Assembly: GCA_965285935.1 (NCBI GenBank)
Contig: OZ260665.1
Coordinates: forward strand, 34,906,001 to 34,970,000
Direction of reading: 5' to 3'
Origin: Ophelia neglecta
Taxonomy: Eukaryota
DNA length: 64,000 nucleotides
Position 1 is the first letter of the stretch. The number at the start of each line of letters is the position of its first letter. The notes below the pieces were generated by a model. That model did not search any database. It was not told the DNA's origin and worked only from the letters and a program-made list of their open reading frames with translations. Positions 1-64,000 of this stretch are shown in pieces. Both the position numbers and the translations under genes were made by a program.

Positions 1-3000
1 ATCGATGCAATTATTTGTGCAGTTCAGTCATAACACTTATGAAACTTTGAAATCAAGAAAAAAAATCAGTCAATAATCATACATGCCTTCCATACAACTA
101 GGTAGATGCACGTCAATTTCTCTGACAACTTGACAAGATTTTTCTATTGCGCAATCAATCAAATTTAGATCACAATGCATCACGGTATTCGGTTTACTTC
201 CGCTGCGCGGAGTGATAGGGATTCGAGATGGTGCGAGTTGCTATCGGCCAGTCTTCATGCTGTACACTGGTTGATTATAACCTGCTATCAGACTGATAAT
301 GGAAAAGCTTCCTCCGCATCCAAGGCTGTCATCAGCTATTGTTAACCTATCAGATCAGTAGCCGTTCTCTTTGTCAGGGCACTCAACCTCATTTCAAGCT
401 CTCTGATTATCGCTTTTGTGAGCAATCTAATAGTAGAAATGGCTTGTCTTTGATCTGTAACAGTGTTTCAATTCAGATTGAGGTTACATGCCACTTTATG
501 AAAAAATACTTGAACTTCGAATTCAACCTATTAACCTTGTAAATAATACCATGGGCAGAGAGTTTCTGGAAGCCACGTCATCGTTGTCTCGGCTTGTTCG
601 CCATGCATGAAATTTAGGAATTATGGCTATATTGTTGTTGAGGAGAAATGACATAAACCCACAAGGAACACGCTGTTTGCTATAAAATAAGTGGTGTTAC
701 AAACCCTCAGTCTGTCTCAAGTACGGAACTCGTCATGTTGCCAGTGGGCTAGATAGATAATAACCTACGAACGCTCAAGAACGGAGCAAGTGCAACTTCT
801 AAAATCCTCTTCCCATGCTTCTTTAGAGAAGTTGAGGATTATCAGGTCTAGAATAATCCTTGTCTACCCAATTCAAATCTTCCTTGCAATCCCTAATCAT
901 TGGAAAAAGTTGAGAGGTTGTGTTTAGTGGAATCGAGTCGAGCTGTGTCTATTTTGCATAACAGGGGTTGCATAACGATTACAAGACATTTGAGCCACTT
1001 AAAACTGCTAGGCTTTCAGGGATATGTGACGAATTTCGACTGATGGAATCTAATCCGTGTGCACTGAAATATGCGAAGACTATCCTCTGCCTGAACAAGG
1101 GCTACGAAAAGAAATCAACATAATAGGGAAAAAGGTGGCAGCACAATGTCTTAGAGCATTGTCAATGTACGTGACACGTCCAGCTATACATTAAACGTGA
1201 ATTTATTGCTTAGTAGAAAAATTGATCTGCATAGGCAAATGGTTCTAGTTAAGAAGCAAAAAGTCGTACGCAGCATCCCAGTTTAAACATACTAGTTAAC
1301 TTATTGATATAAGGGCCCTTGCGTAAGAAACAAAATAAAGTCCATTTAGGGTGGTACGTGAATGTTATTTGCATACACCGTTTACATTTTGTAGCAATGC
1401 CCATGACCTGTCAATTTTTATTCATAGTTTATAGAAATTATGGTAACAGGGCACAAAAAAATCTAATCAATTGATTGAATGAAAACCATAAACGGCTCAT
1501 CAAAGCCTTTACCTAATTTCCTCAATAAGGGTTCGATTTCAAAACGCCACTAATGGTTTTACATAACCAGGATATTTCAGACGCTGGTTGACGTCTGATT
1601 TGAAGATGATAAGAATTCACCAATTAACCTGTCAAATGCAGGTCGATTGGTGAACCCTGAAGCAATTGTAGGTAGAGGAGTCACTTAGAAACGTACCATC
1701 TAATAGCGTGTATGCAAGAGCAATTTTTGATGTTAGCGCCATCTGGCGAGAAAAGGAAAACCGTCCTACATGATTGGATACTTTGGTAGGCAAGAATATA
1801 AGGCTGCCATTATTTCCTGCTGCCATGCTCTCTTGTCACTGTCTTTGTGTGCGCAAATCACCGCTGCATTGAGACGGCATGTATGCTTTGTCCGGGGAAG
1901 TGACAAACATATGTATCTCCAACCTGGTGTTTCCTAACCGGGTTCCAAAAGTTCATTTTTAATTCTTATTGTGGCTGAAAACATGCCCGCCTAACATTAC
2001 CATGGCACCCGATGTCTGGTTCCTATAAGGGTCGACTTAGAATATCAAGTTTGTCACTTTGGTTATCTCTTTCACAAATACTGCTCTTTAAATTGGGGTT
2101 TAAAAAGAAGTTCCAATTACATAGCCTAACTGGCAAAGTTCTCTACATTAGGTGACATGTTCGTTATTTCAAAACTTCTATAAATGCATTAAATATAAAA
2201 AATAAAGTCGGTCGTCTTGTACGAACATCATGAAGATACAAACAGAAAGTGTTGACATCTTTTTCATTAACAAAACTTAATTGTTCTCCTCAAAGAATAT
2301 TGTTTTTTGAATATTCACACCACATATTTTATTAGTACAGGGGCTCCATCAAAGAGACGTTGGTAGATATTTTAGCACCATAAGAGCAATTTAAGTATCG
2401 CCAGGCGACCGGTCATCTACGTAGTGATCATTTGATTTAGAACCAATGTGTTTTTAACAAGCCTCAAGGAAAACAAGAGATAAAGCGAGTGTTTTAACAA
2501 TATTGCAATTTTAAATAAAAAAAACCGCCCCCTCAATCAGGGGAACCATTGTCAACGGCGACAAGTTATGAGTCTTTAGCTTTCCAATTAAATAATAGAG
2601 CAAATTAAGTGCCACATTATGTTTACCTCTTGTAACTGATGTGTTTTTTGGCATCCCAAATCCAGAACGAGGTCAGGTGGTGTCATTAACCTTACAGCGC
2701 TCAAGGTCGACCATTTTGACAGAGCGTTATCTATCATGATTGTGTCTGAACATTTTTTTTGCTAAAGAAAAGTATTCTGATAAACGTATAGGCTACCCTT
2801 TTTAAAGACAATCCTGTTGTCATTTTTGGCCTATTAGCAACAGGTACACACATGGAAACAGTCTTAACAGTTTCTTGTGCCGCCAAGCCAATAAAACCAC
2901 ATAATCAATTGAATCGTGAGTGTTTCAGTTTTTTTCACTGCAATAACATGCTTCTCAACATCAAAACTTTTTTCACCTTATAAGGTTTTGTTTTATCGAC

Positions 3001-5593
3001 AAAATTCATTGACACAATGCAAAATATGGGGAAGCAGAGAGACGCCGGCCCCCTGGGACAAAACACCACTGATGGAACACTAACTGAGAAACCGCGGAAC
3101 AAAGGTATAAAAATTGAAGATCAATAACCAGTAAAATGGTTCCCAATAGTTTGCAATGTAAATTACGACGCAATGCTGCCGTTATTACTATTCGATTGGC
3201 AAATATGATGTCAATATTGATTCAGTGAGAAGAAGGAGTCTTGCGCCACACTTTTTACGGCCTTTTCAATGCGTAGTTTTACACGGCACACAGTACTACT
3301 GATCATATTTCCCACTCATTACACGTACTAACACCTCATACGAATGGAACAAAACCTTAGATAATTTTTAGCACCTCCGACTCAGTTGAGAATTAAGTAA
3401 CTCGTTATCGACTTAAATACATGGTCCCTATACCAATCGAGCTGGCATTCAAATAGATTACGTCAGTGGAACTCGACTAGAGAAAACCGATAAAACGAAA
3501 ACCAAACTCACTTCCGAAGCATGCGCAAAATAAGAATGTACAATCGCGCATAATGTATAACAAGAACTGTCATCCTTTCAAACATGGCTTTTTTTCTCAA
3601 CAAACTACAGGGAAAGTGTGCCCGAAGCATAGCGGCTGGGTCTGGTGTATGTTATGATAGATATAACAGGAATCTCCTGGTCATTTCTGATGGCTGATCA
3701 TTCAAGGAAGTCGATAAAGGTTCGACAAGGGTTTATGTTTCCCAAGCCTTACAGTCAGACTCTCATTTCCACCAATATTCCGAGCGTGGTCACCATTCTC
3801 ATAAGATTATATTATGTAGGCCAATAAACCCTGGTTTCGGAGATTTCGAGAAAGGGACGTTCCTATCATGTAAAGAGATAACTCAAATCCACAAGGTTTG
3901 GTTGCATGTAAATTTCCTTAAGTTATTATACTAACTGACTTTAATACAAGTTGCAAAAGGCGCTTCTGAAAAGCGGAAATGTTCAAGAGAATTAATACCT
4001 GCAGCTCCACTCACAGCTGGCTTTATGAATGAATACTAGAATGACGTTAGATAGCCCATTTCCATCCGTGCCCTCAACCACGGCAAGCACTTAGTTCCTT
4101 TAGGCAACACTAAATGGCCACACATCTCTACGCCCACTCCCCCCCCCCCCGCCACCTCATTTTTTATTAACCCCGTATATACGCCCGTTCACCCGACAAG
4201 CCTCATCTTCAGATCCATTCTCTTTACAGCCACCCCCCCCCCTCCGCCCCTCCCCCGCACATACATTCACACACATCCTCTAAGCGATCCAATCACCTTA
4301 TTTGGAACTTAAGTTTTCACATACACCCACAGTGGCTTCCTGCCTAAACTTACTCCCACCCTGCAAAGGAATGCACACCTTCATAATTCTGGAAGGTTCC
4401 CTACTCCTTGTTCTTTGATTACACACTTATAAACGTTGACTTTCGATTAAATTTTGGGGACTAATCACTTTTATTTTTATGCAGGTTTCGTCTCATAGAA
4501 AAGACAGTCGCGCACTGTGACATCAACTAATCATGGGCTAGTGGGAAGCCGTTTGGAGCTATCTACTTAAACGGTAAATATACATACAAAATGAGACAAA
4601 ACCCAGTCCTTTTTATAACCGAGCACTATAAAATCAGGTGAATTCATGGCCGGCACCATAAAGTAGGAATGCCAGACGTACACATTGCTGTGTTTATTTC
4701 TCCGGCTTTCATTCTTTCAGGCGCTAGTTTTTACAATTTATGAGATGAATTGGCGTACTCGATAAAAACCAAGTCCACATTTCTATTGCGTTCAAAACAT
4801 AACAGTCATGCTTCTTGTTGAAAATGAGTACTTCAGTCAACGGCCCAGTATAAACCTTTATCATTTAAAGCTGTCTGTAGGTTTGGGGAACATTTTGCCT
4901 TTTACTTTTATCAAATCCTATAGCTATAGTAACTCGTCCAGTGCAGAATCCGACCTAATTTTACTCATCTGATTGTGAGAGTATTACCAAAACAAGGTTA
5001 ATTGGCTCAACTGAAACAAAATGAGTACAGTGGTAATATATATAGCCAATAAGAGAACGGCCAGAGCGATCGAGGTGGCTTACCGCAGCTCACAATTTAC
5101 TTAATCTATAGCTTATAACCTTTGTTAGTGATCTCACTGGGTCCTTTGACTGGGGAGGTGAGGCCAAATTAGGAAAAAGGAAGTATTAAACTTCCAGTCA
5201 TGGTTACGCAGTATCGATTTACAAGAAACTGAAAGCACTCTTGGATTAAATGAAACTAAGTACGGTTCTGGTAGAGAAACGCCCAATGAAGTCAAGTTCT
5301 GGCCATGGCGGCTAGCTATTGATTTACAGAACCTTGAAGAAATCTCACAGGGGCAATCAGCTTTGAACGCAAAACGCCCAGGCAAGACCTACATGTACTA
5401 CAATGTTAACTCTACCCAGCCGATTAATTTCCTACTTTTCTAACTCTATAGTGTAAATTCGTTGTTTATTTTGCTTTGAATTGATACCAAATTAAGTTAT
5501 TGCTTGCACTTAAAATCTCTTATTACTGTTTGTGAGTACTGTAGGTCTACTTGAATGTTACTGAGCCGCTGCATTCAAACCAATGGTTCTTAC

Positions 5594-5775
5594 CTGAGCG
5601 TAATGCCATCCCCGAGGTGTGTGGGGCGAGGGGTGGTGTGGATCTCTATTCCCGGGGGTGGCCCTAGGGGGGTCTGTGGCGTGTTTAACCCCGGGGCCAC
5701 CTTGGCAGACGAACAACAGCCGTCCATGATGGAATTGAACAGACTGAGCTTACGTGGCGCGATCTGAAAGGCCAT
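5594..5775 (-). CDS. Candidate alternative first coding exon A of an unidentified multi-exon gene (MAFQIAPRKLSLFNSIMDGCCSSAKVAPGLNTPQTPLGPPPGIEIHTTPRPTHLGDGITL+AG|, phase 2)
   Basis: ATG in strong context (gccataATGG). 182 nt open (60 codons + 2 nt) ending at a strong donor CAG|GTAAGA (GT at 5593-5592). Locally GC-rich, with a GC-rich putative 5'UTR running back to a TCTCGCGAGA motif at 6317. Confidence 0.55.
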
Positions 5776-6316
5776 TATGGCACCCAAAAGCGGTAGTTTG
5801 GCAAAAATGTTTTACGAGTAGTTGGCACAGATCAGGCGTCGCATGGCTGCCCCTTCCGACAGTCTCCCACCGATCTCAAGCCGACTCAGAAGCCTGCATC
5901 AGTCCAACTCTACAGGACTCAGGTTAACCCTTGTCCTTCCAAAGTCGACTTGGCACAATCGGACATTCCCCGGGTCAAGCTCAAAGCACCGCCATTGAGA
6001 GTTAAACAGCTTGACCCTTTACTGGTGGGTCGTTGGTGAAAAGTTCATACAACTTTATCTATTTCTTCCGTTTTAGATTTGAGCGAAACTTTGCTATATC
6101 CCACTCTAAATGTTCATCCAGTCCAACCAGTCGGCGGGATTCGTGTCTCGGGGGAGGAGCTGTCAGCGGCAATAAACTTCCAATGTGGGTCCAAATACTG
6201 GCGATGTTAATGGCTTGCGTTAAAGCCACAATTCTCCCAAACAAGCACCGCAGAAAATTACTTCTCCCGAGCAACAATTTACTAATCTTACTATGCTCGT
6301 AAAACTGCGTGACAGA

Positions 6317-6326
6317 TCTCGCGAGA
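6317..6326. promoter_or_regulatory. TCTCGCGAGA palindrome (CGCG/BANP-type promoter element)
   Basis: Exact 10-bp palindrome about 550 bp upstream of the exon A ATG. The motif is an established vertebrate CpG-island promoter element; function in this organism is inferred. Confidence 0.4.
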
Positions 6327-8393
6327 AACCGCTTTGCTTGTAAGCCTACTTTGGTTCAGGATACAGGCATTCCTCAATTCGACATATTGGCTTCTGTTCA
6401 TGCCATATGGCCTTTTTTCGATAATTCAGTATGTTGAACATTCTGATTTTCTATTCATCCATGGTCATGTTAAGGCATGAGGGGCTGTGTAAATTCCTTG
6501 CTTGTATTCATTTTGTTCCATTATCGGTAGAAGCTTCCGCTGCTAGTTTCATGCTAAAACGTCCTACAAATTGCCACACAAGGTCTTCCGGTTAAACAAA
6601 ATACTAACTTGTGTCATTTCGAGCTAGGAGAGAGAGCAGTAACTGTCAACCGCAAGGATGAAACTCTGCTTCTAGATCCAGCAATAATTGTCCTGCCAGA
6701 GCTGAAGACAGGTATCTCGTGGGCACGTTACACGAGCGTGCATGGCACGCCGCAGCTCATTGAGTTCCAATCACTTTCCAGGCGATCGTTCTGGTCTTTA
6801 ATGTAGATAACTACATTAACGAGTATAAAGGTTGGCACTGTATTAATTTCCTTTGTACTATGAATCGCAGTTATCGCATTCTTCTCTCTCTTCGAACTGA
6901 TCGGCACGAGATCCCCGCGGTCGATTTCTTCCAGGCTCATTCCAATTCTCCCGGCATTTTTATGCCGTGCAACCACACGCTCTCCGACTTTACAAACATT
7001 TTCCGTGATGTCTGTGAAGTGGTTTACCCTCTTTGTCACCAGAACGCCTGTGATACAAGGAATTCAAATGTGTTGTGGCACTTTCTCTTAACCAGGCACT
7101 ATTCTCTGCTAAAATTGTCCAATAGGTAAGACCAACCCAAAATGACAAAATTTAGCTAGGCACATGAATTCAGCTCCAAAACAGAGCTTACACGAATTTC
7201 CCATTAACAGCGGTATAGCAATATTAATTACATCTCAATGTTTCTGTGGCAGCCATTCATTGAAATGCAATTATCAATGCTTACGCAATCGCCAAGTTTT
7301 ACCAGTGTATTCTACTTTTTTCTCTCACAATTTCATTCTTTTTGTGTGGGTCGTATAAATAACTGCATACGTCTCGAAAGCATGTTATAGATGCTTTTGG
7401 AATCATTCAAAATTACAAGTCTAACTCTTGGCTTGTTATTTTCTGAGATTTAGTTGGCGACCAATTCCCATGGGGAACGTTGGACAACAGTTGAAATTGC
7501 TTGGCTCTATTTCAGTTATTCAACTAGAACTGAGATCAGATAAGGAAGATAAACGTAACGAAGAGTAAATATCCTTGGGATAAATGACCTCTAAACTATC
7601 AATTCCATTATTTCTATGCCGCTCGATACCTCGTCAGCAGATGTACATTTGGCCTTTAGATAATGTCACCCAGTCGGGCATTACAAGTGAGCACGTGGAC
7701 GGAAACAGAAGAAGTGCGACCTAGTTTTCTACCGTGTCTAGCTTCTGTATCATTCCATACAAGTCCTCATAGATTAGAACGCCGCGGAGCTTTCAATGTC
7801 AATGCTTATTCCGCCGAATTTACACAAAGTTGTCTTGAGGATAAATAAGCCCCATGCCGGCGCTGAAGCCCTCGCGGAGCAGACGGCAAACAAGTCGACT
7901 CGAGCTGAAAAGCAACAATTGTCATGAGATGTGCTTTGAAAGGCACCTTATTATCGACGCGCCCCAGCGAGTCCAAGTTTCATTCACACCATAGAGGCTG
8001 CCCGACCCCGCCTGTGTAGTGGAGGACACGGCTGGTGAGCAGACATAGAGCAGGCCGTGGGAACATGACTAAAAAACAACGCTTAGTCCTGTCTGCTTGT
8101 GTTACATGGATTATATTAAATGGCCACCGTGATCCACACAAGACCGAGTTCCGAAAGCAATGTGGACCCAATAAATAAGGACAAGGCACGACGTACGGCA
8201 AATCACGTCATCAGTTACAATTCCGCGTGTTATCGCGTGACTTTGTTGACGGTCAAGAGAGCAGTTTTATTTCGAAGGTCATATTGGGATCGGCGGGATA
8301 AAGATTTGACATGTTCACGCCAATTGACTATTCTTTGACCCATTTTAGCCTCTTTCAGTGGTGCCAACTAAAAGACTAATTTTTTTTATCAGG

Positions 8394-8430
8394 CACCCCA
8401 CCCCCCAATGAAATATTGGGGGGTGGGGTG
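8394..8430. repeat. Perfect 16-bp inverted repeat with 5-nt loop
   Basis: caccccaccccccaat (8394-8409), gaaat, then attggggggtggggtg (8415-8430). Confidence 0.9.
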
Positions 8431-8841
8431 GGGGGGGTAAGCCGCTATTGTTATGCTTTTCGATTGCAAAAAAAAATTCTTGTATTATTCTTCAAAACTC
8501 AACCTTTTCGGAAGCCCACCGATGTCGCTGAATAATTCGCTTAACTCATTTTTTTAATATTGTGCACGACTTTTAAAGAAATCACTGGCGATAGAACTTA
8601 TGATAATGAGCACGACACTGACAAATTTACTTAAGCCTAGGATTCACAGCCCAAATTTCCAATATACCTTAAGATGCTTTCACAAAATAAAAATAAAATG
8701 AGCGAGTCAGCCCCTATTTCGAGAGTTCGGTTTTAATAGCGCTTGTGTTAGGACCCCAAAATGAAGAGTGTTTTTTTTTTCAGGAGAAATTCGCCGACTA
8801 AAAACCCTGTTTGCTGCTTTACCATTGCTCTGGGCGTACGA

Positions 8842-9099
8842 TAGGGGAGCATGGGGCAAAACGCCCACCCTCAGCATTTGACCTCATTTGACGGGAAACA
8901 GGAAATCGAACGATAACCATGTTTTTACTTGTAAGTAGCCTGGCACTGATGTTTACTAAGTGACACTACTTTACAGTGATTGGAGCAATAACTATTTAAG
9001 ATAATTGAACTTAGGGAAAATTGTGTAGCCAGGGTGGATTTTTGCCCCATAAATATAACCCGGGGAAAGAAACCCACGTGTTATGGGGCATAACGCCCC
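8842..9099. mobile_element. Probable DNA-transposon end remnant with repeated subterminal motif
   Basis: atggggcaaaacgcccaccct (8851-8871), an inverted copy agggtggatttttgccccat (9031-9050) and a direct copy atggggcataacgcccc (9083-9099). No partner terminus or TSD found. Confidence 0.4.
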
Positions 9100-10008
9100 T
9101 TAATTACGCATGTTGACCCTGTCATGAAGGGAAGCAGCAAATGTTTCCATTAACCAAAATAATTTGAGGCGTTTAGTTAATTTTTTCTAAATAAAAGTCA
9201 CCAACCAATAGGATATTATATGTATGCTTGTCTCCTAGGTTATATATACCTGTAATGCATGCGCACGATTTTCGTCTCCTTAAGTCAATTCTCGCTATAA
9301 GATCTAGTATTTATAACTGAGAACTGGTATATAGTATGCTGGTTTGCCCAGTCTTAGCTAGACAAACAAATCGGAGCCTAGGATTTAGAAAAAAAAACGA
9401 ACAAAGTTCACCAATTTCAGGAGAAGACGCTTGAAAAGGCCTCAAACGTTAAAAAGACATGCTGAAGCCTGCCATGTCACGTGGGTACATGTATTCAATT
9501 ATTTCGTTGACGGATCATGTACAAAATACTGTTGTTAGCTATATTTAAATATGTATTCATTCTGCTTAATCAAGTGACTGGAATGTGACGAAAGTTTTGT
9601 TGCGTGATATTTGCGTAAAGCTCAGTCATATGTTTTTGTTAACAAATCCCACCTGGAAGCCAAAGACATGCACATAATCATATCAAAGTTCGTTGACTTC
9701 TGGTCAAAACATGCCACGGTCGAGGAAGTAAGCTGAAAAGAGGAGTTCCGTTGTAATCAGTCTAAAAGGATCTGCATTAGTGCCAGAAATCGATGTGGTA
9801 AATAATAGATAATTCTAAATGCAGTCTGAGCATAATTTCGGAATGAAAGAAATAAATCCAAGATCAAACATACGATGTAAAACGTAGAGTTGTACAACAT
9901 TAATGGGAAAAGCCCTATCTAAAAAATCTATTGCTTTGTGAATGAAGTTGGTCACAAAACACGGGACTGCTTTGTATATATTGAGCAGAGTCAGGGGCGG
10001 CTCCCAAA

Positions 10009-10080
10009 GGTAAAGTAGAAAACCAAAGTAGAAAAGGTAAAGTAGAAAACAATAGTAGAAATGGTAAAGTAGAAAACAAT
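10009..10080 (+). repeat. 27-bp tandem repeat, about 2.7 copies (ggtaaagtagaaaac-aa(t/a)gtagaaa)
   Basis: Units start at 10009, 10036 and 10063. Confidence 0.85.
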
Positions 10081-13068
10081 CTCTACCAGAGCCAGCACCT
10101 TATCAGATCGATGCTGAGCGTAGGCGTTCGCTCTTTTGTTTTCATACCAATGCATATGTGTTCTGTTTATATAACAAACTATTAAATTGGCAAAGAAAAA
10201 AGGAACTCGTTGTTTTATTGGTTCACCGGGTTTATTTCAGGGTTTATATCGACTTTATTGAATTTGCATCCCACACAGTTCAAGGTCGAGGATAGTCTGA
10301 ACTCCACACAAGTTAATAAAAAAGTCGGAAGTTTAGAATCACGCCACAGATAACGTTTCCTGGCCTAAGGACACATCATAACGAACGGTAACATGGCTTT
10401 GCCTGTTGTCCATTCTGCGATAACTGCTCGTTTAGTTCTGTCGAATTCCAACCGGAAGACGAACGCGGCAAGGGCGATCGATTTAATTGGAGCAAATTTT
10501 GTATCTGCCGCCATGAAAGGAAGTGCGTTGCATGACCTACCAGAGGTGAACAGCTATTCGACTATCATCGAACATAAGGGGGTTAATAGAAAGGGAGAAA
10601 TGGGCTAGGCTGCTGAGTTATAGCAATGTGGCCTAAAAGGGAACTGCCGCAAACAACAAAGTTGACCGATTTATGATAGCATTTTATTTATAGAATTGAT
10701 CCCAATTTAAAGGGTATTGGCACGATATCCCAAGTTCTAGAGGCATGTGTACAGCCACAAAAATTCACAGGTACGAATGAAATAATGCTTCGTATTCTGG
10801 GCAATTGATTTTAAACCACTAAAACATTCGAAAGGACAGGTGTCATTCTAAATTGGTAATCTAGGTCATTCTGCTGAATAAATCATAAGTTATGATTATG
10901 AACTATAGCCCTCTTATACATCTGCACAATAAGACGAACCATTGTCAGAATTAGATAAAAAGGCAAATGCGCAAATTCAAAGAACATTGGTTGAATAAAA
11001 TTGCAACCAATTCAAAATCAACCTTCCACTGAAACTTAATGATTCGCTGTGAATACTATCCACGTTAGCACTGCCGTAGTACATTCATGATGCTTAGTAT
11101 GAAAATTGAAAATTAAAACGCCCCAGTAATTACTGTACAGAGGCAGGTCATCAAACTGTGGACACGTTTTCTTTCTTGTTTTCTTGGATAATAAACTCCC
11201 TATGTGTCTAAGAAGAGATTTTAATTAGCCACCATTTGTAGGTTATAGCTCTCTAGTAATAATTGTGACTTGTGAGTGGACCAGTGCTGTGATTTTGTTG
11301 TTTTTTCGTTGATAAGGTAGCCTATGGGAGTTAGTATATGGACGATCACCATCCCATTACTGACCTATTTATTGCTATGAATTATTTGCATTTGCATTCG
11401 ACCTCTTTAAAATTGCCTTATTTCAGTAATAACGTTGAAGCATTCCACTTATGTGTCCGTTGGCTGACATTAACTTCAAGTCAGAATGGACATTTGCATT
11501 TGCAATTCTACCATTGCCGAAGCTTTCTACTCATCTACCACAGATATCATATTTCATTTTTTGAAGGGGCGATCTAAGCGGGAATGGTAAGGCAAGTTAT
11601 TGCACGTCATTGGGTAGTGTACTTTATCTAACATCAAATATAGTGATATCCCGCCTGGGAAAGTGAACCTAACATTTAACGTATAAGTTCATTGTGGATG
11701 TACCAGTAGACTAATTTTATCGAAAAGTGATGCCAAAGGTAAGGTTAGGCATCCATTCTAGTATTGGTCAGAGGTACCAAACTGTCCCCTAATCCAAGCG
11801 CGGTGCTTGTATCTAGCCTGTAGTATTTCATCAATCCCTCTGACTATTAATAAATGTCAAATATTACATATTTTCATGCTTTATTTCTAAGGTAAAACCA
11901 TCTAAGAAGTAGCAATAGCATTTGCCTTATCAGACATATTAATGTTTAAGATAATCAGATAGCAACAGATCTAAACAGGGTAGGCAAACATTTTTCAACT
12001 TGGAAAAAAATTGCCATTAGTTATTATATAAAAAAAATGTAGAGAAAAAACAAGATTATGTTAATTATTCAATTTCCAAGAATTTGTACACAGTTCTGCG
12101 TACAATATAATATTGAACATCCTTCCATATTTTGGCTGCCAAATTAATTTTTTAGGTCGCACACTTTGCTTCTTGCATTTGAGTGGCAATGTGTTCTCAA
12201 GTATATTTGATATTAGATAAAGTACACTGATAAATTAAGGCAACTGTATCAATCATACACGAGTAGGTTTTCCGTCCCGTACCTGTGTCAGTGTTTACCA
12301 CTGGATCTCGAGCCAACTGGCGGGAAGGTCAACAATAAAAGCGTCCCTTTTTCAAGGAATCCCCTGGAATGTCTTTCGGGTGTTTGTGGACCCCATAAAG
12401 ATCGAGCTGCGTACCAGCCTCTACTAACTCAAATATATATAGACCACTGGCTTTCATTAGTTGATTTTCAAACCAAAAGCAAGAAAATATTTAAAGTATG
12501 CGCGAGGGGTCCAACAAGACACCAGTTGGGCCTCATGATGGCAGACTCTTTTGCTTCTAATTGTGATTAATTGAGGAAGGAACCTTTTCATGTTTTTGGG
12601 CTTGGTATGTAATATAACTTTTCCTGGCATAAACCTTTACTTTTAGTATTCAAATCATCGTAGTAAAAGCGTTCCAAGTCAGAGTTTTTGGTTCCTATTT
12701 GAATTATTTCCATTCTATCCCCATCCGATGACAATGTTCTAATAAAGAGAACCATTGTTTAATGAATGCGACTTGGTAAGATATACTGCAAAACCTGATA
12801 CTACTTTGCAGATACAAGACACAAGACGTATTTCCCTTTTATCTCATGGCAACAGTGCCATATAGATCCAAAATAGTAGCATTTTTGGAGGCATTGCACT
12901 GCAGACTAACTTAACGTGTTTGGGGTTTTACATGGCTTTCAACATTAATCTGGTTATATTGCCAAATTAACGTGGGACTGCGATAGAAAAAACAAAGATG
13001 TATTGCCTAACTCTCATTTAAAGAAAAAATAGTATATGGCCACAGGTTGCTTTAGGAACTTTAATCAC

Positions 13069-13160
13069 CATCCTTTGAAATTTTCTCTCCAATGTTGTTC
13101 TTGGAAAACGACGATTTGTACGGCAGATTGACAGCATAACGTCTTATCGAAACATTGCAT
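13069..13160 (-). CDS. Weak candidate phase-2 first exon (MQCFDKTLCCQSAVQIVVFQEQHWRENFKG+TG|)
   Basis: acaacATG context. 92 nt open, preceded by about 280 nt of GC-richer sequence. The donor TG|GTGATT is weak. Confidence 0.15.
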
Positions 13161-16100
13161 GTTGTAGAGGTAGATCGATCAGCCGCTCAGAAGATAGTCC
13201 GTGCAATCTGGGACGATGTGGCACGCCTGACTAAATGTGTTCATTTACATGACTACCGTTCGGTCTTCCTGCCTGGCAGACGACCAGACTCGCTTGGCTT
13301 TGTCTTCCTCACGTCTCCTAGTAGCTTCTTGTCTCCACAGACCGGGACTGTCTTCTGCTCAAACAGAACCACGGCTTTCTAATAGCCCGATCGTTCAGAG
13401 CTCAAGGCTCGCCCAAGGCACTCGGACATGAGAATATGGTGCCCCCAGTTATCATCATATACAGGTCATTCAAGTAATCTGCCATCGATCGACAATATAT
13501 CAAACAGTCGATCAAATCTACAAGTACACCTTAAATAAAGCAAGCAGGCCTGGCGTCTCTTGTAGGATTTTAATATAGAAGATACAACTAAAGCCATTTC
13601 CGTATCGCAACTTTGAATTGTTTGGCAGGACCATATAGAGTATCATAAAAATGTAGTGTTATTATGACGTGGTTTCTATTAGCCCTCACTGCTTCCGGGG
13701 ATTTCAGTATTAAGTGAAGACCCAGCCTTTAAAGACAACGTCATTTTCCAAGTTGTGTCGTCTGCTAAGGCTGCTCAAACAGAAATAAAAGTCTCACGGT
13801 GACTTTGTAATAGGCCTGCCTGCAGCCATTTCTTTACCGCTACATGCCATAAAGAATTACCATTTCACAGAAATATAAAAATATCCAGCAGCGGATAGCC
13901 TAGTAATACCTCATAAAGCAGCTGTGTTCAGGAGGGGTATGCCCCTGTTGTTCGATCCTTATCTATTGCTGATTACACACTGTGTCAAGGAGGAGGGTTA
14001 CCGTATGTATCGTAAATATTATGTCAAATCTCACCGTGATTGTTAAACTTATTTACATGGGACTTGGTAAAACGATCTGCGAAGAACTAGACAAAAATTC
14101 GATCAACGCACTGAATGTAATCATCGTGGTTTATCTACCGCTTAATATATCACCTGACTGAAATTCCTGAACTTTATGTAAAACATGTTTTAGCTAGTTA
14201 GCATGTTAGCGGTTCGCAACGAGCTGTTGAAATTGGACCATAGTAATTATCAACATGCACGCATTTCAGGCGAGGCAGTTTACCAACTCAAATTCAGCTG
14301 AAAACGTTTTGATGTGGATAGGCCATGGAAAAAATGACCACGACAGTTTGTGTCGTAGACCAACCCACCGTTAATAGTATCTCCTTTCAATCATTAGTCC
14401 ATAATGTTTGGAGATATTAGTGTTAAACTCAGTAACTTAAGCGGCCGGCGCCGGCGGTTCGGCATTCACAGGTGCCTCTCATATATATGTCTCTCTGGAC
14501 CTAAAGCTTTTAAATGCCACCCATCTGTTAATTATGAACATCCATTCATGTGCCTGTACAGATTTGCTGGCAGTATTTTTTCCCTCAAATAACTCATTAT
14601 TGCCATTGCGATTAAGTTGTCAATGAACCGTAAGGCTGGACCTTAACTCAAGCATTGGTGAAGTATCTTTTTTTACGAATGTGATTAGATATAATGGGTG
14701 GCTCACGAGTATTTGCTGAGAAACATTTAAGTGATTTAGACTATGAAGTGTATGACTTTTGTGGCAACGCCAAAAAGGTTAATGTTAATAACTAACCTTG
14801 TGTATTTCTACTTTAGAAGTCGTACTGGGAATATAAAGACAGCTGGTAGGCTTTGATTCCAATTTTGTATTTAAAATTGACCTTGAGATTAATTTACAAG
14901 GTCAAATCAGCCAATGGCATTGTGCATTTGGTGAGGCATGGAAATAGGAAGATGATCCACTTTATGAAGGACAAATCAAGTAATTGGCGAATTTTGGTAT
15001 TAATTGTTTCTTGTTTTTGTTTGGGCCAAGCACAGGTCTTTGAATGACAGATGTGTAAGCAGGACACTGAATACTGTTACATCGAGTTCACACAGAGAGT
15101 ACTGCTCACAGAAATCCAACATGATACACTTGTTGTTCAGTCATGTCCATCTGTCATATCTTAACCATTTATAATATGCTTGATCACAGTGGGTTCGTCC
15201 AACAACCTTGACCTCCAGAAGTTTATGAGCCAGTCGAGGTTGAAGGAGGAACCTACTCGAGTAACTTTGGCTTTTGGCGGGCTATACTTTTCTGAAAGTC
15301 GTTTACTTTGTTTCAGATAAGTGGTGAAATTGGCTGCAATAGAGAGTCAAGACCTAGAAGATGCGCTAGGTCCAACCATGTACTGCTTCTTAAAAGGTCA
15401 ACGATCTCAGGACCCCTTTCGGTAAGCCACCATGGTCTCCTGAGCAGACGACACAACATTGAATTGAGTGCATGGTCTGCCGACCTGTACATGGTGGCAT
15501 AATGGCTATCCCACAGACCAATCGATAGAGCAGAATATATTTATCAAACAGACAAATCGATAAAAAAAAATCTGTAACTGGAAACATGATATAGGCCTAC
15601 CGAATATATATATATATAAATGATGCTTGAATAAAAAAAGAGAATCACGGATCGAAACAAGGTCACCAGATGTCCCTGGTCAGTATCTTTACCAATATTA
15701 TTTATAGCATCTGTGGCGTGAATGTATTTCAACAAAAATCGATAACTATTTAAGAAAAAAGGCCTGTGGTAATATTCTACAGGCACCCTGCTGTTTTTTT
15801 CTTAAGGTGATTATTTCTAACATCGCCTCGATGGAGAGATGTTTTTTCTAAGTTCCACGAAGGTTATTTTTCAATCATGAGAAATAGATGGTTCATATAC
15901 GTGCCGGTTTGGTGATGAATTGATAATTGGCGAACCCTGTTGGCAGGTCGGAGGTGCAAGTGCTATGGGCGGAGCTATTCCTCGCTTTTTGTCTACTTTT
16001 CTACGGCGATGGCTCACCTTCAAGGTAGTGAGCATGTATGTTTACCTTGAACAAAGCTCTACATTTCACCAGCTGGGTCGTAGCATCTCTATGCTAGACG

Positions 16101-19100
16101 TATCGCGGTTCTTCCCCGAGAAATAGGTCTAAGTGGCCTTATTAATGGAACGCTTTTATACAATATAAAAAAAGCTAGGCAAAGATAACTAAATGATAAA
16201 TGGTACCATCCGTTTTGATCCGAATAGTCTAATTAGTGGTAGGCTGGTTAGTAAACATCGTTAATATGCAATGAAGTTAATCGAGAAAATATTTCGATGA
16301 ATATAGTACATAACTTTCAATATTGTCCAAAGTGAACAGAATTAAGTTCTCCCACAGAAAAATTAATCCATCAACAGACGATGGCCGACCGGATGTCCGA
16401 TCCCTGCACGTGTAAACTACATCTGTCTGGTGCCCACCCCGGCGTTCATGGTGAGTGTTTATATGGTACGACCAAGCTACCCATACACGTACCCCGCGCA
16501 GCTTCTAGAGTCTGAGCGGAGTCCAGTCACACCCAATCTCATCAACTGGCCAGCAATCAATTTCGTCGCGTCCACGGGCAAATTAATTCGAGCACCCGAA
16601 ACCTATAACTCCCCACTGTTTTAATCTTCCACCAGGGACCGTGGTATCTGGGACGATAGCATTCATTTGGCACAAACCTGATGGAATACACTGATTGGGT
16701 CATGACAATAGGGTCTTTGATCCGGGTGCCTGTGACCTTATGCCATTCTGCGCATGCCTACACGACAGTAACAGTGGACCTCAATATTTTTGGCATGCGT
16801 CCAGTGTCCGCCCAAGGATGATTTAATAAGGTCTATTAGTATTCTAGGTGTCCAAATATTCATCGTTGACAACTCGGTTGATTAATGGCCAGTCCCTCTC
16901 CTTAGCATATTGCGCTCATCGCCAGCTAAAGGGTACCGTTTGAATACATTCAATGATAAATTTGAATATTTTAAGAGAAGCATGACGACGCCGATGTATC
17001 GAATACTGAGTGTATGCAAACCAATCCTGGTACCCTCGACAATACAACCAAATCCCAGAATTCAAATGCATTTGCCTGTGTCAATTATACTGTTGCAACT
17101 GTTGACTCTATACTACAATTTCCAAACGAGTTAATCCCGAATTTACAATTCATTTTGCCCTGTAGGCCGCTCTTTATCGGTTTTCAATAAAAGCTAGCCG
17201 ACCGAAGGAAACCGCCTAATAATAGCTAGCCACAGCAACTTGTTTCCGTGGTGAATTATATCAAGACATGGCCTTTGTTAGAGTAGTCCCTGTCCGAAGC
17301 TTGCATCGGACTTTCGACGCTTATTTACTTCTAATTTGGTGTTTATTGCTCGAGTTGCAGATGACTGTACTTAAACGTTCCGAGAACGAGGATTGAGAGT
17401 CACTGAGGGATAATGATACCATAAAAAACCCTCTTAGTGTGCCAGCGAACAAATGATTTCTATTTTATTGGCGGCATTATCATCGGGTGCTGCGGCTCTT
17501 TCTCTCTTGCGTTTCAGTCTAAGCTTCCATGATGTTTTGGAAGCTTTTAGGCACGTTGCAGCCTTGACAAATGTTTTATTTGTCGTTCTCCGACTATTGT
17601 TATAGTCTCACAAAGTCTAAAGAAACAACAATTGTCAGTGTATTAGCAATGCTATACCGTCTGACATGGCTGCCGAATGCCGAACACTCAAGGCCGATGG
17701 CAGAAAACGCTGCTCGGTGGACTAGTAGATAATCGTGGTGCCATCTAGTGTTGACAAAAGGCCATGCAAGAATGGTGAAAACACTACATCTTCGGCCGTC
17801 ACTGCGACTCATATGGCGGTTTGAGGGATGCTACTATTGTACTATTAATAACCCGGGACACCGTTCACTGATGGGTATACCTCTCATCTGTCAGGCTTAT
17901 TAAATGCAGGAAAGCTCACAGGGTAGTTTTCCCGTCCGCCAACGCTGGTTGGGGATTTAGCCTACACCAATTACAAATCGATTTGTTAAATGCGCCGAAA
18001 TACCATTTCAGGCCATGAGGCACGTTTTTAAAATATAAGGAAACACACTACTGACAAACAAAAGAGATGGTAACGAGGATATTTTTGAGAGCCTAGTAGT
18101 AATTGATGTTTTGCCCATCACCGGATGATATTTAGTCAAATGCCAGGAACGACAATATGCAGGAATGTAAAAAAGATAAACATATACAAAGTGACCAGAA
18201 AGAGCCGAACTCTTGCGGTGTGACGTACAGGTTTAAGAAGCACATTTCCCATTGCACCGTAAGACTTTCAGCATAGGCAGCTCTCCGCTGACGGGAAATA
18301 AACCGGAGGATGGAGGGAGGGGATAGAGCAAGGACGCTCATTAATGCATTGAATACGTCGGAATTCGGTGGTTATTTCAATAGCAGATGCGTCTTGACAC
18401 TTGATCCTTAAAACAACGAGGGACGCTGAATTGGCTTGTAAAGAAAAAGTGGCTTTTTCAAAAGTAGTTTACTGCAGACGCATTGCATTCTGCGTTTGTT
18501 CTACGTCTCACGGCATTGTTGTAGTATGGAACCATTATCAAGGACTAATCTCCAATATACTCAGTTAGCTTTATCGTTTTGAATAATGTATGTGCTACAT
18601 AGGCAACTTTAAAAAAACAAATAGGCGAGGTCCGATAGGTAGAAATAGACATAAATTAAGTGAACACTATGTATATGAAGAGCTTATGTACATTTACTAA
18701 TAGCTGATTTATATGGAGAGAAGAAATGTGTGGTTAGAAGCTCTGTTTGCTTAGAGGGCGGAAGAGAATAAACATGACATGATATTAGTAGGCTCTATTA
18801 CCATCACTAATATCTGTTTTTTGTAAACCTCAGACTGTTTTCAAGGCCTCGGGAATGCACTCGGCCTACAACATCGAATACCGAACCCACGGCTTGTGTT
18901 TTGGAAGAACGCCACGAGCCAAAACGTGGCTTCCGCTGACTTCCTGCAGACGACATACAGACCAAGAACCTGAAAATCAACTACATACTTATCGATCTAG
19001 TTATATCATATGACTAGTCGGAACAGAATGGAAGGAACATCGAACATTGGATTTTACCTATTAATATAAGTCTTAGTAAGTTGCGTGTTCAATTTGCACG

Positions 19101-21742
19101 TGCAAAGTGTATGCCTATAGGGGCATACATGGTACAGAAGCCAATTTCCAAACAAATCTAAGCTTCCTTTTTTGCATGTTTTCACCGAGAAACCTACCTC
19201 GTGGGGGTGCTTAAAGGGCTATTTGTTCTGTAATTTTCTAGTATATCGTTTCCATTATCTGCCAAATGGAATATATTTTCCTTCTGCAGATAAAATGCAC
19301 AACGTGTTTGCATTTTTACACTGCAGATGAACAATTGTACAGGCATGTTGCCTTGGTGTAAAAATGGTCGCAGCTAAATAAACATGAAATATCAACAAAC
19401 TTTACAAACCTAATAATGATAACATTCTTCTTTTAACGCCGTGCAAAAAGAAGACAGGGTAGTAAATCTACCACCCGTGGGCCAAATAGTGAACAAATCT
19501 ATGGTAGCGCATTGATTTTGACGACATAGAATATGACGTCACACCCTTTCCACTGCACTGAATGGCTACGGAAATTGTAGTTTTGTTGTTCTAGGAAAAG
19601 ACAATTCCGGACAATTTTTGGCCCATGTGTACAACATGTTACAACCAAATGGACTGAACTGATCTGATTAAGTAAGAGTTAATACTATAACTAATTCTAT
19701 TATCTGGACACATATGAAAAGATTAAAAGAGTCTCATGACAATATATAAATCATGTGCCATCATAACGAAATGATAACTACATAAAGTTAGTTGGCCGTA
19801 AATTAATGCATCTATATGATTCATTATTCCACGAAAGATTATTGTAATTAAGAGTTATCTGCATACACATATTACCATTTCCAGCCTGATCAGGACTTTA
19901 GAGATGAAATGATGAGTTCTTCACGGCAATTTGCCGCCAAACAATCTCAGTTGGTCTAGGAATATCTGTGGTTGCGGATGTTGAAAGCGGTGAATTGATT
20001 TATTTCTCACTGCCATTAGAATCAAACCGTGTTCCTCGAGTCATGGGGCCACTTCCTCTCGTTAATTAAAAAGTGTGTATTCGCTATTCTGCTTGTTTGA
20101 CAGATTTGAATTGGGTTGAGATAAAGACACATGTAGGGAAGAGCAACGGTGTTCTTTTGCAGGGCGGACAAACTGTCGGCTAGGTTCAGGCATTTTGAAA
20201 CGTGTGAGTGTGTGTGTGGAGGGGGGAGGGGAGGGGAAACAAGTCACGCACATCTTAAACTCAGCATGGGGAGGCGTATAATTGAACCTCAACAAAAACA
20301 GAGGCACTAGTTTCCTTGACATCATGCCCCCACCCTAACTCTCTGCCCCTGTAACCTAAAAAATAAACCGGGCAATGATACCCTTGACACCCTGCCCCCC
20401 AACCCACCTCACTGGTCATGTAACTTGGAAAGTCGTCTGCCCACATTTCAGTCCGGAGAGACTTTCCTGTTACGATTGCAAACCCGAGCTTGCAATTACC
20501 TTATGTCAGCTCTCTTCAATGTGGAATAATCAATGATTTTTTTTCGCTATTTAGCGGTAAAAGACACCATAAAATTGAATGGGGAAGTAGGCCTAACTCG
20601 ATGCTAGAAAGCATTTGTGGCGAGCGGTTTGATACTGGGTGATCCCGCACCCCTGAGGTGGTTATTCAGTACTATCTGTGGCCATGGCTGTTCGCATTTT
20701 CCGCTGTCCTTGGGACCAAAACAATCTCACGGCTCCCTGAAGGCGGAAGACGGGTTATCTCTGGTCCCCTCCGCCCTAAACCGCTCAACGCTCTACTGGG
20801 CTACCCTGCTTGAGGCCGACGACTTTCAAGAGCAGATTTAAGGCTACTGTTCATATATTAATCATATTAAGTTATGTTGTCTGACGCCTTCTGGTACCAC
20901 TTGTTGGCAGTGATGACATTGACTTATAGGCCTATATGTATAAAGGAAAAACACGTTGATTTTGATCTGGCGTACTGACACAAAATATAGTCCCGAGGAT
21001 ATTTGGTTTGTGATATAAAAGCAAAACATCCCAGCTAGGTCTTCCTGGTGTATCACCTGTGTCCTTTTCATTTCTGTGGGTCTATTTTCGACACAGAATG
21101 CCCTTGTAACTTCAGATTGATCATCTTGGTAGCAATACAATGTCGACTAGATGATTTTAAAAGCTGGGCGGCAGTGAGGATAGGAGAGATTGGAGGGAAA
21201 AACATGCAAAGTCTGTTTGCCCAAAGCTCATTCATCATTTGATTTGGTAAAGTAAGGAGACACATTCCAGTGACACTTGCATTACTTGGCATCCTAATTG
21301 GTAAAAAAAACATTATTGACTCAACTCGGTGGGAAGGTGAAATCAATTTGTGAACACAATTAACTAGCATCAATAATTAATGTTTCCCCTCGCATAGCCT
21401 CACTCTCAGGTCAAAGCATGAGAAAATAAGCCGAGAATTAAAATAAGATATATTTTAACAACTCCATCAATCACTGAAGCTTTAAAATATTAAACCAGGC
21501 TTCTCAAATATATAAGAAATAAACAAGGAGCGCAGGATTTACAGTCCCGTCCTACTGATATGACATGCATGCATGTTATCACGATAGCATGAGAACAATG
21601 GCGTGCATATTTCAATCCACTTTGTCGGAGCAAATGTTACAACATGGATGTACAACTGTCATGATGACCATGAATGACAATAAACGAGCTCGCCAATCCA
21701 TAAAACACACCGTTTTGATCTATAAGACTGTTAACATCTCAC

Positions 21743-21873
21743 CAAATTCGCTGCCAAGTGTTTTTGGTCGCTGGTCGAAGCAGACGTTTCTTGCACATCC
21801 ATGACCTCCTTTTTTTGCTCTCCTCCAGCTCTCTTTCCTCCTCTCCCACAGAGGAATCAACACGAACATACAT
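21743..21873 (-). CDS. Candidate phase-2 first exon (MYVRVDSSVGEEERELEESKKRRSWMCKKRLLRPATKNTWQRI+TG|)
   Basis: First ATG after an in-frame stop. 131 nt (43 codons + 2). Donor TG|GTGAGA. Peptide has an acidic stretch followed by KRRS. Confidence 0.25.
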
Positions 21874-24800
21874 AGCCGCAATAATCCTATAAAGTGCAGG
21901 ACCCCAGCTCTTAAATCGGCAAAAAGTGCAAGCGTTTGTTATCGTGTATTCATATAGGCCTAGCCTTTAGGTCAAATCCTACGACATAGGCGAGAACAAG
22001 ATGTCATCCGTTGTGGATTTGGCTTCTATCGGCGTCCACGTATTCAGACCAAGTCGTAGATTTTAACCATCAACCTGTTGTTCCGAGTGCGGTTTTAGAA
22101 CTAGAAGCCGTGTACCTGTTGAAAGTTCTTGTGGAATGCATTATTAAATTTTGCAAATTGGTTTACTGAAAAAGCCGATTAAAGGCCAAAACATTTAGTA
22201 TGTCCATGCTTTTTGCCGATGTTTTACATCGCCTGGAAAGTTCGAAAGTAGGACTTAAGATCATTTCATGGCAAAATGGTAGGCTACTCTAGTGGGAACA
22301 TATGGAAGCGAACAACCTTAAAACAGGTTTACTGGATTTATTCAACAAACCATGTCATTAACCGCAATGGAGGCCGGATAAAGATCTCGTGTCGCTGGCT
22401 GCGCCACCGACGATCCATTAAGAGGAAGGAAATGCAAAAAGAAAGTTTACATGTTGTACTCATGGGAATGAAATTTCAAGCACTAAGGAAAAGTTTGTGT
22501 TATTACCGGCATTTACCCCTTCACCTGTTCATTGATAATGTTAAAAATGTGAGTGAATAACATATAGAGGTCTTAAACACCCACGCTAGGGGTTTACCTT
22601 ATCATTATAACTAGCAACGTAAATTAAAATCATATTTCATAACTCAACAATTTTCCAGTTTTGACTTATGACGCAAAAATAAACTTCTGCAAGAAAGATT
22701 TATTTTTAAGAACTTCTGTCTTTTTAACGTCTTTTTTAATTAAGCTGCTATGCTGTTATTCAGTTTTCCCTTGTCACTCTTTTTACTGATGTTCCTACTA
22801 AAATGGCTGTTTTATAATGTTGTTATCCGCTTTATAATTCTCATTGCTGATGTGTATCACGTATCTAGAGCGCCACCCTCACCCTAACCCCACCCCCTCA
22901 ACCTAAAATAGAAGCATCTCCTAACTAGTTTATGTCATCCCTATCTCAAAACAACGACACTCTGTGGAAGAAGCTAAAGTTGCATGTCCAGTATTGATAT
23001 ATAAATCCTTATATTTGAGCCAATTGAATTGAGTATTTGAGTAAAAGACATCACAATGACTACTGATTAAGCTCAGTTGAGTCAACGTTATTGGCCTTGT
23101 AGTCGGTGCGAAGAACATTACTCAAATCGTACTCATCATCATTGATGCTCACGCCATGAAAAGAGTGGAGCAAATGTCAGACGACGACTCAAAGGGTACG
23201 CGAGTTTTTTTATTCCAAGCACGAGCTTATTGGATACCCCAAAAGATTAGTAGTTCCATCGAATGAAATAATTGAGCAGACAATAGCGCCCGACAACAGC
23301 AACTTTCTTAATACCACTATTGTTGTGAACGAAGTACAGTCACCCTAGTTGCCTAAAACTCAATGATCAATTTCAATGTATTTTGTATATGAAAAAACAA
23401 GAGAGGCCAAAGAAATCTACTTGGGAGGAATCCAATTCCCTTGTTCCTTCTGTTATTGAACATGTTATCAGGATATCTTCTGACAGCACCAAATGCCTAA
23501 GAATTCGACTTGGATTAGAAATTGAATATGACCAAAACACTAAACCGTCATATACTTTGTAATGTTTATTAATGATATTTGATTTCTAGTAGTTTTTTAA
23601 TAGTTGTTGTTTTAATCTTTTCTATATAATCCACTGGAAATATTTCAGTATCCATGGTAGAATTATGTTCATGATTAGCGGCTTTTATTTCGAATGAATT
23701 GGCCCTTTACCTATAACTACATAGTCTGCCACTGACCCCTTGCGATGTTCGACAGAGCAGAATGCTTTGATATAGAATTTGACCAGTTTGTCAGGCATTG
23801 AGCTAGAAATGAACGCTAAAACTGGTCCTGATTAGGCCATTCACGTCCGACAGATAGCCAACGGCTGTTATAATCATCTCCAGCTCCCTGGTCTCCCGGC
23901 AAACTGGGACAAACAACAAGTGGAGGGAGGGGCGGGGGGGGGGGGTTAACACCTACCAATGGCGGCTCGAAGACATTGAACAAAATATGACACGGAAATA
24001 TAAGCCTAAAACTACGGACAATAAATAAGGCGACATTCAGTCGTATATGGAAGTAGCTTTGGAATTGGAATCGCTTGAAGCAATGTCAGTGAATTGGGCC
24101 AATTACACATCTATTGTGCCGTTCCGCTTTCATATTTATCTAAATATCCCTGAACACTATTGGAATGATATAAAGGGGTTCAAAACGGTCGACTAAGTAA
24201 CGCCAAATCACGTATTACACGTGATTTACATCTCGCAGCCACGCCATCTAATAACCACTAAAGCCGAGAGCACCAAAATTGAATAAGAATTTTTGAGTGA
24301 ATCGCGAGTTATTATGATGTCGTCCATCTTATCGGGATTGGGTGAGGCAGAATGACATGAGTTGACAAAAGAAGGAAGACATCACTCAGTCGTTCCAGAA
24401 TGTTTGGCTGATCTATTGCAATTGAATACTACTGCCCCGTCTAACTAATTCTCGTCAGCACAGGAGAAAAAACTGGTTTTAATGTTATCTCGCTCATCCT
24501 GTCTGGATCACTACACGAATGGCAGCAGATACTAAAATAACTTGATGAATATGAAAGTCGGCTGCTCTAGGTAAAAACAATGTTCATATTCTCAATACCC
24601 GCGATTGGAAAACTGGGAAATTCAACTGGGTCCATTCGTCAGAGAGCTAAATACTTCATGGACGAAAATACCAGAAATAGCCTCGTCCCTTTATCACCTC
24701 TATGCAGAAGTACGTGGATTAGATCGCATTTAATGTTTATCATCAGAAGGACCACTCTTGGAGCAACTCCTGCGTACATTAATATAATAGAAATGAAGCA

Positions 24801-25726
24801 CATTAAATTCAAAGCCATTAAGCGAATTGCCTAATTCCCTTGTCCAATTGACTGCCTTTCTTCTACGGAATCATAGAGCCAGCAAGCCGTCAAATAGTGT
24901 GGCAGGCTTTCAACAAATCGTTTGTGGAATTTGACTGTTAAATGTTAAAAATCACGAGGATCCAATATAAAAAGAGTATGACGATTAACCAATGAATGGA
25001 GTGTTCTTTTCTCCTGGCATAAATCGCTTAGCAGTGGTATCTGGTGTGTGCCAGTTGTCGGCACTGAAGTCAGGGTGTAAACCATTGCATGAAGTACGAG
25101 CTAACGACTCAAATGCAGGTATCCAGTCGTCTGTCAGCCATGGAGAAAGGGACATCCGCCTCACAATCAGTTAGATCCCCACAATCATTTTTTATGATCC
25201 CAAATGTGTGGCACCAAAGATAAACCGCGTCCTGGTTTCTAACAAAATTAACAGTATTTTTCAGTTTTTAGCAAGCAAGAGACTCAGAGTGGTGCTTACG
25301 CGTGTCGTGGCCGTGTGCACACTGTTTTGATAATCATGCTAACAACCTCTATAGAAGCTTTTAGGTTTCTCAGACACAATTTTCATGCAACAAAATTAAT
25401 CAGTATTATTATTAATATGCTCTTTGAATATATGAATACTAATTATGAGCAGAACTTGAAAGCATGTTAAGGGGGTACCCTTGATGGTTAGTATCACTGG
25501 TCTTATACATGTGACCTACTAGAAGACCAACTCGGCTGAGGACCCCGGCGTAACATTTAGTTGCCTCCTATTTAAACCTGGGCTATATACACAAACTATT
25601 ACCGTAGTAACGAAAGCACCACGCAAGAGGCGGATTATCATACGTAAGCCATTGTGGTCCATAAAACGTCGTTAGCTGCCTTATATAAATTATATAACCT
25701 GTCTGCAAACTGCCGTTGCCTGGATG

Positions 25727-25780
25727 GGAGCCTTTCTTGTAGTGTCTGGGGTTTGGAGCCTTTCCTGTAGTGTCTGGGGT
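25727..25780 (+). repeat. Tandem duplication, 28-bp period, 2 copies
   Basis: ggagcctttcttgtagtgtctggggt (25727-25752) and ggagcctttcctgtagtgtctggggt (25755-25780), 25/26 identical. Confidence 0.9.
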
Positions 25781-28700
25781 CACCTGACCCGGTATCAACG
25801 TTTTCTGAAGACAGCTTGGAGAAGAGACGCGTGATGATCGATACTGATTCTTTGGGACTTTATCGCTGATCATTGGGGAAAATTATATCTATGGGCGTAG
25901 GATAACGTGCAGTGAATGAGACTGGAGGCATCCTCAGGGGCATCCAGGATCCCTGAGGCCAACAACCTTCACTCCAACACGACCGCAGAATGTGACGGGA
26001 CCGAGTGAGGAGAATCAAATACTCAGAAACAGTAGTTTCAATTTCTTCAATAGTACAAAACATCAACAGACAAGTATCATGTTCTGAAAAAGAACAACAG
26101 ATTCGTTTGCTGAACCACAATTTCAGCCACACACAATTAGCAGTAAAACAAACTTTCAGTCAAATGATGTTGTGCTTTTAAATTGTTTTATATATACATG
26201 TTTTATGAACTGTTTATGTTATATACTAATATAATGAAATACGTAAGTTATTTTTACTGAAGTTATCAATCTGGTTCAGCGGGTACACAAAAATCTTAGC
26301 TTCAATTAATTTTGTGATTCTGGAGTAGAATCATTCTATTTGTGATTATAAAAAGAATCGCAATATAAACCGGAACTCTCGCTGTGATCCAGCAGCTACG
26401 ATTTACCTGGGCAGCAAGTCGTTGATAAATCATTAATAATTATATAGACCGACATGCATGTTAACATATTCTTGGGTCTTGAGATCTGATAATATAGATA
26501 AAAACGGAGTGATATTATTGGTCGAGAGTGTTCACATGATGCAAGTGAGATTGCATTTGTGCTGTGAAAAACTACTACCAGGGCCTACAGTGCGAAGAGC
26601 AGGAGTAAAACTAAAAGCTCGATCGTCTAACACCTTTGCCCGAGATACATATTTTCTGGTGTTGACTGGAATACGAAGCCTAGAGTATCTATTTATTTCA
26701 TTTTCAAGGGATTGTCTGATAACTCATTTCGTTGTAATAGTTTTGCGGCTTTTTAATGTATATATTTCACATGAAAACAGGGATTGAAAGCGGCAGATTA
26801 TTGGCAGTATTGGGTAAGCCTTGGCATCATTAATGGCTTCCCTCCAAGATTGTATACATATATATATACTAACATGTAATTCTGAATGTTTTCCTAAGTA
26901 GAAATATGTCTATAGATCTGGTATTTAGCCGTAGATTATCAATATTCTGCGAACACACAGTTTGGTTCGTTTTACCACGCTAAAGTTACAAGTTTACTGA
27001 TCAACCCTAGTCTCGAAATCAACATTTTCCATCAACTTGTGAGTTGAAAACTTTATTGTAATTTTTTAATCAGATGCCCCACTCGTCAGAATAGACTGCA
27101 AGGGCGATGTTTTTAGGAAATCCCTGCTGCTTTAAAACCTTTCATATTCATGTCTATCACTAAAATCATCGCTCAATTATCACTACCAAATAAATGTTTC
27201 ATTGGCCTTTAATAAAACGCCTAAGGGAAAATATCGGCCTCTGTTCCTTGTCACAAAAAAATGAAGATTAAACCTAATTATATCAGACGACAGACAGCAC
27301 CTTGGTTTCGTTTAATGTGTTATCAATGTACCTGTGAATTTTTGAAGCCCTGTCGATCAATTTGTTGCCCAGTAGATATAAATCTCGTATGTTAGGCCAA
27401 ATATCATGTAATTTATTTTAGCCTTACTGATTAACGGTGGATTCAGGAAAAAGAATGAAATAAAAACAAGCTTTGACCTATATCTGAAGTCCTCATAAAA
27501 GCCAGGAAATTCGAAACTAAGGGAGTAGCGAGTACTCCGCCGTATAGATCTTGCACAAACTAAAAATTATACGTGGCTTGATTTTATCATTTGTCATTAT
27601 GGCACGGAAAGTACATGAAGTGACTGGCATAACAATCTTTTTTTCTTTTGATTGAAGAATCTCTTTCCGTTAGTTGAAATAATGTATAGGTCTGCCACAT
27701 TCTAGACAAACTGCGCTAATCGCAAACGCCATGGGTGGGGGCGTTGGCGGGGAGGGGGAGGGGAGGGAGTAGGCTGGTTCATATGTTGGCCATATTACTG
27801 ATGGAGGGGTAGTTTTGGAAGGCTAATGTCCCTATAAGCGACATTTTTCAGAAAATCCACTTTGTCAAAGGTCTAAACTTTAATCTGTTTCCCAAGCCAA
27901 GGATCTGTTTTCAGACACAAATTCCTTACATCACAGTATGTCGGCTACATTCCCTGTTTCAACACAATTTCAAGCGCAGCTTGCCCCATATCATCCTGAT
28001 GAACAATGGCAAGTAAGATGACTGCCATTGAAACGCATCAACAAAAAGTGGATTACACACGATTCATAATGTTCGATTTCGTCAACACTAATCTAGTCCA
28101 AAGCATTAGGCCCTATGTGTTTTGTACACATAATTTACCCTAACAAAAGGTATGATTACTATACCTTCAACTATACATAATTCTCCTGCCCCCTTCAGAG
28201 GAATAAGCATACACTGTTTTTTATGTGATATTAAGAATGCTGTACATGTATATGTTTTATGAAATGCCACTTAAACCTATCCTTAGGCTTGTGTATAATG
28301 TGACACTCGAACTCATACAATAAGAAACGATGCAAAATTTAAAGCAGCCACGTAAATAGTCATTGGTGACCTAATGTATACATGGATGTACTTATGATGC
28401 ATACATAGGGCCCATTATTGGTAATAACACATACAAGTTTCTGAACATAAACATAAAAAACCGATAATCAAACGACGCCAACCAATACTTTATACTGTCA
28501 GGTAACAATAGTACATATGGTCTCTTATTAGTTTTCATCAAAACTACAATAGTTTGCATATAAAGCCCATGCTATAAACTAGAGTATTTAATGAGCCATG
28601 GTCTAGATCCTATTTGTATGGAGTTTCCATGTATATAGGAGCCAGGTTGTTGACAGGCAGTGGCAGGTTTAAAGGAAATACATCACCGCTATCTCGCCTT

Positions 28701-29431
28701 TTAATCGCTTTGGATATTGAGGTTACCGGAGTGGCTGGTTTACCAGGTCCTGCCTGACACTTTGTAATTGGACTACAGTGAAAACGTTTATTTTGTCCCA
28801 TTACTTCTCTAGGGTTATCCATCTTTCAGTAAGTTGGCAAAAGCTGGGCGTAGGAAGCAATTTGCTCGTCTTTTCCGAGCTCGACAAAGGGGAAATCACT
28901 GTATTCAATATTGTGGACAAGACACAGAGGATCAATCCTGGTCAATCAACACTTATCCATGTATATATATGATATGTTGCCGTTGGTAACCTTTGGTTTT
29001 TTATGGACAATGAACTATTTTTATTGAAAGCTACCGTGGAGATACTGTTTATGCAGGCACGAGTATATGACCAGAAGCACCATTAGTTCGACTTAGGGGA
29101 AATAATGTCGGTTAAAGTCTGGTCTCCGAAGTACACTGCATCTTTGACGCTTGGTTTCTTCCGCCTGCTGACCCGTCCACTGAGGGTCAATAAGCCATCA
29201 CACCGCCTACCCTAGCGGTCGGCATAGAGATGGGCACCGTCCCGGTCACTTCACTTCAAGAGCCCCGAGGGATCGCCTGAAGCAGGCTGGCTCCAGTAGC
29301 TTCAAGAGCCGTAAATATTGCGTGAGGTTCCATATGCTTGAACTCCCCAGTCGAGGATGAAATGGATGTGCCATTCATCTGTTTGATTTGATATTATTAA
29401 ACCATTCAGCGGCTCTCCATTTTCTCCTTAC

Positions 29432-29478
29432 ATGCCAGACTGAGGCAATCCGCCTAAGGTTCTATTGAACCTCGGCAT
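29432..29478 (-). CDS. Weak candidate phase-2 micro first exon (MPRFNRTLGGLPQSG+AT|)
   Basis: cacaacATG context, 47 nt, donor AT|GTAAGG. Short enough to be chance. Confidence 0.12.
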
Positions 29479-30596
29479 GTTGTGTCAATCTCATGTAAGC
29501 TTATATTGATACTTGTCCATAGAATGTGACATCTGAGGGACCTTATCATAAAGTCATAAGGTGAGCCGGAGCTACAGGAAGATATTTGTCTGACTGCCAC
29601 AGAAAATAAACAGTTGCATTAAAAATCGCTTTAAATTCTGGAGGAACCAAGGCCTTCAGACAAACAAAAGATACATCAAACCTTAACCACAGGCTTTTCC
29701 TCATTACATTACATGACTTGACCTAATACTGGTATATATTCTGGGTTGATAAAAACCAAGCCGTTGTTTATATGCCGCATGTTTTAAATAGTTACTTCCT
29801 TCTTTTACATATGCAGCAATATGGCCGAATTCATTTGCCTATATACATAAAACTGCTACAAATTGTGCGAGTGGCTTCCCAGTTAATAATCAAGTAATGA
29901 TGGTATTCATTGCGGTTGTAATTGCCGGGACTTCCGTTATTGAAACCACCCTCATACCAAAGGACCTCATACCAGACCAAACGCGGCAAGGGAGCGCCAA
30001 ATTATCACCTTTCATTGCTCTACAGAGAAAGTAGAAGCTGCTGACTTGTAAATGCACTATTTCAGTTGAATACGGGGCCTGAAGTCGGTCCCCTGGCAGC
30101 CATTGGCTATTATATTCAGTCATTAACAACTTGAGATAGTATATCTAATAAGCTCTTCGAAATCTAAGACTGATTCATTCGACTTTTGGGTTTCTCTTAA
30201 ACAAACTAAGGCGAAAGAGAGACAGGAAGTTGGGGTTAAACCGTCCGATCATGATATGATTGTTTGAAGTCATAAGGTGGAATTAAAGATTGAGGAATAT
30301 ATTTTTATTGTTGAGACATACTGGAGTTGTCTTTTTGTGAGTAATTTTAATTAACTTAACACCTACAGTATTCAGTACTCAAGTGGGTCAGCAAACGGCA
30401 CATAGAATACTCACGAGCTACCAAACTACAACGTTTAAATGAAACAGAAACAACTGGCTTTAAGAATGCATAGTCATTGCCATATTGTTGTACAGTTAGC
30501 TGCTCAATTCAAGATGACAGTGTCACCCTATAAATAAGCATTAAATCAAGCTGAAATCTACCGAATCTGCCACGTATTAAACCAACCTCTCAATAT

Positions 30597-30631
30597 CACG
30601 TGAGTTTCACATTCGTTGTACGCACTTCCGG
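30597..30631. promoter_or_regulatory. E-box plus ETS motif pair
   Basis: CACGTG at 30597-30602 and CACTTCCGG at 30623-30631. Confidence 0.25.
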
Positions 30632-33600
30632 TTGCAGCCTCGTTCATATATGAACAATGAAAACACACAATTCCCTATTTGGCAAGCGTGACCTTTCATG
30701 CCTTTGGCCCGTCTGGCTAAAGACCTTTGGCATGTCAGCGCAAGGAGATATAATCATAGAAATGATTCCTCTGATCGAATTCCCTCGCATATTTATCATT
30801 TATATTGCATTGTATTCATTTATCAAATATATACCTTAAATCATTGTTGTTTTGCAAGAAATGCCAGTGTGTGCAGTCAGAAAGCCAAGGGATATGTAAT
30901 ATTACAAGAAAAATCGTTAATATAGGAGCATGTCTGTCAGGCGTTGTTTACTAAAATGTGCAAACAGGGTATGGGCGGAATGATATTGAAAAAGAGAATC
31001 AATGATTGCAATCATTTCAAAACTGAAAAACTTTAACACCGTCATTTTATTCAGAGCTAGAGATAAGAAAACTGACGAACTCGTCACACAATATAGCCAT
31101 AGCCATGTTATTGTGTAACCGACTGAGGGATTCACTACTCCTTGCCGACCAGTCTTATCTAAAGCACACATTATCAAGGTACTGTCAACCATATTACCCC
31201 TGACAACTAATTATGTTCTAGCTCTGTCCCTAGAAAGTGTCCTTCAGAAACAAGAATTTCTTTTTTTATCCCGATTCGCATCGATATTAAAACTTTGATT
31301 GACAATGTCTAGCCCAAGTGAGACTTGTGAGAGACACACCGAGGAAAAAAAGCCCCTTGCCTCATCTAGAGCTATTGTCGATCTCCAAAGAAGCTCAGCA
31401 AAAAAATAGTTTGCTGTCAGTACTACTTCAGCTAACTTCATTTATTGACATGAATATGGCATCTTGAAGTTAGCAGACACGCGTGAACAGATAAAATTGT
31501 CAGTCTAGGTTCGTCTCTTCACCTTAGCGATACATTAGACTGGGTTAGAAGCCAATCGTCTTAAACAGGAAGTGCGTCAATTCAGGTGCCACTTTACTCA
31601 ATTAATTCATTTCCGTCCCATCACCTGACCGTGGACACCATTCTTTGGTGAATGCTAGTGAACTCAAATGGAGGTAATTGTACCTGAATCATTCGTAAGT
31701 GAGCTATCCCTGCAATGACCAAAATCCGCAGGAACGATATGGCTAAACGATGTGGTGAAAGGCAGACGAAAAAGTAATTGACTCCATGAACTGGCTGAAA
31801 ACAAACTATGGTCAAATACACCATAGGATTAAAGTGGCCGACTTTCGAGATTCTTCTCTCTCACTTTGACCTTTCCTTTTGGTAATCATAAAGATCAATG
31901 AACAATGTTCATCTTACTCCCCACCTAATACTGTCAAATTAACCAAGGGAGAAATCGGGTCAACTACCTTGCATGTAGCTCAAAGTAGACCCTGTCCATT
32001 GTCCGGAGATAACCACCTCAAATTGTCAATTCACAATGTGATTCCCAACTTTCCCTTATTCCAATGTGACATGTCCATTTTAAAGGAAAACAAACTTGTC
32101 CTCGTTGACAAGTAGGTGGTGACTTTAGGTCTTGTGGATTTTTCCGACTTTTTTTATACTAGTCAAATATTTATTCGGACCAAGAACGGTTTTATTGGAA
32201 AATATTTAATTAGATCTTGCTCTCATTGTCATTGGAAGTTTGGTGTCGTAGCAAGTCTGTTACGATGCATGTGATTTATATGTCACAAATATATCTCAAC
32301 ATTATAGTTTATTGTGATTTTCTCATCATAATGTCGTTCCTTCCTATATTTTCATTGCGGGTATTTCTATATGATGAATTTTTTATTGATGCTACCTACA
32401 TAATCATATGTAAAGTTCTGTCTCAATCAGATATTTATTTATATTTGCTATAAATTTTAAAATCTATAAGATCTCGAACAGGAGGGACAGCATTATGATG
32501 AAACAACGTTTTCCACATTCATTTTATAATATCAAAATTGCCCGTGGCTTGTGGAATATTGGTCCGAATGTTGCCCAATCAATGTAAGTTACCAAAAATG
32601 TATTTTGCTTAGCTCTATGAAACATGTTTACCTGCTAACATGCGTCCAACGAATTGAATACACTAAGAAAGCGAATAAAACCTTTAGCTGCATTTTAATA
32701 AAGTCAAATGTATAAAAGTGATAGCCGGGATATGTGTCTTGTTTAGATAACTGATTTACAAAACCATAAACAGTTTACTTCAAAATATTATACCATTTCG
32801 CCTATGAAGTTACTTTCATGTGGTGTGCCGCAAGGGTTAATTGTTGGTGTGTTTTTGTTCCTGCTCTCTGCTACTCATTTTATTCACGAGTTTTCGATAT
32901 TAATATATTCTGCCGAATTATTTTTGCCAATGTTACCAATTGTTTTATCAATGGTCAAATTAAGAAACATATGACTCGAACTTGTATATTGAACAGAATA
33001 AATAGTCCGATCATCATTCACCAACAAGCCAGTTTATGTTAGAAAGCATAATTTAAACTGATATTTAGCCCATACGAAAATGTCTTGCTAATAATTGTTG
33101 TCTTGTAATTAGAGAGACGCTGATTGAGCCAGCACTACATTTTTAGAAGCATTAAATGATAGAAAGTTTCATTGCTTGATCATGTTCTTTGTTTAAAGGA
33201 AAACTTGAAATGTATATTAGTATAGTTTATGGCCTAGACGTTTATTTTATAAGTCCACGTTCCTTGTTAAATTCCTGTTTGCACATATTTATTGAGAAAT
33301 GGAGAACAATTAATTTTAATCGCATTTATATATTCAATACTGCACTGAAACTATCAGAAACGTCAGAGTTGTCTTTTTGATAATACCCCTAGTTTCCATT
33401 TCTTACTGTGTGCAGTTGTGGATAATTATCTGCACTTATATTTATTTTCAAATCCCCAAAGACACAAAAAGTGTACAACATTGCAGTAGCTTCCAAACAG
33501 CACATCATAGCAGCACATTATAGATGTAGTCCTATTCACATTGATTATAAGGAAGCAAAGACTGTCTAAAAGTATGCTGATTTTAAATGATCAACGTCTT

Positions 33601-34315
33601 GATATCTTAGAGAGATCAGCAGGAGCGGCGTAAAGACAATCTGTGTCCGCCGAGGAAGACATTGATCATCTCAAATTCTAAAACCAATCACTTTCGTCTG
33701 CCGTACAAATACTACCAAAAGACCTGACTACCCTTAGACCATATATCGAAAACATACAGCCAGGCATCGTAAACACAGCATAAGAGGCCTATCAGAAGAG
33801 GACACCGAAAGGGTATTGACTAGGGTCGTCGAAATAGAGACTCGGGGCATCTCAATCATCGAAGAGGTTTCCAGGGCTATGGTTCGAACACATTCGTCGA
33901 CAAGAACAGTAGTCTACGGATTTCGTAGCGTTTTGGCAAAATAGGGCATTTGATCATAATAAAAAATTCATAGATATGTTGCTTCTTTAGTATCCGAAGA
34001 TTTTCCACACATGGATTCCTGTTGGAAATATACCCGTAACAATAGTGACTAAGAATAAACAATATACACACTACCTTCATTCGCATTAGAATCATTTACA
34101 GAGAAATTTAAAATTAGGCTCAAATATTGGATGTTTCCCCCGATACGAACGGCTATTTTTATTTATATATTCGGGCATCGTTGGCATTGAGACATGTAGA
34201 TAGGTTAACCTTATTTGCAACGAAAAAGGATTAAAAAATCTATATTAATTCTAAGACACATGCCTTGAGAAAAGTGAATAATTTTAAGCGATAATGACAT
34301 GCTTAAACACAAACG

Positions 34316-35032
34316 GTTGCCATGGTTACCACAAACATACAAAATAATTACAAAATACATTTTATATCAATCATGGAAACCTGAGGAAATTAATGTTCAT
34401 ATATGTATGACTCAGGGGATATGTTCTGATTGTATTCAAATCCAGGCATTGTCAGCCGTTGCCATGATAATCAAGCATCAAGAAAGAACACGAACGGTGC
34501 CCTTCTTCATTGGCATCGGATGCAATTGTTCAAATAGAGAGACGATATAACATGTCTTGAAAAAGTACAGTTCTCGTCAGGTATAATTGGGAACAAGATT
34601 TTTGTGATTCCCATGGAAACCAATATGCTTTTTTGAATCTGGAGAATATCTCCTATTTTAAGTTTTACAGAAAGGTAAACAATGGCAACAAGACCGGTTA
34701 AGCCTTCATAAGGAGTGATCCGTGGTGTATTCTCGCAATGGTTTCCATAGCAACTTTGCAATTATGATATAGTTATGGAAAATCACGAATACTGACAGAA
34801 AACCTTTTCGTTTTATAGTTGTCTCCATTATTCATTATGGACTGGTTCATTCGTTAGTAGCATACCATTGGTTACCATGGCAACGACTGATGATGCGCAG
34901 TTTCCAATTATACACAATTGTGTGCATGTCTTTTCAGATACGTGCTTGCTTTTCATCTTTCACTTACGGTAACAATTAATAAGGTTGTGTTTGATGACAT
35001 TGAGGGAAGGGGATTCTGGTTACCCTGGTAAC
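34316..35032. promoter_or_regulatory. Homotypic cluster of RFX X-box-like motifs
   Basis: GTTGCCATGGTTAC (34316), GTTGCCATGATAAT (34458), ATTCCCATGGAAAC (34607), GTTTCCATAGCAAC (34741), GTTACCATGGCAAC (34871), GTTACCCTGGTAAC (35019), plus a half-site ATGGCAAC near 34682. Confidence 0.6.
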
Positions 35033-35125
35033 GGTTTATATTTATACGATATGTGTTCCCAATTTGAAAGGTCTATCTTAAAGGTTCTAAAATAGAAGGA
35101 AAATGTATATTTGGTTTATTCTTAC

Positions 35126-35217
35126 CATAGTAATGCGCACATTTCCAACCTGCCTCCATCCCTGTCTAGGAATACTTTAGGCAACTTATCTATGAAGTTT
35201 GGTTTGCCAGTAATCAT
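35126..35217 (-). CDS. Candidate phase-2 first exon (MITGKPNFIDKLPKVFLDRDGGRLEMCALL+TG|)
   Basis: 92 nt open from the first in-frame ATG to donor TG|GTAAGA. Lies immediately next to the X-box cluster. ATG context is mediocre (C at -3). Confidence 0.28.
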
Positions 35218-38200
35218 TTGCACTATTATTACAAAATCAGCTTGGCGATAGGGGAAACAGAAAACTATGTTTGTCGTAAAAGCCAATACGTAGCCATTAC
35301 CACTTCGTAACACATCTTTTTAAAAAGGTAGGCGCAACAGAAATATATTATCAGGAATTTGCTTTGAAAAATAAGGAAAACAGTTGGAGTATGTATGTGC
35401 CCAGCAGACAATTCAAAATCATTGAACAAGTTTAATACACTCAAACGATCCGAATGCATTATAAGTTGTGAACTGCAGACCTACAAATATCAGTTACCAG
35501 CCTCATGATTGAAAAAATGATATACGGAAAACCAATGAAATAAAGACATTACTTACACTGAAAAGTGGTAAACAGTTATCCATTATGTAATGACACAAAA
35601 CATTGAGTTGGTCAACATAGCCCAGAGATAATATATGCCCTAAAAGATACTCCCGTAGACAAGGCACTCTTATAAATGTCTCAGTTGAAATGGTACCATA
35701 TCATGGTCAAGGATGAGCAATATACAAAAGTAAGTAGACTGTCAAGACAAGCTGAATAGAACGACGAGTCAGAATTTTTTTTTTCTATGGTGTCTTATCG
35801 TCAACTAGCAGGAGCCTGTACCTCCAGCAGTAATATATTCATGCATTTTTAATGTATTGGATCGTTTCGAAAGACCATTAGTGATTTTAAACTATATCTA
35901 CCCATCTGCCTGCAGCTTTGATGGCACGTTCTCGTGCAACCAAGTGAGCTGTATGTTTTTTTACATGTCGTATGTGTGCTACTGATTAATATTGCATTGT
36001 ACCTGACTCGTTAATATTCTGTACTGTACCTATTTGCACGTGCTTCTACTAAACGCATAGGCCTACTTTTTTTCGATATTATAGGTAGCATCAATCCTAT
36101 ACTACATTCTCAATTTGTCATCCTATGCACATAACCTCCAATGAAATGGTTTTTTGAAATAAAAAACACGAAGCAATGTAAATTAAACCATAAATAAACT
36201 TTTAGAAAGCATAAATCATCCAGATACAGAAGTAGATACAAAATTCAAGGGATAAAAAGGAGAATACTTAGCTTCAACGAGAATTATTACCAAACACTCA
36301 TGCATGTGAATAAGCACAGCATGTGTAAAATTTGACTTGTAATCAAAGAAGCCATTAATAGCTACAAAAAATGGCACAAATAGATTACCAATTTTATTTT
36401 AATGGTAGGATGGTTGATGATGAAGTCTCACAGCAGGGAAATATTATTTGTTTTGCAAAAGTTGCCCCAACTCTGGCTAAGTCTGTCTTGAAAAACAGGA
36501 GCGGACATCCGGAAGACAAATAGATATCAGTAATCGAGTATTTTCCATTACAGCGGGCCGAATCCACCGGGAACCTTCAGCTGCTGGCCAACATACATTA
36601 ATTCCAAGTTCCCTACCTGTAAGTATGGTTTTTTAGTCGCACTTAGTGATTACACATTTAATATTGTTATCACTTGCAATAAGAAGTTGTCAACACTTGC
36701 CCATAATGCGAGTTAGAACACAAAAAAAGGAGCATAAAACAAAAGTCACAAGTCAACAAAGAATATAGGTAAAATATGAGGGGAAAGGGAGTGGATGCCC
36801 GACAGACAAAGCCAAATCATTGATCAAAAAATAGTCTATTAGTCGGTACGAAATCGTCAGGAACCTGCATCCGTAGACCCCCACTTGTCAATAAATCAAG
36901 CCCCATAAAGTCTTAGGCAGTTCTCCCGATTTCTCCAGTGTCTATGATGAGTCTATGATGGGCAAGCTCTCTCATAATTTAAAGACTAAGTACCTTTCAT
37001 TAAAAATTCAAGTTCAGAGTAAATGTCAATTGTCCCTGTATACTAAAGAGGAATATGCCTTTAAATCTCCTCGATAGTGCGATACAATGTTAACTATGTA
37101 AAATGAACCAGGTGCGCTTTTATTGTGACGGAATATGCGCAATTGCAACATACGTTTTATCATCATGAAGCAGATACAAATAGTCTTAGCCCTAGGATGC
37201 GTGGAATATGTCAGTCTAAGCTATTGAAGTCTTTTGCTACCAAGATGTTCTCTCTCCAAGCCTGATATAATCAGACAGAGTGCACATGAATGTAAAGTGG
37301 CCACAATTCTCGAGATAGGCGTATCCAATCCGTATGCTGGAGAAAAGAAATATTGTTATCAAGGAATGCAACGTTTACTATTGGAAAAGCGAAATAATCT
37401 CCTTCGCCATAAAGGTTGGATTGGATCTGGCTAGAAATATTCAGGTTAACTTATTGCAAACTTTTCTGACTATGACTCTAAAAAAATTGGAATGTGTCAG
37501 TACGTCTTGTTCCATAGTCTCAATCTGACAAAGATAGCAAAAGTCAATTTTTACAACACCCTTATAGCAACATTTACGTCGTGTTTATTATGGATTTCAT
37601 TAGTATTATCCCAGTTATCCTTAGCTTTTCTACGATATATTGCGTATTTATACCAGTCTATTTCGTTAGCCCAGTAGCACATAGCGTGGGGCCTATCACA
37701 AAGACCAGACGACCTGGCGAATCCTCTGCATTACACCCCAATTGCTGGTGATTGAAAAAGTATTGATTCCCACTGGACAAGACCTCGGTCTCAAATTGAA
37801 ATCTTGTAGGGTCATTTTCCGGTTACAGGTTTCCTCTTGCACATGGCTGGAGAACAACGCAAGATCGGCTCTGATCAAGATGGTCAATCACTGGGACGCT
37901 TTTGATAAGTGTTTGTAGTAAACCGATATATTGTTGGGAAAAAAATGTTGTTTCAACTGAACGCCATAGTTCTAGAATATGGCAATTGTGTAACTGTAAC
38001 AAATACAAAAAAAGCCTAAAAGTGGACAGAAATTACTAATGACTTACTTATCCTCGTATTAGATCATGAAAAGAAAACTAACCATGATCTTGGAATTATT
38101 TATTACAAAATAATTTCTTTGAGCCATACAAATATGCTCTGCGTCTTTAGACACTAGAAAGTCGAGTTCTGGAACTTTTCCCTCATCGATCTATTTGCCA

Positions 38201-40578
38201 AGACAAAAACTCGGTCAGTTAGTACAAAAGCTTGTTCGCGGACCAAAAAAGTCAGGAAATTTGCGACTAATACAAACACTGCACATTTAAAGCTCAAATA
38301 AGGGGCACAAGTACATGCAATTAGATTGCCTTTGTATTTTTGGCATTGTTGAATGTAAATAGGCCTGATTCCGTTCGGTTCCCGTCGATTAACAAATCCT
38401 CGTCTGTATGGAAAGGTGATTCTCCAATCCAAACAGTATTAACTCTGAATCTAGGTCGCATCATATCATCCGCCACATGGACCCTTCTATAGAATGCTGC
38501 CGGCAAGGCATTCATTGTTTAATCTCATGGCTAGCAAACCAAAATAATTCAAAGCACAAATAATGGCAGTTGTGGACAGCTAAATAACTGTTATCAAGGT
38601 GCATAATGGCACTTATGTTTCTCCTGTCATACTGTACACAGCAATGCCGGATCCAGAGCCGCCGAAAACAAGAGTCGACTGCCATGGTGAGGGCCTGGGA
38701 CGTGTTAAATCTAAAGGGGGTTGTGGGGGCGAACTCCAATGGGAGGGGACACGGATTCAACAGTATCGAAACCTGATTTTAGAAGCTTGTAATGAAAGGG
38801 ATATCTTGACTCATGCAACCCCCCCCCCCCCCTCCCTCTCACTCTAAAGCTGACAAAATAGAAGATCCCATTGTGGGTTTGCTTAACGCATTGGCGTACA
38901 CTTGTTAATAAAACAATCTATGAGAAATCCTGCAAAATCTGTACATTTTCTTCCAACAGGTCCGTGCCTAGTCAATTGATATCAATGTCATTCAATTTCA
39001 ACGTTTTCATACTTTGATTACCGGAAGTCCGTCCAATTTCATGGTCTGTTTGGACACTTCTACCGCGAGGCTTCCCAGGCGTGGTCCGAGCCATCGCTGG
39101 CACAAGGAATCGAAGGGGTGTACATCTTCAACAGCTTGATGTTAATTGGCGACATTCTGCTGAGATCAGGTAGATTTATCAGCCAGTTGTCAAGTGATGG
39201 CCCTTCTTCTGCCCGGAGCGAGGAAACTGCCGTGATGTCACGTGAGCAAAGACATGATAGAGGCAGCTGTCCAAAGTACGCTAATCATTGACTGGGGACA
39301 CAGATTTATACCCATCGTTAGTCTACATCAAATCATCCACTTTCATGGTTTTTTGGCCAAGAGTAGACATATAAAGAACCCGACGAGAAGAATTTCTAGT
39401 TTAGAAACAATAAAGGGGTAAAAAAGTATGCTTTTGTCCCAAAGCTTACCGTTTCAAATGTGTTGGTTTCTTTTTTTGGACTGCAAGTGGATCAATACAG
39501 GTTAAAACTAAAAAGTTGTTAATTATTCTATAATATATTTGCAGAAAATGGTGTTTGAAATAGAATAAGACAAATGGTTACTTAAGCCGAATATTTGTAT
39601 AACTGTGTTTTTTTGATTGAACTACATGCATACCTTCAATGTCCATACGTCCTAGCTGGAGATTGTGGAAACCTATATGATGTTGTACCTGTCAACCTTT
39701 TCTTGAGCCCATCTTTTCCTCGCGGTCTCACCACACAGGACGCATACCACTGATTATTTGGGGTTTAATATTCAACAACGGAAATGAAAACAAGTTTGAC
39801 GGATGCTTCAATCGTCAATTTGTTCGGCCAAATGAACATTTTGTTATGAATAACGATCCTCTTAAAACGCCATCGATGTGCAAAACGTTTGTTTCAACGC
39901 TCTGTCAATTGGGAACAAAGCAATTGAATTGCGTTGACTGCCCTGGTGGAGTTTCAGGGTCAACACTTAAATGTACATCATTTTACTCGACGTGTTGTGA
40001 TCTGCAGAGAATGCACGGCTTAATGGAACCAAAACGATGACATAAATAGGTGTTTCACCGCTTTTATGTTGTAAACTGAACAGTTACATCTTGGCAGCAC
40101 TCGACGCCATATTGGTAAACATCCTGTGTTCGGATAGGAGGTTTGTTCTATATGGACGCCTGACCAAATACTTCTGAATCATTAAAAACACTAGTCACCA
40201 GAGGCTAATGCTTCATAAATCGCGCAATTTTACGGCCCCGGTCATATTTGATCAAATTTGGGCAGTTCTCCCTCGAGAAACTGATTGAGGAAGCAGACGA
40301 CAAATGAATGGGCTCGTCCCATAGCTAAGAAGAATGGGAGGCAGCGGGAGTAGACTTGTCCTGCTCATGTTTCACCGGTTGCAATTATTAGGATACAAAT
40401 ATGGTGTTCTCTTGCAAGTAGGTCGAATAGGACAAGATAATAAGAAGTCTGTCTACTGAGCCCAGGAGACATATTGGATTTCTTGTACTGGTCCCCAAAG
40501 TAAACTGAATGGGCATAAAACAGAAACTTATTTAAGAATATGACACGGACAATTAATAAAAGAAATAGTAAATGTCGT

Positions 40579-40760
40579 CTGGGGGTGTTTCATAAAAGTC
40601 GTTTAAGTGGTTATCCAGCTGGAATTTGAGCTAAATATATTTACCCGGCTGTAAACGGTTTCGTAAAGCCTAAAGTATTTAAGCTCAAACTCGTAACCTT
40701 TTGCTTAAATCCTAGCCAGCCAGTTAGCCACCTCGGCATTTCTCTGGCTAGGATTTAAGC
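40579..40760. mobile_element. Truncated palindromic non-autonomous DNA transposon (PIF/Harbinger-like terminus)
   Basis: Begins ctgggggtgtttcataaaag. Contains a perfect 17-bp inverted repeat, gcttaaatcctagccag (40703-40719) / ctggctaggatttaagc (40744-40760). The right terminus was not found, and the family is assigned by resemblance only. Confidence 0.5.
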
Positions 40761-43700
40761 CAGTACCTATCTATAAGACTTTTATAATGGACGAACAAAA
40801 TTTACGCACCTTGACGACTGGGAAAGTGTAGTTTATGAGGAAGCTTTGAAACTTTTTGTGAAAACTCTTTACACAGCTCGCCAGAGCAATATAATATAGT
40901 GTGGGTTACAAAAGGACCCACCAGCGATAGTCTGGATAAAAAAATTCCTATTTTACTATTTCCTGGCATATATTTGTTACATGTATGACTGTTTAATTGA
41001 TTATTAATATTGTATGTACACGCTCTCATTTAGTTGAGGAAACTTATAAAACTAAACTACATGTATGTATAGGTTTCCTTTTTCATCAAAATATATTTCA
41101 AAAATTTCACTTTTTGCCAGCAATTTCTATAACATCATAGACAGGAAAGCTTAACACTACTGTGCCAAATAAAAGACGTCTAGTCAAGTTACCAGAATAA
41201 TTAACGAAACAATTGATTGGAGGTGTAAAGCGGATGCTTGCAGAAAAGTGGATGCCAAAAAAACTACTATATTTGGACGATGTGTTGCATCGACGATTTT
41301 CTTTGAAGATGAATAGCTGATTATTTTTTCTTCGATCAATCTTTTCATGGTTGTTGTAGCAAATACCCTATCTTTTATAATCAACAAAGCACGGTATCGG
41401 TGACATTCCGGCTTCTATGGTCTCTAAGAAAACACGCGTCACATGTGTTGTCACCCGTAATGCTTCGCATTGGTGTATGTCAAACAATTTGCTCACTTCC
41501 AGTTCCGGTGGGATGGTGCGTGACTGTCGCCTGCTCCTAGAAACTTATCAACTGGAAACAAGTTCCATATCAGAAGGGAAGTAATCCCTTACCTGACTCG
41601 TTCTCGACTTTTCTCACGAGACGCTAAAAAACTTCGATCGTCTCAGCCATTGACGGCAAGAGTAATGTGCTTGGCTGCTTTAAATTGATTGAAGGTACAA
41701 GAATAATCAAACAGCCACCCTAAAGGAAGGACGTTCTCTCCAAATCAGTTACCCCGAATATAGGGAGATAATCATTTGGATTCTGCGACTGGTATCATTA
41801 AATGCAATGTTTTTCCTTTTTTTAAACGGTATCCAGCCCTTGTTAAGGTATTTTTTTCGACACCATTATTATAGTGTCCACTTGGTCTTAACTGTCCTTT
41901 AAGACACCCCATATGAATATATCATTTTCGTATCGAACTTTATATATTTGTAATGAAGACTGCAATGGTGTTAAACAACTGAAAGGTAGCGCCAAGGACA
42001 AAAAAATAAAACCGATCGCCTGCCTGGATCAGTGCAAGCTAACTTGGTAATGCTAGTATAAATGTGTAGCCAGAACAATCATGAAAGCTAAAGGATGTTG
42101 AGCTCTCTTGGCACCTTGAAGTCTTGGTGTCGGAAATATTCTTAGGGTTAAGTCCAAAACCTAAGATCCAATCCATCAAAATTCATGAACAATGCAGAAG
42201 TAAGATTGATTGTCTTTTTCATACAGCACATGCGAATATGATTCGTAATCGAGGTGCATGACAAGCACGATAGGGTTAGGATAGCACTGCCTTGATGGCC
42301 GAATTTCCTGGCTAAATAAAAATGTTGCTGCATTTTGGCTTCGTTTCTGAGGGCTAGGGATAAAAATAACCACCGGGAATTTATTGTGGCAATTTAGGGA
42401 GAGAAGGGGGCACGGGGTGACGAGACCCGTCTGGAATTGAGGGCAAATAGCCCATGTTGTCGTCAACTCGGGATGACTGTCCCATCATTCCTGGCTATCA
42501 TTAGAAATGGTAGGCCCGCACACTGAGAAGGCAGCCGATAAAACATGGCAGGGAACTAACAAAGTAGTCCCAGGCATATTAAATACTTGAAATAAATGGC
42601 AGTTTTTGATAAATAGGCAAATTTCATAAAATGGTTTATGTCAGTGTGGTTGTTAAACCGAGATAGCTCTATAAATCTATTCAATCAATCTTGCTCGTTC
42701 ACTGGTGGCATTAAATTGTCCAGTTTCCCAGCAGGCGTCAGTAGCGAGTGACATCGTCCGGCATTTGCTTTTCGAGGCCAATTGAACATTGCATAATTTA
42801 AGGAAAAAACTTGGATTAATGGGCTATCGTAGGGATAAAGTCGTCACATATCCTAAGTAATGTGATTTCCAGGGAGATTCAACCAGCTCAAGATACACAT
42901 ATAATTGAAATAATTATGTCGTTGTTTCCTCTTCCTATAGGACAACTATTAGAACCACTTTTATTTATTGCAAGACTTGACGAATCATGGCCCTCGTTGT
43001 CAAACCAGAACCAATGAGCACGGTAACGGCCGGTACAGTATCTTTCACGACGAACCTCAAAAAATTATAAAAAGTTATCGATGCTTTTCTCTTGCTAGAA
43101 AAGGCAGGCATTGAAATCTTTTTCATGTGAAGGAAATTGTTAGTGTTGCATGTGTCCACTTTCCGAACGCGATGAGTTACAGGAAGATGCACAACATCAG
43201 ATTTCAACTTGGGAACGGAACTTCATCTTGACAACAACGTCTTTTTCGTTTTAGTTACCTATTCTGTTTTGAATTGGAAATACAGTGAAGAATGGACTTT
43301 GTACTCCTTTACACAATATCACAAGAAGATAAAACAAGTCTATCGAAAGGCACATATGAATAATTGTACACCATATCTGGGTTAAGTCTGGCGATGTAAT
43401 TATGCTAAAATATTGAGGCTTGCCATGAAAGACGGTATCTGTCGTTACCGTGTTTAGTGTTGCGGCTGTGAATTGCTTTCCTTAAAATTACACGTGACTT
43501 AATATTAGGCCTAGTAGATATGTCTTTATCTGTACTGGCAACAGCTATAGAAAGAACGTGGAAAATAACTTTGTGTAAGAGGACTACATGCATGTTTTCT
43601 TTCCATACTTGACTAAACTGAACCGTACAGACCAAAGTGATTCGAGGGCTAGATCGTAGGCCTACAGAACAAATTCTCAAATTAATGCTTAAATTAGGAA

Positions 43701-44289
43701 TTGGATCTCAAAATATTTATCCATCCACATGACCATGATTTATTGCCCTGGCCCCATATTTCGACCCCACTGCATAAAATGTCAGTGTAAGGCCTGATAT
43801 AATGGGCTATATCCTGAACGAAATTTGTCTATTTGGTATTACAGGATTGCTAATCTGTTTAATCATAATAATGCAGTCGTGTACATTTTGTATTCGTTCA
43901 GCGGAAGCGTGTACCCAGGCATCAAGTAAGACTCCGAAGGGACTACGACAATAAATCCATAGTGAAATTGACATTCTATCAGCATAGGAGCATATCTCTA
44001 ATCAATGGCTTCGTAAGATCATGTTACTAATAATTCATGTCTTGAAAACGATAGGCTACACTCAACCACTTGCTGACTAACGACTTTTCGACTGGATTGA
44101 TACCCATGCTATGAAACAAGTTCAGCCTCAAGTTCCTTCCGCTTTGAAAACCATTCTTTTCTATTGTAGCCCATAGTATATATAATTATTTAGGTAGAAA
44201 GTTCATTTATGCAATTATGTTAGCATTAGATCATATTTCTCCTCTTGCAATCGTAAGATGACATATTTTGATAGTTTTTAATAACTTAC

Positions 44290-44477
44290 GGCATAGAATA
44301 GTATCCTCCGTCGGTTGGCGCAAAATTGTCATCATTTCGAGCATGTTGATTAGCAATTAGTTCCATTTCAGCGATACAATGATCTTCTACGATAGGCTCC
44401 AAACCACTGTATCCACTCGTGTTAAATCCGGCTTTATTGCCCACGTGGGGCTTCCGTAACGTTTTGTTTCTCTTCAT
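44290..44477 (-). CDS. Candidate alternative first coding exon B (MKRNKTLRKPHVGNKAGFNTSGYSGLEPIVEDHCIAEMELIANQHARNDDNFAPTDGGYYSM+CC|, phase 2)
   Basis: gtcataATG (A at -3). 188 nt (62 codons + 2) ending at consensus donor GTAAGT (44289). GC/CpG-rich upstream region to about 45.2 kb, then promoter motifs at 45.2-45.3 kb. Confidence 0.55.
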
Positions 44478-45191
44478 TATGACATTGGTATGTTGGCGAC
44501 AAAAACTCGACAAGATGAATGATTTTGGAGGGCGGCTCTCTCTCTGTCTCTGTTGAGTTATGCGCAACTCTGCCGGGCAGATGGCAGTTAACAAAACAAG
44601 GCGCTCAATACACCTCGGCAACGCCAAGCCGCCGGGACAAGGGCAGACGACATGCTGTTGCCGCCTCTTTAACTACTGTCTTTTCTTGTAAGTCAACTTT
44701 CAATCACACAAATACATGTTAACTTGATTTGAAAGTACCAAAGCACGTATCTTGCAGGAGAATTGATAACCGAGACACGTCAGGAGTTGCGCCCCGTATC
44801 ACTTGGGTGTGAAATTGGTGCTGAGCGATCAGCGACCGTCGGACATTGCTGTCAGTGAGCGTTCCGTCTTGCTGCAAGCCTGTGGCTGGAGGCAGGTAAT
44901 CGTATCGGGGCGCCACGCCGGCGGGCCCCTCCACGGATTAGCCCCGTCTCGATACCGACTTAACAACCTGCTGCTATCACAGACAGCAAATTACAGGCTT
45001 TGGTTGTACTTTGTGACGAGCCTAGAGAAGCTCGTTGAAATTGGACCAAAAGTCTTCGACTCAATGAATCGGCAACGCTCGCAGCCACCTGCTTACAACT
45101 GCAATTTCGCTCCTTACCGGATTGTAAAAATTGCTTATTTAGGAAGTTTTGTAGGCAAAGAAAATACGATATTCTTTGCCTGCACATGGCA

Positions 45192-45328
45192 ATTGTCTAG
45201 CAACCTATGAGAGAAGAATTGACCTTTTGGTTGAGCCCTAGTTGACTAGGTTGACAACTCTCGATGAGATTTTAATTATGGCAAAATTGATAATAAATCT
45301 GACTGCGTATGACATCACGGCGGAAGTG
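45192..45328. promoter_or_regulatory. Putative promoter module upstream of exon B
   Basis: X-box-like ATTGTCTAGCAAC (45192-45204), CRE-like TGACATCA (45310-45317) and ETS CGGAAGTG (45321-45328). Confidence 0.35.
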
Positions 45329-46269
45329 GAAGCTTAATAAAAGAGGTCTGCTGGGAAACCGACGGGTCGTTTGTTTTACCAGGACTTAGGGAGGCTGTTG
45401 AGAAGAACTAAATCAAAGCCTGTACCAGCACCTGAAACCATACAAACCAACAAAAAGAATGCTAACTCTAATTTTCAAAGGATTAATTATAAGTAAAAAA
45501 AGTCCAATTGGCTGTGCATCTAAAGTAGCGATTTGTGGATATATTGGACAAAAACGCCCAAGTACTCTGCTACATCTTTGACGGAATGCGCAAGTAAATT
45601 AACATGTTTTAAAGATAGCCAAAAATCTGCCTTAACCATTCAATTTTAAGAATATATTGCCTGGGACCTTGTCATTTGTATGACAGGCTATAGGCCTCTA
45701 TAAATAGTAAATGTAGCTATATGTTTACGCTTAAACATACGTGTGAATGTATTAGTTATTGAAGAGAGGAAATGTCAAAATATATAGGCCTATAATAGGC
45801 TTTTACGGGTTTAAATATAATTATATAATGAGAATGGTATAGGCCTTGCAAAGAGTTGACAGTGCAGGAAATAGAGACTGGGTGTGGGGGGGGGGGGGGG
45901 GGAGAGGGGCGCGGGTTCCTGCACCTATGACTAAACAATACAATGTCGTTCATAACCATCTGCCATGTCAAAAACAAGCCAAACAAATCTTATTTCTATT
46001 ATTCTAGAGAAGACAATATACTGTGTATGATAAAATACCAGATGTGAAAACTGTCCAGGGACTAACAAACACGTCTACGAGGTTGATTTTCAATAACTTA
46101 AATGACAAATGACTCTCCATTAAATTTGAAATTCTTTGTGACTAATTTCATGGTAAAGCATGAAACACATTTTAACCAAAGGCAGTCACCGGCGAAATTC
46201 TCATCTAACCGTGAGAGGAAAAAAAACACCATGTAATTAAACAAATAATTAATGTCACGTGTTACTCAC

Positions 46270-46361
46270 CTTCGTCTGTGAGGGGTCATAACTGGGTCAG
46301 CGGCCAAGTTAAGGCCAACCGATAAAAGCTTGACCACCGCGCTGTCCTCTATGTCACTCAT
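46270..46361 (-). CDS. Candidate alternative first coding exon C (MSDIEDSAVVKLLSVGLNLAADPVMTPHRR+AG|, phase 2)
   Basis: tttaaaATG context, with an alternative in-frame ATG at 46382. 92 nt ending at an optimal donor AAG|GTGAGT (46269). Confidence 0.45.
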
Positions 46362-47228
46362 TTTAAAGATTTCTCTTATCATCCATATATAGGTCAATCC
46401 ATTTAAAACTATATCGAGCAGGTTGTGTGTTTTTAGTAATATCTGAGAAGCCAATTGGCTCAGTTTCTAATAGCTATATAATAAGCCATGGTTAACTGGT
46501 ACATGCTTGTAGTTGTCTTTATAGTGTTGATAGATTAAAAAACAATATATAATCCATTTGCCCCACCTATTGGTTCGAGTCAAACAACGGCGCTTAGATG
46601 ACTTCCAACAGATCCGATATGATATTAACACAAGCAATGTTGGATTCCATTACCCAATGACGATGTTGTATGACAGTCAAATATAAATCTCAAGTAATCG
46701 TTTGTATCAGCATCCCTCATCATTGGCAGCACCTCACTCCCAAGTTTATTAATCTCTGCTAGTTGATTTCTGATACACCCAAAAAAGTGCTATAAAAACT
46801 CCCATTTAGAAAAACTTGTCCTTCTGCTGTCACCGGAAAGTCTCGGTAAAGTGTCGTGGCCTACTCAACGTTCGGCAGGCTCTTATGAAAGTGAATTAAG
46901 ACAATTTAGGTGAGTGACAGCTGGCTTTTTATGAGGGGCACACAAAAGCGTGCGACCGCCGAAATCTAGTGCTGAATTTGACTTGCGGGATAATTCTAAT
47001 GGGAAAATCAGAATACGGAATCGATTACGGCCCTATGTCGTCTCTCGGCGCGTTTTGTGGTGGCGCTCCCTTCCTGGGTATAAAGTGCCCATATCGGGTT
47101 ACCTTTGACGGGGTCGACAACCAGTGATATCATTTCATTTGACGGCTCCCTCCTCTGAGAGTCACGGGATCCTGCAGGTCATCGCGAAAGGCTGATGAAG
47201 GGCATCGATCTCGACAAATCTCGTGGTG

Positions 47229-47242
47229 TGACCTCGTGACCC
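47229..47242 (-). promoter_or_regulatory. Nuclear-receptor DR2 element GGGTCA-cg-AGGTCA
   Basis: Exact RGKTCA-N2-RGKTCA match inside a CpG-rich non-coding patch (about 46.9-47.45 kb). Confidence 0.3.
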
Positions 47243-48353
47243 CGAGACCGTCATCCGGGTTCTGCATGTCACCAGCGATACGCTCGCGTTATCATTAACA
47301 CGCTAATCATCAGCCCCCCTAGGAAACTAGAACGGCAGACGAAATCACCACACAAGGAGCGTAATCAGTGTACAAATAGCAGGTAGAGTACCCGAGAAAC
47401 CCATGGAAATAACCGCCATGTCCTCGATGGTGCTAACTTCAGGTTGAGTGGCATAATGATTGGTAACGCCGAGAAAAATCAACAGGTTAACAGCCGTCAT
47501 CCAGTTATAGGTGGACAAGCAAGTGTGGCAATAAAGTAATCACTCCTGTATTACATAAACGTAGGCGAAGCTAAGAGTCGCTCGATAAGATGTCTTTGGT
47601 GTAAGTATCCTGTGGAACTCTGAAATATCCCTTTTTATCAAAAGCAAACCACCAATCTTTAAAGTAAAATTTACTCCGAGATAACCCGAGGAATTCCAGC
47701 TAGAAAAATCCGGTTTCGTGTTTTGAAATTTCAGGAAGCGTTTAACTTTTTTTTGTAGGAAATATTGAATAACATTACCGCTCCTCAGTCAGAGAATCAC
47801 AATGATATCAAAAATGATTTCCTGTTATTGGTATCCGTTCAAAACTTTCAATGTGCCAGTACAATTGTGATTGAAGTTTTGTGTATGGGTCTTTACCCTC
47901 CTCTGTTGCAATCATCACTTAGGCGGAAGCCACAGTTCGTTAGCCACGTGCGAGCAGGCTTCGTCAGGATGGCAATGATAGGCAAATTAAAGCAATGCCT
48001 TGGTAAACATGCATGCAAGTAATGGCGGGCGAGGCGCTTGTGGATCAGACAACAATTAGCCGGAGACAGATGTCAGAATAAACTCTCCCTCTCCGCCTGG
48101 TACAGGCCACCTACCACCGAGCACGACGTCTGGCGTCTGCCAAGAATCCAAATGTCCGAATTCACATCCTTATAAGATATAATCAGCAATCAGGCCTCTT
48201 GGCCCAAATTCTTTTCCCAATACTGTGCCAAGCGCTTGGAATGTCCGTCCATTTTCTAGAAAGTCCTATAGTGTTCTGGATAGTTTCTCGGACAAATGAT
48301 AATAATTTTCCCTGCAAATGCAATGAGAATTTGCTCCAGAAAATTGAACTTAC

Positions 48354-48441
48354 AGCGGAATTTCTCCGTCGGATTTACTCCCCCGATAAAATATCTGTCT
48401 TTCTCAATATCTATTAATTGTAGTGCTTCTGCTTTTTCCAT
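48354..48441 (-). CDS. Candidate first exon in phase 1 (MEKAEALQLIDIEKDRYFIGGVNPTEKFR+T|)
   Basis: Strong context atcATGG, 88 nt, donor GTAAGT (48353). Its phase differs from the other candidates. Confidence 0.22.
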
Positions 48442-49372
48442 GATGTAGAAGAATTTTCACCCTGGGTCTGGTTCCTTTTTAGGACTTCAGACAAACTGTC
48501 GCTCGTTGCCTCTGCGACACTTGTTCCAGCGGTTGTCTCTGACCATCACCCACCGGCTTCAAGAAACTGTTGTAACAGTCAGCTGGGTGCTTATTCATTC
48601 CGCTGGGTGAGCCCAGATAAGTTGTCACCTCGTGCTACGGTAAACTTGATGTTGTTGAGATATGTCAATGGCAGTTTAGCCGGGTGTCTGAGGGCCTGAT
48701 AAGGCAAACCCATACTGATGACGTATAAATCCATGGTGGTGCGCTAAAAGAGGTCCTGCTATATGATAATATTGTCGTAGAAAGTCAGCGCCTCCCAGGC
48801 GCTGTACATTGCTTTTTGTTGTCACAAGTGGGTGCTGTAAGCTCATTTCCAAATAGGGAACAGATTTTACGACACCATACATCATTTGACAGTTAATTTA
48901 TCATCGAAGATACAACGCCCCTACTGGATTGGAGGGAGTGAACCTCTTAAAGCTATAAAGCCTCTTAACCATGATGCTAGTTGACAAAAAAGGAGGGCAA
49001 ATAATGGTAAACATCGCGGCCTCGAGTGAGATGTGATTAACAAAGTCCAGTCTAAATGTTGCATGCGAAGAATTTGTCAAGAAAATCTGCCTGACAACTT
49101 CGCCCAATTTCATGCGCCATCGCCTTCGAGAATTATATGGCGACTTTCTGAAGTGATGGTTTCAGCAGAATTGCAGTTTCGATCACAATGAGATCGGAAC
49201 AAATGGGCGGTCTGAACTACTTGTGACTTGGCTTCGTGAAATTTGAACTTAAAGACCTGCCATGTTGCTTATCAAACACGATCAACAAGGTTCTCTCTGT
49301 AAGAACACCCACTCTGTTTTTGCTTCTTTAATAGATAACTTGCAATGGAACGCTGCGCATGTTTATCTACCA

Positions 49373-50012
49373 ACTTCCGGTGGCGTCATGGAAGTCAGAG
49401 AATTACTGCGCTGTAAATGAAGTATCATTTTACGATGTTGAATTTCCAGAAAGGTAAGTATTCGAAAGTGACTCTTCCTACCCCAAAGAGACGGCTTCAG
49501 ATCTGGATGATGTCAAATTCCCCTCCCTGGTCGATAGACAACACATTCAGCCGATTGCCTTCTTTCTAATATCTAACACAATTGCTATTCTATGGGCCAC
49601 TTGACATGTTGATTGAATGACCTCCGCTGACCTTTCTCATCTAGCCCGTTTTGGGCGTGTTAAGCTCCAAATGAAGTTGCCACGTGACAACAGGTGTCGT
49701 GAGAGTGGAGAGAAATAATTCTTATAAATTATCCACATCCGGTAACAAGAACTGATCGGCAAGGTTAAACAAGCACGCCCAGCATGTGTGCTAGGTCTAC
49801 CCATAACAGTACTCATCGAAGGAAAAACAGCGATGGAAAAAAAACTAAAATTCGCCTCTATAGAGACGGATTAGCGCTACAAAATTGGCTTATTTCAGAC
49901 CATTAAATCAGGAGGTGTTTACAGTCAAACATTGATGGTAAGTGTTTGCCTGGCAGCGGCCATCGGCCAAACGCTGGGGCGGCTGCAGGAACACGAGGAG
50001 GGAGGGGCGGGG
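49373..50012. promoter_or_regulatory. Promoter-like motif group
   Basis: ETS ACTTCCGG (49373-49380) abutting CRE-like TGGCGTCA (49381-49388), E-box CACGTG (49681) and GC box GGGGCGGGG (50004-50012). Confidence 0.3.
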
Positions 50013-50552
50013 GTAGTTGGCGTGCAGAGTTAGAGAATCTTTATTACCCTATCAGTTTGCTCCCCTTTAAAACACTAAGAGGCATGGGAAAGCACTAACA
50101 CACGGCAAGACCTGCCATCCCCCCCCCCCCAAAAAAAAAAACACAACTCACGTGCAAGTATACCACACGCTGCTCACGTCCGGACGAAGGACTGGCTGTC
50201 GGCTGCTACCCTACCCGGTCTAATGGGACTAATGAACCACGACTCAACAACTAATTCATGTCTTATACCAGAATTTCCCGCATCGCGTCTATTATAGACC
50301 TATACTAGATCGCAATTTAAATGTAAAGGCTTGGACACTGAAAGCATTCAATTTGAAAACATTGGACTCCGGAAGTCCCACACACTGGGATTGACCGGTA
50401 CACCTTGTCACAAGGTGTGCAGCTCTTGACCTTCGCATACCGGCGAGTAGGGCTATAGGCCTTCGCCAGCATGTGCGTAATGTTGGGCCTTTATAGGCCT
50501 TCGCTTACCTGTACGATTTACTGGGCCTTAACTTCCCCTATATGAAACTATA

Positions 50553-50850
50553 GGCTTTCGCAAACCTGTAAGAAGAAATAGGCTTTCGCATAACTGTATC
50601 CGAAGAGTATGGCCTGCGCATATCTGTATTCATAAAGCAAGGCTTGCGCATATCTGCATCCGTCGAGCAAGTCTTGTGCATATCTGTATCCGTATAGCAA
50701 GGTTAGGGCATAACTGTATCCATAGAGCAAGGCCTGAGTATATCTGTGTCCGTAGAGCTAGGCCTGAGTATATCTGTGCCGTAGACCAAGGCCTGCAGAT
50801 ATCTGTATTCGAAGCGCAAGGCCTGCGCATACTTGTTGGTAGAGCTATAT
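50553..50850. repeat. 30-bp minisatellite, about 10 diverged units (consensus near ggcctgcgcatatctgtatccgtagagcaa)
   Basis: Units start at about 50553, 50581, 50611, 50641, 50671, 50701, 50731, 50761, 50790 and 50820. More degenerate copies extend from about 50430 to about 50900. Confidence 0.9.
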
Positions 50851-51092
50851 GTCTTAATTCGCATGCCCGTGTGAAGTACCAAGCCTTCGGCTATCTGCAC
50901 GTGGATGATTCCATTTACAAACCCTTATACAAAACTAGTCATTTGCATACTTGCCGATTAATGAAATATGTCATTTTACTCAGGAGTTAAAATATCATTC
51001 AGTTTTTCTTTGAAAACCATGTTTTAAGTCAAGGCCTTACACAACTTTAATTGTGTGCAATGCATGCCTCCACACACAAGGACTGTAGCCTC

Positions 51093-51464
51093 CCCGGGGG
51101 GGGTACTCCCATTATCCGGCATACTGGGTATGTGCGGCCGAGAAGGGTCGTTTTTCCTCAAAACTTCCCTAAACCAAGGGTACCTTTTTGTTGATTTCTT
51201 CCCTAATAAAGGGTATGGTTTCTAGAAAAAAATTCATCCTGTCGGGCATGATTCTGAATTGCCTAGGGCAGTGAATAACCTGTATTCCATTCCACGAGGT
51301 TACATGTATGTCATAACAAAGTGCCAAGTTTGAAGTCAAAATGTCCCTAAATCAAGGGTAGGTTTGAAGTCATAATGTCCCTAATTCAAGGGTAGGGTTT
51401 GCCAGGTACCAGCCGCACACCCCCACCCAAAAATAATGGGAGTACCCCCCCCCCCCCCCCCGGG
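51093..51464. mobile_element. Intact 372-bp MITE (non-autonomous DNA transposon) with 8-bp TSD
   Basis: TIRs CCCGGG(G)nTACTCCCATTAT ... ATAATGGGAGTA(C)nCCCGGG, with an extra tgtgcggc/gccgcaca match. Perfect TSD gtagcctc at 51085-51092 and 51465-51472. Four internal ccctaa-n-aagggt motifs (51167, 51201, 51345, 51379). Confidence 0.92.
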
Positions 51465-54400
51465 GTAGCCTCCTTCCCCTGCCTAGGCGATTTGCTCCTT
51501 CCCAAGGAGATAAAACCATATTGCCCAAGGCGCTTTTAAAACATTTCTTAACGAGAAAAGAAAACAATAAAGAAAATCGGAAATTGTTCTGAAGTTTGGA
51601 AGACAATGAACCAAATCTGCTCGAAGTGCCATTGACTCACATCAGTGGGCAAGCTACTAGGAAATTTGGATGTTTGGGTTTGTATTTGTGTAGAGGTAAG
51701 CTTAAGCCAAATGTTACTGTCTAGTTTTACTCGGCATAGGCCCACTGAATAGTTCGCAGAAACCTATATTGAAAAACTGTCAAAAGTATGCAATTGCAAT
51801 CACAAAAATATGAAGAAGATGCATCGCATTTTGATGCATCCCATTCCGGGTTTATTTTTTTTTATGGAAATATTCGCGCCATATGTAATCTTCATGTGCT
51901 GATAGACTCAATCACCGGAGGCCGGCAGGGCCTGTTAGTCTCTGGACAAATGAAACAGACAGATTGCATGTTCACATCTGCACATTTCTACCTGATTAAA
52001 GGTGGTTGATGTTTTATAGATCGGCCCATCCATTGTAGCCTGTCTAGCCGTGACCCCTCATTACCTGCCCGGTGACCTCGGATCTTAGTCTACTCAATCC
52101 GTAGACTGTAAGGTGGAACACGTAATGGATCTGCTGATCTATTAATAAACAGCGTGTTAACGGACACAAGTATCTGCCTATCACAGTCATCTGCTGGCTC
52201 TGACGCGATAAATCTATCACGTGACTTAACGAATATTATCATTCATTAAATATAAGGGTCATAATTGGAACTTTTTAAATTATGTCAATATGTTATAAAA
52301 GTCTTCCTTTATTTGTCCTGTTTAATAAGCAATAACTTTGGACCACCCTTAAATGATACACAGCTCTATTTTATTTCACTTACTGCCACTCTGCCTAGTC
52401 TACCTTGAGTACCCTCTCCTCGGCCGAGTGAGATGAATCCTCAGTAATTTGTTTACAGGGACACCACGTTTTATATTCAACCTTTCAAGCTTCATCCTTG
52501 TGGCTGATATGACTTTTTTAATGGTTATCTACATAGCGTTGACAACAATATAAACCTCCTGACAGCAATCTGCACGCTCTGCCCCGACAATAAAACAATG
52601 ATGATAGCATATTTGCACATACAAAACTTAAGCCCCTTTTGCCTATAGATATATATGTATATGCAACTTATGTCTGTACGTCTGTTTTGCCTTTTGGCCT
52701 AAATCTATGACGCAAACTGCATCATTAGCATAAATAGACCTATTTGACATTTAGTTCAAAGACACTATTTAGAATCGTCTGCATGACATTGACAGATCAG
52801 TCCTTGGATGCTGATAATCTGTATGCATATCAGCGCAAATGTTTGCTCACCCCAACCCTTTGTTGTACTATACCTCTATTTTTGATTGAAACTAATAACA
52901 GACCCATCATTGCAACGAGGTCAATACACGGAAGTTACATAAACACGTGATATGAACAGAAAACAGAGAATAATAAAAAGAAGCTATGCAAGTGAATATT
53001 ATCTACAGTTTCCGTTGGCTTAAATTAAGTAACTGACCCTCCTTTTTTCATAGCGTTCTGTATTAAAGAGCCCCAACTGATAAAAGAAATGTTACACATT
53101 TCGTATTTCAACCCGGCTATGTCGAGAAAAATGTTCTAAGTGAGCAATCTGCGGAGCTATATATTTATCGAGGGTGATAACTTATTAACATAACATACCC
53201 TGAAGCATATTCCACAAGGACATATAACATTCAGACTATCATCAAGCAAGTGTAACTTTACAAGGTGGGCAAAAACGCTGAGAAACAGAAAGGAGGAATG
53301 AAGCATCAGACGATGTTCGATCTAAGATACCTGAAAAGTTCGGCCTTGTTGAGTCGACAGAAACAAAGGAACGGAAACAGGAAGGACGTGATAGTTCGCC
53401 TTTTTTCCCGAGGATCAGCTGTCTGTAGTCAAACACAATTTACCCAGCAAATGCCACGATGGACGACCACCCGGCGTTTGTATTTTTAATACGAGAAGGC
53501 TTGATTTCTTTCTTTTTTAATAAGTCAAGGTGGCTTTTAAGGTTTTCGGTGACTTGCGGTAATAGAACAGCCACAGGAAGTACTATAAATGATGTTATAG
53601 GGGGCACTAAAGCTCGGGGTCACTGGGTTCACGCTGCCGACTCGGTAACCCGACAGTCTCTCAGAAACCAAAGTTATAGTCATATTATCTTATAACTCTC
53701 GGCTAGTGATAGCCCAAGTCGTCAAAAGATTGATTTTTCCCCTAATTTCAGATTGCATTACCGGTTGGAAATGGCAGGTTCGCTGTCAGGAAGCCAGCTA
53801 CCTCCAGCAGCATCAGCCTATAGTCCCTACACAAGGCCTAGCAGACGTCTGAGACAAGTACAGTGTATGAACCATATGGAACTAGTCATAATGTACACCT
53901 GTGTTGATATGGGGTCATTAACGAAAGTCAAGAAAATACGGAAAAAAATATAATAGAAATTATGGTACTTTAAATAAATATAAAAAGTTATCTGAATTAC
54001 CCAAGAACCCAAACTAAATGAGTAATCCAGAAAAATGAGCCCGCCTAACTTTTTAGTTTTCACGTGTTAAACGAGAACTCTCTAATTACATAAAGCGAAA
54101 TAAGCGTGGATTTTCCCATTCCTGAAAAACTCATTTTGTTCATTGCTTTTTCTGTGTTACCTTTGAATATACCTGTTCATCAGTCTTTACGTGGTAAAAA
54201 GGTCACACACAAAATATTTCCGGTTTTGCAGGAAAACTATGCCAATGTCAGAGATGCGTTTTTGAAATTCCATGTGCTTTAAATGTTCAGTTTAATCGAC
54301 TTATAAAACATCTCATGATTGAGGTGCGAGGCTTCCAACGATTTAACCATCCCAATCAGTTCACAATGCACTATAGGCCTACATATGCCTATGCATAATG

Positions 54401-54750
54401 CGAAATATTCATCTTAACATCTATAGCCATGGAACTTAAAAGATATGCCGCAGGTATAAGTGTAAATAGTATATTTAATTGCAGGCGCAATAATTCTTTT
54501 ACTCTCGAAAGAAACAAATTGGAAAAATGGGACGAGAGGTAGTTAATTTTAATTCACAACTGTTTTAAAGAGTTGCACGCACGCGCCTTCTAATGTATCG
54601 AGGGTGTGGATTAAACACGTATTCGCACTATTAATTCTTTTTTTTTTTACTGTAGCAAAAAAGTCACATCGTACTAAAGAATAAAAAATTCTACCAGTGG
54701 AAAATGAATGAAAATGAATATTATTAACCAAGAAAGTGTATAGCACTTAC

Positions 54751-54845
54751 GTGATTGTAAATGTTGGTCCGTGGTCTAACATTTGGTAATCCCATGATAT
54801 GTACTTAATCCCTTGGGGTTCTACAATGTCCGGAACATCAGGCAT
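54751..54845 (-). CDS. Candidate alternative first coding exon D (MPDVPDIVEPQGIKYISWDYQMLDHGPTFTI+AC|, phase 2)
   Basis: gaaatcATG (A at -3). 95 nt (31 codons + 2) ending at consensus donor GTAAGT (54750). Found by scanning donors, not from the ORF track. Confidence 0.5.
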
Positions 54846-57800
54846 GATTTCACGTAAATCCTCGTATCAAACAGATTAAAACAGTTATCAAAACTGCCCG
54901 GGACATGTGAGCACCCGCTTCCTCCTCAGACGCAACATAACACGGATGTGTTCCAAAAGCTCGCAATCTTACCTGATTTCTGACTTGTATTCATGATATC
55001 TCTATGTAGATATTGACAAAAAAAGAACTGAAATATAATAACTGTAGGTCGCAATTCAGCGGAGCATCCTTCTTAGAAGCACATACCAAGCTGGAAAAAG
55101 GACATTATTTACACAGCGGCAGAGGAAGTAAAATATACCTGAGCCAGGATATTGGTATAGAGTTGTAGGCCGGCACGGTTATACTTTCTTTATGAACTAC
55201 GATATGACATACAGCAATATCTACATTTCAGTCCACATTTACATCACAAGATTAACTGATACATGCGCCCCGATCCACAGCAGGAGAAGTAAGAAGGTAG
55301 TGGTGTTGTTCATGCAAACTCTTGAGGAAAGCTGGGCGCTTCGTCCCCACCAATGACTTGAGGTGAGTCTGGATAGACTGGATGCCTTCCAACCTTTTCA
55401 CGGCCTCTAAGATTGCTTTTTTTTCGTGGGAGTTGTCAAAGGCAGTAAAAGTAAAGCTCAGTTAGTGGGAAAAGCTATTCAACGAACAAGAGCAGCTCCA
55501 TTAACTCCATTGACTAGAGGAATCGGAGCTACAAGCATGATCTGGTATTCTTAAAGAAAGACCAAGTCCAGCATCTTAATAATAAACAGCAATGAGAATT
55601 AACCATGAGCAATGAGGAAGGCAACATATAGTGACCAGAAGGTTTTTTGATTCAGCACTTAACTATGGACGCTTTAACTTCGAATCGTAACGTTACAACA
55701 GCTACAACCGACAAATTTTGGATGGTTAGCACAGTGTCTGTCCCCCGAACCCTAACCAGAATATCGACAGAGCAACAATCTAGGAATGAAGGCATCAGAT
55801 ATGGTTGGAATCCTCAGCGGCCCAGATCTGCCTGCCAACCGTTTAGACAATAAAAAACAGTGAGTGAAAACAATGAAAAATACTTGATAGGATGGCGTCT
55901 CCCGAGACCCCCGCGATGCTCTGTGTTGTCTTGCTTACTACATACGATTCACGTGTGGCGGAAGAAACTTCTCAACTTTTTCTCCGCAAGGCTCTAATGA
56001 TGACACGGTGCCAATGTCTAAACGGGGTGAATTCCTTTCCCCCCGTTATCGCTGAAAACTTCGTAAAGTTGGTGTCAGGTATATTTTGCTATTGATGGGA
56101 ACGTCGGTCAAAACGTGTGCCGCCACTACCTCTCCTGACAGGTAAGAATTAATCACACGAATCTCTCTAACAGCCAGTCTTTCTTATACACTTGAATGTC
56201 CATGTTGAAAACTTCTTTGATGCGTACCTATAACGGAAGTTGCTCGCCTTTGACAGTTCTAAGGCATATTTTCACGCATGCATGGTCCCAGGTGCATTAG
56301 TCTATGTTTCTCGTGCACTAAGGCCTACACTTTGGGAAACCACTCCATATTCATTGCAACACTTCTCTCTAAGAGGATCGATTCATCATTTGAAGGAATG
56401 TTGATTAGAGGATACGTTTTGAAGTTCCACGTCTGTCCAGAGCCCATTATGCTGCTTAACAACTGAACAGATGTTCAATAAAATGTGTTCAAAGTACGAT
56501 GACACAAACAAAACCTATGAATCTTTTGAAGATGTCGGTTGCCGATACCAAATTAATAGGGAAAGGAGTACTGTTACTGCCAGTTCAAACAAAAATTAAA
56601 CAATTTTAATTTTTATATGTCGTACTGGTGGGAACTTGAGAATTATCTCACAGGGAGAACGATCTTTGGTCTACGTTTCGACCAATAATTCATATAGTTG
56701 CCTTTAGTCCTGATAGATAACTTCTTATAAAAAGTCCACGCTCTCAGCAACTATCGGTGCAATAGGGCCTATATACCGCATGGTAAGAGCACCCAACCGA
56801 TGTAAACTATTACAGTAACAGTGTAGTAGTATTCTGTTACAAATCTGCTTGCAAAAAAAGGTACTCAACCTGGGAACGACAAGCATGTATTACCACGATT
56901 CTTGACAGGCCGATAAACCCTTACACTTCCGTTGATTTTGCAATTAATTCATTTTTTTTCAGATTTTGCACTTGTGTAAACCTAGGTAGGTATCATTAAA
57001 ATTGACAGAATTTTTCAAGTGCAAAAGCCTGTTTGCGTAAATTAACGAAATCGATATTGACTAATATTGAACAGTCTTGGAAATCATTTAAGATATGAAA
57101 CTCAATTCCCTTGCATTTTTCGCGTTATCTGACACTTCAAGGTCATACAAATTCTATGCGCATAAAAAAAAGCTTATAAATACTGAAAATCAGTTCAACA
57201 CTGGTGTGGAGGCATTTGATAAAAGAGGGTATGGCAGAACTTAATGGTTCCAAGTAAACAGACTGCTTCACTCAACCGCCCTCCACAGTTGCTCTCAATA
57301 GACGTACATTAGCCTTTAGACTATTGACGAACTAACGTAAATAATATTCCATGCTGTAAATTTTAAAAAAAATCGAAAATTTCTTTTTTTTTGGATGATT
57401 TAACGTTTAGTCTACACAGAAGGCTACCAGGTTCTAAACTGATAATAAACCAAGAAATCTATTTGATTTACAGTGAAATGTAGACATAAGGATTATAGAT
57501 CCATTGCATCCACTTCAAGTGCCGTAAAAAATCAATTTTTGCATGTACTTAAGTGATTTTATGATGGGCGAAGGTCATCTAACGTTTTTACGACATTCCG
57601 TTTTCCTGCATGACCTAGAGCAATGTGAATATTTAACAGCCCAGACTAATTTACGATACGCCTGCTGAGACTGTAGCCTGAAACTGCTGGAGAGATTCTT
57701 ATATTATCATTTTTTGTTTACTATTGCTATTAAAAATACGCAAATGTTAAAGCTTTGGTTCATAGGAACAAACGGTAATACTTTACATGGCCTATTTAAC

Positions 57801-58225
57801 TTAATTAATGTACAGTTCATCTGACCGATATAAGTGGTAGTGGTAAATCTATAGTTGTTATTGGCTTTTATATTCGTAGGAAAATGGTAAGACGCTCGTT
57901 TTTCCACTTCCGGTTTGAAGTTCCAAGTTTTTAAATGTGCCTGACAACGTCCGATCGATCTGACGACAATGATGTCATGATTTGCTGCCATTCATGAATA
58001 TAATTATGTAGTCATCAGGGTCGCGCAAAATTATTATGCATGTAGCACTACTTGAATAAACTAGTTATTAGTGAACACTTTTATTCGTTGACCTTATTAA
58101 TCTAATTACATGGTGTTCCAGCCTCGGACGAGACGAGACGTAGCAATGACCATTCAGACATGTGTGCCAGTCTAGTAAATATTTAAAGGCTACTGAGAAG
58201 CTACTTCTATCCGGCTTTAGTCAAG

Positions 58226-58251
58226 TGACGTCATGAGGCCTTCCAGCCAAT
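58226..58251. promoter_or_regulatory. Full CRE palindrome plus CCAAT box
   Basis: TGACGTCA at 58226-58233 and CCAAT at 58247-58251. ETS-type CACTTCCGG near 57905. Confidence 0.3.
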
Positions 58252-61200
58252 CCACTACAAGTTCAAATCAATGGGATATGATGTGGACTTCGTGCTGTGC
58301 CTTCAGCTTGGCTGTGTGCCAGTCCTTTACATTTCGTGGCACTAGTAACACCGAGTAAACCCTGCCGAACAGGGCTGTTGTCAGAAAAGATATGGAACCA
58401 AACTCGAAAAAGGGGAAGAGGCATGAAAATGGCGTGTAACTTTCTTTTGTTATTAAACTTATACAGCTTGTTTATCAGATAAAAGAAATAAAATACATGT
58501 TATGTCTTTGGATTCCTTGACGAAAGTTCATTTGGTGCCCAAGGAAGCCTTTATCTTGAATGATCTTCTTCTTATTTACCCAGACACAATATAAAATGAA
58601 AGATTTTAGACTTGAGCATGTTCCTTCAATGGCTTCATTATCATATACACACGTCCGTGTACATGTATACCTAAATCCTACTGCACATGTTAAATACGGT
58701 CCTAGATTTAAAAAAAACTTTGGCATTATCAAACCAAGGTGTAACAGCTTGTCACCTCGAATCCCAGTATCGATATCGTAATCAACCGTGCCAGACGATT
58801 TACATAATGGACCGCTATTCGTGAGATACATTACAGTCATTAACATAGTTTTTTCTCGAAGTCAATAGACCTTTAGCTCTTGAAACTTAAAACCTCGCAT
58901 TTTTTCTTTCTTTTTTGTTGAAGCTTATTGCTTCAAGAAATAACTTAAACTCGTATTAGTAGTTTTAACTGGGGCGCATAAAAATATACATCCCAGCTAC
59001 TGTCGATAAATTCCACTTTCGACGCTTTCAACAAATTGACCCAAGGAGCTCACTTCAATCTCAGCCCGAACGCAAATTTCATGGAAAGTGATTCCGGAAA
59101 CCCAATTGACACCAACTTATCGGAGGCAATAAAGGTGGAAAGATGTTCAGGTTACTACTCTTGGGATTAAACGGATACTCAGGGATAGCAAACTAAAGAG
59201 CCATCTTTTCACCAAGGGTGTCCTTGACGCACTCAATACAACTAAAATTGCGCTGCAATATGGTGTTATTGCCATAAAGCGAACATTCATGCTAGGCCTA
59301 ATGTATCAGTTATGGCTTCAATTTATTCATTGGACGATTGTAATCCATATTAAATTGAACGATAGAACAGCACAACATGAAACTCATTTTAGGAACAAGA
59401 GAAACGAAGCTTTTATTTGTAATTTTTTGATATAAATGAGGAATGTGTTCGCCAAGGTCATGACTTTGTGTCTGTATTTTGCAGATCGAATAAACCGGAA
59501 GAACATCACATCTTCAGCATGCGTAGTCACACATAAAAGTCAATGCCTTAAGTCAGGGAACTTTTTTCAGTATTCATTTCTCGGCAATTTATCCTAGACA
59601 ATCTATCTTTTCTAGTCGCCATCATTGCTTGTCTAGTACGGGTGATAATTGGGTTTCGGGGACTGTTAGCAATTCAGGTCACGACTGTTGAGGGATGTAA
59701 TCTTTGTGTGATGGATCAAACAACATTTCTTTTCCCCTCCACTTCCGTCTTGAGGCTTTCCTCTCGTATCCAATGCCGTGCCAGAAAGCCATGCTATTTT
59801 CTTCAGCTACAAGTATGTGTTTTTTTTGTTGAAACTAATCAGCCGCAATCCAAAGTTTAGATTGTCCTAGGTGCAGAGAAGCCCGCTTCATCCTGCGGTT
59901 TAAAACCTGGCTCTGGCAGTTTTCTCTGTTTTCAGACAGCGAGGGTAAACATAGCACCATTTCTGACACAAGAGTATGTACAGCACAATATATCAAATCG
60001 ATATTGTCTGTTTTTTTAAATTAATGTCGTGCCATTTTCAATTGAAGCCGGACATTGTTTCTAATCTTATATGAAATATAACAATGTAACCAACAGGTTG
60101 ACAAAACTGTCGAAAATTTTGTAAAATATTGTAGAAAATGTATAGTAGAAAATCATTTAGAGATTTCAAAGGACAAGGACATGTATCTATCGATCGTTAC
60201 AGCCGATTCGCAGTCGTAAATATGTTGTTGCCCCGCTCGATCATGGAGGTCTGCATAATGGCCAACTTACAATGACATCACTTACATGACTTGGGTTGTG
60301 GTTGTTTCAGTACTTAGACTTCAATACATAAACAAAGAGCTACACTGCTGGATAATACATACATGGGTTGAGAGACAAGGTATGTAAATAGGGGCCATCT
60401 CTTTTATATACACCTAGGATGAGAAGTCGCCATCGGTCGATTTTAATAGTATATGGTTACAGATACATTTATTGAATATCCACGCAAGAGGGATTTATTC
60501 AATATAGGTCTAAATATACATTGAATAAATAGTTTCACTCTGAACATGGATTCAGGTCTGATTTTCTTACCATTACAAATGATCATCTGTACCGGGACGT
60601 GTAAACCAACCCTAATAATTGGACGCTCAACGACATTTATCAGGTAAATAACTCCCTGAATGCCTCCTGCTGTAAAAAGCGGGTGGCTTTAAATATCCGG
60701 GTCTGAACTCTAGGCAGATTTATTCAGCTTAATAACAAATGTGCCATAAAATTGGAAAACCACTGCAAAATAAACACGTGCTATGTAGTTACTTGTCATG
60801 TCAGTTTCTTCTGAACACCTGATTATATTTTCTGCTGGAAATTTATCAAAGAGATCATCTAATAGATAAATTCCACCTTCTAACTGAATTCTTGTTTTAT
60901 CTTTCAATATTTTTGCACCCAACCTACAGAACCTATTTCTAAGAAATACCATCTGCCCACCACGCGTTTAAAATTATTTAATAACTATATAACAATAATA
61001 GCGTTTTTCAAAGCAGACGTACTATTTCTCGTTGTTCTGTAATTCAGTGAGGTGTTAAGCGTAATTGTCGTTACGGTCCTTCGCCTCGAATCAATCAAAT
61101 GACAAATCGGGTAAAACGAGATATGCTACTTAAAGCTGAGAATTTTAGGACTATGATATCGCGCGGTCCCAGGAACAGACCTCGAATGATGGACAATCGA

Positions 61201-63663
61201 CAACAGCAAGACAACACAGGGTTCAGAGAGAAAACGGCAGCAGACTCCTGGATTTTACTATAACATTTCAATGTAAGGTCATATTCTATAATCATCCAAC
61301 GTGATCGTATCAGCAAATCACATCCAATATGGAAAAACTAAAGAATATATATTACGAAAGTCGCTTAACTTAAGCTACGAAAGCTACATGTATTTCTAGC
61401 TTACACTACAAGAAATTATAACTTAATGTTTCTTTTCTTATTGAGTAAAGTTGTGGTTAAGTACAAAAGTTACGTAAGAATGTACAGGCCGGTTCAGTGA
61501 GGAATAGTAAACACTGTACGTATATCAGACGACAAGATTCACGCGTGCTGCCATCTGACAGATTATTGTTGCACTGTCTATGTTTTAACAACAAATATCG
61601 AATGTCTCTATGGATGAGACTTTTTCAAAATAACTTGAAATTAATTTAGTTTGGAAACCCAACCTGACCATTAAGGTGAAGCCAGAGGAATCATCACTTT
61701 TAATATATGTATATACATACATATATATATATATTAATATGAACAGATGGAGTTTGTGGTGCATGGGTTAATTCACAACACTGATTAAAAGTGATGGACC
61801 ATTCATCTTCTGGTCAGATTTATCCCTCAGAAATATTGCATTACAGTTTTAAAAAGTCAATATCTATATATTCCATTGAGTTTTTAACTACTCAGTACAT
61901 CAGAGATCAACATGCAAATATACAAGAAAACGTCAAGAACTAGCTTTGTTCACTGCACTGGAAATTGATGTGGCAGCTACTATTTTCAATCAGCAAATTA
62001 GCCTTCATCTTAGAGACACCTGATCTCGTGTGAATTATTGACCTACTGACGTTTTATAACTATTTGCAGACGACCTTCTCCGCGTCTGTCTGCGGTATGT
62101 GACATGAAAGAATCCCAGCGCGGGAAGCTCGAGGAGCGGGCGGAGCAGTAAATTGATGGCCGACATTGCTGCATTGAGGTGTCGGGCAGTAGTACTCCGA
62201 CTGACAGTGTTGCTCAGATTTTATACCTCGGGGAGATCGAGGTTCCCTTATCGAAGTTAAGAATTCGACTGTGTATACTGCAGACACAAGACCACAATGG
62301 CTTCCTATAGAGACCGAATGAAAAATACACAAAAGATAGATCACCGTCGAGCAGCTAAGACACAAAGCGAATTGCGGAAAAACAAATCCCTGGAAATGTT
62401 ATGGTTCCCATGTCAGCGTAAAGAACCAATGGGAAAGCGCGGGTGTCTCAATGCCGCTTATCTATGTTTTATATCTCTAAACGCAAAGCAATCAGTCGAA
62501 ATATATCAAAATATGTCAGTTTTATATGATCAATTATCATCTGTATGGCAGAAAGAAAGATAGATAAATTAGTGGCATAAAGTATATCGAGATGTGTACG
62601 CCATAGCAACTCAAAAACAACGCTTCAATTTGAAAACATTTCGTTTTTAGTTTTTTTGGTGTACCAGAGAGCATTTTCTTATTTGCGAATAGTCATACTA
62701 CTATTCTAACGAAAACATCACCACGACTTGCCTTAATTTGTATCCCATGCAAGGCACAAATGATCTGGTTTGGGCAATACTGTCGCTCGAATTTCAAGAA
62801 ATGTTATTCCAAACCTTACCTCTCAAGTGCATGCATGTAATCAGGTCTTATGCATAGGTATAGAAAACATGATTAATAGACAATTACAAGTTTATTATTC
62901 TTATATAGAGTAATCTAGGAGGAGGGAATGTTAGCTGAGACTCCTTCGCCGTGTTACCGCCAAATGCGTTAATTCTGGCCAAAACACGACTGAATGCCAT
63001 GTAGTTTGTAGTTCTATTCAAACTCCATTTAATTTGATGGTATGCATGCTCCAGTGCTAACTATGCAAGAAGTCCAAAACTCAATTTGTCTGTACTGAAT
63101 ATTGAATGAGGGATACCCATCTACGGTCAAGTATAAAATCATTCAGAGTTGTTTTAAATTATAATTAGGATAATTAATTTAATAGGCGCTATGGGACCTT
63201 GAATGAGGTGTAAATTTACAGCAAACAGTTAATTATACCTCATTTTGCTGGGTAAACATTCCTAGAGACTGGCGCCTGAACAATTAATGTGACGTGTAAA
63301 AATTTTGCATCTTTTTAGCATATTGAATAATTGATCATAAAATCCTGAACTTCCATAACAAATAGTTGGTTAAGAACGATAATTTAGTTAAAAATAAACC
63401 CTAGCTGCGCGTGCTCATTTACTGTGTGTGAAACAACAATTAGAATTATATTAAGCCCCTTAAAGGCTGCAAATGGCTTGGGCCTAGGCCAATATAGCTA
63501 TATACGCGTAATTTACCATCTAAAATAGTAGTTTTCGGAAGGGAATTAGTCTCCCGAGTGACAAAAGCAACACATTTGACACAAACACTTCTTAGGGGCT
63601 TATTCGAAATTACCAGAAGAGATGCCAACGAAGAAATAACGTAGAACTCCCTTAAAGCAATAC

Positions 63664-63918
63664 AAATCCAAGATGGCCGCCAATTTGTATCAAATAACTG
63701 AAAGGCTAACCTGATATTCAAATAGAGCTTTACAAAACCAGGGAATCGGCATTTGACATATCAAGGATGTTTGCCATCGCTAAATGCAGGAAGGCAAAAT
63801 TGAAATCAAAACATGGGTGTTCCAGGTCAAACAATTTGAAATCTTACGCATCTAACATATGTGCCATCGCCTAAAACCCCTTTGAAGATCCATGCATCAA
63901 AATCCAAGATGGCCGCCA
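63664..63918 (+). repeat. Probable interspersed-repeat fragment with duplicated aaatccaagatggccgcca motif
   Basis: Identical 19-mer at 63664-63682 and 63900-63918, plus a repeated tgccatcgc between them. May continue past the window end. Confidence 0.45.
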
Positions 63919-64000
63919 TATCCAATGCTGAATATCCTATAAACATCTCTGGGCCTATGAGGAGGTCTAAGTGATGGCAGTAGAAAGGCTGTATGACCCA

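What the first reader, a model, noticed from the sequence alone, without database searches (positions are those of the whole stretch)
5594..54845. Array of phase-matched alternative first exons: one gene with 4-8 interchangeable N-termini over 50 kb
Seen: unrelated short minus-strand ORFs start at a good ATG and run to a GT donor in phase 2. The strong cases are 5775-5594 (CAG|GTAAGA), 44477-44290 (GTAAGT), 46361-46270 (AAG|GTGAGT) and 54845-54751 (GTAAGT). The weaker cases are 35217-35126, 21873-21743, 13160-13069 and 29478-29432. I found no convincing internal coding exon between them, and several have promoter-type motifs upstream. Inference: each is a separately promoted variable exon spliced to one common exon left of the window. 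Known genes with this design include cyclic-nucleotide phosphodiesterases (PDE4/dunce, PDE1) and plectin, but the identity cannot be read here. Caveat: GTAA/GTGA donors create a stop in the phase-2 frame, so candidates taken from ORF ends are phase 2 by construction. Exon D and the 21.8, 13.1 and 29.4 kb candidates did not come from the ORF track. Prediction: if the TG| exons are real, the shared exon cannot begin with A.
Basis: partly seen in the sequence, partly recalled or inferred. Interest (0 to 1): 0.75.

Follow-up and report, generated by a model that had tools for sequence, protein, structure and literature searches.

The report
Probable alternative start exons, gene unidentified
An animal gene whose body lies outside this stretch likely has about four (not eight) separate start exons, each giving the same protein a different front end; this is an ordinary design, and the splicing is still untested.

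Summary
All eight ATG-to-GT, phase-2 candidates are at the stated coordinates. Starting from donors, which avoids the ORF-end bias, minus-strand phase 2 has 7 candidates against about 1.4 expected; corrected for the 27 settings tried, P is about 0.06. These candidates also show an exon-to-intron GC step (P=0.005), and strand skew suggests minus-strand transcription across the window. The four strong exons pass best, 5775-5594 most clearly. The weak ones mostly fail. One allele appears to lack most of 35217-35126; 21873 is open in all frames; 13160 has a poor donor; 29478 has no GC step. Three look-alikes that I found carry frameshifting or apparently neutral variants, so chance candidates are common. 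An equally good phase-1 candidate (48441-48354) breaks the 'all phase 2' pattern. Promoter motifs are at background. No RNA data, whole genome or homolog was available, so the shared exon and the gene's identity are unproven. The design is known (PDE4/dunce, plectin, NOS1). The scan noted a similar array before on other DNA (Owenia, e1-7275784).

The parts
5594..5775 (-). Exon A, likely first coding exon (60 codons + AG, phase 2); my estimate of being real about 0.85
   Evidence: CAG|GTAAGA, A at -3; largest exon-to-intron GC step of 168 GT[AG]AG donors; GC3 0.70; 1 variant shown in 182 nt (T48A) against 22 in the 725 nt upstream and 12 plus an insertion in the adjacent intron
46270..46361 (-). 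Exon C, likely alternative first exon (30 codons + AG, phase 2; an in-frame ATG also at 46382); about 0.7
   Evidence: AAG|GTGAGT, AAAATG; GC step 4th of 168; the one variant shown is synonymous (46281, Pro)
44290..44477 (-). Exon B, probable alternative first exon (62 codons + CC, phase 2); about 0.6
   Evidence: GCC|GTAAGT; second-highest protein-like composition score; GC step in the top 7%; crossed without gaps by contigs of X1 and X2
54751..54845 (-). Exon D, probable alternative first exon (31 codons + AC, phase 2); about 0.6
   Evidence: CAC|GTAAGT, AATCATG; GC step in the top 10%; no variant data shown (tables cut)
21743..21873 (-). Candidate F, uncertain (about 0.3)
   Evidence: TTG|GTGAGA; open with an ATG in all three phases, so its phase is not informative
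35126..35217 (-). Candidate E, probably not an exon (about 0.1)
   Evidence: C at -3; a contig in all 3 runs joins 35134 to 35535, skipping the ATG and 83 of 92 nt, at about the same depth as the intact allele in X3; what lies between is not known
13069..13160 (-). Candidate G, probably chance (under 0.1)
   Evidence: non-consensus GTGATT donor, negative composition score, small GC step
29432..29478 (-). Candidate H, probably chance (about 0.1)
   Evidence: 47 nt only, no GC step, 6 ATGs in the 150 nt upstream
48354..48441 (-).
   Evidence: CATCATGG start, GCT|GTAAGT, third-highest composition score, but no GC step

Best explanation
The window is likely the long 5' intron region of one minus-strand animal gene, with probably three to five separate first exons (best: 5775-5594, 46361-46270, 44477-44290, 54845-54751) that would each splice to one shared phase-2 exon left of the window. 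Shown: each has an ATG, an open frame and a consensus donor in phase 2, and the peptides are unrelated to each other. Inferred: each exon has its own promoter; the cell picks one, and splicing skips the downstream first exons because they lack good acceptors. The product would be one protein body with different 30-62-residue N-termini that likely set location or regulation. Exon A has a Cys-Cys pair that could be palmitoylated and exon B starts with a basic stretch (read by eye, untested). The gene cannot be named; a signalling enzyme of the PDE type is only one possibility. The four weak candidates are mostly chance.
For: Donor-anchored excess in minus phase 2 only: 7 against 1.1-1.4. GC step: 9 minus phase-2 candidates average 0.12, against 0.03 for the 28 other ATG-donor candidates, Mann-Whitney P=0.005. 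Minus-strand T>A skew 0.021, P=0.002, and 43 of 64 1-kb blocks have positive summed skew, as expected for a transcribed intron (general knowledge). No Pfam domain in 150 of 955 ORFs. Exon A is poor in variants, with an invariant donor beside a very variable intron; the exon C variant is synonymous. Candidates with no GC step (6401, 3630) are the ones that carry neutral or frameshifting variants.
Against: Family-wise P is only about 0.06. The GC-step test was chosen after the fact, and GC-rich DNA also favours long ORFs. Four of the 9 minus phase-2 candidates look neutral or broken (36508, 35217, 6401, 3630), and two of them (36508, 35217) do have a GC step near 0.1, about the same as B and D. 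Exon A's variant deficit is P=0.064, or 0.37 if two unlisted X1 differences lie in it, and its one variant changes the amino acid. Promoter motifs are at background. An equally good phase-1 candidate sits among them.
Confidence: 0.57

Rival explanations
1. Only exon A (perhaps with C) is real: an ordinary gene with one or two first coding exons, long upstream regulatory or UTR-intron DNA, and chance ATG-GT pairs elsewhere.
For: A stands far ahead on GC step and donor strength. Lax settings show no excess, and family-wise P is 0.06. Chance look-alikes are shown to exist here.
Against: B, C and D all have GT[AG]AGT donors, A at -3, a positive composition score and a top-10% GC step. After the neutral candidates are removed, about four remain above expectation.
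Confidence: 0.23
2. Several exons are real but do not share one acceptor. Some are internal or cassette exons (B and C stay open 127 and 65 codons upstream of their donors), or they join different downstream exons, as a phase-1 exon at 48441 would have to, perhaps through the 46-nt element at 1742-1697.
For: Phase-1 candidate 48441-48354; donor CAG|GTAAGA at 54973 just upstream of D; 1742-1697 has the best-scoring acceptor among the minus-strand exon-like pairs listed and is open phase 1 in, phase 2 out. Strand skew continues to 64000, so transcription may start further right.
Against: No acceptor upstream of A, B, C or D passed the scan. 48441 has no GC step.
Confidence: 0.13
3. Nothing here is coding: the window is intron or intergenic DNA and all candidates are chance.
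For: No homolog for A, B, C or F in any protein search (the tools call these blanks weak evidence). 85-90 GT[AG]AG donors per strand are expected by chance.
Against: Exon A ranks first of 168 donors for GC step, has a near-perfect donor and is poor in variants; class-level tests.
Confidence: 0.07

Closest known systems
PDE4 / Drosophila dunce (bioRxiv 10.64898/2025.11.29.691281, passages seen; PMC13095499, passages seen; Aplysia PDE4, PMC4580752, one passage seen)
   Same: Several promoters and short, unrelated N-termini on a common body; in these papers the N-termini set subcellular location. That PDE4 long-form first exons end in phase 2 is recalled, not checked.
   Different: No PDE sequence lies in the window and no candidate matches a PDE. 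It works like this design; membership is untested.
Human multiple-variable-first-exon genes: plectin, NOS1, glucocorticoid receptor (listed in PMC1885805, passage seen)
   Same: A row of first exons upstream of constant exons.
   Different: No sequence link; the constant exons are not visible here.
Clustered protocadherin / UGT1 / GCNT2 variable-exon arrays (PMC1885805, passages seen)
   Same: Same reading frame at each donor, and splicing to constant exons (inferred here).
   Different: Those exons are large, similar paralogs with a shared promoter motif. Here they are short and unrelated, with no shared upstream sequence.
Owenia fusiformis alternative N-terminal exon array (scan note e1-7275784, unchecked AI note)
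   Same: Row of unrelated start exons in one large intron of an invertebrate gene; other notes suggest that this genome is an annelid too (not verified).
   Different: There the N-termini were said to match molluscs; here no homolog was found, and sequence look-ups returned 0 windows. Orthology is not shown.

Membership tests
Alternative-promoter genes with unrelated coding first exons (PDE4/plectin design) | Two or more ATG-containing exons ending in the same phase on one strand | tested here: met
   (sequence level; statistical support borderline)
Alternative-promoter genes with unrelated coding first exons (PDE4/plectin design) | No constant coding exon between them | tested here: inconclusive
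   0 Pfam hits in 150 of 955 ORFs; the exon-like 1742-1697 lies downstream of all and is stopped in the needed frame
Alternative-promoter genes with unrelated coding first exons (PDE4/plectin design) | Each exon has its own promoter or TSS | tested here: inconclusive
   motif counts at background; no CAGE or RNA data
Alternative-promoter genes with unrelated coding first exons (PDE4/plectin design) | All splice to one shared acceptor | not testable with these tools
   no genome held; no RNA holder listed
Cyclic-nucleotide phosphodiesterases (PDE1/PDE4) | PDEase catalytic domain and UCR or calmodulin-binding exons downstream | not testable with these tools
   the body lies outside the window; no hit from the candidate peptides
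Protocadherin/UGT1-type paralogous variable-exon clusters | Variable exons are paralogous and of similar length | tested here: not met
   36 peptide pairs: 3 nominal p<0.05, all with weak candidate G and tiny scores; none among A-D; no repeat family of 30 nt or more covers them
Protocadherin/UGT1-type paralogous variable-exon clusters | Shared promoter motif before each exon | tested here: not met
   upstream 400-nt pairs: 3 of 36 at p<0.05, about chance

The most novel reading that the evidence does not exclude
An unannotated invertebrate gene carries six or more unrelated, separately promoted N-terminal exons over more than 60 kb, including a phase-1 member that uses its own adaptor exon (1742-1697). 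With the Owenia array noted elsewhere in the scan, this would point to a hidden, widespread layer of N-terminal targeting isoforms in lophotrochozoans.
Probability: 0.1. Interest if true: 0.5.

Novelty: new member of a known kind. Interest (0 to 1): 0.25.

Why it matters
If real, it adds several unannotated isoforms to one gene and shows N-terminal targeting variants in a little-studied animal. Such exons are easily missed by gene callers. The design itself is well known (PDE4/dunce, plectin, NOS1), so interest stays modest until the gene is named. The session also shows that ATG-to-GT look-alikes are common in 64 kb and that allele data can weed them out.

Tried and rejected
Whole genome: none held. 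RNA: no RNA holder listed; only 3 DNA contig runs of one sample, which is no evidence on expression. Protein homologs, longer proteins only: exon A 0 of 8 candidates, B 0 of 4, C with 10 upstream codons 0 of 4. phmmer of A over 1.84 billion representatives gave 1 hit, a repetitive 1077-aa protein matched by composition, rejected. Atlas: top scores under 0.9 for A and F. PDB: nothing below E 0.18 for A, B, C, D, F and 48441. Pfam: no significant hit in 14 peptides (one E=0.21 row) or in 150 of 955 ORFs. Rfam: 0. Metagenome contigs: 0 of 499 pattern matches confirmed for A; C was not scanned. Scan look-ups by place and sequence: 0. My own extra phase-2 candidates were rejected: 3630-3512 (1-nt deletion allele at 3615), 6401-6292 (3 of 3 variants change the amino acid) and 36508-36432 (10-nt deletion allele at 36495). 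Reading B or C as internal exons behind 48441 was checked by eye: one acceptor gives a stop and the other lacks a pyrimidine tract. A recalled resemblance of the end of exon A to vertebrate PDE1 N-termini could not be tested and is only a lead. Paper searches (listings only, except the four papers cited) gave no annelid case. Supplements were not read.

Full report
Setting. The window is 64 kb of about 40% GC animal DNA with no long ORF, no Rfam match and no Pfam match in the 150 most protein-like of 955 ORFs of 35 aa or more. No whole genome is held. Earlier scan notes on this genome suggest an annelid; I did not verify that. The minus strand has T>A skew of 0.021 (64 1-kb blocks, P=0.002; summed skew positive in 43 of 64). 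This is the usual sign of a transcribed intron's sense strand (general knowledge). The skew continues right of exon D (9 blocks, P=0.013), so the transcription unit may extend past 64000.

Observation. All 8 candidates are as described: ATG, open frame, phase 2, GT. With a full GT[AG]AG[TA] donor, at least 90 nt and a purine at -3, the minus strand gives 2/0/7 for phases 0/1/2 and the plus strand 2/1/2. The null means are 1.06 (Markov-5; 0 of 200 reach 7) and 1.43 (local shuffles). With laxer settings the excess disappears (11 against 10.9). Corrected for 27 settings, 3 phases and 2 strands, 6% of 300 shuffles do as well. The seven are 54845, 46361, 44477, 21873, 6401, 5775 and 3630.

Second feature. 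Real exons are usually richer in GC than the intron behind them (general knowledge). Among 168 donors, A ranks 1st, C 4th, B in the top 7% and D in the top 10%. E and F are near the top 15%; G's step is small, and H, 6401, 3630 and 48441 show none. The 9 minus phase-2 candidates of at least 75 nt average 0.12, against 0.03 for the 28 others (P=0.005; the phase-1 reading of F's donor was left out of the control). This test was picked after the fact and is partly tied to ORF length. Promoter motifs are not enriched.

Allele data. Three DNA runs of one sample hold the locus as contigs. Over 3450-6500 there are 71 substitution sites, of which 40 were shown. Exon A has one shown site (5634, T48A), against 22 in the 725 nt upstream. 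A second allele contig over 5393-5606 has 12 differences and a 2-nt insertion; I infer that these lie in the intron, because the overlapping contigs of X2 and X3 are unchanged from 5577 to 5606. Expected in exon A: 4.4; P(1 or fewer)=0.064, or 0.37 if two unlisted X1 differences fall there. The 3630 candidate has a 1-nt deletion allele, and the 6401 candidate has 3 of 3 amino-acid-changing variants. Over 35060-55059, 40 of 265 substitutions, 12 of 47 indels and 15 of 37 joints were shown. Exon C has one synonymous variant. B is crossed without gaps in X1 and X2, but that region is low in variation, so this says little. The 36508 look-alike has a 10-nt deletion allele. A contig in all three runs joins 35134 to 35535, which removes or replaces E's ATG and 83 of its 92 nt; the tool marks what lies between as not known, and the shorter side is 58 nt. 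D had no rows shown; F, G and H were not covered.

Result per candidate (my estimates): A 0.85, C 0.7, B 0.6, D 0.6, F 0.3 (open with an ATG in all three phases), E 0.1, H 0.1, G under 0.1. A phase-1 candidate at 48441-48354 has an equally good start, donor and composition but no GC step. If real, it needs a different acceptor. An exon-like element at 1742-1697 has a strong acceptor and is stopped in the frame that a phase-2 first exon would need, so it is not the shared exon.

Mechanism. Most likely several promoters lie along a long 5' region, and each produces a first exon with its own ATG, spliced to one phase-2 acceptor left of the window. The result would be one protein body with unrelated 30-62-residue N-termini. 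Shown: the exon anatomy and the lack of similarity between exons or their upstream DNA. Inferred: promoters, splicing, the shared exon and the function of the N-termini. By analogy with PDE4, where unique N-termini set location (PMC13095499; PMC4580752; dunce preprint; passages only), a targeting role is likely. Exon A's Cys-Cys pair and exon B's basic start fit this, read by eye. The junction codon is open for A-D whatever base starts the shared exon; only the weak TG| exons forbid A.

Identity. Every search was blank or at chance level. That is weak evidence, because short isoform-specific N-termini diverge fast and may be hidden inside sequence clusters. The gene cannot be named.

Comparison and verdict. 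It works like the alternative-promoter genes PDE4/dunce, plectin and NOS1 (PMC1885805, passages). It is not a protocadherin/UGT1-type paralogous array. The scan noted a similar array in Owenia (e1-7275784, unchecked); no sequence link was found. Two paper searches aimed at invertebrate or annelid cases (listings only) showed no description of such a locus in an annelid. Verdict: probably a real but smaller array of about four exons, of an ordinary design, with the key step untested. Interest 0.25.

Noticed in passing
window 48441-48354 (-): Phase-1 ATG-to-GTAAGT candidate with a very good start context and protein-like composition; it does not fit a phase-2 acceptor.
   Followed up: partly
window 1742-1697 (-): 46-nt exon-like element with a strong acceptor and ATG|GTACGT; open as phase 1 in / phase 2 out, or as a coding exon starting with ATG right after the acceptor.
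   Followed up: partly
window 54994-54973 (-): Strong donor CAG|GTAAGA 128 nt upstream of exon D's ATG, with a 22-nt phase-1 ATG frame; possibly an alternative or non-coding first exon.
   Followed up: no
window 35135-35534: One allele lacks or replaces this 400-nt stretch in all three runs.
   Followed up: partly
window 51085-51464: 380-nt stretch skipped by a contig in all three runs; it overlaps a very high-depth repeat bin, so it may be a recent mobile-element insertion.
   Followed up: no
window 50580-50831: 30-nt tandem repeat, 8.4 copies, giving a 152-codon plus-strand ORF with no Pfam match.
   Followed up: partly
window 36394-37727, 38395-39061, 40396-41062, 45732-46398: High contig depth marks interspersed repeats or poly-G/C tracts.
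   Followed up: no
window 5393-5606: Two very different alleles (12 differences and a 2-nt insertion) directly behind exon A's unchanged donor.
   Followed up: partly
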